Below are positions 1-64,000 of a stretch of DNA of 64,000 bases, piece by piece (within the stretch, counting starts at the first letter, position 1; every line of letters starts with the position of its first letter). A model generated the notes under the pieces. The model searched no databases and was not told the DNA's origin. It was given only the letters and a program-made list of their open reading frames with translations. Source of the DNA: Amia ocellicauda. Lineage: Eukaryota. The position numbers were made by a program, and so were the translations under genes. The stretch lies in NCBI RefSeq assembly GCF_036373705.1, contig NC_089863.1, positions 18,915,406 to 18,979,405 on the forward strand, given 5' to 3'.

Positions 1-570
1 ATCGTTGTACTGAACTGTATTCTTGCACTTTGTATTGCGCTTATGTTTGGTAAGTCGTCCTGCATAAGGGCGTCTGCCAAGAATTAAATAATAATATGAA
101 CTGTCCTGTGCGAGGTGTGCGCTACTGCCAGTGTCCTCTAGGCGGCGGTGCGACTCTACGGTCCTGGCAGAGCAGGAGTCACGCAATATTCAGTCCGTTA
201 TACAGCCCTGCCCGCCCGTCTGCCTGCCTGTCTATAGGCGTCTCTCTTTGTGCACCGAGAGGGATACAGTTATGTGTGTACAGAGATGATCATTATTAAT
301 AGTATTATACAATCAGACCATACCTATATAACACACAAACATACACGCACACCCACACACAGACATATACACACACGCATGCACACACGCAGACAACACT
401 GACACACAAACACAATATATTGGTATACAGAGGCAGGCAGAAAGACAGACAAGCAGATAGACATATACATAGATATATGCAAGCCCATGCTGTAAACCTG
501 AGGGGGAGAGGGAGCTTTCTCGCTGTATCAGCAGATCGAGTGCCGCGGTACAGAGTGAGGCAGAGAGAGG

Positions 571-608
<38 letters not shown>

Positions 609-2526
609 CGTCTTCACTTTCTCCAGCTTTCGATTTCTCAATTTATATATTCATTTTCTCCCTTTTTCTTCATTCATCCCCCGTTTCACTCTCTCCTCCT
701 CACTCGACCCCCCCTTCCTTTGCTCGCACACACACACACACACACATACATAGAGAGAGAGAGAGGCAGGGAGGGAGGGATACCACCTAAAGCGTCGGAG
801 AGGCACAATCGGACCTGTCGCCACAGAAATAGAGAGACAGAAAACATCAGGAGAAATGAAAGAGAGATCGGTGGAATAAACAGGGAGCGGAGAGAAAGAG
901 AAGTTGAAATGAATGAATAAATACATGAATAAATACATAAATACATTCATACATACATACTAATTGGTTTTAAACGCGTGTATCGGTGGGGAATGTAGCT
1001 GGACTCTCGAAGCGAACTACTCTACCCGACCACCGAACCTCCTGCGATCCAGAACAAAACCGACAAGAAAAAGTAAGTATGAGGCTAATTAGTATTATTT
1101 TAATTAGCAGTAATTGTAGTATCATTAGTGGTAATGTGCGTGTTTCTGTTTGTCTGTCTGTGCATGTGTAGGTGGGTGTCAGCTCCCCCCTGTCTGTCTG
1201 TCTCAGTGTAAGAGTTGTCTGTCTGTCTATCTATCTGTCTATCTGTCTGTCTTTATTCTAATCTTGTGTCTGTGGAAATGGGTGTGTTCAGTATGGAATA
1301 CACGTGTCACATTTTACATGCACCCTAAAAACCTACACAACACAGATACACTATGATACATACACATACACACATGCACACTGCTGTAATACAGACACGA
1401 TACCAACACACACTGTAATACGCACACGCACACATGCACACACACAGTAACACGCACACACATGCACACACACACTGTAAACAGTCGCATACGCCCACTG
1501 CACACACTATACACAGTAACAAACAGGTAGAGAGAGACAGACAGAAAGAGAGAGAGGGAGAGCGATATAGAGATATAGGGAGGGATAGTTTTCTTGATAT
1601 CACTGAGAACAAAGAAATAGTAGCACTGCTGTAAACCTGACAGAGAGATAAGGAGGGAGGGAGAGAGAGGATGGGGAAGGAGCAAGAGAGACAGGGAGGA
1701 AAGGGCAGAGGAAGAGATGGAGATGGAAGGAGTGAGAGATGAGAGAGAGATGCAGAGTTGGAGGGAGGGAAAGTGATAGAGGGAGGGAGAGAGTGATGGA
1801 ATATGGGAGAGGAAAAGAGAGAGGGATGGAGGGAGAGAGGGGGGGAAGACGTGGAGGGTATAGTGCGCCCGCTGCTCCTGCCATTTTCTCTCCTCTCCTT
1901 TCCAGCTCCCTCTGTCCTTCCATATGTCTCTGGCTGACTCCCTGTGTCTCTCTCTCTCTGTCCATATGTTTCTCTCCCTTGCTCCCCCTCACTCTCCCAC
2001 TAGCCTCCCCATCTCCCTCCTATCCCCTCCCTGACTCTCTCCTTCTACACCTCCCCTATTTTCACCCAATATCAATAGTGTTACATCACTACATGCACCC
2101 CAAGAAGAACCACACATGTACAGAGCAGACGCTTTGAAAATAATCAGACATGAATCAAACTATGCATGTCATGACGAGCAGCTTCAAATATGAAAGAATG
2201 CAAATATAAAAGTACACAAACATCCGCATCCCCTTCCTTGCCCTCTCAGTCCCTCGCTCCCTCTCTCTCTCTCCCTCCTCCTCGCTCTCTTTCCCCCCAC
2301 TCTCTCCAGTCTCTCTCTGTCCCCCTCCATCCTCTCTTTCTCCATCCCTCTTCCCCCTCTCCCTTCCTCGCTTTCACTCCCTCTTGCCTGCCGTATCTGT
2401 CGTATCTGTTGATACAAACTGAACACAGTGTCCACAATGAACACACCATACAAATTGCACGCACTTCCCACACTGAACACGCTGCACACTACTGTGCAAA
2501 TTTCACACCCAGGCAATCTGAATCTG

Positions 2527-2529
<3 letters not shown>

Positions 2530-2580
<51 letters not shown>
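2530..2580. repeat. (CA)n microsatellite
   Basis: Perfect dinucleotide run. Confidence 0.95.
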
Positions 2581-2582
<2 letters not shown>

Positions 2583-3473
2583 ACACATACACGCTGCTGT
2601 AAAACGCACACTGTATACACATACTGTAATATGCAAAAAAAAAAAAAAGAGGAAGGGAGAGAGGTTGAGAGAGCAGGAGAGAGGTAGGGAGGTTGATATA
2701 GATGTATGGAATATATGGCGGGGTGTAGAAGTGAACCTGCTCAGATACATGCGTGTGGAATGCGGGCTCAAGATCGATTTCTCATACACTCCACATGATT
2801 TGAAAATATCCAGACAAGAGCTCCGTGTGGGTAGATGAGCAATTGTTTTTTTCATCATTATTATTATTTATTTCTTGGCAGATGCCCTTATCCACGGTGA
2901 CTTATAGATTACACAAGCATTACAAAAGTGCAGTAATACAAACCAATACACAATTCTATTTAAGCATGACGACAATGCTGCTGTATTATCAATACAAAGT
3001 ACAATTTAAGAGTTAGAATTGTGCAGTTGTACAATTAATAGAAAATAAAATACAAAGAGGTAACAAGTTCAGACTTGATGCAGTGAAGTCCTAGGTATGA
3101 GTGAAAGGGAGGAGAAATCACAGTAAAACAGCAGGAGATCTAACAATGTAAGTAAGCCAGAGCACAATGAAGCGTAGTTAAATAAAGTGCGAAATTACGA
3201 GTGTGCTGAACAGCTCGGGAGAATAAGCTGCTTTCTTACAAGTACAGTCTGAACAGATGTGTCTTGTGTAATCGCCGGAAGAAAGGAAGGAACACACTTT
3301 TCTCTAGCGCAGATTTAAAAATCGCTGCTTGTGACTTTATGGCTCTGCTGGATCACTTCAAGGAGTTAGCAAAGAAATCAGAGTGGACAGCAGAGTAGAC
3401 ACAGAGTGGACTGTTGGTGTCAGCCGTGGGATAATGACACAGGCCTGGCTCCTTCACGCTGATAAACACACGA

Positions 3474-3475
<2 letters not shown>

Positions 3476-3566
<91 letters not shown>
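3476..3566. repeat. (CT)n microsatellite, about 45 units with two interruptions
   Basis: Dinucleotide run. Confidence 0.95.
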
Positions 3567-3570
<4 letters not shown>

Positions 3571-5076
3571 GAATAGGAACCTTCTTCTTTCGATTAGGGT
3601 GAGTGGGTGTCTCCTTTCTTTTGAGCCTCCCTTCATTATTGGAGAGGAGAGGAGGCTGTGGTGCCCGTGCTGGGCTGACATTCAGGTGTCTGTGGTGAAT
3701 TGCATTTTCTGGGGGTCCATGACCGAGTGATGGGTCCACCTGGGGGATCCATCCTTTCCCGATAGAGTAACTGTTGTGCGCTACGCCCCCGCAGTGTGTC
3801 ATGGTACAGAGGACCAGAGTGCTTCTCTTAAAGCTGCCTGCAGCTGTGTGTGTGTTTCTAATGTTTTGGTATTTTAAGAATAAAGCAAAAAAAACAACTG
3901 TTGGAGGATGCAAGAATAGGAGAGTGTATTCAGCTCACCCTGTCAGTGGATTGAGAGGCGTGATGCAGCCTGCAGTGGATTGGGGATTTGTGGGATTGTG
4001 GGGATTCAGTGATTGGAATTTGATTTGGGGAATTGAGCGATATTCCCTCTTCATAGGGAAAAGGGAGGGAGTTCTGTGAAATAGCTATAGTCTCTTCTTA
4101 GCAGGCGTATTGGTTTCAAATAAACCTTTTCTCAAAGCATTACAAAGCACAATAAATAAATCAGGGCAGACCACAACAAGCACACATCCTCGTTCAAATG
4201 GGCTGCCAAGAGCAAACTAATAGAATCCGGTCCCTGGGGTGTGCCAAGGGGTGGGGAAGGCATGGGAGAAGCTACAGTAAAATGATTGAAGGGCTAAAAA
4301 TACATAAGCAATCAAGAGCACGAGGGAGCAGAGTTAAATAAGCAACTGCATAAGAGCAAGAGTGCTCAGCTGTCCTGAAGATTAGTCTGCGGTATTATAT
4401 TGCATGCTTTTAATTGTATGTGTATAGGGGGGGGGGGGAGCGGGAATACATATTCCCCCTGAGAAATGACAGTGTGGCATTAACGAGTGCGAGAGCTAGA
4501 AGCTCGTAAGAACGGTCTTAATCAAGAGAAGGCCTCTTGCGCTTGTTCGCTAGCTGGTAACTTAGCGCTCCAAGGGTCCTGTCTGGACTGTCCTTGAAGG
4601 AAGGCACGCAAGGCGGTTGAGCTCTGTCACGGAACCACTAAAGTGCTTTCATGCATGTATTTTTACTTATTTAACTACTGAAGAGAGTGTGTGTCAAATA
4701 TGATTGTCTTTTTGTTAGCTAGTGATGATTGAAAATTATCTCAGATTGACATAAGGTCACATTTAGTGCTTTCAGGATATAGAGATGTTTTATCTATTGT
4801 ATTAGTATCATTAGGCTGCGAAGGAATCACCGTCATATGTGCAGCAGTATAAAATAACCATAGAGAGCACCTGCAATTTCCGCCAGTTTGCTGGATCGCA
4901 TAGGGTCATTAAGCTATGCGATACAGCCATTGAAGCTCTGGGTCAGTAGTTTCAAAAGTGACTACACTGTGACTACACTGTATAAAGACATAACGTACCC
5001 ACAATGCACTCCTTCACAGCATAAAGGCCTGTCTTCAACCTGCGCTATCTCAGGATAAGATAGGGTTAGAGAGCTA

Positions 5077-6657
5077 CAGTGAGGGAAAAAAGTATTTGAT
5101 CCCCTGCTGATTTTGTACGTTTGCCCACTGAAAAAGAAATGATCAGTCTATAATTTTAATGGTAGGTGACAGTGAGACACAGAATAACAACAAACAAATA
5201 CAGAAAAATGCATTTCAAAAAAGTTATAAATTGATTTGCATGTTAATGAGGGAAATAAGTATTTGATCCCCTATCAATCAGCAAGATTTCTGGCTCCCAG
5301 GTGTCTTTTATACAGGTAATGAGCTGAGATTAGGAGCACTCTCTTAAAGGGAGAGCTTCTAATCTCAGCTCATTACCTGTATAAAAGACACCTGTCCACA
5401 GAAGCAATCAATCAATCAGATTCCAAACTCTCCACCATGGCCAAGACCAAAGAGCTGTCCAAGGATGTCAGGGACAAGATTGTAGACCTACGCAAGGCTG
5501 GAATGGGCTACAAGACCATCGCCAAGCAGCTTGGTGAGAAGGTGACAACAGTTGGTGCGATTATCCGCAAATATAAGAAACACAAAATAACTGTCAGTCT
5601 CCCTCGGTCTGGGGCTCCATGCAAGATCTCACCTCGTGGAGTTTCAATGATCATGAGAACGGTGAGGAATCAGCCCAGAACTACACAGGAGGATCTTGTT
5701 AATGATCTCAAGGCAGCTGGGACCATAGTCACCAAGAAAACAATTGGTAACACACTACGCCGTGAAGGACTGAAATCCTGCAGCGCCCGCAAGGTCCCCT
5801 GCTCAAGAAAGCACATGTACAGGCCCGTCTGAAGTTTGCCAATGAACATCGGAATGATTCAGAGGAGAACTGGGTGAAAGTGTTGTGGTCAGATGAGACC
5901 AAGATCGAGCTCTTTGGCATCAACTCAACTCGCCCTGTTTGGAGGAGGAGGAATGACCCCAAGAACACCATCCCCACCGTCAAACATGGAGGTGGAAACA
6001 TTATGCTTTGGGGGTGTTTTTCTGCTAAGGGGACAGGACAACTGCACCTCATCAAAGGGACGATGGACGGGGTCATGTACCGTCAAATCTTGGGTGAGAA
6101 CCTCCTTCCCTCAGCCAGGGCATTGAAAATGGGTCGTGGATGGGTATTCCAGCATGACAATGACCCAAAACACACAGCCAAGGCAACAAAGGAGTGGCTC
6201 AAGAAGAAGCACATTAAGGTCCTGGAGTGGCCTAGCCAGTCTCCAGACCTTAATCCCATAGAAAATCTGTGGAGGGAGCTGAAGGTTCGAGTTGCCAAAC
6301 GTCAGCCTCGAAACCTTAATGACTTGGAGAGGATCTGCAAAGAGGAGTGGGACAAAATCCCTCCTGAGATGTGTGCAAACCTGGTGGCCAACTACAAGAA
6401 ACGTCTGACCTCTGTGATTGCCAACAAGGGCTTTGCCACCAAGTACTAAGTCGAAGGGGTCAAATACTTATTTCCCTCATTAACATGCAAATCAATTTAT
6501 AACTTTTTTGAAATGCGTTTTTCTGGATTTTTTTTGTTGCTATTCTGTCTCTCACTGTTAAAATACACCTACCATTAAAATTATAGACTGCTCATTTCTT
6601 TGTCAGTGGGCAAACGTACAAAATCAGCAGGGGATCAAATACTTTTTTCCCTCACTG
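5077..6657 (+). mobile_element. Tc1-like (IR/DR type) DNA transposon, about 1.58 kb, near-intact, flanked by TA
   Basis: Terminal inverted repeats of about 55 bp: 5' CAGTGAGGGAAAAAAGTATTTGATCCCCTGCTGATTTTGTACGTTTGCCCACTG at 5077 and its reverse complement ending at 6657. Inner direct-repeat copies GGGAAATAAGTATTTGATCCCC sit near 5260 and 6465. Both ends are flanked by TA. The internal transposase matches Tc1/mariner DDE transposases (..[51 protein letters not shown]..). Confidence 0.9.
5437..6449 (+). pseudogene. Tc1-like transposase reading frame interrupted by one frameshift (ORFs 5437..5832 and 5874..6449)
   Basis: The N-terminal HTH/paired-like part ([76 protein letters not shown]...) and the DDE part lie in different frames. 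The canonical continuation ..[40 protein letters not shown] appears in the +1 frame near 5795-5880, consistent with a single-base deletion. Confidence 0.8.
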
Positions 6658-7609
6658 TATGTGGCAATTTAGAACTCTGGGTCTCTACTTTCTAATGAGC
6701 TCTATGAACCAGTAATACTGAAACATTTAAATTAATAAATACAGGTTTAAATCCAATCCCTCCCAATCCAATATTTAGGAATTTGCTAAATATTTGGGAT
6801 GAAACAGATAATGTGTTTACCTAAACCCAGGAGGAGAACTTGTGAGCACAACCTACCCCCACCAAAAATAAAGTAATCAACACCTCAACTCAAGAGAACA
6901 GTGGTCACCAGAGTGGGTCACATGTCAGTTGTAAAACATTCCCAACCTTAATGAACAGGGTTGTCACAGATGTCACATAATACCTCAAATCTGTGTGGAA
7001 AATATAACTCAATTTTACTGTGTGAAGGCTGTGAAAAAAGAAAACTTCCAAGTTTAGACCTTGACAGCTCCAACCCCCTAATTTGACCCTCTAAGTCCAC
7101 CTTCCAACATGCATGGACCAGCAACAGAAGACAATTTACGCGCCCAAAAAGTGGCATTGAGCGCCATTACTGTCAAGAGCCTTCTGACTGTGTTTTAGAA
7201 AATATATTGTACACACTGTCCACATCTACACGATGTACACACTGAACACATTCAACATTTACACCCTGAACACACTGTTAAAATGTACATACTGACCACG
7301 CTGTGAACATTTACACCCTTATCACACTGTAAAAATGTACACACTGAACACACTGTCAACATCTACACCCTCTATCTCAGTCAATCACCATGTCTATACT
7401 TTATTAACCCTCCCCTCTCTCTTTTTCTCTCTCCATTTCTCTCTCTCTCTCTCTCTCTCCCTCACTCGTGTCAAGCCAGTGTCCTGCAGTGTCCGTCAGT
7501 GTGTCTGTACTGTATTAACCCCTGTCTCTCTCTCTCTCTCGATCTTCCTTATAGATCATCTTATTGCCCCCAAGAGACCGAAAGACAGGCAAAAAGAAGT
7601 CACCAAAAC

Positions 7610-7955
7610 ATGGCTTTAAACACAGAGAACATCCAGCCCCCTCTGGAGGAGAGCGCCACCCCCTCCGCCGGGGAGGACCAGCCACAGCCGGAGGAATCAC
7701 AGGAAGAGGTGGGGCCGCAGACAGCCCCGCACACCGCCCCCTCACCTTCCCCATCTGCTCCCTCCCCCACCGCGGACGCCACCGCTGGCTCCCAGCCAAT
7801 CACAGAGCCGCAGCCGCCCGTCGACCCTGACCCCTGTCCCAGTCCCGCCTCCCCGGTCCTTGCCCCCGTCGCCTCCAAGACCTCCTCCCCTCAGCAGGAA
7901 GTGGTCAAGCCCATACAGGAAGTGGTCATCGTGAATGAGAAGAAAATTGAAAATG
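7610..7955 (+). CDS. prrt2: prrt2 coding exon 1 (MALNTENIQPPLEES...VVIVNEKKIEN, ends phase 1)
   Basis: ATG at 7610-7612 in the frame of ORF 7499..7972. Pro/Ser/Ala-rich N-terminus as in PRRT2. Donor G|GTAAAG at 7956-7957. Confidence 0.7.
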
Positions 7956-8164
7956 GTAAAGTGTGTGTGTGAGTGTTTGAGTGTGTATGTGTGTGTGGCA
8001 CTGAGTTCAGTGTTTAGATTGCAGTGTGATTGAATTAACTGTTTTCTGACTCTCTCCACCCCATCACCCTCTCTCCTCACTCCCACCATCTCCTCTCTCT
8101 TTTTCTCTCTCAGTGTCAGTGTATCAGTGTCCAGTCAGTGTGTCTATCCTGTATTGACCCTCTC

Positions 8165-8199
<35 letters not shown>

Positions 8200-8272
8200 A
8201 GTGCATCGTCAGTCTCCAGTCAGTCAGTCAGTGTCTGTTCTGTATTAACCCTCTCTCTCTCTCTCTCTCTAG

Positions 8273-8544
8273 GTAACGGAGTGCCCATGCTGCCCGCAAC
8301 CTCCACCCCCGACATGAAGCGCTGCCTGCGGGAGCCCAATGGACGGTCGCGGGTGGGCAGCCGCTCGGGGTCTCTGTGCCACGTGGGCGGCTCCCCCCGG
8401 CCCAGCCTGTCCCGCCAGCCCAGCTTGGCTACCAGTGGCCTGGCGGATGGGGAGAAGCCGAGGGACTACCTGCTGCCCGCCATCCTGTCCTGCTTCTGCC
8501 CTGTCTGGCCCCTCAACATAGTGGCCTTCGCTTACTCTGTCATG
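8273..8544 (+). CDS. prrt2: prrt2 coding exon 2 ([24 protein letters not shown]...[27 protein letters not shown])
   Basis: Acceptor (ct)n-tAG at 8271-8272. In frame with ORF 8281..8580. Donor ATG|GTAGGG at 8545-8546. Carries the first transmembrane helix of the CD225 domain. Confidence 0.85.
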
Positions 8545-8635
8545 GTAGGGGTCAGCGCGGGGGTGGGGAGGGGTGTGTAGTCGGTCAGTCAGTGTGTCTG
8601 TACTGTGTTAACCTCTCTCTCTCTCTCTCTCTCAG

Positions 8636-8765
8636 TCCAGGAATAGTCTGCAGCAGGGGAATGTGGACGGGGCTCGTCGCCTGGGCCGTGTAGCCAAGCT
8701 CCTGAGTGTGGTGGCGCTAGTGGGCGGGGCTCTCATCATCATCGCCTGCGTCATCAACTGGACCA
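8636..8765 (+). CDS. prrt2: prrt2 coding exon 3 ([43 protein letters not shown], ends phase 1)
   Basis: Acceptor (ct)n-cAG at 8634-8635. In frame with ORF 8663..8869. Strong donor CCA|GTGAGT at 8766-8767. Confidence 0.85.
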
Positions 8766-9048
8766 GTGAGTCAGTCTGGCTGTCCAATTGTCCAACTAGT
8801 TGTCTATCTGACTGGACTGGACTGGACTGTAGTGTGTGTGTCTGTGCTGTTGTGGATTGTGTGTCTTAACTGGACTGTAGTGTGTGTATATGTTCTGTTC
8901 TGGACTGTGTGTGTCTGTGCTGGACTGTAGTGTGCGTCTGTGCTGTTGTGGATTGTGTGTGTCAGTGCTGTACTGTCTCAGTTTGTGTTATTATCTGTAT
9001 TAACCACACCTCTCCCCTCTCTCTCTCTCTCTCTCTCCTTTCCTCCAG

Positions 9049-9065
9049 TTATGGTAAAATCCTGA
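9049..9065 (+). CDS. prrt2: prrt2 putative terminal coding exon (..IMVKS, stop TGA 9063-9065)
   Basis: Acceptor tcctccAG at 9047-9048 follows a (ct)n tract and restores the frame after the phase-1 donor of exon 3. It adds only 5 aa, so the alternative is read-through of exon 3. Confidence 0.45.
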
Positions 9066-9229
9066 GTTGTCAAAACTTCCACAAATGGATTCAAAAGCAA
9101 CAACAACAACGACAACAACAGCGACAACAACAGCAACAACCCCCATCAGACACCTCTCTCCACCACCCCGTCTCCCCTCTGACTCCTGACCCTTGAACCC
9201 TGACCCCACCAGCCTCAGACCCACCCACA

Positions 9230-9520
9230 AGAGGTCTGCTAGGACTGGTGGACCCAGGATCGACTGACACATCGATTGACCCTTGACACACGGATTGATT
9301 GACCACAGATGCACTGACCCTTATCCCCAAGATCTTCTGACATTTCACCCCAGGATCCAATGACAACGGAGCCTCCAACCATTGACTCCAGTCTCTGCGG
9401 ACAACAAATCTTCTGACCTTTGACCCCAGGCTCTGCTGGTCCTTTTTCCCTGGGATCTACTGACAATGAATCTTCTGACCCTTGACCCCCAGATCAACTG
9501 ACCTACAGAGCTGACCAAAC
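9230..9520. repeat. degenerate ~40-bp tandem repeat (..atcttctgacccttgaccccagg..) downstream of prrt2
   Basis: About 7 imperfect copies are visible. Confidence 0.6.
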
Positions 9521-12500
9521 CCCACCCTCACCCTCATGTCTCTGGATTTAGCTATCCACTGTCCACAGACAGACTTAGGGAAAGACAGATACAGCGACAC
9601 ACAGACCCACGCACACACACAGGCACACACCACACATACAGACTAAATGTAATCCAGTCTGCTTACGGTGTCAATCCTAACACACACACACATAGACTAC
9701 ACGTATAAATACCATATAACAATATACTCTACAACAAAAGATATTACTTGGAAATTGTGTTTCCAGAAGCAGATGCTGCCATTGTTTTCAGAGGTGCCAT
9801 AAAGTAATGCTAAACTGCCTCACTGTGGGCTGCAGTTGCTTCTTTGACTTGATTTTACACTTACAGGCCTAAACACAGTTACACTGCACGAGCAACAGTC
9901 TGAGGGCCACAGCTGTGCAATGCCACACCATGCAGTATACAGTATACACAGTATAGTATAATGCAGTACACTACAGTACAGAGTGGTATGATATAGTTTA
10001 GTGTAGCACAATGCAATGCAGTATAGTATAGTATAGTATATTATAGTGTAGTGCAGTACAATACAGTACAGTGCAGTATACCATAGTATAGTACAGTACA
10101 GTGCAGTATAGTGTAGTGTAGTACAGTTCAGTGCAATATAGTATGCTGTAGTACAGTGCAGTATAGTAGAGTATAGTGCAATCGAATGCAATTACCTTAA
10201 TTGACTGAAAAATGCTGTAATATACTCCACAATATTATAAAACAATACTATACTGGAATATAGTATACAGGCACACACATAAACTGTATACAGACATACA
10301 CACACACACACACGTAGATGATCTGAAGAGAAAATTGTGTGATTTGAGTGACTCATGCCTTCCAAACAGACAGAGAGAGAGAGAGAGAGAGAGACAGAGA
10401 TGGAGAGAGACATCACTGCCACTGTCTAGCCAATACAGCACCACGGAGCAGAGAGAAAGAGGGGGGAGGGGGAGATTGACAGAGAGGAAGAAGACTTTCA
10501 AGAAACAAAAGGAGGAAATGGAAGAGAGGAGGTGTCCGTCTGACAGAGGGAACCCAGCCGGAGTGAGTGACTGCCAGTCTGAACCCATCTGCCGGGTTGA
10601 GAGTTCCATACGTATTATATTTGTATCCGCAGCAGGCGACGTATAGCTTTCATATACCAGCTGAATACATGTGATCCACACATTTATTCATATATTTAAA
10701 ATATACCATTTCAACTCCACCATGTTCTCGTATTGCGAGATTACCCATAAGAACTACAAATGGTCTTGGACTACGCATTTTTTTTTTCGTGGCAACAACA
10801 TGCCTAAAAATTTTTAAATTACAATAAAAATCCCCTGGCAGCAACATGCCCCCAAAATACGACAAAAAAAAAAAAAATTGGATTGGCAGTATATTTTTAT
10901 AGATTCCGTATATTTTCCGAAGGGGAGAACCGTAAAAAACAATGGCGACGGGTTTCAAGGAAGGGCAGCTACTTTTGTTCGGATGATAAAACTTCTCTTT
11001 TGTTAACACTTCCAGCAGCGAGGGCGTGAATGTACCAGTCTGCATCGCCGCAGCGCCCCGAATCGAGACGCCAACACAGTCTCCAAATATATAATTCCAT
11101 ATCTGCAAAAATACAAAAATTGAAAAGCAGAGTGTAGGCTATATCAGGAGCCACAGATGAAGTTCAGGAAGATGAGAAAGATCTTTATTACTGAAGGGAG
11201 AGAGGAGGACAAAAGCAGAGCTCACGCTTCCCACTCCATCTCTGAAGTCTGAGTGAAGCCCACGCGAATATTTATACTGTGAATAAATTCCCATGAGTCA
11301 GCAATCCCATAAATCTTGTCTCCCATAAAAGAACATCTTTAATAGGTGTCTTGAACATCTTTGTTTTACATGTTTAGAGTATCTCAAGCAGGGTCGCAGG
11401 TCGAATGGGCCCCAAAATCCCCTGCTCTCTATTCCCCCAAGTCCAAGTGTATTTGATTAACCTCAGCATTTCTCACATATAAACCGTATTAATACTTAAT
11501 TGTTTTGGTGACTCCGCAGCATGGCCATAATATCCCGCTCGCCGTGTCAACACCCAATAGTGAGAATTTCCGATTCTATGTAAATCGGGATATATTCCAA
11601 ACGTATCATATTCCCAATACTCAACATTTCAGAATTCATGAGCCCTGTTAATGTACCAAAGGCTGTACTGAGGTTTTATTACAGCGGTTGCATACTGTAG
11701 CTGTAGATGAGGCTCTAAGGCCGGGGATTATCACATGTCCGTCCTTTAATATCTGTAAGTTGACTTTTTTTATTAAAGGAATGGGAGGTGATGACCCTCT
11801 CTAATACCGGTCATCTTATCAGTCAGGGCATGCCACTGTGCTAGTGTTGCAGTGGTTTCCTATGGGGTTCAGCCTTAGCTGTGCTTTACAAGGGTCCGAC
11901 CACTGTACAGCCCTGTTAAAAGTGCACAGAGCCTATGGTGCATTTACTGAGGTCAGCTTCTGATAAGCAGAGGATTTGAGAGAGAGAGAGAAACAGAGAG
12001 AGTAGGGAGAGTGAGGGAGGAAACTGAGAGGTATTGAGAGGGAGAGCTTGCACTGCTATTGGCTTCAACTGAAGACAAAACATTGGTTTCAATAGGGATG
12101 TGGAACACATTTGTGTGGGTATGTGAGTGAGGATCTATTAGTATATACTGTGTGAATCCCTGACTCAGCTACTGTGTGATAAGAGACAGGATTGTTTACA
12201 AAATTATGGATCATTACTTACATACACTTTCCTAGTTTGTTCCTGCATTCCAGACAGTCCAGACCTATAATATACTATAGTCCACACAGCACTGGCTCCA
12301 GTCTGGCCCCTGTACTGTAGCTGTGTCTGTAGCTTTAGATGGGACGGTGGGCTGGAGAGCAGTGCTGTCAATGTTTACAATGCCTCCTGTGTGCAGACTG
12401 CCAAATTAGCCGCACACCCCAACTGTGTGTGGTCGAGTCAGTGTGTGACGCTGTTCTCTCTATCTTGTCTTATCCTGTGTGCTTACAGCTATCTCCTCTC

Positions 12501-12800
12501 TCTCCCTTGCTCCTTCTCTCTCTCCCTAATAAACAGCCACAACAGAGCAGGGAGAGGCGATGCGAAAGAGAGACATGGGGAGAGATAGATGGAGAGAGAG
12601 ATACAGAAACAGAGAGAGACATCACAGGTGGAGGGGAACAGCGCGACACACACTCCTCTGTGAAAGACTAAATGCTGCATTATGTTTACAAATAGACTCA
12701 GTTCAATAAGATTAGTGACCTTAATGACTCCAGAGTCCTAGAAAATGTAGTATAGGCTGTAGGATTAAAAGAGATACATGTTTACAAACTGAGGACTGAA

Positions 12801-12840
<40 letters not shown>

Positions 12841-15386
12841 AATAGTTATATGTATGCATGTGTGTGTAATGACATGAACACACACAGAGGAATGTTTTTA
12901 CCACTCTACCTGCCTTTGGAGTTGTTGTATAGTCAGTGACTCTGCAACTACAGTTCAGTACAGCAGGGGTCTCCAGCCCTGGTCCTGGAGAGCTACAGTC
13001 CAGTCCAGTAAAGTACAATCCATTGGGGATGTCGTCCACCAGCACCAGCAAGGAAGCACTGGAGACCCTGGGAGCTGTTGCATGCGTGGGGCGGACAGGA
13101 CGGACAGATTGGAGCATGTTGAGCACCCTTGGGCTGACAGAGAGAGAGAGAGGAGCTGCCCTCAAATGCACAACAGCGCTGTTTTCATATCAAACAATGC
13201 AATCACAAGGGGACCACCTGATGAACTTGATCCTGAGAATGGCCTGAGTATGACCTCTTAAGAGAACTTTCCTTTCACTGGTTTGATGCCTGGAAACCTT
13301 ATTGACAGAATCTCAGATGTGTTTATTGATAAAATGAACAGGAGACCAGGAGGGAAAAATCTTGCAACCCCCTCCTTCCCAATGATCTGCCCTTCAGTAC
13401 AGCCCTGGCTGCTTGGTTGGTATGGTGTGGGTCTTTATTGGCTCAAACACAATCCCAAAGACACTGTAGCCTCCTGCTGTAGAGACACACACACATTCAC
13501 AGACACACATGCTCACTCGCACACACACGCACATTCACAGACATATACACACACTTGCACGTTCACAGACACGCTCACACGCACAGACACGCACACGCAC
13601 AAACACACTCACACATGCACACATGCACAAACACACATGCACGCACACGCACATTCACAGATGCATATGCGTACACTCACAGTCTCTCTCACAAAATCAC
13701 ACGGATCCCTTTCAACACCAGCCTGGGTTCTGGACCCACTCCTTAGTGACCCAGGTTCTGATTGGCTTTAGTGTGAATGCACAGACACAGGGAGACAGTG
13801 GGTCGACCCAGATCAAGAGCTGCCCAGGCTGGAGGTGTGTGAACCAGCCAGCCAGCCAACACAGGCCCGGGCAGAGCCAGGCGACAGGCCCGGCACACGG
13901 TGGGCTGCTGTACTGGTGTTGCAAGGGGCTTGGGTGGATTGGACACCTGGAGTGAGACCGTAGCAGAACTGGAGCCACAATGCCACTGTAATACGCACCA
14001 GACCCCAGAGGGACAGGGCTAATGTCTGCCTCACTGAATAGTGTTTACAGTCCCTGTCAGTCAGTGGTCAGTGCAATGCAGGTCAGTTGTTGAGAGCTGA
14101 TGTTTGCAGCCCGGCCCACGTCTGGCTCGCACAGACAGGCAGGTAGACAGTCTTTTATTTATTTTTATCCTTTCAATCAAACTGAGAGCCTCATGCCTTT
14201 TTGTACCTTTCTCTCTCTTTCTCTCTCACTCTCTCTCCCTTTCTGTCTCTCCTTATCTTTCCTTCTTTCAGAAGCTCTGCCTCTGGCAGGGTGGAATGTA
14301 GTGTACACTGGGACTCTTACCATGTACAGCGCACTGACACAGACACACTTACACACTGACTGACACACAGACACACAAACTCAGACGAACACTTATTCTG
14401 AATGTCAGACACACAGGCACATAGACAGACAAGAGAGACAGACCCAGACCCAGAGCCAAACAGACAGGGCCATCTGGGTGGACAATAGAGAGAGAGAGAC
14501 AGAGAGAGAGGGAGAGTTTGATGAAGGGAAGAGGGTGGGGAGGAGCAGAGGGTGGGGTGGAAACACAATAAAACAAGACACAACACAATACAACACAACA
14601 CGACACGACACGTCAAAGCAACAAACATCTAATTTTGTATAACGTAGGAGGGTCCTATCTATCAGTTTCTGTACGGCGCCCGGCACCACACAGAGACAGC
14701 TGCATGTTTTCTACTGAGAAGCGAGAAAAACAACAAGAAAATGAAAAAAAGATAATAAAACCACAAAAAGAAAACAAAAAAAGAACCATTGTGAATGAAA
14801 ATCGTCTTGCTCTAAGTTTTATACGGAGTGCACAGATATTATTACTACTATTACTATTGTTCATATGATTATGATTATTATTGCTTGTACTATCCTTGGT
14901 CTACTATATATCCACATATATAGAGATGACATATGATTATTATATGCGCTTATCACTTCTCGGATTATTGTTAACATGACTGTTATGATGTGCTTTTCTG
15001 GACTTCTTCCTTTCTGTCTTTCTTTTTGTTTTATTTTGACAACGAATTTCTCGATTGACTTCCCGACTGAGGGATTTATTTTTGTACAATTACTTACTCG
15101 GCCTCTCCGCTCTCGTCTTGCAAATGTCATTACCAGGAGCCTCGGGGTGGGGGCCCTGTGCATGGTTACAGTTTTACTAACGAGCCAGTCAATTAACTAT
15201 TCTTTGATATTTAAGCAAAGGTATAAAAGACTTCGTACAGTGCCACAGTGTTTATCACCAGCTACTTAATGCATTACCTGTCCACTTTTTTTAACGCACC
15301 ATACATTACACAGCTATACGTTTTATATATATCTATATCTATCTATATATATCTATATATACTGTATAAAGATATATGTTCATTTT

Positions 15387-15390
<4 letters not shown>

Positions 15391-15439
<49 letters not shown>
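15391..15439. repeat. (AT)n followed by (GT)n compound microsatellite; similar arrays at 15666-15707 and 15784-15846
   Basis: Dinucleotide runs. A G-rich G4-prone block (ggggttggggggttgggggggtggggggggggttg) lies between them at 15515-15550. Confidence 0.9.
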
Positions 15440-15666
15440 CAAATGTAGGAGTTTCAGCCAGACTCATGCTCTGTTCCATAGTATTGAATTTGATGTAACC
15501 ATGTTGTATGGGGTTGGGGGGTTGGGGGGGTGGGGGGGGGGTTGCATTAATCTGGACTGGAAAGCATAGAAGCACTGGTTTAAGATGCTTGGGTTGGGGG
15601 TGTAAGGATGGAGGAGGAGGGAAGGGAGACAGAAGACATCACCAAAAAGTGTCAAGACGATACACC

Positions 15667-15711
<45 letters not shown>

Positions 15712-15781
15712 TGTTTTTCTTCATGCAATTTTCTGCCCGTCGTCACAATGTGGGCAGAGCTGACATCAAAATACTGAAAAC

Positions 15782-15846
<65 letters not shown>

Positions 15847-17789
15847 TTTTGTTTTTTGTTTTTTGTAAAGCTTGCCAGTGCATGCGTTTTAAAATACATT
15901 GATCAATGATGACACCGAAAATGTTTGTTTAAAAAAAGGAAAAGGAAGAAAAAGTTACAAAATAAAAAAAAATATATAAAAAAATTAAAAATGTTTCAAG
16001 GGAATCTGTGAGGATGAATAAAAGGCACTGCATGAGAACCTGACTGGAGACTCGCTGTGTTTATTGATTCTGTGATACAAAGTTATGTAGTTGTGTAGTT
16101 TACAGTGTGTGTAGTGTGAGTGTACAGTGTGTATAGTGTGTGTGTTGTCTGAGTGTACAGTGTGTGTAGTGTGAGTGTAGTGTGTGTATACAGTGTGTTT
16201 AATCTATGAGTACATGGTGTAAAGAGTGTGTAGTGTATGTGTGCATCAACATGAGAGTACATTGAATGTACAGTGAGTTTGCACACACAAACATTATTCA
16301 ACCTCAAAACTGCACTGCCCTATAGGAGCTGACTAGGCACTGGCATACAGGCCGGCTGCGTATGAACTGTACAGGTTCATATTGTGCAGTACAGTGTGTA
16401 CCGAGAGCCTGGCTGCAAGACTTTCTGGTTGCCAGGGAAACTGTTCTGGGACAGAGAGAAAGAGGGAGGGAGGGAGGAAGGGAGAGAAAACAGACATTTC
16501 AAGAAAGAAGGAGAAAAAAAATCAATTTCATTTGAAATTTTATAGCACATGAATTATTTAAAAATGCTGCCACAGAGAGAGAGAGCGCGAGAGAGAGAGG
16601 AGAAAGAAGGGAGGAGGAGGAGTGTGTGTGTGAGAAAGGGAGAGGCGACAGAGGAATAGAAATAGACTTGAATGCTACAGAAGAGAAGGGACAGGGAACA
16701 GAGGGAAGGGAAGAGAGGCATGGATACAATACAATGATGTTCTTCTGCAGGAGGGAAGAGAGAGAGAGAAAGAGAGGGGCTGTCAAACAACACCAAACAA
16801 TTCAAAAAGAAAGACAAGGACTGAGATACCTTATTGAGCGCTGCAGGAGAGATGAGAGACATAGATTAGACTATTGAATTCTACAGGAGAGAAGAGAGGG
16901 AACAGAGGGGGGGAGAGAGAGAATGGGATAGAGATAGAATAATGAATGCTGCTAGTCTGCAAGTGAGAACGAGGGAAGAGAGAGAGAGAGAGAGAGGTTT
17001 GTACTCTCAGGGAGAGAGGGGGGACTGTAGTGTTTATATCAGGGACTGAGGGAGGAACCTGCTGTGTTATTTCTGCCTGTGTTGTATCTTTTGTGTTTTA
17101 TTATATATATATATCATTTCTATCGCAGTAAGGCAATAAAAAATAATAGAACTTGAGAGGGGGGGGAGAGGAGGAGAGAGGGAGAGAGAAAAGAGGGAAC
17201 ACTGACTGAACACCATAGCATATTAACACAGACGGGGAGAGAGGGAGGGAGAGAGGGAGGGAGAGAGGAGAGAGGGGGGGGGGTTAACACTGACTGGACA
17301 CCACAGCATATTAACACAGGGAGGGAGGGAAAGCTCCTGCTGTCATAATGCGGCTGTGGAGTGAGAGGGAGGAGCGAGGGGCATCTCTGGGGAAAACGAG
17401 TGCAGCTCAGAGAGGGAGAGAAAGTGAACAAGAGGGGGAGAGGGAAAGGAAAGGGGAGAGTGGTAGAGAGTGCCAGAATAAGAAAGGTAACAAGGGAGGA
17501 GAGAGATAGAATGACAATGATTGGATGAACGTGAATGTGATCGGGCCCTAAATAGGAATATTAAAATATTAAAATTAAAATCAGCGCAGATACTTCATTC
17601 ATATGCGGGTACAGCAGACAAGACTTCCCAGCTTGAATTCCTTTCCCATTTTCATCATTTAAACACAGCTGTATCCCAAACACCTGACACGACAAAATCT
17701 GAACACACTTCTAGAAGATGACACACATTTTAAAATACAATCGTCCACTTATCAACGTAACTTTTAACACGCGTGGAACGGTGACATCA

Positions 17790-18080
17790 TCAGATATTCG
17801 ATTCAGGACGTTCCCGAGTGGGGCGAAGGAGATGGACAGATGAGGGCATGTTTAGAGAGAACCAAACACTTTCACCTCCTTCATCCAACAGAGCGAGGGA
17901 AAGAGGAGCCGTGTTGATGCAGCCAACGTATAGAACTGCCCCGATTGGGTTACAAAATGAATAAATCAGTACAATAACAATGAGACAGGAAGTCAAGTCC
18001 GTCTGACAGGAAGTCAAGTCTGTGTATCTTCACCTGAGAGCCAGTAGGCTCTCAGGTGAAGATACACAGACTTGACTTCC
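17790..18080. repeat. second copy of the segment B dispersed element, ending in a perfect 26-bp-arm hairpin (18015-18075)
   Basis: gtctgtgtatcttcacctgagagcc agtagg ctctcaggtgaagatacacagac forms a perfect inverted repeat. Shares ggggcgaaggaga.gacagatgag.catgtttagag and acaggaagtcaag with 48560-48770. Confidence 0.6.
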
Positions 18081-21000
18081 TTTCAACTGGAGCAATTGTA
18101 CAGGAATGGAACAAACATATATTTTTTATTTTTTATTTATGCTGTAGGAAGTTGCTTAGCTACTAAAATCAACCGGTTTCCTGATTTTTAAATATGTGGT
18201 TTGCAATGTACATTTAAAAAAAAAAATGTCAGTACCTATTAACAGTTCCCAGTGATTAGAATGGTTTATCCACATCCTAGAAGTTTTACCCAAGGGACTT
18301 AAAGTTGACAGAAAGTACATTTTGAAAGCATTACAAGACACCTCAAGCAAAGCACCGCCCAAGTCCTGGTACAGGCGAGCTAAAAGAAGTGCCAAGTGAT
18401 GTTTTTTTAAAGGAGTAAATAAACCGATAAAGAGATTCACACGGTTGAGAGATTTCACAGCCAGTATACAGTGGAATCAAGCACATGAAAGACAAAGAAC
18501 AAGGTAAGAGACGGGAAGATGGGAAGATATAGGATGAAGAAGAAAGCAAAATCACAATAAAAAGAGAGTGACATGTTGGGAGAGAATTCACGGTCGGTGT
18601 ACAGTGGGACCAGGCACTTGTTGAAAAAGACAAATTGAACGATGTATGATTTCAGTTAAGAAAAGAAGGAAGATCGAAAGAAAGCTATAGGAAGAAAAAG
18701 AAAGATTGAAGAATGAAAGGTGGGAAGAAAGAAGGAAAGAAAGAGAAGGAAAGACATGGAAAAGATAGAAAGGAACAAAAACCTCGAAAAACTAATATAA
18801 AAAGAGTAAAAGACACTGAAAATAATACAGGTAGACATAGTTGGAAATTAGACATCTGCTGGGAAGTATGGACCGAGAGTATTGGCAGCTGTGGACACAC
18901 AGGGGAAGAGGGGGGGAAGAGATGGAGAGGTAGAGAAACAGAGAGGGAGTCATGGAGAGAGGGTGAGAGGAAGATTTGGAAAAAGATGTGGAGAGAAAGG
19001 GATGGAGAAAAAGAGAGAAGGCATCTGCAGTGCAGCACAGACAGTGAGGGAGTCATGGAGAGAGGGGGGGGAGAGGGAGAGAGATGGAGAGAGGAAGATT
19101 TGGGAAAAGAGGGGGAGAGAGAGAGGGCATGGACCCAGCCAGAGGGGGGACGGACGGACAGACAGACAAAGCTGGGGCTGGGCTGCCATCTGGCGGTGGC
19201 ACTCCCCCACCACAGCCCCAGTGTACACTAGAGGGAGCCAGTCAGCTGGTACAGTAACGGCTGTGGAGTATAAACCCTGTCAGCGTGGTGTTCATCAGCT
19301 CGGCCCACGGCAGGATCCCCAGGGGCCGGCTCTACCAGACGTTTCCATCAGAAAACACAGCTCAACATAAAGAGCCCCACTGTTTCCCATCAATCTGTCC
19401 TCCTTACCATAACGTAGCCATACCTTGAGATTAAATAAATATATTAACATCCACAAAACTAACTGATCGTTTAGCTAGGCCTACCTACCTTAAATAATGT
19501 GGCAATGCAGATGGAGAGACAAGGCCATTCAATAATTGAACGTTGGTATTGCCCATAAGGAGAAACACCACAAAAACAGTTCATGAAAACGTACAAAACC
19601 TACAGATGCAGAGCCCATGTGTGCTGTGTAGAAACATACACAGAATAATACTGCATATCAGTTATATGGAGCTGAAAATGACTATCCTAGGGAAACAGCA
19701 AGATTGCTGTATATTTCCTTCTCCTTTCCAGACACTTTAAAGTCGTTGAATTTGAAGTTCAGATAGATTGTTACAGTTTTAATACCATATAAATAATTAA
19801 ATCCATACATATACATATAAATTTGTATAAATCTAAGCTTAAAAGCAGTCATAGCTTGTCGCTGGCATTGACAACCTACCAACCTTTACCAAAGGGTTAT
19901 TATATCAGATACAGTGCCTAGTATTACAATAGGGGCTACAGTAAAAGTACAGTAACATTTAGCCTACCACTTTTTTCACTATGAGGTTGTTAAGAGTTAA
20001 TGAGTTGTGTTGGAATCATGTCAGATTTGTACTGAAACCACTTGCATTGCAACCATAAACTGCAGCCATAATAAACACAAAGCCGCCACTTTTCGAAGTG
20101 ATGACGTCACTACACAGCACCGCCCCCTCCCGTGTCCTGCTTACACAGTAAATTAAATCAACTCAAATGAAAACGAAACGCATCATTACAGCCGCCGAAA
20201 AATCGTGGTCAAAGTGCACTTCTCGCACTTTGTGACGGATGTATCTGAATACACCAAACACGCACTTCAGCCCGATGTATTTTTTTTTATTGAAGTGTTG
20301 CGTTTTGGTGTGGAGCAGGACGATGACGCGCACAAAATGGCGTCGTGTTTACAGCGCCGCTGATCGATACACCTATAGACCAATTGTTTACACTCGTCTG
20401 GCTTTCGGCGAGTTTCACAGCACGGCGGTGGCGTCGGGCTTTTTACACAGTACGAACCTAGTCGGATTATAAATACAGGGGACACAACATAAGGTACGTT
20501 TGGAGAGAATCAGCTGAAACCAGGGAAGCTGCTTCTTTCTGAAAACCTGCTGATTTCCTTCTCTTTCAATCAGAAACACCAATGAATCAGTCACACTACG
20601 CAGGGGAAATCGGTGTGGATAACAGAGCAATATACATAATCAGACAGCGATGTGTTAATTATAATATCCCCCAATAATGCACAATTCCTGTCTTGATTGA
20701 TTAGCTGATTAGGCACTCTATGAGACAGGAAGGGGTTTTCAAGAGTAAAGTTTTAAAGACATTAAGACCCGAGTCAGGGCTTTTATTTACAGTTGTAATA
20801 ACCAATACAGGCTGATTACACATCTGATCGTTGCACTGGGCGGGTCTTATTGGTTTTGTATCCTTGGCCGTTATGAATGCTGATGTCATTGTTCGTCTCC
20901 CATTCATTAATGACGATTAACGCAGCTCCGGTGACGTCAGTCGCTCTGCTCAGCTGTGCACTAATTTGCCCGACACAGTGAAACAGCTGATCCGTGGTTC

Positions 21001-21361
21001 CTGTCTGGAAACAGCACCGGCACTCATTTGGTGTGGTTTCAGCTTCATGGCGACTTCCACATCCCGTCTTCTCCCACAGTGACCCGGTGACTGTGACATC
21101 ACACAGGCCCCCGAATAGAGATTTGTTTATCTTTGGAACATTTACCTGTCCCTGTAACACTCGCTCTGTGGGAGAGAGATAATATCACATTTCCTGAATT
21201 TGGATGTTTGTCTCTCTCTCTCAGTCAGTGTGTCTGTACTGTATTTAACTCAAATTCAAATTCAAAGGTGCTTTATTGGCATGACCAATCACAACATTGT
21301 CAAAGCAGATACAAGTGTACTACTCTCGCTCTATCTCTCTCTTTTTTGGGTGTGCAGGCAG

Positions 21362-21581
21362 ATGCAGTCCACGGAGCCCGCAGACTCGTCCCTGAGAGAG
21401 GGGATGCAGTCTCTGGGTGTCGGGGAGGAAGAGAGACCAGAGGGAACGAGCCGGGCCGAGGAGGGAGGACAGCGGGAGAAGGAGGAGCAGGGAGAGGGGG
21501 AGGAGGAAGGGGAAGCTCTGCGAGAAGCGACCGAGAAGACCCTGGATTCAGAGGGAGAGGGGGACACGGGAGGAGAGAAAG
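21362..21581 (+). CDS. pagr1: pagr1 coding exon 1 (MQSTEPADSSLREGMQ...GDTGGEK, Glu-rich; ends phase 1)
   Basis: ATG at 21362 is in the frame of ORF 21200..21601. Donor AAAG|GTAAAG at 21582-21583. Confidence 0.75.
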
Positions 21582-21779
21582 GTAAAGCACAGCGAGGGTG
21601 ACTGGGCTGAAAACTGTAAAATCATCAAGGGGGAAAGAGTCCTGCTGGACTGACTGACACACTGACTGACACACTGACACGCTGACTGATACACTGACAC
21701 GCTGACTGATACACTGACACGTTGACTGACTGACACACTGAAAATACAGTAATAATCTCCCCCCCCCCCACCACTCCAG

Positions 21780-22113
21780 ATAGTGAGATGGATGAGGATG
21801 CGGCAGAGGAGGAGAGCGAGGTGAAGGAGGAAGGGGAGAGAGAGAAAGAGGGAGAGGGGCAGCAGGAGGAGGAGTGGGGGGTGCCCTGCAGTGACGAGGA
21901 GATCGAGGACCCCGCCTCCTGGATGCCCCCTCCCTTGGAAATCAAACGTCTGTATGAGCTGCTGGACCGGGGAGGGGTCCTGGAGCTGTGCCTGTCCCCG
22001 CTGCCCCGCCGCCCCCCCACACCTGACACACAGTCCTCCCCCGACAGAGACAGCGCCGACTCCGAGGAGGAGAGAGAGAGGAGGGAGAGGGAGGACAGGG
22101 AGAGAGACTACAA
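21780..22113 (+). CDS. pagr1: pagr1 coding exon 2 ([12 protein letters not shown]...[30 protein letters not shown]...RERDY, ends phase 2)
   Basis: Acceptor ccactccAG at 21778-21779. In frame with ORF 21788..22117. Donor AA|GTGAGT at 22114-22115. Confidence 0.85.
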
Positions 22114-22317
22114 GTGAGTGAAAGAGAGAGGGAGGGACAGGTGGAGGGTGAGGGAGGAGGGAGAGAGGTGGAACAGGAGAGAGAGAGAGGGAGGGAGGGA
22201 GACTATCTGAGGGGATGAGAGAAAGAGGGAGGGAGGGAGGGAGGTGTGTTTCGGTGTATACTGTGTGCTTGGTGGTGTTCAGTGTGCTCACTGTGTTCAC
22301 TGTGCTGCTGTGTTCAG

Positions 22318-22406
22318 GGCTCCCAGTCCGACAGAGTTTGACTTTGATGAGGAGACGACCCTCAGCACCCCAAAGAACACCTACATCAACCGCCGCAGAA
22401 CCCCAG
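22318..22406 (+). CDS. pagr1: pagr1 coding exon 3 ([30 protein letters not shown], ends phase 1)
   Basis: Acceptor tgttcAG at 22316-22317. In frame with ORF 22244..22849. Donor CCAG|GTACAC at 22407-22408. Confidence 0.85.
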
Positions 22407-22503
22407 GTACACAGTGTGTCAATCAGTTTGTCAATATGTCAATATGTGTGTCAGTCAGTCAGCGTGTCCGTCTACCCTTCTTACCCTCCCTCCTTCTCTC
22501 CAG

Positions 22504-22724
22504 GCTCCTCCGGCCGCTCCCAGCGGCGGGAGGCCCGGCTGGACAAGGTGCTGTCAGACATGCAGCGGCACCGCAAGATCGAGGAGCACATCCTGCGTAC
22601 GGGCCGGGACCTCTTCAGGGCCGAGCCCTCGGGCCCCACCCCCACGCCCATCCCCCCCGCCGCCCCCTCGGCCCAGAGAGCCGACCCCAAACACATCTTC
22701 TCCCCCCGCCAGCGCCGCTACTGA
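22504..22724 (+). CDS. pagr1: pagr1 terminal coding exon ([38 protein letters not shown]...FSPRQRRY*)
   Basis: Acceptor (ct)n-cAG at 22502-22503. In frame with ORF 22215..22724. Stop TGA at 22722-22724. Confidence 0.9.
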
Positions 22725-22844
22725 GGGCAGAGAGAGGGCTGCCCGACGCACTGTGTGCAGTACCGGACCGGACCGGACTGAGGGCCGAGCTGTCTGTCTG
22801 CCTCCGCTCGCCTCGTTCTGTAAATAATTGTACTTTTATACTGA

Positions 22845-22850
22845 AATAAA
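22845..22850 (+). terminator. pagr1: polyadenylation signal AATAAA in the pagr1 3' UTR
   Basis: AATAAA lies about 120 nt downstream of the pagr1 stop codon. Confidence 0.5.
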
Positions 22851-23989
22851 CCTTTTCCCCAACAGGAAGGCTTCACTTGGAATCAGACTCTGTGCCCCGT
22901 GCTGCTGAGAGAGAGAGAGAGAGAGAGAGCGCGAGAGCAAGAATGAGAGAGGGTTGAGAGAACGAGAGAGGGGGGGAGAGAGAGAATGAGAGAGAGAGAG
23001 GGAGAGAGAACGAGATTCCCTATTCTGCCAAGTGTGTTCAGTGTCAGTGTGTTTATAATACAGCGCTGTCAATCCTGTGTGTGTAGCAGCAGTTGTGGAG
23101 TAATACAGTACTGTTCCCCAGACTGCAGCTGCTGATCAGCATGTCTGTCTGTGTGTGGAGACGCTGGCTGAGAGAGAAAGAGAGACACAGACACACGGGA
23201 GTGACTGGCGGGTGGAGACATTGGACTCACGCTGCTCTGATTTCTGTCAGCTGGAGTCATGGCTTGCTCCCTCTCTCCCTCCCTCTCTCAGCATGCTGTG
23301 GTATAGCATGGCTTGGTCTGTGTGTGCCTGCTGTGTATTGCAGTGCAGTTTATAAGTCTTGACTGTTACACAGTTTGGTTCCCAAGGAAACCCATTTTTT
23401 CCCTGATGGAGAGAGCGGGGTTGGGGGCAGAGGGAGGGGGAGAAAGAGGGGCAGAGATGAGGTAGGGGAGAGGGAAAACATGAAGGAAATCATCTTTACG
23501 TTACATGCCCTGAATTATTAAAGAAACATTGTGTCACAAAAAGGGAGGGAGGGGGAGGGAGAGGGAGAGAAAGCAGAATATACCTTTGCAGGAGGAAATG
23601 AGGAATGTAAGAGAGCAGGAGGGAGAGCTGGAAAAGAGGGAAGATGGAGGAGGGAGACCCAAGGAAAGAGGGAGGGAGGGAAAGCTCCTGCTGTCATAAT
23701 GCGGCTGTGGAGTGAGAGGGAGGAGCGAGGGGCATCTCTGGGGAGAACAAGCACAGCTCGGAGAGAGAGAGAGAAAGAGAGAGAGTGTGAGAGTCAGGCA
23801 GTAAAAGCAGAGCAGGGTGCACTGCCTGCCCCTCTCCTCTCCTCCGACCGACACACCGCCAGCGTCCCCCGTACCCGCGGGGCTGTTGCTGGGGATGGGC
23901 AGCTCCGGGGATGGCAGGCAAAACTGAGGCTGTGCTGCCATCTGGTGCTCAGGCTGCAATCTGTTTACCCACACTGTGGTCTGACTGTT

Positions 23990-24895
23990 TGTGTTATTAA
24001 GGAATATCAGACCGCCACCCTATGGCCTGTGCAGCCGACACACATTATTGCATGTAACCCCCCAATAGAGGCAGTTCAGAGGAGAGCAACCAGACTTATT
24101 CCAGGTCTGAAGGGAAAGTCCTACTGAGAGACTGAGGAACTGAACCTTTTCACCCTGGAACAGAGGAGACTACATGTCCACTATAATTACACTATGGGAG
24201 GTACAGATCTAGATGAAGTAACACATGAGAAAGACCTAGGAGTCTATGTGGACTCCTCACTTTCTCCATCCAAACAATGTGGGGAAGCAATAAAAAAGGC
24301 AAACAGAGTGTCAGGGTATATTGTTAAAAGTGTAGAATTGAGAACAAGGGCAGTGATGTTCAGACTGTACAATGCACTAGTTAGAGCTCATCTGGATACT
24401 GTGTGCAGTTCTGGGCTCCACACTTCAAGAAAGATATCGCTGCTCTAGAGGCAGTTCAGAGGAGAGCAACCAGACTTATTCCAGGTCTGAAGGGAATGTC
24501 CTACTGAGAGACTGAGGAACTGAACCTTTTCACCCTGGAACAGAGGAGACTACGTGGGGACTTGATTCAAGTCTTCAAAATCATGAAAGGCATCGACCAC
24601 ATCAAACCAGAGGAGCTTTTCCAGATCAGCAGGGACACACGCATCCGGGACACAAATGGAAATTGGGCTTCAAGGCATTCAAGACAGAAAACAGGAGACA
24701 CTTCTTCACACAGAGAGGCGTCACAATCTGAACAAACTCCACAGCGATGTGGTTGATGCTGAAAATTTGGGAACATTTAAAAATAGACGGGATAGGATCC
24801 TTGGATCACTTAGTTACTAATGGACACCAAACGAGCACGATGGGTCGAATGGCCTCCTCTCGATTGTAAACTTTCTTATGTTCTAATAGAGTTCA
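23990..24895 (+). mobile_element. 3' end of a CR1-like LINE (ORF2 C-terminus plus tail) with an internal duplication
   Basis: Translation gives ..[87 protein letters not shown]....NRRHFFTQR..NKLHSDVVDAENLGTFKNR.DRILGSL, the characteristic CR1/jockey-like ORF2 C-terminus. The tail ..ggtcgaatggcctcctctcgattgtaaactttcttatgttcta is CR1-like. The segment 24040-24180 is repeated at 24440-24545. Confidence 0.75.
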
Positions 24896-26044
24896 GTGAG
24901 AGGAGAAAGGTCTTTACGCTCCCAGAGAGGGGAATCGGGTTAGGAGGGCAGTCCTCATGTCAGCACTATCATCTCGGAAGCTCTTCTCGAAATATATGCA
25001 CTATTTATGCAGTGAATACCCACAAAAGAAACAACAATAGGTAACTTAACACCTCTGTTCAGGTCTAGAGGCTCAATAGAGCTTTTCCTCCCTGTAAGGA
25101 AAGGAGCAACCAACTATCAATACACACTGTTCTACAGCTTACATATCCGTTAACTACCTAAAGCAGGTATACTTACCGAATAGCCAGCAATTTCCAAATT
25201 TCTTTCAGCTGGTTTGATATTTGACTGTTCTTACAAATAAAGTAGCTCAATAATTGTGCAACTGGTGAGACTGTACCTTTTCCCGATTAGTTAACTTGCT
25301 CTTGGGAAGGTTACAGTGTTTTTCTCCCCATTGCCTTTGGAAGAGTTGCTGATTGCAACTGCTTGTAACACATTTCCCACAGTTCTTAACTACCCGATGC
25401 AATTGTAAGAGCCGCAAAGGCAGGCAGCTTCAGTGCATCTGATTGGCATTAATTGTCACCTCATTTGCATAGTCTCCTCCCTGTTTTAGAGGCTTTTTGC
25501 AGAAACACCCAGAATGAAATCTTAAATCAACGGCTGAAACACGCTGGCAGATTGTTGCTGCAAAACTGTAAACCACACAAAAGCTGTGGTGTTAGTCCAC
25601 GCCTCCCCAACATCGATTGCAACGGGTTAACAGCTCTTAAACCATGCGCAATCTTGTCGTACATCCAGCCCGTTGAGAAAGATTTAAAGATTGTGATGGG
25701 TTATTTGGGTGTAGATTTGAGGAGAATGGGATAGGGTGTAGGATGAAATATACAGTCAGCCTGTGATAAATCTTGCCAACATTGTACAGTCACACACACA
25801 CACTGTTCAATGTACACATGATGTATCAGTCTGTAGTGGATGTGTATTACTGTGTACAGTCAGTCTATTGTCAATGTGTCATGTAAAAAGTTACAGCTTT
25901 TAGGTATTACAAGATTTAAGGTATAAGAAAATAAGTTAAAACATAATGAATGTGTGGCAGGGTGTCTGGGAGTGGCAGGGTATGGCAGTGTGGCAGGGTG
26001 TCTGGGTATCAGGCAAACATAATTCCATTTAACTTGCATAGGCT

Positions 26045-26050
26045 TTTATT
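26045..26050 (-). terminator. mvp: candidate mvp polyadenylation signal (AATAAA on the minus strand)
   Basis: This is the first AATAAA on the minus strand downstream of the mvp stop, about 550 nt away. No closer hexamer was seen. Confidence 0.3.
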
Positions 26051-26313
26051 CCTCATTATATGGACAACAGTTTCCACTACAGCCTGTTAAACAGTTACAC
26101 ACACAGCAGTGGTCCTTCATGTAGCAGACAGACAGACTGCTGCCTCCCATCTACAGACACTGTCATTGCAAGCTCTGTAGTCAGTTATCAGACATCAACC
26201 GTTGGCCTGATCAGGGTGCGGAGGTGCCATTTCCCATTGGAGTATATATCCCAATGGTAGCAGCCGGCAAAGGCAAATGGTAAGCAAGAAAGAGAGAGTC
26301 TTCTACGGTACAC

Positions 26314-26352
<39 letters not shown>

Positions 26353-26600
26353 GAAGGGGGGGAGAGAGAGAGGGAGGAAGGGAGAAAGAGAGAACGAGAG
26401 ATGCAAAGGAGGAAGAGTTTACAGTTTTAAGGCTTTTTAGTGCATAACAGTGAGAGGCAGCTCCGCAGATCCTCAGGGGACACTGTACAAACGGCGCCCA
26501 TCTCTCTCCACAACTTCTCCTCCTCGCTCCTCTCCCCCTCTCTCTCTCCCTCCTGCTCTCCGGGACCGGCCCTCTCTCCCCCGCCCTCCCGCTGGCCCCC

Positions 26601-26729
26601 TCACTGCTTGCCCACCCCCGGGGCCTGCAGCGTCCCCAGCAGGCCGGAGGCGGCGGTGAAGAGGTTGACCGGGGATGAGCCGTCGGTGATGAGAGTGGAC
26701 TGCAGCCCCAGAGACTGGAGCAGCTTCAC
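26601..26729 (-). CDS. mvp: mvp terminal coding exon ([42 protein letters not shown])
   Basis: Acceptor tgtctctcAG at 26731-26730. Stop TGA at 26603-26601. Matches human [32 protein letters not shown]. Confidence 0.9.
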
Positions 26730-26765
26730 CTGAGAGACAGAGGGAGAGAATCGGGTTGGGAGGAG

Positions 26766-26935
26766 TGAGGGTCGGTCACGGTCAATAAATAGTGGTCAGT
26801 GAGGGTCGGTCACGGTCAATATCGGTCAGTGAGGGTCGGTCATGGTCAAGAGCGGTCAGTGAGGGTCGGTCACAGTCAATAGTGGTCAGTGGGGGTCAGT
26901 CATGGTCAATAGCAGTCAGTGAGGGTCAGTTTCCC
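26766..26935. repeat. 30-bp minisatellite (ggtcagtgagggtcggtcacggtcaata..), about 6 copies, in the last mvp intron
   Basis: Tandem near-identical units are visible in the sequence. Confidence 0.85.
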
Positions 26936-27058
26936 ACATGGGAATCAACGGGGCTTAGTAGCGCTCATGTCAGAGAGTGTGAGTCAGTAGTGGTCAGTGT
27001 GGGCTAGCAGTGTTCAGATTGGGTGAGTGAGTCTGTCATGGCCAGCAGTGGTCAGTAC

Positions 27059-27247
27059 CTGCAGCTCGGGCCCTGAGCGGGCGATGTCGCGGACGGTCTC
27101 GGCCCCGATGCTGTCCATCATTGCCTTGAAGCGCTTGCTCTCGATGGTGACCAGCTTCTCCTGCTTCTCCACTTCCAGACGGATGGTCTCCTGCTGGAAC
27201 TGCAGCTCCTGCTCCCGAGCCTTCGCCAGCCTCAGCAGCTCCGCCTC
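27059..27247 (-). CDS. mvp: mvp exon (EAELLRLAKAREQELQFQQETIRLEVEKQEKLVTIESKRFKAMMDSIGAETVRDIARSGPELQ)
   Basis: Acceptor (ct)n-gcAG at 27249-27248. Frame of ORF 27014..27343. Donor CAG|GTACTG at 27058-27057. Confidence 0.9.
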
Positions 27248-27389
27248 CTGCAGAGAGAGAGAGAGAGTGGGGGGTTCATACAGTATAGACACACTGACTG
27301 ACTGACACAGCGTCTGACTGACTGACGCACTGCCTGTGTGCATGTCTGCCTGCCCCAGCCCCGGTCCTGCCCCCGGCCCCAGTCCTCAC

Positions 27390-27516
27390 CGCCTCGATTT
27401 TCTGTGCCTCGGCTCTCAGCTTGGCCTCCTCCACCGCTGCCTCCCCCTGTATGCGCGCCGCCTCCGCCTTGGACTGCGCCTCCGCCTTGGCAGCGCCGGT
27501 GCTCTCCACAGCGGCA
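27390..27516 (-). CDS. mvp: mvp exon ([43 protein letters not shown])
   Basis: Acceptor cgtttcAG at 27518-27517. Frame of ORF 27276..27671. Donor GCG|GTGAGG at 27389-27388. Confidence 0.85.
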
Positions 27517-27722
27517 CTGAAACGGCAGGGCAGCATCAGAGTTGGCACCGCCGGCACCATTACCACGGGCACTACTACTACGATTATTACCACTTTTATT
27601 ATTACTACTAGTATAATAATATTCATAATAATTATTATGTTCATAGTAGCAGAAAAGCTATGTGCATGCACGAATGAGTGAGTGAGTGTGTGTATGGGTG
27701 AGTATGTATGGGAGCAGCTGAC

Positions 27723-27839
27723 CTGAGGGCCTCCAGCTCCAGCAGCTCTTTCCTGGCCTTCTCGGCCTGCGCCTGGTCACTGATGCGCTGCCTCTCCAGC
27801 CGTCCCCGAGCCTCTTGCTCCAGACGCTCCGCCTCGTGC
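27723..27839 (-). CDS. mvp: mvp exon ([39 protein letters not shown], ends phase 2)
   Basis: 112-bp intron. Acceptor (ct)n-cAG at 27841-27840. Frame of ORF 27641..27865. Donor CAG|GTCAGC at 27722-27721. Confidence 0.85.
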
Positions 27840-27951
27840 CTGAGAGAGAGAGAAACAGGAGTCAATACAGTACAGACACAGTGACTGACTAACTAATAGG
27901 TGTAAACAGCACTGCAGGCAGAGGTGTTACAGTGTGTGTGTGTGTGCGTAC

Positions 27952-28163
27952 CGTGCAGATGCCTCCTGTGAGTTGGTGGTGATCTCAATGGCCAGCTGCA
28001 CGCTCTTCTGCAGCGCGTCGCGGGTGCGCTGGTCCACCGGCTCCACGGACTGGATGTCCACGCTGGTGATCATCAGCCCGTTCTGGGGGAAGCACAGGCT
28101 GGAGCGCAGCTTCACCGACTCGTCGAAGCCGAACACGGCCGAGCAGATGATTCGGTTCGAGTT
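27952..28163 (-). CDS. mvp: mvp exon ([70 protein letters not shown], ends phase 2)
   Basis: Acceptor gggacccAG at 28165-28164. Frame of ORF 27927..28136. Donor ACG|GTACGC at 27951-27950. Confidence 0.85.
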
Positions 28164-28281
28164 CTGGGTCCCGGAGAGGTGTGGAGAGAGAGTTTAGCAC
28201 CTCAGGGCCTCAGTCAGTGTGTCGGCGTGTCAGTGTGCAAGTCAGTCAGTGTGTCAGCGTGTGAGGGTGTCAGGGTCACAC

Positions 28282-28426
28282 CTTGTGGAAGTCGTCGAAC
28301 TGCACGGAGGCAACGGCGCCCCTGATGCGGGAGGCCAGGGCCTTGCAGGCGTCGCCGATGAAGTCTGGCACAGAGAAGATCTTGGATGCCTCAGCACCCT
28401 TCGCATCCTGTGACACCTCGAAGTGC
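28282..28426 (-). CDS. mvp: mvp exon ([49 protein letters not shown])
   Basis: Acceptor ctcctctcAG at 28428-28427. Donor AAG|GTGTGA at 28281-28280. Matches human [48 protein letters not shown]. Confidence 0.85.
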
Positions 28427-28578
28427 CTGAGAGGAGCGGAGACACGGCACACTGGGTCACTCTGCAGCTCGTTAGTAGAGACACTCCATAGCTCGTTAAC
28501 CCCGAGTCACACTATAGGAAATACACATGGCACACACAGCCCAGCCCTGCCACACTCACACACTCAGCCCAGCTTTAC

Positions 28579-28776
28579 CAGTTGTAGGAGAGCTGCAGCT
28601 GCAGGCGGGCGTGGTCGGCGGTCTCAATGGTGATGACGTCGGTGCAGAAGTCGGGGCCCAGCAGCAGGCAGATGGCCTTGATGACGTTGGAGCGCTTGGG
28701 CTTGTCCCCCGACAGAGACAGCACGGTGAACTGCTCATCTGGTCCCAGCATCACCAGCTCAGGCCCAAACACCACC
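28579..28776 (-). CDS. mvp: mvp exon ([66 protein letters not shown], ends phase 2)
   Basis: Acceptor ctccctcAG at 28778-28777. Frame of ORF 28575..28775. Donor CTG|GTAAAG at 28578-28577. Confidence 0.9.
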
Positions 28777-28890
28777 CTGAGGGAGAGAGGGAGGGATTAT
28801 AAACACATTGACTGACTAGCTGAGTCTGTATCTAGCAGTCCAAATATTGCCAATATAGCCCAGTCTGTACCCAGCCATTCCCCACTGTAC

Positions 28891-29135
28891 CTGGCCTTCT
28901 TCTCTCTGTAGTCGTACACTTGCACAGCAGCGTTGTGTGGTACCCTGTAGGAGACAACGCGGGTGCGGTCCCTGGGCTCCTCGGGTCCCTGGCGTTCGTG
29001 CCCTCTCCGCTCCGAGCGGTCAGCCAGGGGGTCTTGGGCGGCGGCCAGCAGGCTCTCCACGTTGGGTGGCAGATCCTTCTCCCACAGCTCCTCGTCCTGG
29101 GTCAGCATGTAGGTGTGCCCGATCATGGCACGCAC
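28891..29135 (-). CDS. mvp: mvp exon ([81 protein letters not shown], ends phase 2)
   Basis: Acceptor cctccccAG at 29137-29136. Frame of ORF 28797..29135. Donor CAG|GTACAG at 28890-28889. Confidence 0.9.
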
Positions 29136-29550
29136 CTGGGGAGGGACCGGCCAATGGGGAGCGAGTTAGCGGGACCAAGGAGCCAATGAGGGCTTATTTG
29201 GGCAGGCTGGGGGTGGGGGAATTGAAACTGTCTGAGTTTGAGCCCATTGGTAAATTCCAACACTAGTTAGCATCTCTGTTCTCATAGTAACTGCATTGTC
29301 ATAAACAAGGTAGATGATACATGTGAGGGGGTCAATTTAAGTAACCGAAAATAACCCATATTCCCCATCAATGATAATGGGAAAATGCAAGTCACACAAT
29401 TCATAATCATTAATACTAGTGTAATCATTAAATCACTGACACTAGTAATGACATCACCAATCGTGATAATGACATCAATAAACACTACAAAGAAAGCCTC
29501 TTCCTCTTCCTCTTCCCCTCTCCTCCCTCCCTCCCTCCCTCTCTCTCTAC

Positions 29551-29745
29551 CTTCCCACTCTTGATGTCTCGGATGTAGATCCCCTCGTTCTCGTCCAGCG
29601 GTATGGCCTGTCGCTGTAGCAACACCTCCACCCCCACCGGTGGCACGTATTCCAGCGGCCCACGCAGCATCCAGCGGTCCCCGGGGCGACGGAGCACCCC
29701 CCTCTCCCCTTCCTCTCCCTCCTCCGCTTCCCGCTCCGTCTCCTG
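29551..29745 (-). CDS. mvp: mvp exon ([65 protein letters not shown])
   Basis: Acceptor (ct)n..cactcacAG at 29747-29746 ends a 2.1-kb intron that carries an antisense LINE. Frame of ORF 29485..29697. Donor AAG|GTAGAG at 29550-29549. Confidence 0.9.
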
Positions 29746-29879
29746 CTGTGAGTGAGAGAGAGAGAGAGAGAGGGCGAGTTAATACAGTGCAGACTTACTG
29801 ACCGGACACTGACACTGCACTGAGAGAGAGGGGCATATGATGCCTGCTTTAAAAGCATTGAGTTGAGAGAGAGAGAGAG

Positions 29880-31425
29880 AGAGAGATGACACAGAAGTCA
29901 AATTCCTGCTCTATGCGGATGGCCTAGTCCTGCTGTCGCCCACAGAGCAGGGGCTTCAGCAAAACCTGGCACTGCTAGAGCAGTACTGTCAGTCCTGGGC
30001 CCTGGCAGTAAACATGAAGAAGACAAAGATCATGATCTTCCAAAAAAATACTGTTTTATTAGGTTAAGTATTTTACAATCAAAATAAAAACAAACAAAAC
30101 AAATTTTAATACTTCCAAAAAAAGGCCAGACCTCAGGGAAACAAATACCACTTCACGCTAGGCAACACTACCCTAGAACACACCTCACACTACACTTACC
30201 TGGGCCTGACTATTAGTGCGTCAGGGGGTTTTAACCTGGCAGTGAAGGCACTCAAAGACAAAGCAAGAAGAGCTTTCTACGCAATCAGAAGAAGATTCTA
30301 TAACATTAATATTCCAGTCAAAATCTGGCTCAAACTAATTGACAGTGTGATCCAGCCCATTGCGCTGTACGGTAGTGAAGTATGGGGTCCACTCAGTCAA
30401 CAGGACTACACTAGGTGGGACAGACATCCAATAGAGACCCTGCATGCTGAACTCTATAGAAACATACTGCAGGTGCACAGGAACACACCAAACCACGCAT
30501 GCAGGGCAGAATTAGGCCACTTCCCAACCCTCATTAATATAAAGAAAAGAGCACTGAAATTCTGGATGCACCTGAAGAAAAGTGAGTCAGACTCACTCCA
30601 GTACAAGGCCCTCCAAACCCAAGAGCTCAGCCCTGAAAAGAGTCCCCTGAGTCAGCTGGCCCTGAAGCTCACGGCACTGACCCCCGCTAATACTGCGAAC
30701 AGAGACCAGCTTCAGGTCAGCACTGCTTACCTGCCCCCAATTAGAGTCAACCAAATCATAAAGATAACCAAAACCTCCTATCTGGAACATTGGAACAATG
30801 AAACCAAATCCCAAAGTAAATTGGATTGCTATCGGGCCCTAAACAGAGAATACACCCTGGCAGAGTCTCTCTTCACTGTCAGAGATACGAAGCAGAGACG
30901 GATCCTGACCAAGTACAGTGACCACAGCCTGGCCAGAGAGACGGGCCGACACAGGCAGAGCCGGCTGCCCAGAGAGGAGCAGCGCTGTGGTCACTGCGAG
31001 ACAGGAGAGGTCGAGACAGAGATGCACTTCCTCCTTCACTGCAATAAATATGCCAAAATAAGGGACACATTCTTTAATAAATTCATAAATATTATAAAAT
31101 AATTTTCTGAATTGATAAATCCCCTCCTGGGGGAGGGACACACAGCCCCCCTGGCTGCCCAATATGTAGCCGCCTGCCACTGTGAAAACATACATGAGCA
31201 CCAGCTGTAAACTTGTAAACTATAAATAAAGTAAATGTACATGTCTATTAAGATTTTATTTATAAATTATATTGTACTGTTTCAATTTTTTATTTTTTTT
31301 CCTCCTTTTTCTTACCTTTTATTATTTTTCAATGTATGTATATAATATCAACTGCTTTGGCAACACTACAAAACTGTTTGTCATGCCAATAAAGCACCCT
31401 TGAATTGAATTGAATTGAGAGAGAG
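29880..31425 (+). mobile_element. 5'-truncated non-LTR retrotransposon (L2/CR1-superfamily-like LINE) lying antisense inside an mvp intron
   Basis: The reverse-transcriptase motif ..LLYADGLVLLS.. lies near 29890. ORF 30242..31102 carries the RT thumb/C-terminal domain (..IALYGSEVWGP..) and ends with a zinc-knuckle-like segment (CGHCETGEVETEMHFLLHC). The 3' tail ..caaagcacccttgaattgaattgaattgag(ag)n recurs at other loci in this window. Confidence 0.75.
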
Positions 31426-31887
31426 AGATGAATACAGCCCTGACACAGAGAGAGAAGGGGGTGGTTAAACAGTGAGACACTAATATTATAGTGAATGGGA
31501 GACAGATACATATCTCAGCCCCAGCCACTCCCTCTTTCCGCTCATTCCCCCTCAGTGTCAGTGAAGCACCAGCATCCTTCCCTCTCTCTCTCTCTATTTA
31601 TATGGCCAGTCCGTACCAGTGTGTATATATGACCAGTCTGTATCAGTCTCTATATGGCAAGTCTATAACCCTTATCCAGGGTGACTTACAATTGTTACAA
31701 CATATCAAATTATTTTTACATTTTTTCACATTTTACATTACTGGAGCAATCTAGGTAAAGTATGGCCAGTCTGTACCAGTCTGAATATGACCAGACTGTC
31801 ATAGTGGTCTGTACATGGTCAGTAGAGCACAGTCTGTGTGTGGCTCATCTATAGCAGTGTCTACACCTTGCCCTCCCTCTTGCTCAC

Positions 31888-32013
31888 CCCCTCAGTGTCA
31901 GTGAAAGCCTCCACGGCTCTGAGCACCAGCCCCTCGTCCTCCGACAGGATGTACACGTCTTGGATGCCTTGTTCCAGGTTCTCCCCAGGTTGCAAGAAGA
32001 ACGACTTCTCCCC
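31888..32013 (-). CDS. mvp: mvp exon ([42 protein letters not shown])
   Basis: 99-bp intron. Acceptor (ct)n-cAG at 32015-32014. Donor GGG|GTGAGC at 31887-31886. An alternative in-frame donor AAG|GTGTAG 21 nt downstream would add VSKREGK. Confidence 0.8.
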
Positions 32014-32112
32014 CTGAGAGAGAGAGAGAGCGAGAGAGATGAATACACACACGGACACACAGACAGACACACACACAGTCACCCCCCCAACCCCTGCACC
32101 GCCGCCACCTAC

Positions 32113-32349
32113 CTTGACAACCCTCTTCTGGCCCAGCTGCGGCTTGCCGTCGGGCCCCAGGGGGTCCAGCACCACGCAGTACTGCCGGCCGGTCAGCGTG
32201 GTCACCTGCACCACGCCCACCACCTCCTCGCTCACCTCGGGGATGTGCGCCTCGCAGTCGGCCAGCGTGATCAGCCACTCCTCACCCGTGCGCCGCAGCC
32301 GGCCGCCGGCATCCCGGAACGAGCGCAGCGCCCGCACGTGGAGCGCTTT
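32113..32349 (-). CDS. mvp: mvp exon ([79 protein letters not shown])
   Basis: Acceptor ctcccAG at 32351-32350. Frame of ORF 31861..32436. Donor AAG|GTAGGT at 32112-32111. Confidence 0.9.
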
Positions 32350-32688
32350 CTGGGAGGGAGGGAGTGAGGGAGAGAAGGAAATGACGCTGTGCACTGTGAA
32401 TACAACATGTCTGTTTATATCTGATAAAGTCTTCAATATCTAATGATTGTATCTGTTGTTCCTGAACACTGGGCCTGTCTGGCAATGCTTTGGCCACACT
32501 GATGTCACTCAGTCATGCCCATAAAGCTTCCTTGATTTGAATTGAGAGAGAGAGGGGATGTAATAGAGACAGTCACTCACTGACTGACCGATAGAAACAC
32601 AACAAAGATCAGAGAGAGACTGACAGGCACACAGAGAGACAGTGGGACAGTCACATAGACAGACAGAGGGACGGATGAGCAGCAGTAC

Positions 32689-32783
32689 CTTTTCGGTCAG
32701 TACGAAGGCATTGACAATGTCGATCACCTCCTCGTGGACTCCGGGGAGGTAGGCCCCCACTTTACGCACCAGCCACTCCTCCC
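32689..32783 (-). CDS. mvp: mvp exon ([32 protein letters not shown])
   Basis: Acceptor gccccAG at 32785-32784. Frame of ORF 32509..32853. Donor AAG|GTACTG at 32688-32687. Confidence 0.85.
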
Positions 32784-32959
32784 CTGGGGCGACACACACA
32801 CTGTCACAGTATGACACAGTCTCACACAGACGATCACTTCCACATGCAGTCACACAGCAGTCTCACACATGTCACTCTGTGATTGCTATTCCTGTCCAGT
32901 GTGTAGAGGTCAGTGTCGTGTTTAGTGTGTAGTGAGCGGCGCTGCGGTCAGTGTCTCAC

Positions 32960-33091
32960 CAGTCACTCTCTGATTGCCGTTCCTGTCCAGCCCCTCCTTG
33001 CGGGCGCGCAGCCGGATGGCCTGGTTGTGCTGGATCACCGTGGCCTTCACCGTCTCCATGACCTCCACCTCCTTTCTGGGAATATAGGTCC
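32960..33091 (-). CDS. mvp: mvp exon ([44 protein letters not shown])
   Basis: Acceptor gcgttAG at 33093-33092. Donor ACTG|GTGAGA at 32959-32958. Matches human [32 protein letters not shown]. Confidence 0.8.
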
Positions 33092-33214
33092 CTAACGCAC
33101 AAACACAGCACAGCAGTGCGTCACACCCATCCTGTCAATCTGCTTGTCACTCTCTGTCACTATCACCCACTCACTCCCGGTTCCCCTGTCCCCCGTGTCC
33201 CCAGGATCTCTAAC

Positions 33215-33338
33215 CGGGCCCTTCGAACAGCCACTCGTCCCCAGCGATCCTCTTCTCCCCGTCGGCCTCCTCGAAGTCCAGCAGTGAACGCAGACGCAGG
33301 GCAGAGTCTGGCAGCACCACTTGCAGAGGAGCTATGTT
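33215..33338 (-). CDS. mvp: mvp exon ([41 protein letters not shown], ends phase 1)
   Basis: Acceptor cctccAG at 33340-33339. Frame of ORF 33210..33395. Donor CCG|GTTAGA at 33214-33213. Confidence 0.85.
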
Positions 33339-33627
33339 CTGGAGGTGGGGGGAGGGGGGTGGGAAGACAACCAGTGTGTACAGTGTGTCAGTCAATGTGT
33401 ACAGTCAGTGCATCAGTGTGTACAATGTGTCAGGGTGTACAGTATGTCAGTCCATGTGTACAGTGTGTCAGTCAGTGTGTAGTCAGTGTGTACAGTGCAT
33501 CAGCTAGAGTGTACAGTGCATCAGCCAGAGTGTACAGTCAGTGTGTACAGTGTGTCAATCAATGTGTACAGTCAGTGTGTACAGTGCGTTATCCAGTGTG
33601 TACAGTGTGTCAGTGTAGGATTCAGAC

Positions 33628-33823
33628 CTGCTGCAGCTCCTCTCCAGGGTACAGGGGAAAGGGCTCCTGGGTCAGCCGGATCTCCAGGTCGGCATGGCGC
33701 AGCTTGGCCTGCCCCGCCTGGTCGAACTGGACACGACCCTCGTCATCGCGGGCGACTGGATTGACGATGACACAATAATGGCGCGGGGGCACCATCAGCA
33801 TCCGCACTGGACTGAACAGTACC
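33628..33823 (-). CDS. mvp: mvp exon ([66 protein letters not shown])
   Basis: 84-bp intron. Acceptor (ct)n-cAG at 33825-33824. Same frame as ORF 33622..34056. Donor CAG|GTCTGA at 33627-33626. Confidence 0.85.
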
Positions 33824-33907
33824 CTGAGAGAGAGAGAGGAGAGAAAGGTAAGGAGGGAGGGAGGGAGGGAGTGTGTTTGCAGTGTATTACACGCCCAGTG
33901 TGCGTAC

Positions 33908-34049
33908 CTCTCATTGTCCTGGCGGATGTAGGTGTTGGGCCCGGTCTCGACGCGGGCGATATTGGTGTTCTGGTCGAGCACATGGATGTAGTGGTGGGGG
34001 GGGATGCGGATGATGGATTCAGCAGACATGTCCATACGGCTCTTCTTCG
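33908..34049 (-). CDS. mvp: mvp first major coding exon (..[46 protein letters not shown], ends phase 2)
   Basis: Acceptor (ct)n..cactaatgacAG at 34051-34050 precedes CGAAG. In frame with ORF 33622..34056. The conservative start is the internal ATG at 34035 (MDMSAES...). Matches the human N-terminus [42 protein letters not shown]. Donor AG|GTACGC at 33907-33906. Confidence 0.85.
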
Positions 34050-34990
34050 CTGTCATTAGTGAGAGAGAGAGAAAGAGTTAATATGGACACTGGGAGGACA
34101 CCTGCACAGAGGGAGGGAGGGAGGGAGGGAGGGACTGGCAGTCTAGTGCTGTGCTTTAAATAAGGCAAAATTGTGACTCCCGCCAGCAGTCCTGGACATA
34201 CACAGACAGTTTGCCTATAGGGAAATGTGTGTCAGGTAAGTAATCACAGTTTTGCCTTCAGATTCAGATTCAGATTTCAACAAAACTGCCACAGAGGGTC
34301 CAGGTGGGTCTGCCTAGCAGAGCCCCCGTGCACAGCACCCCCTGTGGCCCCCTCAGGCTATGACAGGTCACAACATAATTTCCTGCTAGTGTGACTGCGT
34401 GCCTTTCTTCCGGTAGTACAATTGCTAATCTCTCTCTTTCAATCAACTGTGGGAAATGGATCTTGAGCTTGGCAGGTGTGATTGTCTGGCGTTTGTTTAG
34501 TAATTTCAGCTCTCAAATTTGATTTTGCTCTTTTTTTATATGCTTTTGCTGGATATCTGTACAGCGGCTCTCCAGAGAGTTCTGTTTTGGAAAGCCATTT
34601 CTTTTATTTTGGTCGTTGCGGTGTTTAAACGCTTCCACTTGTCCCAACCTGGTTTTGCTCGGACAATTTCTCTACAAGTTTTCTGTCGAGCGGCGGTTTT
34701 AGCAGTGCCATTATGACTGGCTTTTCCTATATCTCATTGAGAAGTGGAACTGCCAGATTGAGTCCCAGCTCAGTTGGCTGGTACTGTGTGTTAAGGGACG
34801 TGTTCACTGGGTGCCTCTGTGCTGTTCAGAGCCCCGGTGTATGTTTCAGGTTGTACAGCTTACAGGGCAGGGCGGTGTCAGGAGCACTGTGAGTCGGAGC
34901 GGCTCTTTTTAGGAACACAGCGATTCATTTTGCTCCCTCTCTCTTGGTGCAGTGTCCGTGTACCGCAGTCCCCAGTCAGTCAGTGTGTCT

Positions 34991-35026
<36 letters not shown>

Positions 35027-35480
35027 CATGTAGGTGGATGGGTGGCCGCTCCCTCTTGCCTCCACAGTCAAGAGCTGTACTTTGACCCCGATATACGACT
35101 TCCGCACAAAGACAAAATCAAAGCAGAATCCTTTCTATATGCTGGATTCAAGATAATGCAGAATCCTCTTCAACATCATCACCATAATAATAATAATAAT
35201 AATAATGAATAATAATAATAACAGCAGGATTTTAGATCCCCATTTTGCAACCCACACAGAACACTGGCTGCAAGCGCCTATAAAAACACATAAGCGGACT
35301 TGACATAATAACATATCAGTAACGACAACATCATTATAATATGAATACTATTACTAATCTTAATCGTTTTTCCTTTTATTAAATGCAAGTTTAGCTCCTT
35401 GTCATGCACACCTCATTTTGTTAGAACACAGAAACTTTGGTTTCAATAGCAAACGTCCTGTCAGCCACACAAAACCTCAC

Positions 35481-35499
35481 CTGGAGCGTCTGATGCCAT
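35481..35499 (-). CDS. mvp: putative mvp upstream coding exon (MASDAP + first base of an Ala codon), would give N-terminus [15 protein letters not shown]...
   Basis: On the minus strand cgaacaATGG has a Kozak-like context and ATG GCA TCA GAC GCT CCA G|GTGAGG is a consensus donor. Phase 1 joins in frame to the acceptor-led exon that starts at 34049 (G+CG=Ala). It sits inside the CpG/CCAAT promoter-like block. Confidence 0.4.
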
Positions 35500-35539
35500 T
35501 GTTCGCCGGAGCTGGAGATACGAGCGAGGCTCACGCAAA

Positions 35540-35660
35540 TAAAACGTTTATTCTACTTCTAGAACGGGCAGGAAAGAACGCCGACGTCGTTCTGACAAGC
35601 CACGCCCACCAGGGGCTGCCAGCCAATCAGCGAGGTCGGTGCGGGAACCAGGTGTGGCGA
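35540..35660 (-). promoter_or_regulatory. mvp: putative mvp core promoter: GC/CACCC box (35601-35612) and CCAAT box (35623-35627) upstream of a candidate 5' exon
   Basis: CpG-rich block. It contains gccacgcccacc and agccaatcag 100-140 bp upstream, in the minus-strand sense, of an ATG in good Kozak context. No TATA box. Confidence 0.35.
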
Positions 35661-38600
35661 AGCTCCAGTAAAGAGAGCGGCGCGGCGCGGGGGGCAGGAC
35701 CGGTCCGATCACATTGGCAGTGAAGGCGCTTTCAGACACACTGCTGCAGCGTGGGAGTGGACCACACAAAACATTGTCATTATTATCATGACGCACACTA
35801 CAGTACTGCCCGCTCCCGTTTTATTGCAAAAAATGTAAACGATTGTAATTGGCTGTCTGTGCATTAACTTCTAGTTTGACAAGTGGATGCGTTTCAGTTG
35901 CAGGGCGAGTCTACCCCGTCCTGCCTCAGACGGGATCCTGGTCTCATATTTATATACAACCCAGTCACTTTCTACTGCAGCTTTTTTGTTTGTTTGTTTT
36001 TGCTGGCTGTGTATAAACAGAGTACGCACCATGACACATAACACATAACACACCTCAACAACCCGGATGCACCGACACACACACACACACACACACACAC
36101 CACGCCTAAATCCAAACCCAATAATCATCTCCCAACTTACTTTAAAGGCTGAATGTTGCTTAGTTTCCCACACAACTTTTTGCTCAGTCAGAACCGACTC
36201 AATCGACCTCTCTGTCTTATCTATACTTTACTCTATATCTGTAAGCGTGACGTACAAACCTAATATATATATATATATGTTTGGCTCTCGGACGTGTATC
36301 AGCTGCCCCGTTGCAGAGACTGACGCAGGACCCTGACTTCCTCAAACGATAGCAGAACAGCCCACGCCCCTAGCAAATACCGTAATACCCGGCTGTACGG
36401 AATAGCCAGCCTGGCATCTGCCCACGCAGTCATTCATCATCATCATCATCATAAATCAGTGTGGCTGCTATTCATGGATCACTGTCAGTTTCTGATATAA
36501 GGGATAGTATATAGTAATAATCATAATAATAATACTAATAATATATACTGTAGTGACTGTCAGCACTTTTCTGTTTTCTGTCTCTAGGCTATAATGTGGC
36601 CCCTCGCTGTTAGAGAAACGTGTTTAATCTGATCATTTCCACTGAGCAATACGGTAATGGGGAGGGATTTCCCGGCATCCACATTGCAGCTGGCACTGGA
36701 ATTGGGTCACGCATGCTCAGTTGAGTCACGTTGCAACAATGCCTCTCCCCACCCCGGGCAAGACTGATCGTTTTAATCAGCCCTACCCCCCCCGGCCTCT
36801 CCCTCCCTCCTCCGGCGGCTGGTGTAGTCCTGTAGTATATAGTGTAGTATATACTAGTATAATCGTAAATCTCGAAAAACTTCTCACTTCTAAATCTTTT
36901 GTAGTCATTTTGTGTGTACTGTATGTCTGGGTGTGTGGGTGTGTGAGCAAGGTGGCTGCTCCCTCTTGCCTCCACAGTCAATTACTATACTTTTTGACCC
37001 CCATAAATGACAATGACTGCACTTAGGACTTCTGCAGTTTAGACTCTCCCTCTGCTGCCGTGTGGTCAGCCATGTCTGATGAGAATACAGATCGATTTTT
37101 GTAAATGTAAAATACTTTTACCAATAAAACAGTATTTTACTAATTTTGAGAATTAATGTTTTTACTTGTGTTTTAACAATTGTTCTTAATGAAACATTTT
37201 CTTTTGTTGTGATAGTTTGGAGTTTATTTATTTTTTTAGTTTGTTTTTTATCCAATGCATTGACCGTTTTAATTATTTTAAATGCATCAGATTGTTTTGT
37301 TTCTGTTCCTTTGATGTTTCCCCTTTTTTGCATTTTCGGTTAAATTACAATGTTTTTGTAAAATGTTGTTGCTTTGGCAGTTCGCCATTTATTCACAAAT
37401 GTAATTGTTTTTATGCTTTCATGTAAATGTTCACTTTGAGTTTATTTGGTATTTTTGTTTTCTTTAAAACACTTGAAGAATTTAAAAGTTATAAATGATT
37501 TTAGAATTGGATTTTATAAAATTGCAATCAAAAGTGAAATACTCAAACAATAAAACAGTATTTTTACTAAAGACATCTGTGGAGAGGAGCATTGATGAGT
37601 TTCAATATTTTTTTTTAGACAAACTAATATTAAGTGTGTGTGGAATGTGTCATATTTTGTTGCTATGGAATAAGAAAGTTGAAAACACGAGAAAGCGCAT
37701 ACAATGCCGTGTATCCCAATTCAGAAAAACAACTCACAAGAAATTGTACCCGCATGGTGAAGTGGATTTGCGACGACTATGACTTTTTCTGCAGTTGAAC
37801 ATGTCAGTTTAAAAATGAGCAATCACAATTATAAAGTCCCTTATGTAATTACCTTATACAATTACCAACGCACTCACGGACGAATGGAAACAGTCCAGGC
37901 GGGACAGCGCAGTTCTGAGCTGAACACACCCGTGATGCTGCTGTTGCGCGCTGTTCTCCACACCCACAGCCAGACTACAGGTTCGTTTCAAGACAAGATA
38001 GTGTATAGTAAATCGGCCGTGTTAATACTCTTGCTGTGCTGAATTCTGACCAATCAGGCATTTTCTTTCTTCATTTTTGCATTTTGAGGGGAGGGGAGGG
38101 GCCCCTATTTTGTTCACAATACCATCTCCCTCTGGGGGTGAGGCTGGTGTCTATATTGTCTATTGTCTTCATGTCAATTTAAAAATAATATTGTCACTAG
38201 CAAATTGTAACAAATATGGTGGTACATTTTTGCTGGATATTAATGATTTATAATGTATAAATTGTATTTATTACTTGATTCAATCTTCGCTTACAGACTG
38301 TTTTTAAAAGCCATTTTACAAAATAATCTGCAAAACTAATGCCATGCAAAGACATTTTGGGGGACAGCAGCTCATGGGGCACCCTACTCCTCTGGGGGGA
38401 GCACTGACGGGGGCACTTGTAGAGTCACAGGGAAAAAGGGCAGGGGCTCAAGCCCCCCCTGGGGTCTATCTGTGCACGTGCCTGCCCTTATGGCACCCCC
38501 ATTAAAAAAGAAAATTGCCTATTGCAAATTAACCTTCTGTTACTGTACTATTTCATATGATATAGGCAGCATATGAGCTATCAGCTGTAGGCTGTGTGTA

Positions 38601-39049
38601 CTAGTTTTCTCCCCAACTTATCCTTGATGACAATAAGAACTGAAAATAAGTCTGTTAATTTGGCACATTTTGGAGCATCTTCCTCAAGAGCCTTTTTTTC
38701 AGGGGTCTATCACTGCCACCACCTTAATTTTTTCCAATCCATCTCTAATGAATGACATCGAGTGAAAGTGGATCTCAAGCCTGTTTGACTTTGAATGAGA
38801 ATTTGCATAACCATAAGATTAGCCTCCCCCTTAGCTAAACAGAAACCCGGGCTGGCCATTTTTTTATTTTATTAGCAGGACTGGTGATTGCATGCAGATT
38901 GGCCAAATGCTCTTTATGACAGAGAAATAGTGCAAAAATGCTATATATTTGTTTCAGCTTCAACCGGCCCACCTGTCTAAAAAATGGTCTGGCCCATCTG
39001 GCATTTGGCAGAATTGCCAGGTGGCCAATCTGCCTATGTCTAGTAGCAA

Positions 39050-39905
39050 CACCAGCTCAGCAGTAAAGTGGAAGGCCACACAAGCTCACAGAACAGGACC
39101 ACCGAGTGCCAAAGCACGTAGCGTGTAAAAATCTTCAGTCCTCGGTTGCAACAATCACTACCGAGTTCCAAACTGCCTTTGGAAGCAACGTCAGCACAAG
39201 AACTGGTTGTCGGGGAGTCTCATGAAATGGGTTTCCATGGCTGAGCAGCCGCACACAAATCTAAGATCACCATGTGTGATGCCAAGCGTTGGCTGAGTGC
39301 AGTAAAGCTCCTCTGGAGTGATGAATCACGCCTCACCATCTGGCAGTGCGATGGACGAATCTGGGTTTGGATGCCAGGAGAACACTACCTGCCCGAACAC
39401 ATAGAGCCAACTGTAAAGTTTGGTGGAGGAGGAATAATGGTCTGTGGCTGTTTTTCATGGTTTGGGCACCTTATTCCAGAGAAATCTCAATGCTATAGCA
39501 TACAATGACAGTTTCCTGTCCTCTATCAGCATGACAATGCCCCCGTGCATAAAGTGAGGTCCATACAGAAATGGATTGTTGAGATTGGTGTGGAAGAACT
39601 TGACTGGCCTGCACAGAGCCCTGACATCAACCCCATCCAACAGCTTTGGGATGAATTGGAATGCAGACTGCGAGCCAGACCTGATCGCCCAACATCAGTG
39701 CCCGACCTCACTAATGCTCTTGTGGCTGAATAGATGTAAATCCCCACAGCAATGTTCCAACTTCTAGTGAAAGCCTTCCTAGAAGAGTGGCGGCTGTTAT
39801 AACAGCCAAAGGGGGGACAAACTCCATATAAATAACCATGATTTTGGAATGAGATGAGCGATGAGCAGGTGTCCACATGTTTATGGCCATGTAGTGTAAG
39901 TACCA
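39050..39905 (+). mobile_element. degenerate 5'-truncated Tc1-like transposon remnant (different subfamily)
   Basis: Six-frame pieces read ..[64 protein letters not shown].. and ..HKVRSIQKWIVEIGVEELDWPAQSPDINPIQQLWDELECRLRARPDRPTSVPDLTNALVAE.. with stops and frameshifts. The 3' end ..gatgagcaggtgtccacatgtttatggccatgtagtgta resembles a Tc1 terminal inverted repeat. Confidence 0.75.
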
Positions 39906-42900
39906 GATCGGACCTCCCTGTAGCACAGACAGAGAAAGGGATGTTGCAGTTCCATGCTGTATCCACGTGGTGTCAGGGTTGAGTCATCTCCAGTCTGCGT
40001 CGAGCCGGCACCAGATTTGGGATAAAAACAGCTAAAAATATCGAAATACTTTCAACTCATTTGCAATATGTCACTATAACAAAAAGTCAGCCCAGTCTGC
40101 TCGGTAATCTAAATGGAGACCATGTTAATAACTCTTTTTCAGTCTTTTACCAATTCAAAGTTACCCCTGGTGACTTGAAGAGAGCAGTTACATTATTTAT
40201 TTATTTTCGTGTGTGGACTCATCCTGAAATATTTTTGAAAACTTTTACTATGTGCAACAATATCTATTTAAAAATATTAACTTTTTGAAAATGATTACTT
40301 AAGTAAGAATCAAACAACTATTTTTGTCATAGGTCCAAACTGAACATACATATTATAATTTGTATATCAGTTGGTCAGTGTGTCAGTCAGCCACCCAAAC
40401 GGCCCACAGAAGAGACAGACACATGAGTCGGGACAGTATACAGTTTAGATTATATTGTTGCAAATGGATATTACATTACCAATACAGTCTTAATATCGCA
40501 GGAAACAGTAAGCAGGAGCAGATATATAAATATATATATATACATGTACAACTGAAATAAATAAATAAAAAGTCAATAAATAAATAAATAGACAAACAGG
40601 TAGATTGGTAGACAGAGAGAAAAACAAACAAAGAGAGAAGTATATATATACTGGAAGAGATATACTGTATATATATATATATAGTATTAATACTTTTCCT
40701 ACATCCAGGCTTGTAACTGTATAGAAGTAGTTTTCTAAGTAGGGTTTTTACAGGGAGATGCACTTAGATGTTTCTCTAGGCGTAGTGTCTAGTAAGTGTG
40801 TCTGTCCTGTATCACCCCTTCCCCACCCACCCAGCGCAGTGTCAGCGAACTGCAGTGTCCAGTCAGTCGGTCTGTCCGTCAGTCCGTGTGTCTGACCTGC
40901 ATTAGTCTCTCTACCCACAATGCACTGCAACCCCTTCACAGCTGCTATCAGTCCACAGGGAGGAGAACGAAAGTCACTGACTGCCTTTTTCACGACGGGA
41001 TTCAAATTGGATCAGAGTTACAAGGGATAGAGCACCATTCACACACGGGACACGAACGCCACAGCCAGTCCAGCCCCGTCCACATCAGTGCAGTGCAGTC
41101 CTGTTTTTAACAGGATTTCACAATTAGTGATAGAAAGTTTCAGATTCCCCCTGGTTTCTCCCCTCTCCCCCTCTCCGTCTCTCCCTGTGTCTGTGTCCTA
41201 TTGTGCGTGTGTTCTCTCTTCTCTCTCTCACTCTCCTGTTCTATTGTGTGTGTATTACTGTGAAAATCTGTTCTCCTCCCTCCATCCCTCCCTCCCTCTT
41301 GCTCTATTGTCATCTTCCCTCTCTCTCTTGTCCATGTCTGCCTCTCTGTGTGTGTGCAGCACCGAGGGACAGTGAGAGGTAATAGGAGTTTGCCTGTGTA
41401 GAAAGTGCAGAACTGATGGATTTAGGCATAAAATAAGCAATCTACAGCTTAGGGGCCTCTACATGGGGGGGGGGAATACTGAATTTCCACTTTTACATCA
41501 GAAGTTGAAAAATAATGGAATAGGGATGGGACAGTTTCAGTCAGATACGACTAAGAAATGACACTTTCACTGCTACACGATGACTTGTCCTACTCGGGCT
41601 GTCCCTCTGTGCAGGAAGAAGTACAATTCATACGGAAATGCCATTCACACTGAGGCAGCGTTTCAGAATCGATCGGTTTGCTCTAAAACGAGTCGACGTC
41701 AACCCGAAACAACCCAAGAAATTCCTGGCCCCCTGATTGGCTCATAGGCCTGCTCCCCTGTCAGAGCCAGTCCGTACTGTTAGTCTAATGGGTGCTCAGT
41801 TCCATCAGTCAAAATGGGCCCCTTTTTCTTTATTTTTTTTTCTTTCTTCATTTAAAACATATAGAAGCTATTTGACTTCCGTTTCGGGCTGCAATCTGTA
41901 TATTTAGCTGTTAACTTCAACCCTGAAACTCCAAATTGCTTTGAAATCCTAAGAAATGCTGGCATTCCTGGTGTAAATGTACAGTCTGTTACTCAGTAAC
42001 TTGATCAGATTAAATGGGTTTTGGATGAGAAGCCCACTTGCATTGTCCCTGGTCTTATTCAGGCTTTAAAAAATAGTCTTTACCTGGTGATTAAGTCTAG
42101 TTATTTCTGTTACAACACACTTTATTTTTGGTAATGCTGTGGCGGGCCTCGAAAGCTTGACACCGCTCAGACCTGGAGCCCCGTTCAAACAAACAGACAC
42201 TTTGCATCTATGGGAGAAACATGTGCTCCTCATATTGATCAATGGGCCCAGACGGGCCCCTTGTCGGTATCTCTCAAAGATAAGCGCTGACTTTTGGAAC
42301 GGATTTCAGCCTGTAGTCCACATATTTCCTCGCTAGGTCGACAACATCGCATAGAAATTATATCGTTAGTCTTGGAGAGGTTGGAAACATATATGGCGAG
42401 GTACCTTTCTGACCAAAATCAACATCAACATGGAAATAGATGTCACATCGATCCCACACTTTTTACACCCCCAAAAGGGGCCCATTTTGGTATAGAAACA
42501 ACATCAGGAGCACGTGTCTGTACCATATATGGAAAAGAGGGCACAGATGGCACCGAGCCCCGCCCAGGAGAGAGGAGACGCACTAGTGGAGCCCGGTCTC
42601 TGTGGAGAACAGCTGGCCGCCCCTGGGAGCTCTCCCTTCAGGGGACATTGGACAAATAAAATCAATTCCTACACAAAAAACAAAGCTACATAAATACATC
42701 CATCCATAAATAAATAAACAAATAAATACATAAATACATAAATAAACACATTCATCAACTGGTGTACAAATGCAGTCAAACAGAGACATAAGAAATAATT
42801 ACCGATCGAAGGAAATCAATTACACAGGGATGTTAATTACAGCAGCTATGTACACAGAAGGGGTCTCTGGTTAGAATCCTTCTGCTCCAGGCCTTGTTAT

Positions 42901-43253
42901 CCCTCCCACCCCCATTCCCTCGGCCTCACTTTTACCGCCTCCTGTGTCAGTATGTGTTTGCTTATCAATGAGAGATTTGGTTCTCTCCTGCCTCTCCCCC
43001 TCCCTCTCCCCTTACTCTCTCATCTCTCCCGTCCTTTTTATATGTGTTTAGTACTGAGGGATCCTCGTGTCATCTCTCTCACCCCCTCCCTTCCTCTCTC
43101 TCCGTCTCTGCCTGTCTTCTGTGCCGTTGCGGAGTGAGAGGGATTTTCTGTTATCCTCTCCCTCTCTTTTGCACGACCTACTGTGTGTGCATTACTGTGG
43201 GCTCCTCTCTACCTCTCTCTCTCCCAATCTGTGGAGGGCATTCGAACTGAGGG

Positions 43254-43297
<44 letters not shown>

Positions 43298-43973
43298 CAC
43301 AAACAGGCCAGAAAAAAACCCAAATACATCCAAACTTCAAATACAAAGGAACCCCAACCAAAACCCCAAAGAACGTAGTCTCCGAGTTCAGAAAGTCATC
43401 AGATAATACACTAACTACAATGGTAACAGTGACAGCTGATCCACTGCTCTTACTGACCAGTAATCTACAGCTATGTGCTCTCCTCTTCCCCACACATCCA
43501 GGCTTTTACATTTCACATTTACAGTATAATACATTCCTATTCTGTAACCTGAATAAACACTTGCTTTTTAAGGTTTTTTACTGTTTGTTTCTCATTAAAA
43601 GGAATACAATCTGCGGGAGATTCTACTAAAACCACTGGTTTAGCCCCCCACCCAGCTCCCTCTCTCTCTCAGTGCAGTTTTAAAGTACCGGTCAGTCTGT
43701 CAGTCAGTCCATGTGTCTGTACGGTATTAAACCCCCTCACCTCTCTCTCTCTCTCTCTCTTTCACACCTACGTTAACACACTGTAGCATCCAATGAGTCG
43801 GTCAGTGCGACAAGCAGTCGGTCAGTCAGTGTGTCTGCTTTAACCCCTGTTCCCTCCCTCCTCTTCCTCAACGGGGTGAAAAACAAAGTACCGGTACCAG
43901 TAACAAAGCCCAGTCGACGCACTTACACCACCAACCCCCTTCGCTCCCTCCTCTCTCTCCCTCCCTCCCTCTC

Positions 43974-45065
<1,092 letters not shown>

Positions 45066-45964
45066 GATATTGTCAAACACAAAAGTGATGTGCTCAGTAC
45101 AGAAGAGGCGCTTGGTGCCTGAGCGCGGGCTCGGCCAATCAGAGAGGAGCCCCACGAGGGATCAGCGCCGTAATCTCCTCCAGGTGCTGCTCATTTCAGC
45201 AAATTAAAAATAGCTGCAGAGAAGAAAACGACACAGGTCTCCCTCCAGTGAGGAGAGCAAAGCCAATCAGCCATTTAAAAGGACTGTGTTTAAAGAGACA
45301 GCCGCCCCAGGTCTCCTTAGAAAGCCTGTGAAAATTTTTTATAGGGGAGCAGATATTTTACTTATACACTCCTACTAACACCCGAGACCAGAGAAAGCCA
45401 TTGTTCTTGGGACTGCGCTAGATCCCCCCTTCAGGAGGAAGTGACATCAGAGGTCATTGTAAAAAAGCTGACTTAAGAGACATTCAGGGACTGGAAGAGG
45501 CAGAGAGAGAAAGAGGGGAGGGGGTAGAGAGAGAGGGGAGGAGTAAAACAGATGGAAACAGAAATAAATGCCAGAGAGTGTGAGAGGCAGAAAAGGGAGA
45601 GACAGAGAGTGAAGGAGGGGTGGGAGGTGGGGGGGTACTGTAATCGGAGGAACAAGGACAAAAGGTTAAAACAGAGAATGACAGAGAGAGAGAGTGACAG
45701 AAAGTGACTGAGAGAAAGAGAGACAGAGAGAAATAGAGAGAGGGAGAGATAGAGAGAGAGAAAAGGAAAGAGAGAAAGAGAGTGGAGATATTGTTGTAAC
45801 CCTGTCCTACCACGAGAGCTATATTTGGGGTATGAGCAGCTGTTAGACTGTGCAGTTAGAGTTACTGCATAAACAAGCACACACACATTGCACACACATA
45901 CAATATGCACACGCACACACACACAACATATACTGTTTAAAACGCATACACACACACACACGCA

Positions 45965-46270
45965 GAAGCCTTAACTGTATAGTATAGTATAGTATAGTAT
46001 AGTGACCAGACTGGAGCCAGTGTTGTGGGTACTATAGTATAGTATAGTATAGTGACCAGACTGGAGCCAGCGTTGTGGGTACTATAGTATAGTATAGTAT
46101 AGTATAGTATAGTATAGTATAGTATAGTATAGTATAATATAGTATAGTATAGTGGCCAGAATGGAGCCAGCGTTGTGGGTACTATAGTATAGTTTAGTAT
46201 AGTATAGTATAGGGCCAGACTGGAGCCAGTGCTGTGCAGTTCAGTGCAGTATAATGTAGTATAGGGCACA
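45965..46270. repeat. (GTATA)n pentanucleotide arrays alternating with a 30-bp motif (gaccagactggagccagcgttgtgggtacta), 4-5 copies
   Basis: The same composite recurs at 47757-47830, 62570-62740, 12250-12320 and 59820-59870, so it is a dispersed family. Confidence 0.8.
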
Positions 46271-46293
46271 GGCTATGTGTGCAGTGAGCTCAC

Positions 46294-46387
46294 CTGGATG
46301 AGGATCTTTCCCAGACACACAGATGGGGTGCTGAGCTCCGCCAGGAACATACAGCCCTGGAAATAATCGCCCTTCCCCTGCCGCCAG

Positions 46388-46389
<2 letters not shown>
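46294..46389 (-). CDS. tlcd3b: tlcd3b coding exon 4 (FWRQGKGDYFQGCMFLAELSTPSVCLGKILIQ)
   Basis: Acceptor is a (ct)n microsatellite followed by cAG at 46391-46390. Frame of ORF 46273..46893. Donor CAG|GTGAGC at 46293-46292. Confidence 0.85.

Positions 46390-46391
<2 letters not shown>

Positions 46392-46444
<53 letters not shown>
46392..46444. repeat. (GA)n microsatellite on the plus strand; as (TC)n on the minus strand it forms the polypyrimidine tract of the tlcd3b exon 4 acceptor
   Basis: Perfect run directly abutting the acceptor cAG at 46391-46390. Confidence 0.9.
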
Positions 46445-46447
<3 letters not shown>

Positions 46448-46584
46448 TCATATAGACACACTAACCGACCGGTCACTGCAGTACACTGACACAGAGAGGG
46501 ACACACATACCCAAGCCGATACGCAGAAGCATACCGCACACACATCATAACACACAAACTGAGAAATAAGGGGAAGCTGGTTAC

Positions 46585-46801
46585 CACGGAGACGGGGAAG
46601 CAGACGGTCACCATGACGACGTGGTGCAGCACCATGAGGAACTCCCGGCGCAGGTAGCTCCGCAGGGCGGCCGCGAGCGCGCCGGGGCCCGAGCCGTGGC
46701 CTTTGACCTGCAGCTTGTGCCAGTAGCACATGAACATGGCATAGATGTCGTAGATGAAGTACGGAACAGCGAAGAGGATGTAGGAGCTGGTCAGCCAGTG
46801 T
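46585..46801 (-). CDS. tlcd3b: tlcd3b coding exon 3 (QHWLTSSYILFAVPYFIYDIYAMFMCYWHKLQVKGHGSGPGALAAALRSYLRREFLMVLHHVVMVTVCFPVSV)
   Basis: Acceptor (ct)n-cAG at 46803-46802 ends a 5.1-kb intron. Frame of ORF 46273..46893. Donor GTG|GTAACC at 46584-46583. Confidence 0.85.
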
Positions 46802-48249
46802 CTGAGAGAGAGGGGGGGGTTAATACAGCATAAGCCAACTGACCGACTGAACAATGCAGCCCACTGACACTGTGCTGCGAGAGAAAGACACACACGTGCA
46901 GACAGACATTCGGCAGATACACATCAGACAAACAAACCGACTGGAAACTACAGAACACTAACACGGCACTAAGAGCCAGAGAGATAAATATAGAGCGATG
47001 CAGACACACAGATTAACTGAACACTGCAGTAGAGATGGTGGTGGGGGGTTTAATACAGACAAGCCCAAACATACTTTGGATTACACTCTGTGTTACACCT
47101 TGGATTTCCTGGATAGAAACTAATTAGGTTTCTAATTAGATTAACAAGGACAAAAGATTAAGCCTGAGAGAGAAGGAGGGGGAGGGGGGAGGGAGAGGAG
47201 ACAGAAGGGGAGTAGTACTGATTTGCTTCTAAAATGCATTGTGTGACTACAGTCTAAAGCACCAGTGGTATATTGCTATGTCAGTGATTACTAACGGTTT
47301 GTGCTGTCTGAAGAAGTAAGAAAATATTCTGCAGTCTACAGTACACTGCAGTCACTATCAGTCCACCAGAGAGTCAGTCAGTCAGTCATTCAGTGTGTCA
47401 GTCAGTCAGTGTGTCAGTCAGTCAGTCGATGTGTCAGTCAGTCAGTCAGTCCAGTGTTTCTGTCACTCTACACAAACACATACACTCACACACACACTCA
47501 ATCACTCACACAGTGCCTGGGTGCAGCAGACCTGACCTTCTCTACACTACTGCAGACCTTCATTCGTCCCAAACATTAAATATTTACTAATTATTGAACA
47601 GGGATCTTTGCAACACTTATCGACTGCGATGTGCAGACCCAGACCTGTGAATAATGGATGGACTTTTCCCTGTTTTCAGTGTTTGTGTCCAGTGGTCAGC
47701 ATCTTTCCTTTGCTGACACAAAAAATTACTGAAAACAGTGTGGTGTACCAGCGCTGTGTGGACTATAGTATAGTATAGTATAGTATAGTATAGTATAGGG
47801 GCCCAGACTGCAGCCAGCGCTGTGTATAGACACCCCCAGAAACACTCTCTCCTACTTCATGGAAAACTTCAGAATGAATTTAGAATTTATTTTAGTCATA
47901 GTAGTGTCGTAGAGTCCAAGGCTGAACTCGAAGCGTGTTGATATCCCACAGATCCCTTCTCCCCAGCAGCCACTGTATCTCTCGATTTAGAAAAACAAAA
48001 GTGCTTGTGACCTTCCTCAGAAACGCAGAGACACTTCCTTTTCCAGCAGCGTCTCTCCCTCCCCTATAGAAAGACACACACTGTCTTTCCACGGCCCCTA
48101 ATCTTCCACTCGTATTCCCAGTACTGAGTCCTCCGGCTCTGAATATTTTGTAATCTCGAGGGATGGGACAGTCCTGGAGCATCCGCAATACGTAAGGAAT
48201 TCGGTGCCATGGAATCGGCACGTACCGCAGGCACATAGAAGCGCATGCG

Positions 48250-48780
48250 TGAAAAACGTGGCGTCGGGTTCAGGGAAGCGCTGCTTTTGGCGGGACGATG
48301 AAACTTCGCTTTAGTGAATGCTCCCAGCAGTGGAGGCGTGAATGTGCACAGACACAGTAGTGCCCAGCGTACAAAACATCCCAGCTTGGCATCCTGTCTC
48401 ACTTCGGTTATGATAATACGAGCTTATTCCACACAGCCTGGACTGTCTGCTACCAAGATGCAAGCTGAACACACCTATAGAAGATGACATGGTTTTACAA
48501 AGAAGCGGTCAAGTTCTCAACGTCACTTTCACATGAGCGCGACAGTGATGTCATCAACCAGCGCCAGATAGTCGAATTGGGAAGTTCCTGTGTGGGGCGA
48601 AGGAGACTGACAGATGAGCATGTTTAGAGTAAACTGCCGCCTTCAGGTAAAAGGTAGAAGTAAAGTGGAGCTGCACTGAAGCAGCCAGTGCCGAATTGAT
48701 TAAAAATAAACACTAAAAATAGGACAGGAAGTCAAGCTGGAAAATTTTGTCCACTGGGAACTCTTAAATCCCACAGCAGT
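48250..48780. repeat. copy of an unclassified dispersed element (segment A 48250-48420, segment B 48540-48780)
   Basis: Segment A (..gttcagggaagcgctgcttttggcgggacgatgaaacttcgctttagtgaatgctcccagcagtggaggcgtgaatgt..) resembles 10930-11090. Segment B (..ggggcgaaggagactgacagatgagcatgtttagag...acaggaagtcaag..) resembles 17800-18010. Confidence 0.6.
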
Positions 48781-49972
48781 TTGCAACACCACAACCAGTA
48801 GCGCATCCTGATAGACAAGAAGGCCTTCATCCAGGGGACCATCAGCTCTCATGCCTTTCATAAAAAGTCAGCCTACAGATATCACTGTGTCAGCTGACAA
48901 TCAAGACCCATCTCATTCCCTTTTATTTTCCCTTTCTCCATGAATTGTTTAAGATTTGACAGTGTGACAGCACCACTGAGACCAACACAGTATCCAAATG
49001 TTCAGTTTCATATCTAAAACGATACAAAAGAGTAAATGTCTGGTGTTACATGCGTGGCTACTGGAACAGCAGCCCTCAGCTCAGTTCCAGGGGAGCTGCA
49101 GACACCTGGGCGATGCTCTCGGCGAGGGTCAAGTTGCAATTATTTCATACAGGCCTTGTTAGGATTTCAAAACAATTTGGAGTTTCAAATAGTTTCTGTA
49201 TGTTTTAAATGTACAAAGAAAGAAAAAGAAGCCCATTTTGACAGATGCAAAATATAAGGAGCACTCTTTAGGCTGGCTCTGACAGGGGAAGGCCTAAGAG
49301 CCAATCAGAGGGGCAGCTGGGACTCGCACTGCGGGCAGACGTTGGGACTGACGTGTGAATTATTCTGTGGGAAGAGCACTGATTGGATAATGCAGAGATA
49401 CCCTCAACCCAGCTTTCTGTTCAGGCCGATAGGGATACAGTCATGTGCTGATCAGCATCTCTGATGACATGGGTGCCTGTGGCTAGATCCCCGATCGTGT
49501 CCCTGACAGGGGAATCGAAATATCGGAGGGCCACGGGGGGTGAGGGGAGGCTCACTGTGGCGCAGTGTGCAGGCAAAGCGGCACCATGTCACAGCAACTG
49601 TGTAGGGAGACCACAGGCATCCCAGAGAGGGAGTCAGTGTGTCAGTCAGTCAGTGTGGCAGTGAGTGTGTCTGTCAGTCAGTGTCTCAGTCAGTCAGTGT
49701 GTCAGTCAGTCATGGCCCTATTCAATAATATGTCAGAGCTACAGTTGATGGGACCCACACTTCTGTCAGTTGTTCCAGAGCATGTTCTTGCAGTTGTTCT
49801 CTTCTGTAATAAGTTATATTAGACTGTGATCTGTGCCGTTCCTGTGCTGGGCTCAGAGACAGGTGTGGCTGGTTCCATACAGTGGCGTGTGGGGCTGTGG
49901 TGTGGTGGGTGGACAGTTTTGTTTCAGGTGCCAGTGACCCTTGCACAATGTGAGAGTGTGAATTAGACCAGG

Positions 49973-50006
<34 letters not shown>

Positions 50007-51898
50007 CAACTACTACTACGAGTACAACTGCAACTACTACTACTAAGAATAATAATAGCACAGCCTGATGCCCCTACTGTACTGTACTCACATATATCTG
50101 AATATAGCATAACCTTCACTATAGCACCAAACAGCACTGCAAAGCACAGTTAATCTGTTTAACCTTCATACTGAATGCTCTCTCTCTCTCTCCCCCTCTA
50201 TTTCCAGGGATCATAATCCTATAGCAGGGGTCTCCAGCCCTGGTAATGGAGAACTACAGTTCCTACTAATTTTCTATTAAAAAAAAATGGACCTGTCTAT
50301 ATATATTTGTTTAGACAGTCAGTTTATAATTAGTTAATACAAATATGCAGCATTTTGATCAAAAGAAAGAAAACGTATGATTTACTTCCAGGTCAGAAAC
50401 CTTAAGTCAGCATGTCTCCCTGGTGTTTTATGCATTTAAAAATAAAAATGGGATTCAATTGCACCAGAGAACACACCCCTTGCTGCCCTTATGGATCAAA
50501 CATATGTTATAAACAGGACCTGTCCGTCAAAATGAACTCAAGGCTGCAGTGTTCAAACATACACCCTGCCAGTGACCACTGCAGTCCTGATTGTGGTGCT
50601 TTTCCTGCCACAGGCCTTGCTGGCCAGTCAGCACTATCGCTCTCTCAGGTTGGGAATGAGTGATGGAGCTTAAATATATAAAGAATGCTGTGTAAGATCA
50701 TTATAGTTTTAAGGTACTTGTATACATTTATCGATGGATTTTTACATCTATGTGGATTGTGTTTTTTTCTTGGAGTAATTTGATATAGTTGATGGTTTTA
50801 AGTGCTGATTGTATAATTGTGTACTGGTTGATGCACTGGGTTTTAAATTAACTGAATATAAAAGTAAAAGTCTCTATCCCTCTCTTGGGCTCTCTCTCTC
50901 TCTCTCTCTCTCTCACTGTATCCCTCCTCTCTCTACCTCTCTCTCTCTCCAAAACACAACTGAAACTGTGTGCTCAGGGGTCATACGTTTATGCCTTCCT
51001 CAGCACTGTCCGAGAGAAGTGTGTCACAGCGGGGACGGTGCGTCAGTGTACACAACCACAGCCTCGCATGACCTGCAGGTGTTTCACACTGCTGGCCTGC
51101 CTCTCTCTCTCTCTCTCTATTTCGTACTGTCTCCCCCTCTTTCTGTATGTCTCGCCCTCTCTCTTTCTCTCCCTGTATCTCCCACTCCCACTTTCTCTCC
51201 GCCACCCTCTACCTCCCACTGGACACCATCGCTGCCTCTACTGGCCTGCAGCTGTTCAACGCCGCTGGTCACAGGCTCAGGTGACAGCTGGGCTGGCCTG
51301 CCTCTCTCTTGCCCCTTTTCCACTGGCACATCTGGTGCGGTGCTGGAAAAGGGAGGATTCTTCTTCCCTCTTCCTTTTGGCCTCTCTCTTTCCCTCATTT
51401 CCCTGGGATCCCTCACTCTGCCACAGGCAAGCAGACACACTGGAACCATCCCGGGCAATCCTTATTATGATTATAATGATTATTATTAAGTTATTCAGAA
51501 GATGCCTCTATCCAAGGCGACACACATGCGTTCAGAATCACTGACACACAATGCTCTCCATGTACACAAAATCACAAGGAAGACAATATATGAGTATCAG
51601 ACCGGAACTGATCAATTTAAATTTTTTTCAACTAAACTGAGGAAGCTGAAACTGTACTTCTGCATGTCTGCCTGCTGCCTCGCAGAGCATGTGTGGGCTC
51701 CCCTTGACCGCTCCCCGTGGACAAAAAGTGTTCCAGACAGAGGGGACATCCCAACTTATCTCACCCACACACAACCTCACCCCTTTTCTCCGCAGGGCTG
51801 TGTATGCCCCCCCCCTCCAAGTCACACACATATATTAAGCAGTGTTTCTCCCGTCAAGGTAACAGTAAGGAGAAAGATGATGTCATCAGATTACTCAC

Positions 51899-51982
51899 TG
51901 GTCCTCAATGATGTCATCGCAGGAAGTGGCGATGATGTAGCCGGCTGTGGAAGCCATGATGGCCTGAATTGAGGACACCAGC
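51899..51982 (-). CDS. tlcd3b: tlcd3b coding exon 2 (RLVSSIQAIMASTAGYIIATSCDDIIED, ends phase 2)
   Basis: Acceptor (tgtc)n-cgcAG at 51984-51983. Frame of ORF 51895..52173. Donor CCA|GTGAGT at 51898-51897. Confidence 0.85.
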
Positions 51983-52596
51983 CTGCGGACAGACAAACAG
52001 ACAGACAGACAGAGAGACAGGACTGTGTGAGTTGGACAGACAGACTGGCAGGGTCCAAGAGTCGGAGATGGAAAATCAGAGTCACCGGGGCTATACTGAA
52101 GGGTGGATAATTTGGGAGACGGATGGAGAGTCAGGGACAGACAAACACTCTGTACAGTACCGTCTCCAGTCAATCAGCTAATGCAAACCGCATTGTCAGA
52201 GTTAATGCACTGGCTTTGTTAATGTACTGCAGTTGCCGGTGTGTCAATATAACCCCCTGTGTTAATGCATCCAGGCAGTCCTCTCTGTGTGCAATGTTTC
52301 TGCCCTGCGGTCTGCAAGTCAGTCAGTGTTTGTGTAGTATTACAATCCCCATGTTACAATGTCCAGTCAGTGTGTCTGTTTCAGCCTTTAGGTCACCCAC
52401 CTCCCTCCCAATACTGTGTTAGTGTTAGTGTACTCACAGTGCAAAGTGAGTGCACCTGTTCCAGTGAACCAGTGTCTCTACTAACTTCCGGTGACTCTCT
52501 CTCACTGTCTAGGTGTAGTGTCTGTATACAGTAGCGTCCGTACAGTGGCAGGCAGTGTGGAAACTCGATATTAACCCCTCCCTTGGCCTCTCTCAC

Positions 52597-52721
52597 CTCG
52601 CCGACACGATCACGGCATCCCCTTCGCTCCATTGCAGTGCCGGGAGCTTCTTGAGGCAGCGCTTTGACAGGACAAACAGGCCGGGGAAAAAGAGCGAACC
52701 GGCGGCAAGGATCGTCAGCAT
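52597..52721 (-). CDS. tlcd3b: tlcd3b coding exon 1 (MLTILAAGSLFFPGLFVLSKRCLKKLPALQWSEGDAVIVSA, ends phase 2)
   Basis: ATG at 52721-52719 in the frame of ORF 52593..52838. Donor GAG|GTGAGA at 52596-52595. Confidence 0.85.
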
Positions 52722-55016
52722 GGTCTGAGCGGAAGAGGGCCAGAGAGAGAGACGGGAAAGGCCTCGGAAAACGCCACCGGGCGTCACAAAAATAAGATGT
52801 AAAAAAACGATATATATATACACAAAAATAACCCCCAAATGATGTTACTAATGAGAAATGATTGGGTGTTTAGGGGTGTGTGAGGTGTTCCCGCCTCTTT
52901 TTTAATATATAAACAACCCTCTCCAGAGAGTCAGTTGAAGTTCACTAGGCCACACGTGTTTACAGACGGATCTGTGGGTTTAGTATAAGGTGCCTCTTGC
53001 CTGCAAAGCCAATTGTCCAATTAACAACGCATGCGCTGTTATCAATAACGGTATTAATACAGTTTTAAGTAATAACTCATTTTCTGAATTATTCAATTTG
53101 AAATGGACGTGTCTGCCTTAACCCCCCTCCCTCCCCACCCCCCCAACCCCCCACCCCCGTCCCCCCCACGCAAAAGCTTAACAGATTGCTAACCTGTATT
53201 TTATTTCGTTAAATAGACGGAGAGAAAAAAGGATACAAAAGAAGAAAGAGGAATGGGGAGGGGGGGCAAGGGAGGGAGTGAATGCAAGAAGCAGTGGGGA
53301 GAGAGAGAGAGAAGACGAAATTCACTTTACTGTGGGCAGTATTTTGGTTCCCCCACACCTCTTCAGTTAGGAATAAAATGACTGTACAATTTATACGGAA
53401 TTTAATGTCTGTTACTAATCTTAAATCAATAAATAGACTCGCCAATGGATACACACAATTAGAATAGACAATGACCTTCTCTCTGTCCCTCACATCTCTC
53501 TGTGTTGGAGGGTTGGAGACGGAGAGGGGGATTGGGAGAGAGAATAAAATGTCAACCAAAATAGATCTGGCACGGATTAGACAACGGGGAGATTTAGAAA
53601 GATTACAGACACACACACACACACACACACAGAGGGAGAGATGGACGGATAAAGGGATAGACGGAGAAAGAGGGAGTCAAGGAGGAGGGGTGTGGGGGGC
53701 GAGGATGTGGGTTACGTGTGTCTGGGGGGTTATGAATGGGCAGAATGTGGAAAAGGAGAAAGGAAATCGAGGAAGGAGGGAGGTGGGGGGGATCAAATTG
53801 GGGAGTGGGAAGTGTCGGATGAAGGGAAGACAAGGCTGGGTTTGTCTAGTGGACGCAGGCCGGGCCACCACTGACAGACACAAACACACACTGCTCTCTC
53901 ATGATCACCCTCTGCCAATGCGGGAATTAAAACAATTAATAACGCTCGTCTGCAACGGTATATTTAGTTACAAGCGCTAACAACTGCACAAACACGCACA
54001 ATCGGCCGCATTCAATCAAAGCGCAGCTCCTGCCTCCCCGTCCCCCCGCACCACCGGCGACACAATAACGGGGCTGTTTCGCTGGATGCGCCCGTCCTTT
54101 CGTTCAATAGGGTTTTGGGTCTCGCAGACGGGACAGGATCAGCAAATGCACCCCCAGCACTGAGCTGGACCACGGGCCCAAATCCCAGTTTGTGTGCGGG
54201 TTATCTTTGGAGAAAATGCGCAATGCGCTATATAGTATAGTAGCAGACAACGGCCGAGCGCTCCGTATTGGAATTAGACGTCGCTATTCTTTTTATAACA
54301 CAAGCGAGGGTGATTATAATAATACTGATAATATTAGAAGAAAGCACACTTACGTCTTTGCAAAAAACATTTTTTTTTTAAATCCTCCACCGCTAAATAC
54401 CCAGTTCTCTCGCAGAATCCGTGCTTATTATTTAATTCCCCCAATACAAAAAAAAAAAAAAAAAAAAGACAATTTGCTGTACAGGAATGAAATTGTTTTT
54501 GCAAAAAAATCAAATGCAATCCTTTTTGTCCCTCTCTCGGCTCAATCCCGTCGCTCTTCTCCAGCAGCGACCGCCGGCGATCATCAATCAATGAGGCAGG
54601 ACTGATGCCCAGTCCGAGCAGCGGCGCACACACGGACCCACACGCACTGGCACTGGCACAGTCCCGGGTCGGGCCCAGTCTTGGCACTGGGAGGTAATCG
54701 CAACACTGTCGTCTGTGCACCCGGGTCGATATTAAACCTGGGTGGGCATCGATGTTGGATGTTATGTGTCAATTTTTTTTTTATTTCTATATATCTTTGG
54801 TTTTCTTTCAAAGGGCACAAGCGGCGCCTGTCGTGAAATGTAGGTCGAGCCGTGCCCGTGTCGCTGCGGCGCCGAGTCGATGTGTCTCTCTCCCCGGCTC
54901 AAGCGAGTCGATGCCCCGGCTTCCTGCGGCACAGACGACCGCGATAATTCTCCACATGTTTAGGAGCCGAGAGGAGGGGGGGGGATGGAGGGATGGAGGG
55001 AAGGGGAGGGGGGGTT

Positions 55017-55065
<49 letters not shown>

Positions 55066-55262
55066 CGCCACAGGCTGTCACAGCAGTCCCCAAGTCCTCC
55101 CTTCTTCCTCCCCCCGATAAAAACCAGAAGCCGCCGCTGTTTACAGACGCACCCGTGGGGACATCTCTGTTAGCCGCCGCATGAATGAACCGCTACTTCT
55201 GCGTGTATGTGCGTGTCTTTTTATTTATTTATTAAACGCGATCTTTCATTTATATAATTTGG

Positions 55263-55264
<2 letters not shown>

Positions 55265-55340
<76 letters not shown>
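55265..55340. repeat. (CT)n microsatellite; further (CT)n at 55017-55062 and 55403-55451
   Basis: Perfect dinucleotide runs inside a CpG-rich block. Confidence 0.95.
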
Positions 55341-55342
<2 letters not shown>

Positions 55343-55398
55343 CCTGTCGCCGGCACAGATGTATAATGCCACAAAAAGAGAGAAAGTGCCCCGGTTTT

Positions 55399-55453
<55 letters not shown>

Positions 55454-57689
55454 GAATGAGTGAGAGAGGGGGGCTGGGGGTTATACAATGTCGCCGTGTG
55501 AGGCTGTCAGAAAACGGGAGGAGGGGGAGAGAGAGAAAGAGTCGTTTAAGGTCGAACGGCCTACTTTGGAAATCGCGGTTGTTTTTGAAGCAGGGGTCTT
55601 TCCGCCGCTAGGTAGCCGGCCTACCTGGGCCCCCCTGCCCGCCCCCCACTGCAGACAGGGCCGCGGTCTCGCAGTCTCTCCTTTCCCCTCAGGACAGAGG
55701 GTGCAGGGGGCACCTACAGGGCATCCCTCGTTGTACCCCTGCTGTACTTTTCTTTATACCGTGGAAACTCCCCACCTCTAAACTCAATGCCTTACGCCTG
55801 CGCCTTGGTCTGCTACATATGGCCTGTGGTGGCATAAAACGCTGGACCGGGAGAGACCTTGAGTCACTGTGCATGAGTGTTGGCTGCAGGATCGCACGAT
55901 GACTATGGTGGACACACAGGGCAGCACAGAGAAACAGGTGTAGGACAGTGGTGGCCCTGGGGGGGGTTTGTTCACCTTGCATGATCCCCCCCCTTGGAAA
56001 AAAGTGCCAAATCTGTCCCGGTGCACGTATGTTATCCAGGTATCAGGTGACAGCTGTGATATATTGCGACAGCGATGAGAGTCCGTGTATTTAACCCCTG
56101 GCAATGCACAAACACTTGGGGGGGCTACGGTTATTCTGGGGAGTCCTGCCAAATGTTTGATCCGCTCCCTCCTCTAAATGCAGCTGTCCCCCTTTAGCAT
56201 CTCCCTCCCCAAGTGTCAGATCTCTGACACCATCGCTTTGGTGTCAGGAACGGATTAGGTTTGTATCTAGCTTGCACAATACTGCTCAGACCCTTTTGCC
56301 ACCAGCATGCCCGGCCCAGTTTGGACTCAGGTTCTGAGTGGTGTTAGTGTGAAAGCACAGGCATGGGGAGAAGGAGGATTGGGGTTCTCCAGGACCGGGC
56401 TTGGACACCCCTACCATACAGTGAACCCAATCAGAACCCAGGTTGCTGAGAAATGGGTCTAAACCCAGGTTGGTGAGCTGGTGTGAAAGGGGCTATAGTC
56501 ACACAGGGATCTAGAGTAACATGTACTAGTGCCTGTGGATAATGCACTCAACCCAAGGCACCAAGCATTATTATTACAAATAATAATTACAATTTGTCTT
56601 AGCACACACACAGTATAGACACCCACACACAAAGTATACACACAGCATACAGACACACAGCTAGCCCCAGGAGAAAAATCCCAGACCAACATACCCCACC
56701 CCATTCCCCAAGGTGGCCAATCAGACACAGCAACACACGTGACCTTGGGCACCCCCTACTCCCCAGACACGCCCTCTTACCTCACAGAAAGGTCTCCCTC
56801 ATTTGTTCAGCACTAGGGGCCACACCGTCTGAGACTCCTGAAGTGGGGGACGCAACAAGATCCCACAGATCCCTGATGGACCTGCCCTGTCAGAAACACA
56901 CAGAAGCTAGCAGATTCCTTTAACGTGAGGTAGAATTGTGTGATCCCTATCTTTTCATACGCCAAAACAGACCCTTTTTGGTGTACGTAGAATAAAAGGA
57001 TGACACACATCTTCTATATCAATATCTAAATCTATATCTATATATCGATATCTGCATTTGTTTTATATGGGTGACTCTTCTGTCTTTCCCTCCCATATAA
57101 ACACACACACACATTGCGTTGCCCCTGGCCATGACAGCACACAACCCACGTACTGCTTTATCGAGCCGGCTGCACTGACCCCAGAGCAGGAGCAGCACGA
57201 AATCTATTATAACTTTTTACATTTGCCCCCCCCATGGACAGAAATAGGCCCGTATGCTATGTGTCCTGGCGCACAGATTATTAAACAGGTATCAGGTGGC
57301 ATGGTGTGATATTGTGGCAGTGCTGAAAGTCAGTATATTGATATTTATATTTAGCACAAGCACGTAGTCATTTCGGGGTGCACCGGCATGAGTTTCACCC
57401 ACAGCAAGTTGTACTGTTACAGTGTGACACTTTTATCAATCTGTTCTGTCCACATGCATAATATGTACATTACATACATACAGTTCAAATACTCTACCAG
57501 TGACAATATCCTAAATGTATTCCAGCTTACTACTACTGATTATAATAATAATAATGATGAAGATGATGAAGATGATGTGTCTTGTGTGGATCGACCGTAC
57601 CAGACCTTCGGCGTGCGGTTGCCGAGGTAACCTGTAATCCCGCCTCCTGTCAGGTCGGTAATCTGCCGGCGCGCTCCTGGCAACCGCGC

Positions 57690-57855
57690 CGCGATTGGCC
57701 AGCTCTCCGATCAATCATCATGACTCGCTGCCACTCATTGGTGACTGGCGGCGCCGTGAGCCAATAAAAGTCGAGCACGACGTCTGCCGATCTAATTGAC
57801 GTCAGCACCAGCCAATAGACCTCCGGGAGCAGAGAATAATGTGAGCTATAAAAGG
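57690..57855 (+). promoter_or_regulatory. promoter-like module: four CCAAT/ATTGG boxes, a CRE (TGACGTCA) and a TATA box (gctataaaagg) immediately upstream of the 43-bp array
   Basis: The motifs are gcgattggcc (~57693), tcattggtg (~57736), gagccaataaaag (~57770), attgacgtcagc (~57797), agccaatag (~57815) and tataaaagg (~57846). Confidence 0.4.
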
Positions 57856-57904
57856 AATAATCCACTAGTATTGTACTGCAGCCGCCTAATGTAACAGGAG
57901 CGTT

Positions 57905-58725
57905 TTAAAGTACTGTACTGTTACTACAGGCCCTTAATGGAACAGCACTATTCTACTGCACTGTTACTACAGCCCCCTATTGGAACAGCACTATTGTACT
58001 GCACTGTTACTACAGCCCCCTATTGGAACAGCACTATTCTACTGCACTGTTACTACAGCCCCCTATTGGAACAGCGCTGTTCTACTGCACCGTTACTACA
58101 GCCCCCTATTGGAACAGCACTATTCTACTGTACTGTTACTACAGCCCCCTATTGGAACAGCGCTATTCTACTGCACCGTTACTACAGCCCCCTATTGGAA
58201 CAGCCCTATTCTACTGCACTGTTACTACAGCCCCCTATTGGAACAGCGCTATTCTACTGCACCGTTACTACAGCCCCCTATTGGAAAAGCGCTATTCTAC
58301 AGCACTGTTACTACAGCCCCCTATTGGAACAGCGCTATTCTACTGCACCGTTACTACAGCCCCCTATTGGAACAGCCCTATTCTACTGCACTGTTACTAC
58401 AGCCCCCTATTGGAACAGCGCTATTCTACTGCACCGTTACTACAGCCCCCTATTGGAACAGCGCTATTCTACAGCACCGTTACTACAGCCCCCTATTGGA
58501 ACAGCGCTATTCTACTGCACTGTTACTACAGCCCCCTATTGGAACAGCGCTATTCTACAGCACCGTTACTACAGCCCCCTATTGGAACAGCGCTATTCTA
58601 CTGCACCGTTACTACAGCCCCCTATTGGAACAGCGCTATTCTACTGCACTGTTACTACAGACCCCTATTGGAACAGCACTATTCTACTGCACTGTTATTA
58701 CAGCCCCTTATTGTAAGGCAACTGT
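57905..58725 (+). repeat. tandem array of about 19 copies of a 43-bp unit (ccctattggaacagcgctattctactgcaccgttactacagcc)
   Basis: Direct inspection shows all three forward frames open across the array (ORFs of 259, 254 and 281 aa), as expected for a multiple-of-3-offset repeat and not for a gene. Each unit contains ATTGG, the CCAAT complement. Confidence 0.9.
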
Positions 58726-59871
58726 TCCAATGCACTTCCATTAAAAGACCCCTATTGCAACATAAGCTTTGCCTTGTATTACAGCCCCCTATGGCAACAG
58801 GCCTCTATATCAGTGCTATGATGGTAGACCGTCAGCAGGGAGCTGAATTATGTATCAGGCTGTTATGAAAGTTTCAGACAAAGGGAGGCTGGGCAAGTCC
58901 AAGGTGGACGAATCACATCGCTCCACTGCCTCCCGCTCTGAATAAAACATGAGCGTCTCCTCATTGCAGCCCCAGCCCTGACATCATCAGCCAGACTGGA
59001 CTTTATGAGTGTGTGTGCCTGTGAAAGTGTGTGCGTATGTGTGGGCAAGTTAGAGAGAGTGTGTGTGTGTGTGTTTGTGTATCTGTGTGCGCGTGAGAGA
59101 GAGAGAGTGTATGACTGTATAAGAATGTATGCGTGTGTGTCTGTTGATCAGTCTATATATCAGTTTATCTGCTAATCTGTCTGTCTGCCATTTAAAATAT
59201 ATCCCATTTTATGAAATAGAGAACAAAATATATCTACCATATTGTAAGAAATCCAATGTGTAAGGATTACATAGCACCATGCTGACTCAATAAGATGTAT
59301 ATTAAATAATGGTAAGAAAATAATCTAGAGAAACAGGTGGATCCCCAGACTCCGGGAAGGTTCATTTATAGATTGAGACTTTGAAAGCAGACAAAAAAAA
59401 AGTCCCTATATGGGAATAATTAGAAGAATCAATGAATATGCATTAAATACTGATCAACATGCAAGTCTAACAGATTATATTGGCTACTGAATAATCAACA
59501 ATATAGCTATAGTAGATAACTAACAACCTTTGGTACATTTCCACCTCAGCACTTCTGTAACCTTGTGGACGACTCTCAGAAACAACAGGAAGGTTTGTTA
59601 TCAATAAAGCCATCTTTACCTCATTCTCTGAAAGTGGCGAGGCAGGGAAATCAGATGTATTGACAGCTGAGTGTCTCTGTCTCCGAAGTTCAATATAGTT
59701 TGCTGATCAATATTAGACATTCTCTAACACTATAGAATTGCCAGCGCTGGATTAACAGCCTGGAATCTCTGATTATTTCTTAGGCCTGTAGTGTATTCTG
59801 GAAGTCACCTGTAGGTGGCGCCCCCTGGTGCACCATCTGTCAAGACCAGACTGGAGCCAGTATTTTGAGGG

Positions 59872-59919
<48 letters not shown>

Positions 59920-60051
59920 AGTACAGTTTATGCTGACTGCTCATTGACCTTGCATTGAGCCTCAGAGACAGAGACAGGCAGGACAGACAGAGAGAATAAG
60001 AAGGAGAAAAACAGAAAAAAACACCTGTTTTCTATAGATCTGTTATTGGCA

Positions 60052-60096
<45 letters not shown>

Positions 60097-60456
60097 GTCT
60101 GTCTCTAAGCCACCTACCCCCTCTTCTCTCTCAATTCGATTGGATTCAGTTCAGTTCCATTCAGTTCCGTTTAGCTCGGTGTGTGTTATTAGTGTGACAG
60201 TGTTATTGGAGTCTTGTTCAGGCGTACAGTGCAGCTGGACAGTGAAAGCAGTGACGCACATTGAGCACAATACAGTACAGTGCAGCGCAGTACAGGACAG
60301 TACAATTGTAGTACAGACACGGGACAGTCCCTCAGTGTGTGTGGGGCTGCACCTGTTGAAGAGGGTGCAGTGTACAGGGTCTGCCACAAGGCAGCAGAAG
60401 AGCTCTGGACTGGAGGGGCTTCCCTCTCCCTGTTTCCTTCTTTCACCTGTCTGTCA

Positions 60457-60489
<33 letters not shown>

Positions 60490-60700
60490 ACGCACACACA
60501 CACACATCAACTCTGACACAGTCTCTCTCTCTCTCTCTCTCATGCACACACACACAAATAAACTCTGACACAGTCCCTCTCTCTCTCTCACGCACACACA
60601 TACTCTCTCTCTCTCTCACGCACACACATACACACACTGTCACGCACACACATAAACTCTGACACAGTCTCTCTCTCAAGTAATCACACACACCCATACA

Positions 60701-60748
<48 letters not shown>

Positions 60749-63700
60749 CACACACAATGCACTGTAAACAAAAACAGTAGTATTGCAGTAGAGTATCACG
60801 GGGCTTAAGTGTCCTACTGTACATTTTACATTAAACTGTGTGTTAACCATAACTAATCCAGTACACTGAATACCTTCTGACTCCTTTCTGACGCCTTTGC
60901 CCCAGTTTGGCTCATTGTGTCTAACGTCAACACAGCGAGGGCTGGCCAGGATTCCAACCTACAGTCTGGCAGAGTTGAAACAAGTGTCATATCCACTGTG
61001 ACACCGTTCCACCCTGTGGCACTAGGGAAGACACCTGCATGTATTTTGGGATTTAGCCATTTCCGCACACTGTGAACCACACTGAATGAATTAACTTCCC
61101 AGTCCTGTACTCACCTGCACCAGGTTTGGAAAGACAGCTTGATATCTCATCATGCATGTACACCGTAGGTTACATGTTTACATTGGCAGTTGTGTTTACA
61201 AAGCCAGTTCCATCCCATGCAACTACACCCAGGCTGCAAATTCAGCACAATATGAAACCGGCACACCAGTCTGATCAATTCCCACAAAGGCCACCAAGCT
61301 GCCGACAATAGGTCTGGACTGAAACAATGTATCAAAGCGATACGAAGCCTGTCTGACTCAAAAAGACACATATTCATCAATCAATCAATCAATCAATCAA
61401 TTTATATTTGTATAACGCCCTTCGCAGGGTAGCCACAGAGGGCTTTACAGAGTGGTAAACATACAACAGACATATAGCAAAATAAAAGACAATAAATACA
61501 TTAATAAAATGAATAAAAATAGACCTTTATCAGTTGAAATGAACTAAAACACAGCAAACCAACATTAAAATAACACACAGCAAATTTGTACATAGCAGTA
61601 AACAAAAATGCAGTTATAAATCAGTTATCCTGACATCATCTTTCTACGTGTGCTAGCAGAACAGGGTTCTCAAATACCGGGAGCATGTTGTTGATCAATA
61701 GATTAGGATGATGAAACTTAAATAACAACGATGAGTTTGCAAAAGATACTGTCATATGGTGTTCTTTTCATAATATGGCAAGAGTCCAGGTACCTCCCAA
61801 AACACAACCTGTCCTGTTGACATTTCTGTCAACAGCCCAGGTACATTTTGACATAAGGAAGTTATTGTCTTAAAACATCACAGGAATTTAAACCTTGCAC
61901 GCTAGTATTTCATTACCTTCCTTTCACAACTCTAATCGTGCAAACAGTTCCTAAACTGACAGTCAGCCAGTCCTGTATTCATTTCAGCACAATATTTTGC
62001 TGACTTTTGATGTTGCCCACAGCTATATAAAGGTGGAGAACTACTGTCTATCTGTGATATAAAATTTGCAAAATACTGCTTCCTTATCAGACGATGGGCT
62101 TCTTAGAAATCTGAGCAAAGTACAGTAATAAAAACATAATGTTGTGTTTTACTGTGAGGAATACAGTTTATATGAGGAGCTTCAGCTGTTGAAGAAATAC
62201 AGTAGATTATAGCTGTGTGTGATATAAAATGTTAACAAGGCTGCTAAATGCTGCCTCCTTACCTGGCAATTGGCTTCTTAGAGATCTGAGCAATGTACAG
62301 AAAAAACAAAAAAACATCACAGTGTTTCACTATGAGGAATACAGTAATATACAGCATTTGTGTACAGTGTGAAATAGTCTCACACTCACACTGACACAGC
62401 CTGCGGAGAGAAAGAAAGAAAGGGTCGGGGATGGGGAGTGCTTCATTGAAAGACTATGACAGAAGAAGGGAAAGTGAAGGACAGAGAGGGAGAGGGACAA
62501 TGTCAGTGTCTATCAATCATTAATGTGGTCTGGACCAGAGTTCTTACACTGTCACCCACTGCACACATCCTGTACACACACACACACACACACACTCTGG
62601 CTATAGTCCACACAGTGCTGGTCCCTATACTGTACTATACTATAGTCCACACAGCACTGGCTCCAGTCTGGCCCCTATACTATACTATACTATACTATAC
62701 TATACTATACTATACTACAGTCCACACAGCGCTGGGGTGGGAGTTAACCCTTTCCTTCCAGTTTCTCTCACTTCTCAGGTTATGCACTGCAGCACCTATA
62801 CTGCACCTACCTTTTTCTCGGTGTGCGATTACTGTATCTTCTCCTATGCCTACCCCACCCTTTAGCACTTGACCGAACTGAGCAGAATCATGTCTGCAGC
62901 CAGATCATTAGTACAGGGACTTGCGCTTATTGTATACAGTAGCTTACTGATTGCATTTACTGCACTTTTTCATGCGTTGAAAAAGGTTTCTTGTGAAAAC
63001 TGTCAACTAATATGGGGGGTGGGTAGTATTTATTAATTTGCTTGCTAATTCTTTTACTTTACAGACAAAAGTGTACTGGATTGAGAACTTGTGAGACCTG
63101 AAAAACTACACCCAGCAGAGAGAAAGAGAAAGAGAGGGGCGGGTATAGGGGGAGTGTGCTTTGATGCGAAGGAGGGGAATGGTCGAGGGGAGGCAGAGAT
63201 GGATAAATATATGCTATTGAGAGAGAGAGAGAGAGAGAGTATAGTAAGTTTTGCTCTGTTTGCTATTTCGTGTGGGACCAGCTATAACGCGCAGTGAGTC
63301 AATTATTATGATTCTGATGATGATGGTGGTGGTGGTAATTATTAGTAGTGGCAGTATTGTTGTGGTCTTTATTGTTTTCATACTGGGAGAGGAGTGTGCG
63401 GTGCAGACAGCGGGCTGTGTCGCGTCCTGTGCCCGGGGCTCGGGCGCTCTCTGCCCGCCTGGCTCAGCGCTCCTGGCTGCCCGCAGCTTTAACCCTGCAG
63501 GCATGGAGACGAGTGGCACCCTGTCAGGAAATGAGAAAGATAATGGGACTGAAGTAGGACCAGTGCGTGAGGTGCCTTTCAATAGCACGTCAGTTGAGAA
63601 CAAGTTGGAAAGGCGTTTGCCACAGCGGGAGAGGTCCCCACCATGTCGTTTTGTCAGGGTTACCGTCTTTGCGGGTTTCACACATTGCTGTCAGTCTCCC

Positions 63701-64000
63701 AGTACGCCGCAAGGGGGCGCTCTTAGTGTGTCTGTATCATCTAACCCCCCTTCATCTTTCTCTCTGTCCCTCTATCACTGTTTACCCCTCCACCCCTCTT
63801 TTTGTCTCTCTCCACCGCTCCATTTCCATCTCTATTATTCACTCTGTTCCCCCCTCTCAAATTCAAATTAAACTCAGGTGAACTTCATTGGCATGCTTTA
63901 TGGTGGTGCCAAAGCATTTATCATACAGACATAACCATACTTTTAAAATCGTTGAAGATGTTGAACAATAATAATAAGATTAACTTTATATATATATATA

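Follow-up and report, generated by a model that had tools for sequence, protein, structure and literature searches.

A probable minisatellite monomer at intron 3′ ends of neighbouring bowfin genes and its possible takeover of the 3′ splice site

The window analysed here, the whole 64,000-nucleotide stretch from the bowfin Amia ocellicauda, raises the question of why introns of different genes should end in the same composite sequence. The first-pass annotation had reported such a module at many acceptors, had taken its host for a teleost (bowfin belongs to the Holostei), and had left two possibilities, namely that a dispersed repeat rebuilds intron 3′ ends or that introner-like elements generated the introns. 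The recurrence was confirmed and is stronger than had been claimed. The 20-mer GTGTCTGTACTGTATTAACC occurs ten times in the window with at most three mismatches (0.01 expected from shuffles), a looser core pattern seven times (0.13 expected), and a profile made from seven module copies gave 18 nhmmer matches at E<1e-3, nine of them terminating no more than 30 nt from an acceptor (binomial P=5e-16). Among the 26 acceptors of four neighbouring genes (prrt2-like, pagr1, mvp and tlcd3b), the module lies directly at nine by profile and at 14 when degenerate copies are added, and all acceptor copies are in sense orientation, as one or two monomers per intron end. The monomer, ~50-65 bp in length, has the form (CT)nCAG/TGCAGTG..(CAGT)n..GTGTCTGTA(CTGTA)TTAACC-(CT)n-CAG, and its copies are as follows.

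7377..7422, plus: degenerate upstream monomer in the prrt2-like 5′UTR intron, ATGTCTATACTTTATTAACC and CT-rich tract (nhmmer E=5e-5; 20-mer with 3 mismatches)
7463..7554, plus: putative prrt2-like 5′UTR acceptor (AG 7554), monomer and pyrimidine tract (nhmmer E=2e-13; clear copy 7486-7533; exact 20-mer 7501-7520; TTAAC 36 nt from the putative acceptor AG, no AG between)
8103..8196, plus: prrt2-like intron 1, upstream unit of a two-unit tandem, with its own (CT)n (clear copy 8126-8172; nhmmer E=2e-11; sequence; alignment)
8197..8272, plus: prrt2-like intron 1, terminal monomer, its (CT)n-AG being the acceptor (clear copy 8216-8260; nhmmer E=6e-12; exact RefSeq product; TTAAC 24 nt from AG, 100% pyrimidines between)
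8566..8635, plus: prrt2-like intron 2 (8545-8635, 91 bp), monomer forming most of the intron and the acceptor (nhmmer E=2e-14; exact RefSeq product)
8975..9048, plus: prrt2-like intron 3 acceptor, degenerate, only ATCTGTATTAACC and (CT)n (weak profile E=0.65; exact RefSeq product)
21221..21249, plus: partial copy closely upstream of pagr1, without downstream (CT)n (nhmmer E=6e-8; 20-mer with 2 mismatches)
22440..22503, plus: pagr1 last intron (22407-22503, 97 bp) acceptor, degenerate monomer (nhmmer E=0.0011)
27248..27331, minus: mvp intron 14 acceptor, monomer (nhmmer E=4e-15; RefSeq isoform X2; TGAAC 27 nt from AG)
27840..27912, minus: mvp intron 12 (112 bp) acceptor, monomer (nhmmer E=2e-13; RefSeq isoform X2; TTGAC 22 nt from AG)
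28777..28830, minus: mvp intron 9 acceptor, weak degenerate monomer (nhmmer E=5e-4; RefSeq isoform X2)
29746..29828, minus: mvp intron 7 acceptor, full monomer; in front of it stands the (CT)nCAG junction of an upstream unit since lost (nhmmer E=8e-6; exact isoform X2 match; alignment)
32014..32068, minus: mvp intron 6 acceptor, variant GTGTGTATTCATC(TC)n-CAG (sequence; profile only E=2.5)
34050..34112, minus: first mvp acceptor, degenerate CAGTGTCCATATTAAC(TC)n..ACAG (sequence; RefSeq isoform X1 acceptor)
34973..34999, plus: partial copy in antisense to mvp, upstream of the gene (nhmmer E=3e-7)
40791..40904, plus: two-unit remnant between tlcd3b and mvp, keeping the unit junction ..CCCAG/CGCAGTG.. 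(nhmmer E=2e-5 and 3e-5; sequence)
43675..43765, plus: full non-acceptor monomer with (CT)n, closely 3′ of the tlcd3b stop codon, antisense (nhmmer E=3e-13; alignment)
43813..43854, plus: shortened non-acceptor copy, 118 bp downstream of the preceding one (nhmmer E=2e-7)
44463..44575, minus: tlcd3b last intron acceptor, divergent ..CAGTCAGCATAAACTGTACTCACC-C10-(TC)n-CATCAG (sequence)
46390..46492, minus: tlcd3b intron 3 acceptor, full-length monomer and (TC)27, with a GTGTACTGCAGTG segment also present in the gar unit (nhmmer E=3e-4; alignment)
46802..46880, minus: tlcd3b intron 2 acceptor, monomer ..GCTTATGCTGTATTAACC-C6-(TC)n-CAG (nhmmer E=6e-6; TTAAC 18 nt from AG)
52361-52379: (CAGT)/GTGTCTGT portion only (sequence)
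59887..59994, minus: 108-bp duplicate of 44469-44575 without the exon, 99% identity (blastn)

Clear copies were thus found at most of the places first proposed in prrt2 (5′UTR, intron 1 with its two tandem units, intron 2) and at mvp 29746, 27840 and 27248, and the acceptor copies at tlcd3b 46802 and 46390, mvp 34050 and pagr1 22503 had been missed. At prrt2 intron 3 (9048), mvp 28777, mvp 32014 and tlcd3b 44463 only degenerate or variant forms are present, the stretch 44463-44530 being a sense copy at the last tlcd3b acceptor because this gene lies on the minus strand, and at mvp 33824 there is no copy, the intron there having a C/T-rich tract but lacking the core. Outside exons, the reported copies at 21221, 40791, 43695 and 43813 are clear, that at 52361-52379 is partial, and that at 59876-59990 is not independent, since it is the duplicate listed above; five to six non-acceptor copies are either antisense to a gene or located outside genes (34973, 40791, 40871, 43695, 43813). 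The suggestion that the short mvp introns are mostly module applies to part of the five that measure 84-118 bp (I1, I6, I9, I11, I12): I12 is largely clear module, but I6 and I9 are weak and I1 (84 bp) and I11 (118 bp) have none. Two of them, introns 1 and 12, do open alike, with GTACGCACAC, but this is conserved donor context outside the module, because in tarpon the orthologous intron 12 likewise begins with GTACGCAC.

Our sampling takes in a single block of synteny for each species (~40 kb of bowfin, ~150 kb of gar), and the module family may be peculiar to this region of the genome, possibly as a subtelomeric feature. It is not merely an abundant pyrimidine-rich satellite lying anywhere, as a core-like motif is found at 9/12 acceptor-adjacent (CT)n tracts vs 6/71 non-acceptor ones (Fisher P=2.7e-6). 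An introner-like origin of the introns is rejected, because the mvp intron positions are old and the bowfin introns resemble one another over their 3′ part only. All 15 mvp coding introns, module-bearing ones included, match those of spotted gar, tarpon and an icefish in residue and phase; introns 1-11 are common to bowfin and a reptile, 1-9 are shared with herring and 1-8 with shark. The introns are ancient, and the module did not create them.

The other possibility first raised, that a repeat has been rebuilding intron 3′ ends, finds support in its essentials, the module AG being the annotated acceptor and the family having many copies. Our spliced prrt2-like model (254 aa) corresponds exactly to XP_066578093.1 (RefSeq, Amia ocellicauda), the spliced MVP model (864 aa) is identical to RefSeq isoform X2, and acceptor 34050 belongs to mvp isoform X1 (MASDAP/AKKSR). 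Because the splice models match RefSeq products exactly, the module AGs of prrt2-like and mvp are annotated acceptors; reading frame and homology are the sole basis for the prrt2 5′UTR acceptor (7554) and for those of tlcd3b, the tlcd3b splice model having no exact match among database products. Module copies carry a branch-site-like motif (TTAAC, TGAAC or TTGAC), with the putative branch A lying 18-57 nt from the AG at 14 acceptors and with no AG dinucleotide and 81-100% pyrimidines in between. Since TTAAC, resembling a branch site, stands in the monomer together with a pure pyrimidine tract and CAG, the monomer would constitute a complete 3′ splice-site cassette. Judged by sequence, the module thus appears to supply all three elements at annotated acceptors, the adenosine of TTAAC presumably serving as branch point.

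As to the nature of the repeat, it does form a family with many copies, but rather than a dispersed teleost repeat the module is, by its sequence relationships, one monomer of a minisatellite family of bowfin and gar, limited to holosteans within our sample. The core pattern was counted 194 and 46 times at the two gar loci and seven times in the bowfin window vs 0-1 times at each of eight other vertebrate loci, and the module was not found at the orthologous loci of four teleosts, sturgeon, reedfish, a reptile and a shark. In gar, a homologous 62-bp unit forms kb-long sense arrays of 8-54 copies that take up introns of the corresponding genes and extend to the acceptors: in MVP ×32.5 in I2, ×26.5 in I5 and ×28 in I15, with a 34-bp variant (×95) filling I1, and in PRRT2L in the 5′UTR intron, I1 and I2. 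All eight arrays are in sense orientation, and the six with a mapped acceptor extend to it; the decoy AGs within the arrays are presumably silent. Extension to intron ends is not peculiar to this family, because some minisatellite fills nearly every gar MVP intron. Units are identical at 0.94-0.96 inside an array and at 0.935-0.96 from one array to another, with variants common to arrays, across three genes, both chromosome strands and ~150 kb; different arrays are no less alike than the units of a single one. The overlap of module-bearing introns between bowfin and gar is at chance level (5/21 comparable introns vs 4.7 expected), and orthologous acceptor regions are similar weakly above background (permutation P=0.04); the gar mvp intron 6 acceptor, GGGTGTCTTCACC...(TC)n-CAG, resembles the bowfin variant.

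We consider it somewhat better than an even bet (roughly 0.55) that a holostean minisatellite monomer colonised pre-existing intron 3′ ends and took over the role of 3′ splice site. The repeat would enter existing introns at (CT)-type pyrimidine tracts, slippage or unequal exchange would lengthen and shorten the arrays, and exchange at the DNA level, with the flanking (CT)n as anchor, may carry units from intron to intron. With the original branch site displaced, the acceptor-proximal monomer would become the working 3′ splice site and be retained by selection, and the remaining copies would decay. Such a ratchet would yield just what bowfin shows, copies in sense orientation that abut acceptors. 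Selection or some other bias is needed, because simple (CT)n-anchored exchange should place copies at many ordinary (CT)n tracts, and 65/71 of these have no core. Bowfin and gar units share their 5′ and 3′ edges and are 76-97% identical over aligned columns, and the upstream (CT)nCAG junction retained in bowfin single copies is what would be expected of array remnants. In the last pagr1 intron, the orthology of which rests on tblastx and sequence, gar has ~70 units and bowfin an intron of 97 bp.

The recurrent module that the first-pass annotation had described at intron 3′ ends proved to be real. In the window, the 20-mer at its core, GTGTCTGTACTGTATTAACC, occurs 10 times with at most three mismatches versus 0.01 expected from dinucleotide-preserving shuffles, and searching both strands with a profile (nhmmer) built from seven clear bowfin copies gave 18 hits at E<1e-3. 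As read from the copies, the unit is 50-65 bp long and has two fixed edges: it starts with CAGTGCAG straight after a (CT)n tract, runs through a variable (CAGT)n/GTGT stretch into the core, and ends with (CT)n and then CAG. The part shared among bowfin introns is confined to the 3′ 50-90 nt, some short introns being mostly module (prrt2-like intron 2, 91 bp; mvp intron 12, 112 bp). Three two-unit tandems are present, and single copies retain the (CT)nCAG junction of a preceding unit, as array remnants would show. These features are listed here with the other repeats of the window, in which CAGT/GTGT-rich simple sequence is frequent.

Module tandems, a duplicated intron end and unrelated repeats in the bowfin window
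7377-7554: two-unit tandem of the module
8103-8272: two-unit tandem of the module
40791-40904: two-unit tandem of the module
44469-44575: 108-bp segment, the 3′ end of tlcd3b intron 4 (variant module plus ~45 nt upstream)
59887-59994: 99%-identical 108-bp copy of 44469-44575, 15 kb away, without the exon
57911-58713: 43-bp minisatellite, 18.7 copies, 94% matches, no relation to the module
5323-6446, plus strand: Tc1-like transposase remnant, frameshifted
39245-39730, plus strand: Tc1-like transposase remnant
24128-24753, plus strand: CR1/L2-like reverse-transcriptase C-terminal fragments, downstream of mvp

The gene models tie the module to annotated splice sites. Splicing of the prrt2-like gene at 7955/8273, 8544/8636 and 8765/9049 yields a 254-aa product exactly equal to XP_066578093.1, 'trafficking regulator of GLUT4 1' of Amia ocellicauda; the host is the bowfin, a holostean and not the teleost that had been assumed. 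The mvp gene, on the minus strand, has 15 coding introns; the 864-aa protein of our model is identical to RefSeq MVP isoform X2, and the acceptor at 34050 is spliced in isoform X1. Given these exact RefSeq products and isoforms, the AGs that close the module at 8272, 8635, 9048, 34050, 29746, 28777, 27840 and 27248 are annotated acceptors. The tlcd3b gene, also on the minus strand, has five coding exons, whose acceptors were placed by reading frame and homology and are thus probable assignments; the 336-aa model found no exact product match in the database. The remaining gene, pagr1, was identified by tblastx against gar. Most of the sites first proposed stand, with the copies at 9048, 28777, 32014 and 44463 being degenerate or variant, while the mvp site at 33824 has only a C/T-rich tract and the copy at 59876-59990 is the duplicate of the tlcd3b intron end and cannot be counted as independent. 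The set was also incomplete, four more acceptor sites having been found at 46802, 46390, 34050 and 22503.

Some features of these genes are recorded in passing. Two MVP N-termini are annotated: isoform X1 (875 aa) begins MASDAP|AKKSRMDM, with an upstream coding exon joined at 34050, and the MDM start of isoform X2 lies in the same exon as that acceptor (34029-34050, minus strand). Many mvp donors begin GTAC; those at 33907 (intron 1) and 27951 (intron 12) read GTACGCACAC, those at 32688 (intron 5) and 27058 (intron 15) read GTACTG, and the tarpon counterpart of mvp intron 12 also opens with GTACGCAC. The last tlcd3b exon (43977-44462, minus strand) codes for a long His/Ser and poly-Ser tail that includes S12.

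Branch sites follow the consensus UACUAAC in yeast and yUnAy in vertebrates, which the TATTAAC of the module resembles. Measured at the 14 acceptors that bear the module, the distance from the putative branch A to the AG is 18-57 nt (18-36 nt in 12 of them), and the interval between the two is free of AG and 81-100% pyrimidine. Judged by its sequence, the module would therefore bring together what a functional 3′ splice site needs, namely a putative branch motif, an AG-free pyrimidine tract and an annotated AG, and use of the AG in mRNA is backed by the exact RefSeq products for prrt2-like and mvp.

Among 26 acceptors in four genes, the profile matched nine at E<1e-3 and a tenth at E=0.0011, and four further acceptors have visibly degenerate or variant copies. 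For half of the window hits (9/18), an acceptor is no more than 30 nt from the end of the hit (binomial P=5e-16). When all (CT)n tracts of at least five units on either strand were counted (n=83 in the window), 12 abutted acceptors and nine of these had a TATTAAC-like core just upstream, whereas among the 71 tracts elsewhere the core was found at six and lacking at 65 (Fisher P=2.7e-6). The association with acceptors is thus not a by-product of (CT)n being frequent at intron ends, and this contrast also disposes of the fallback offered in the first-pass annotation, that of a satellite which merely happens to be pyrimidine-rich. Copies at acceptors are all in sense orientation, in genes of both strands. 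Five or six copies lie away from acceptors, outside or antisense to genes (34973, 40791, 40871, 43695 and 43813), and (CT)-type pyrimidine tracts without the core are also seen at intron ends (bowfin mvp introns 1 and 15; tarpon introns 5 and 13).

The nature of the repeat becomes clear in spotted gar. Its MVP locus contains hundreds of matches to the bowfin profile, and TRF resolves a 62-bp unit there, CTCTCTCTCAGTGCAGTGTTAATGTACTGGAGTGTCCAGTCAGTGTGTCTGTATTAACCCCT, that forms long arrays in several introns of this and neighboring genes.

Arrays of the unit in gar introns
MVP intron 1: 34-bp relative, x95, sense
MVP intron 2: 62-bp unit, 32.5 copies, sense
MVP intron 5: 62-bp unit, 26.5 copies, sense
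MVP intron 15: 62-bp unit, 28 copies, sense
PAGR1 last intron (neighboring gene on the minus strand): ~70 units, on the strand opposite to the MVP arrays, sense to PAGR1
prrt2-like 5′UTR intron, intron 1 and intron 2: arrays of the unit, sense

TRF reports 62-bp units x16-39 with 93-95% matches, the head-to-tail arrangement of a ~10-100 bp unit that defines a minisatellite (seen as well in the bowfin two-unit tandems). The homogenization expected under concerted evolution is found too, in the monomer identities within and between gar arrays given below. All eight gar arrays are sense to their gene, the six with a mapped acceptor all run into it, and several begin 0-25 nt from the donor. Bowfin copies align to the whole of the gar unit and share both of its edges, 5′ and 3′, with 76-97% identity over aligned columns and several indels. 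In the gar monomer the CAG is followed 16 nt later by GTACTG, and each monomer can be read as a 16-nt spacer followed by a 46-nt GTACTG...TATTAAC..(CT)n..CAG mini-intron (GT..AG). The 5′UTR intron, intron 1 and intron 2 of prrt2-like carry the module in bowfin and arrays in gar, and the bowfin counterpart of the PAGR1 array intron measures 97 bp and has a single degenerate unit.

The gar loci are rich in other tandem repeats. The gar MVP gene covers 41 kb (L006, the MVP locus, 10001-51259) compared with 7.4 kb in bowfin, and minisatellites of kb scale fill nearly all of its introns; intron 9, for instance, has a 46-bp unit x187 and intron 12 a 66-bp unit x89. The 66-bp unit (L006 39293-45183) is found again upstream of gar prrt2-like (L008, the locus of that gene, 4141-4705), indicating that other minisatellite families of this region are dispersed too. 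In the intron 10 array (L006 34970-36959) the last ~100 nt of exon 10 and its donor are repeated ~13 times, which creates tandem pseudo-exon ends inside the intron. Upstream of the MVP start codon, an 88-bp unit x66 (L006 4256-9992) contains (CT)nCCCAG in the orientation of the gene.

Within the sampled loci, the module family is confined to holosteans. The core pattern has 194 and 46 matches in the two gar loci and seven in the window (0.13 expected), one in the herring locus and none in the smelt, icefish, tarpon, sturgeon, reedfish, Rhineura and shark loci of the same genes; the Osmerus locus, a duplicated and messy scaffold, was used loosely. The 20-mer and the gar/bowfin consensus pattern gave no match in metagenome scans, a full-text search of the literature library with module strings of both strands found no paper containing them, and neither tandem repeats nor introns come up in the recent gar genome paper.

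Taken together, the data support a minisatellite of holosteans that rebuilds intron 3′ ends, each monomer serving as a 3′ splice-site cassette, a sharper form of one of the two explanations first proposed. In the mechanism we envisage, the repeat would enter (CT)-type pyrimidine tracts of already existing introns, arrays would grow and shrink through slippage or unequal exchange, and transfer between introns may occur through recombination for which the (CT)n flanks serve as anchors. The original branch site would be displaced, so that the acceptor-proximal unit becomes the working 3′ splice site and is held by selection while the remaining copies decay. Such a ratchet of displacement and selection would explain what is seen in bowfin. 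The weakest link of this mechanism is how the repeat spreads, for which a route coupled to RNA or splicing may be considered instead.

How much the repeat has moved is the point on which the nearest alternative differs. The gar-bowfin ancestor may have possessed the arrays, of which bowfin would have kept the selected terminal unit, with no movement between introns since. A family with the same unit edges is indeed common to the two lineages and occupies the same genes in each, five introns carry the module in both species (prrt2-like 5′UTR intron, introns 1 and 2; the last pagr1 intron; mvp intron 6), acceptor-proximal 40-mers resemble each other marginally more when orthologous than when not (permutation P=0.04), and holostean sequence evolution is described as very slow in the introduction to PMC12863190. 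Against this, the occupied mvp introns differ, being introns 1, 2, 5 and 15 in gar (with a variant in intron 6) and introns 7, 12 and 14 and the first acceptor in bowfin (with weak copies in introns 6 and 9), and the overlap, 5 of 21 comparable introns in one syntenic neighborhood per species, equals the 4.7 expected by chance. For this reason, and with the similarity of orthologous acceptors being marginal, shared occupancy of orthologous introns is not taken as proof of vertical retention. In addition, the gar arrays bear no array-specific signature: monomer identity is 0.94-0.96 within arrays and 0.935-0.96 between them (seven arrays, three genes, both strands, ~150 kb), and the variants GTCTG/GTGTG and TTAAC/TGAAC are present in all, which implies that the repeat spread recently or that the arrays still exchange units. 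Bowfin itself has the 99%-identical variant copy 15 kb from its source. A purely relict origin is therefore doubtful; the family is common to gar and bowfin and its positions turn over.

At the other extreme, the minisatellite could be a self-propagating 3′ splice-site cassette, that is, a selfish repeat that colonizes existing introns by a spread coupled to transcription or splicing (for example with intron-derived RNA as template) and becomes indispensable once the host branch site has been displaced. This reading, to which we lend slightly less credence than to relics, would make the module a vertebrate relative of introners by a different logic, and gar would have to tolerate dozens of tandem consensus acceptors per intron. 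Its spread component, propagation through an RNA intermediate from excised introns (by intron-RNA-templated repair, or by reverse splicing and reverse transcription), would directly explain the sense orientation and the copies ending exactly at the AG. Consistent with it, genic copies are strictly sense in genes on both strands, copies and arrays terminate at acceptor AGs, the gar monomer resembles a spacer plus mini-intron, and the module is tied to acceptors and not to (CT)n tracts generally. However, intron positions are unchanged, so that reverse splicing into exons has not taken place, copies exist outside and antisense to genes (40791, 43695, 43813), no reverse-transcriptase-bearing partner was found, and slippage and conversion at the DNA level explain tandem arrays and shared variants more easily. 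An RNA route as such thus seems improbable.

More unlikely again is that the module is a retroelement's 3′ tail. The element, a SINE or a Kibi-type LINE, would insert at (CT)n, and intron pyrimidine tracts of the (CT) type would simply be frequent targets. In favor of this, the copies have (CT)n on both sides and always face the same way with respect to the (CT)n strand, and (TC)n-specific LINEs are known in fishes, as Kojima and Fujiwara are said to have reported in 2004. The fixed 5′ edge, with none of the variable truncation of such elements, the head-to-tail organization in gar and the emptiness of most (CT)n tracts (65/71) make this origin unlikely, and insertion of a (CT)n-targeting element was abandoned on the strength of the tract test and the gar arrays. 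The flanks of the arrays, too, have nothing but (CT)n in common. A SINE was rejected with no tRNA-like sequence in the window (ARAGORN), no Rfam match and a unit of just 50-65 bp, and a Kibi-like LINE with no reverse-transcriptase or endonuclease ORF, nor any longer ORF-bearing version, adjoining any copy. A structured non-coding RNA was likewise set aside: the window has no Rfam match, and single units or introns show no unusual fold (z-scores -1.9, -1.7 and +0.1).

The second explanation first proposed was that introner-like elements had generated the module-bearing introns. It draws on the short introns that are largely module and on the whole gar introns that are unit arrays starting close to the donor. 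In mvp, numbered on an 862-aa model starting MSAES, introns follow residues 40, 106, 147, 191, 223, 302, 344, 409, 490, 556, 605, 675, 714, 757 and 820; sharing was scored where splice sites could be exactly mapped, and phases agree.

Mvp introns in common with bowfin, at the same position and in the same phase
Spotted gar: 15/15
Tarpon: 15/15
Icefish Champsocephalus: 15/15
Reptile Rhineura: introns 1-11
Herring: introns 1-9
Great white shark (Carcharodon): introns 1-8

Since these positions and phases are shared across species, outgroups included, the host introns are not lineage-specific gains, and introner status is ruled out for the mvp introns. Similarity across the whole intron, typical of introners, is absent in bowfin, and gar arrays fill introns as tandem units. 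As for transposon hallmarks (TIRs or TSDs) at copy ends, the flanks of gar arrays and bowfin copies share (CT)n alone, and a (CT)n target-site duplication would look just like the repeat. A survey of introners found none in vertebrates, though its pipeline removes tandem or low-complexity families (PMC9860276). For the module-bearing introns at large we give this origin hardly any credence. Equally hard to credit is that strong 3′ splice sites arose beside common (CAGT)n microsatellites separately at each intron: core-less (CT) tracts and CAGT/GTGT-rich simple sequence do exist, but 20-50 nt of non-repetitive sequence are shared with 0-3 mismatches, unit edges are identical in two species, gar loci have 240 pattern matches versus 0-1 in eight other loci, and the shuffle controls contradict it.

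If the pattern is genome-wide, gar introns hold 26-54 tandem cassettes, each with a near-consensus branch site, pyrimidine tract and CAG, before the real acceptor. Annotated gar products use the last CAG, which makes these introns a natural test of how decoys are passed over in splicing, with exon definition or the AG|T versus AG|G context as candidates. The family would also provide a concrete route by which a neutral or selfish tandem repeat is made indispensable by taking over a host splice signal, and it shows intron content turning over in slowly evolving holosteans while positions have been fixed for hundreds of millions of years. For screens and annotation, it follows that alike intron ends need not imply intron gain, and that filters against tandem or low-complexity sequence conceal families of this kind.

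Several known systems share part of these features. Kibi elements are (TC)n-specific non-LTR retrotransposons; like theirs, copies of the module sit within (CT)n tracts, all facing the same way, but the module differs in its fixed 5′ edge and tandem organization, in leaving most (CT)n tracts unoccupied, and in that no longer ORF-bearing element is seen. In antisense Alu exonization, SINE-derived 3′ splice sites create new, mostly alternative exons inside introns. There too, a repeated element supplies the polypyrimidine tract and AG, whereas the module forms acceptors of ancient constitutive exons, adds a branch-site-like motif and occurs in tandem arrays. The (TG)m(T)n of CFTR intron 8 is likewise a composite simple repeat that lies directly upstream of an acceptor AG and constitutes its pyrimidine tract; it is, however, a pure microsatellite at a single locus, as opposed to a unique 20-50-nt core shared by 14 or more acceptors and by two species. 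CeRep25B of C. elegans is a mostly intronic, regionally clustered and near-palindromic minisatellite with splicing-related motifs, and resembles the module in location, clustering and motif content, but has not been described as strand-specific, as lying against acceptors or as the source of the 3′ splice site (PMC4039745). A further parallel is with introners (Gozashti et al. 2022, PMC9860276), in that sequence extending to the splice boundary recurs in many introns of unrelated genes, splice signals are part of the element, and it is aquatic lineages that carry it. Introners, however, make introns at new positions and are not known in vertebrates, while the tested positions of the module are all ancient, its similarity in bowfin is limited to the intron 3′ end, and its unit is a tandem repeat, the class that the introner pipeline removes (PMC9860276). 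Repeat-derived splice sites and intronic minisatellites are thus kinds already known, and the holostean family stands out by its scale, by being strand-specific and by the tandem decoy acceptors that it creates in gar.

Follow-up and report, generated by a model that had tools for sequence, protein, structure and literature searches.

A 64-kb window (the whole stretch of DNA that was analysed) contains, in intergenic sequence about 5 kb upstream of the start codon of a tlcd3b/FAM57B gene, a short block of promoter-type motifs that leads into a large tandem array, with its plus strand pointing away from the gene. The original prediction had left three readings open, namely an LTR/U3-like enhancer-promoter, a satellite able to trap transcription factors, and the promoter of a non-coding or repeat-derived transcript.

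The block is 251 bp of unique sequence (57580-57830, no strand assigned) immediately 5' of the array. It has a GC content of 0.60 and 26 CpG, with a CpG observed/expected ratio (o/e) of 1.15, and by the definition of Gardiner-Garden and Frommer (at least 200 bp, GC of at least 0.50, and CpG o/e of at least 0.60) this promoter-like module is a CpG island. CpG-island status had not been part of the original prediction. The CpG o/e is 0.45 for the window, 0.35-0.39 for the flanks, 0.46 for the array core, and 0.20 for the two array edges together. The TpG/CpA o/e is 1.10 in the block versus 1.33-1.42 in the flanks, and the two main variable positions among the array units are consensus CpGs changed to TpG or CpA. 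Therefore, the neighboring DNA appears to have decayed by methylation while the block was spared. That CpGs persist in the block while those of the array edges and flanks have decayed suggests that the block is unmethylated in the germline; alternatively, a recent insertion could be the source of its high CpG content.

Four CCAAT-type boxes had been predicted, and all four were found, covering 123 bp. Boxes 1 (57694-57698, context tggCCAATcg) and 2 (57737-57741, tcaCCAATgag) are on the minus strand and read ATTGG on the plus strand; boxes 3 (57761-57765, gagCCAATaaa) and 4 (57812-57816, cagCCAATaga) are on the plus strand. The gaps are 43, 24, and 51 bp, and the predicted spacing of 30-45 bp did not hold. 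NF-Y prefers the flanks RRCCAATSR, and box 1 fits this preference best. A palindromic CRE/ATF site, TGACGTCA, was located by motif scan at 57797-57804 (no strand assigned), one of 3 in the entire 64-kb window, and a TATA box, TATAAAAG, at 57847-57854 on the plus strand, the sole match to TATAWAWR in 57560-57920; both had been called correctly beforehand. Upstream of the TATA box (57847) there are CCAAT boxes at -35 and -86, the CRE at -50, and the two inverted CCAAT boxes farther out. The locus thus has what defines a TATA promoter, a consensus TATA with activator sites within the proximal 200 bp. From the position of the TATA box, a plus-strand transcription start is predicted at approximately 57875-57880, which would place box 4 about 65 bp 5' of it. 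No canonical Inr (YYANWYY) was found on the plus strand in 57870-57885, where there is just a CA dinucleotide at 57879-57880. The minus strand had no TATA or Inr, save a TATAAT within an (ATA)n tract.

The motif combination was compared with 200 simulations of the window under a first-order Markov model. At least 4 CCAAT/ATTGG pentamers fell inside 125 bp in 59 of the 200 simulations, and the CCAAT cluster by itself is therefore not significant; the real window has a single cluster of this kind, the one in the block. When a full CRE and a TATA were required in addition to the cluster, 0 of 200 simulations yielded the combination, which had been picked post hoc in the original prediction. These data support a non-random combination of elements and a block with the apparent grammar of a TATA-containing Pol II promoter, much as had been proposed.

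Tandem Repeats Finder placed the core of the array at 57911-58713 on the plus strand (consensus TACTGCACCGTTACTACAGCCCCCTATTGGAACAGCGCTATTC), with a period of 43, 18.7 copies, 94% matches, and a score of 1403. No other array in the window comes near it in strength, and the copy number agrees with the roughly 19 predicted. Local alignment to the consensus added, on the same strand, a decayed first unit at the 5' edge (57861-57910, z = 7.3 versus shuffles) and decayed units at the 3' edge (58714-58813, z = 10.9 versus shuffles), for a footprint of 57861-58813 and approximately 22 units when degenerate units are included. The first degenerate unit begins about 8 bp 3' of the TATA box, and the block does run directly into the array as described. 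A 25-nt core of the unit occurred 18 times in the window at up to 3 mismatches versus 0 expected. ATTGG, said to be carried by every unit, is perfect in 17 of the 19 in-register units, while the first unit reads AATGG and the last ATTGT. Identity between units is greater at even lags than at odd lags, as is usual in minisatellite turnover, and the result is a dimer pattern of 86 bp. The head-to-tail units of the array are of a size (about 10-100 bp) that defines a minisatellite or VNTR. The predicted RNA structure of the array was no better than that of shuffles (z = -0.38).

No other copy of the unit or array was found in the 64-kb window by repeat finder, mismatch search, or self-BLAST. The unit and the promoter core had zero exact-pattern matches in metagenome and viral contigs, and a full-text literature search with the sequences gave no match. 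The suggested satellite family was not supported, the unit being found neither elsewhere in the window, nor in those contigs, nor as a translated ORF.

No similarity of the block to the 43-mer was detected (z = 0.4). The block is therefore not built of decayed repeat units, and since it is not repeat-derived, the 43-bp gap between boxes 1 and 2 is a coincidence. The same alignment score spoke against a caveat raised at the outset, that the CCAAT spacing might come from a further internal repeat. Block and array are adjacent but separate, and neither is derived from the other.

A dense array of NF-Y sites had also been proposed. CCAAT sites favorable for NF-Y have a purine at each of -2 and -1, with C or G at +1. 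Flanks of the CCAAT pentamer matter for NF-Y binding (PMC3730095). In the array, every unit has the context gttCCAATagg, with pyrimidines at -2/-1 and A at +1, and these unfavorable flanks do not support an array of high-affinity sites. The ATTGG of the unit is best described as a single weak site, a pentamer with poor flanks for NF-Y that was amplified 17 times, and not as 17 independent sites. Read on the minus strand, each unit also contains CCAATAGGGGGCTGT, which resembles a CTCF core, and the CTCF pattern CCASYAGRKGGCRSY is matched by 16 units with 2 mismatches each. In tandem arrays of CTCF sites such as DXZ4 or FIRRE, a strong core motif would be expected in every unit. Matches at this stringency are common, with 11 elsewhere in the window versus approximately 8 expected, and so the match in the array is probably one weak hit amplified. 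A much better CTCF-like pair is present at 59808-59831.

The block had been likened to heat-shock, histone, and cell-cycle promoters, a comparison that the motif content did not bear out. There was no heat-shock element (GAANNTTC or TTCNNGAA) in 57560-57920; GC-box, E2F, octamer, NRF1, YY1, and ETS motifs were absent from the block; and there was no CHR, canonical ERSE, or histone ORF. Multi-CCAAT promoters of the G2/M class have boxes about 32-33 bp apart and CHR/CDE elements, and are TATA-less. The block resembles members of this class (cyclin B, cdc25C, topoisomerase II alpha) in that several CCAAT boxes, some direct and some inverted, lie within about 200 bp of the putative start; however, its gaps are 43, 24, and 51 bp, it has a TATA box, TTYGAA and CHR/CDE were not found, and no gene follows within the window. 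Likewise, it recalls ER-stress promoters, as GCACG, one mismatch from the CCACG half-site, stands at N9 of box 3, but no exact CCAAT-N9-CCACG was found, and the one relaxed match (CCAAT-N9-GCACG at 57761) is compatible with chance. Both classes were rejected.

The three long plus-strand ORFs in the array are frame-cycling artefacts because 43 is not a multiple of 3, as had been recognized in the original prediction, and neither the translated array ORFs nor the block ORF had homologues among 5.8 billion proteins. Downstream of the array, no coding exon was found in 58.9-64.0 kb. The lone exon-like ORF there (63503-63868) resembles nothing but a junk repeat-derived protein, which agrees with the earlier statement, within the window, that no host ORF follows. 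A promoter for a downstream host gene, such as aldolase, the neighbor in human 16p11.2, was rejected on the lack of coding exons in that interval; also against it, the gene upstream of tlcd3b in tarpon shares the strand of tlcd3b. Motif scanning revealed an AATAAA hexamer on the plus strand at 58942-58947, a possible poly(A) signal for a read-through transcript. It is weak evidence because the chance of one within 250 bp is 22%. Splice donors matching at 8 or more of the 9 positions, the threshold for a strong site, were not found in or 3' of the array. On the minus strand, a donor-like GAG|GTAAGAG is located at 56780. There were no tRNA/SINE heads, and Rfam at gathering thresholds gave no match in the whole window. 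A permissive Rfam scan of 56.5-60.2 kb gave only plant-miRNA models; these fell on the (AG)n/(CT)n microsatellite of 59.87-60.11 kb and were dismissed as artefacts.

The tlcd3b start codon is near 52721 on the minus strand, and the exons of the gene, including the first coding exon, align to tarpon and gar tlcd3b; a short non-coding element at 53554-53609 aligns to tarpon. The best protein identity in the searched collections was 76-86%. The core of tlcd3b is about 93% identical to that of spotted gar, which suggests that the DNA comes from a holostean such as bowfin. A larger CpG island on the minus strand (53651-55250, 94 CpG, o/e 0.89) is probably the promoter of this tlcd3b-like gene, and the block lies 2.3 kb beyond it with no gene between. 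Block and array gave no alignment to the equivalent region of gar or tarpon in DNA or translated comparison, and no CCAAT/CRE/TATA cluster turned up when the 10 kb 5' of tlcd3b was scanned for motifs in each species. The block is not conserved in these fish, and purifying selection is therefore without evidence. Gar has four large unrelated minisatellites (units of 77, 51, 66, and 66 bp) in the 10 kb upstream of its tlcd3b; there, the locus lies 2.3 Mb from a chromosome end. Judged by the gar arrays and this position, the region upstream of tlcd3b appears to be prone to minisatellite birth.

The proposed LTR/U3 identity was not supported. Candidates with TG...CA ends and a target-site duplication numbered 18 (14, 3, and 1 for duplications of 4, 5, and 6 bp, versus approximately 9, 2, and 0.5 expected), which is chance level. 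There were no terminal inverted repeats but (AC)n/(GT)n, no partner LTR or second copy of the block or array in 64 kb, and no RT or gag ORFs within 20 kb. The search that had been suggested, for a matching second LTR with a target-site duplication, thus returned nothing beyond chance. Moreover, the array starts 8 bp downstream of the sole consensus TATA, and is not placed as the upstream enhancer repeats of a U3 would be.

We favor, with about even confidence, the reading of the block as an orphan CpG-island promoter that is lineage-specific and free of methylation in the germline, and of the array as an ordinary minisatellite at its 3' edge. The block would have kept its CpGs through germline non-methylation and would be a TATA-containing Pol II promoter, in which TATAAAAG on the plus strand is preceded by a perfect CRE and by four CCAAT boxes, two in each orientation. 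The 43-bp minisatellite, presumably confined to one locus, may have arisen through slippage and unequal exchange, starting from the bases immediately 3' of the TATA box, in which case the ATTGG of the unit would be a passenger of amplification rather than a selected NF-Y site. Because the array abuts the TATA box, transcription from an active promoter would pass through it: a start near 57875-57880 would lead straight into the array, and the predicted product is a repeat-rich non-coding RNA of about 1.1 kb. Divergent transcription toward tlcd3b may also occur, as at many CpG islands.

Could the locus instead be a transposable-element fragment, such as an old solo LTR or the end of a non-autonomous element that carries its regulatory sequences, with the block as the promoter of the element and the array as an internal VNTR? 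The human ERV-9/LTR12 family, whose repeat unit is about 40 bp, is the model for this explanation. LTRs are rich in NF-Y sites, and ERV-9/LTR12 has tandem repeats beside its promoter that carry CCAAT and GATA motifs and are bound by NF-Y (PMC3730095). That precedent argues for a transposon, as do the compact CCAAT, CRE, and TATA promoter with no host gene behind it, which is typical of a retroviral U3, the fact that gar and tarpon lack block and array in the orthologous region, and the AATAAA 3' of the array. Other transposons, for example Tc1 and LINE elements, are present in the window, which also fits. We nevertheless consider this explanation unlikely. Ends and target-site duplications are at chance level without real terminal inverted repeats, no partner or other copy is present in 64 kb, no gag/pol/RT or transposase adjoins, and the protein set with no homologue included junk ORFs of fish repeats. 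A methylated transposon as old as the decayed array edges should also lack CpGs, whereas the block has an o/e of 1.15. As to ERV-9/LTR12 itself, which we compared by description only, the likeness lies in units of about 40 bp with one CCAAT pentamer each, beside a CCAAT/TATA promoter with no host ORF; unlike it, the present array is 3' of the TATA box rather than upstream, the units are without GATA and have poor CCAAT flanks, LTR termini and retroviral genes are missing here, and the host is a fish.

The bare coincidence of a GC-rich unique remnant, containing common short motifs, with a neutral minisatellite is quite unlikely in our estimation. The simulations are consistent with it insofar as 30% of simulated windows had at least 4 CCAAT within 125 bp, and so are the chance-level AATAAA, the absence of conservation in gar and tarpon, the absence of an Inr or of the defining element of any specific promoter class, and the post hoc choice of the region. 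However, the full motif combination arose in none of the 200 simulations, the TATA box is a sensible 35 bp past the proximal CCAAT, and a CpG o/e of 1.15 with no TpG/CpA excess amid DNA of 0.2-0.46 needs either protection from methylation or a very recent origin. We regard it as very unlikely that the locus is a distal regulatory element of tlcd3b, whether an alternative or divergent promoter, an enhancer, or an insulator. Its position 2.3 kb from the tlcd3b CpG island with no intervening gene would suit such a role, and the CCAAT boxes in the best context (57694 and 57737) face tlcd3b on the minus strand, as does the donor-like sequence at 56780; the 16 units with a CTCF-pattern match and the better CTCF-like pair would suit an insulator. 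In contrast, the minus strand offers only the TATAAT of the (ATA)n tract in place of a TATA or Inr, CTCF matches at two mismatches are commonplace in the window, and no equivalent was found upstream of tlcd3b in gar or tarpon. Finally, block and array could form a self-contained lineage-specific Pol II unit (promoter, about 1 kb of repeats, and AATAAA) that acts on the tlcd3b promoter, which we think highly improbable; if true, its RNA or its approximately 17 weak NF-Y/CTCF-like sites might serve as a local sink for factors, a boundary, or a source of transcriptional interference.

The array is like a locus-specific VNTR in its head-to-tail units of 10-100 bp, its homogenized center with decayed edges, its dimer-level order, its unit variants that are mostly CpG transitions, its single copy in the window, and the array-rich corresponding region of gar; unlike the usual VNTR, it abuts a CpG island about 8 bp past a consensus TATA. 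CpG-island promoters are mostly TATA-less. The block is like an orphan promoter of this kind in being intergenic, at least 200 bp long, and above the GC and CpG thresholds, with NF-Y and CREB/ATF motifs, but differs from most in its very small size (about 250 bp) and strong TATA. Juxtapositions of promoters with VNTRs, and repeats bearing NF-Y motifs, are already well documented in mammals, and this locus neither opens nor settles a long-standing question. If the block is active, the locus would be an example of a minisatellite that was born at the very start of the sequence transcribed from a young promoter, and the multiplication of one chance pentamer into an apparent "binding-site array" would be a caution for motif-based annotation.

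Tandem Repeats Finder, together with reading of 57300-59200, placed a tandem array with a period of 43 bp at 57911-58713 (18.7 copies, 94% matches, score 1403); its score is 4 times that of the runner-up array in a window full of microsatellites. Units aligned in register on the + strand gave the consensus TACTGCACCGTTACTACAGCCCCCTATTGGAACAGCGCTATTC. Local alignment to this consensus identified a decayed unit at 57861-57910 (z=7.3) and decayed units at 58714-58813 (z=10.9). Because these extend the array at both sides, the footprint is approximately 57861-58813, or about 22 units. ATTGG had been assigned to every unit and was perfect in 17, but the first unit reads AATGG and the last ATTGT. 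Units at even lags were more alike (identity 0.96) than those at odd lags (0.95), which gives an 86-bp dimer pattern. Variation falls mainly at two positions, precisely the CpGs of the consensus, which are seen as TG or CA, particularly near the edges. A minisatellite normally looks like this, with a homogenized center and decay through methylation-driven transitions. As had been proposed, the long ORFs on the + strand, three in all and without homologues, are artefacts of the repeat: its 43-bp period is not divisible by 3, and the unit is stop-free on that strand.

All of the promoter elements named in the original prediction were present in a unique block upstream of the array. The motif scan located four CCAAT-type boxes (ATTGG at 57694 and 57737, CCAAT at 57761 and 57812), a CRE at 57797 (TGACGTCA), and a TATA box at 57847 (TATAAAAG). 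The boxes are 43, 24, and 51 bp apart, not 30-45 bp as predicted. The block did not resemble the 43-mer consensus (z=0.4) and is not made of decayed units; the 43 bp between the first two boxes is therefore a coincidence, and the spacing is not a by-product of a further internal repeat. No HSE, CHR, E2F site, GC box, octamer, or exact ERSE was found in the block by motif scan. Heat-shock, cell-cycle, and histone classes, with which the architecture had been compared, and the ER-stress class are unsupported because their defining motifs are absent; one CCAAT-N9-GCACG is an ERSE with a single mismatch and is compatible with chance. A canonical Inr was not found at the predicted start, which offers only a CA dinucleotide (57879-57880), 33 bp 3' of the TATA box. 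An AATAAA at 58942 was not significant (22% chance of one per 250 bp).

NF-Y prefers purines at -2 and -1 and C or G at +1 in the CCAAT flanks. Boxes 57694 (tggCCAATcg) and 57737 (tcaCCAATgag) are favorable, and the array flank, gttCCAATagg in every unit, is unfavorable. Flanking bases affect binding at CCAAT (PMC3730095). The proposed dense array of NF-Y sites is not supported, and its 17 sites represent a single amplified event, not independent evidence of selection. The - strand of the unit reads CCAATAGGGGGCTGT, which differs from the CTCF pattern at 2 positions; matches of this quality are frequent in the window (11 outside the array versus approximately 8 expected). At 59808-59831, two overlapping near-consensus CTCF-type cores in CACCTGTAGGTGGCGCCCCCTGGTGCACC, each 1 mismatch from CCASYAGRKGGCRSY, match far better than the array units.

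The window is DNA of a ray-finned fish. The neighboring gene, at 43.97-52.72 kb on the - strand, has a TLC domain, and its assembled protein matches tlcd3b/FAM57B ("ceramide synthase") from many fish species. Over the core, spotted gar was clearly closest, with gar-specific residues such as KGHGSGPG, but overall identity was only 76-86%; the source is therefore probably a holostean related to gar. Exons of major vault protein (MVP) lie at 27276-34056 (-), and the tlcd3b-MVP adjacency is common to the window and tarpon. The window also holds a Tc1-like transposase in two ORFs (5437-6449, +) and a LINE reverse-transcriptase fragment (30242-31102, +). A complex purine-rich tandem array of 18/28/72/90 bp, (AGAGACAGTGAGGGAT)n-like, occupies 44616-45067 within a tlcd3b intron. 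A sharp-edged 108-bp segment, (GA)n-G10-TGAGTACAGTTTATGCTGACTGCTCATTGACC..., occurs at two sites with 99% identity: 59887-59994, which lies 1.1 kb 3' of the array, and 44469-44575, at the 3' end of the intron that precedes the final tlcd3b exon. Three origins would fit: a short duplication of very recent date, a fragment of a young repeat, or an artefact of the assembly. A dispersed family, (TATAG)n plus a GACCAGACTGGAGCCAGCG...GTGGGTAC module, occurs at 45977-46236, 47711-47798, and 62618-62735 (inverted), with a fragment at 59843-59862. Its copies at 46.0 and 62.6 kb form an inverted pair (90-93%, 16.4 kb apart) that brackets tlcd3b exons, the gene's likely promoter, the block, and the array.

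Of the internal evidence, the contrast in CpG content weighs most. The block is a small CpG island at 57580-57830 (251 bp, GC 0.60, 26 CpG, o/e 1.15), compared to an o/e of 0.45 for the window average, 0.35-0.39 in the block flanks, and 0.20 at the edges and 0.46 in the core of the array. TpG/CpA showed no excess in the block and was 1.33-1.42 in the flanks. Array edges, core, and flanks show methylation-type decay, whereas the block keeps its CpGs. The simplest reading is that the block may be unmethylated in the germline, which would have kept its CpGs. Since such an island looks like an active promoter, we favor, at about an even chance, a predicted orphan CpG-island/TATA promoter, with the minisatellite seeded from what would be the first bases of its transcript. 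A non-functional coincidence is improbable. CCAAT/ATTGG occurs at 1.8 per kb outside the array, and at least 4 in 125 bp were reached in 59 of 200 windows simulated with a first-order Markov model, so the CCAAT cluster alone, the only one in the real window, is unremarkable; however, no simulation (0/200) combined it with a full CRE and TATA.

A transposon-derived promoter with a VNTR is unlikely, if somewhat less so than coincidence. The nearest described architecture is the U3 of human ERV-9/LTR12, in which repeats that carry CCAAT stand in tandem beside the LTR promoter and are bound by NF-Y (PMC3730095). Here, however, the repeats lie on the opposite side of the TATA box, and the features that define an LTR were looked for and not found. 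The suggested second LTR was absent, with no second copy of block or unit in the 64-kb window, and TG...CA ends flanked by target-site duplications of 4, 5, and 6 bp numbered 14, 3, and 1 in a systematic scan, versus approximately 9, 2, and 0.5 expected. Terminal inverted repeats were only (AC)n/(GT)n, and no RT, gag, or transposase ORF was nearby. No tRNA-like SINE head or Rfam family was found, and exact-pattern scans of metagenome and viral contigs had no match. Neither did the translated array and block in a protein collection that includes junk ORFs of fish repeats, such as P0122. Least probable is a distal regulatory or divergent promoter element of tlcd3b. The window's largest CpG island, 53651-55250, is likely the tlcd3b promoter. 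The block forms an island of its own another 2.3 kb upstream, and its TATA box faces away from the gene. In comparisons with tlcd3b of tarpon (L001) and gar (L002), each locus taken with 10-kb flanks, the exons aligned to both, and nothing aligned from approximately 53.65 to 59.0 kb. The only intergenic non-coding conservation found was a short element upstream of the start codon (53554-53609, 89% with tarpon L001 8966-9020). Translated comparison of 53-64 kb to the tarpon locus gave no match, and a motif scan of the 10 kb upstream of tlcd3b showed neither a full CRE nor a cluster of CCAAT boxes in either species.

The predicted absence of a host ORF downstream holds within the window, as 58.9-64.0 kb has no evident coding exon. 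The next upstream gene in tarpon is on the same strand as tlcd3b. An exon-like ORF at 63503-63868 (+), adjoining a CpG-rich patch, was rejected as a host exon; its one library match was P0122, a 1777-aa repetitive junk protein, matched in 12 modules. Within the ORF, 30 bp (63682-63711) resemble the unit of a 51-bp minisatellite upstream of gar tlcd3b (L002 3444-6085), hinting at shared ancestral sequence that may have been amplified in gar. Gar carries four large unrelated minisatellites upstream of tlcd3b (77 bp x 33, 51 bp x 50, 66 bp x 14, and 66 bp x 5), all in L002 1-10000, and the locus sits 2.3 Mb from the end of its chromosome; the intergenic region evidently tends toward minisatellite birth, of which the 43-mer array is a lineage-specific instance. 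Hundreds of copies of a unit of approximately 62 bp also fill the gar tlcd3b introns (L002 10300-29000) and 3' flank. The safest filing for the block and array is a locus-specific minisatellite adjoining an orphan CpG island, both of which belong to known kinds.
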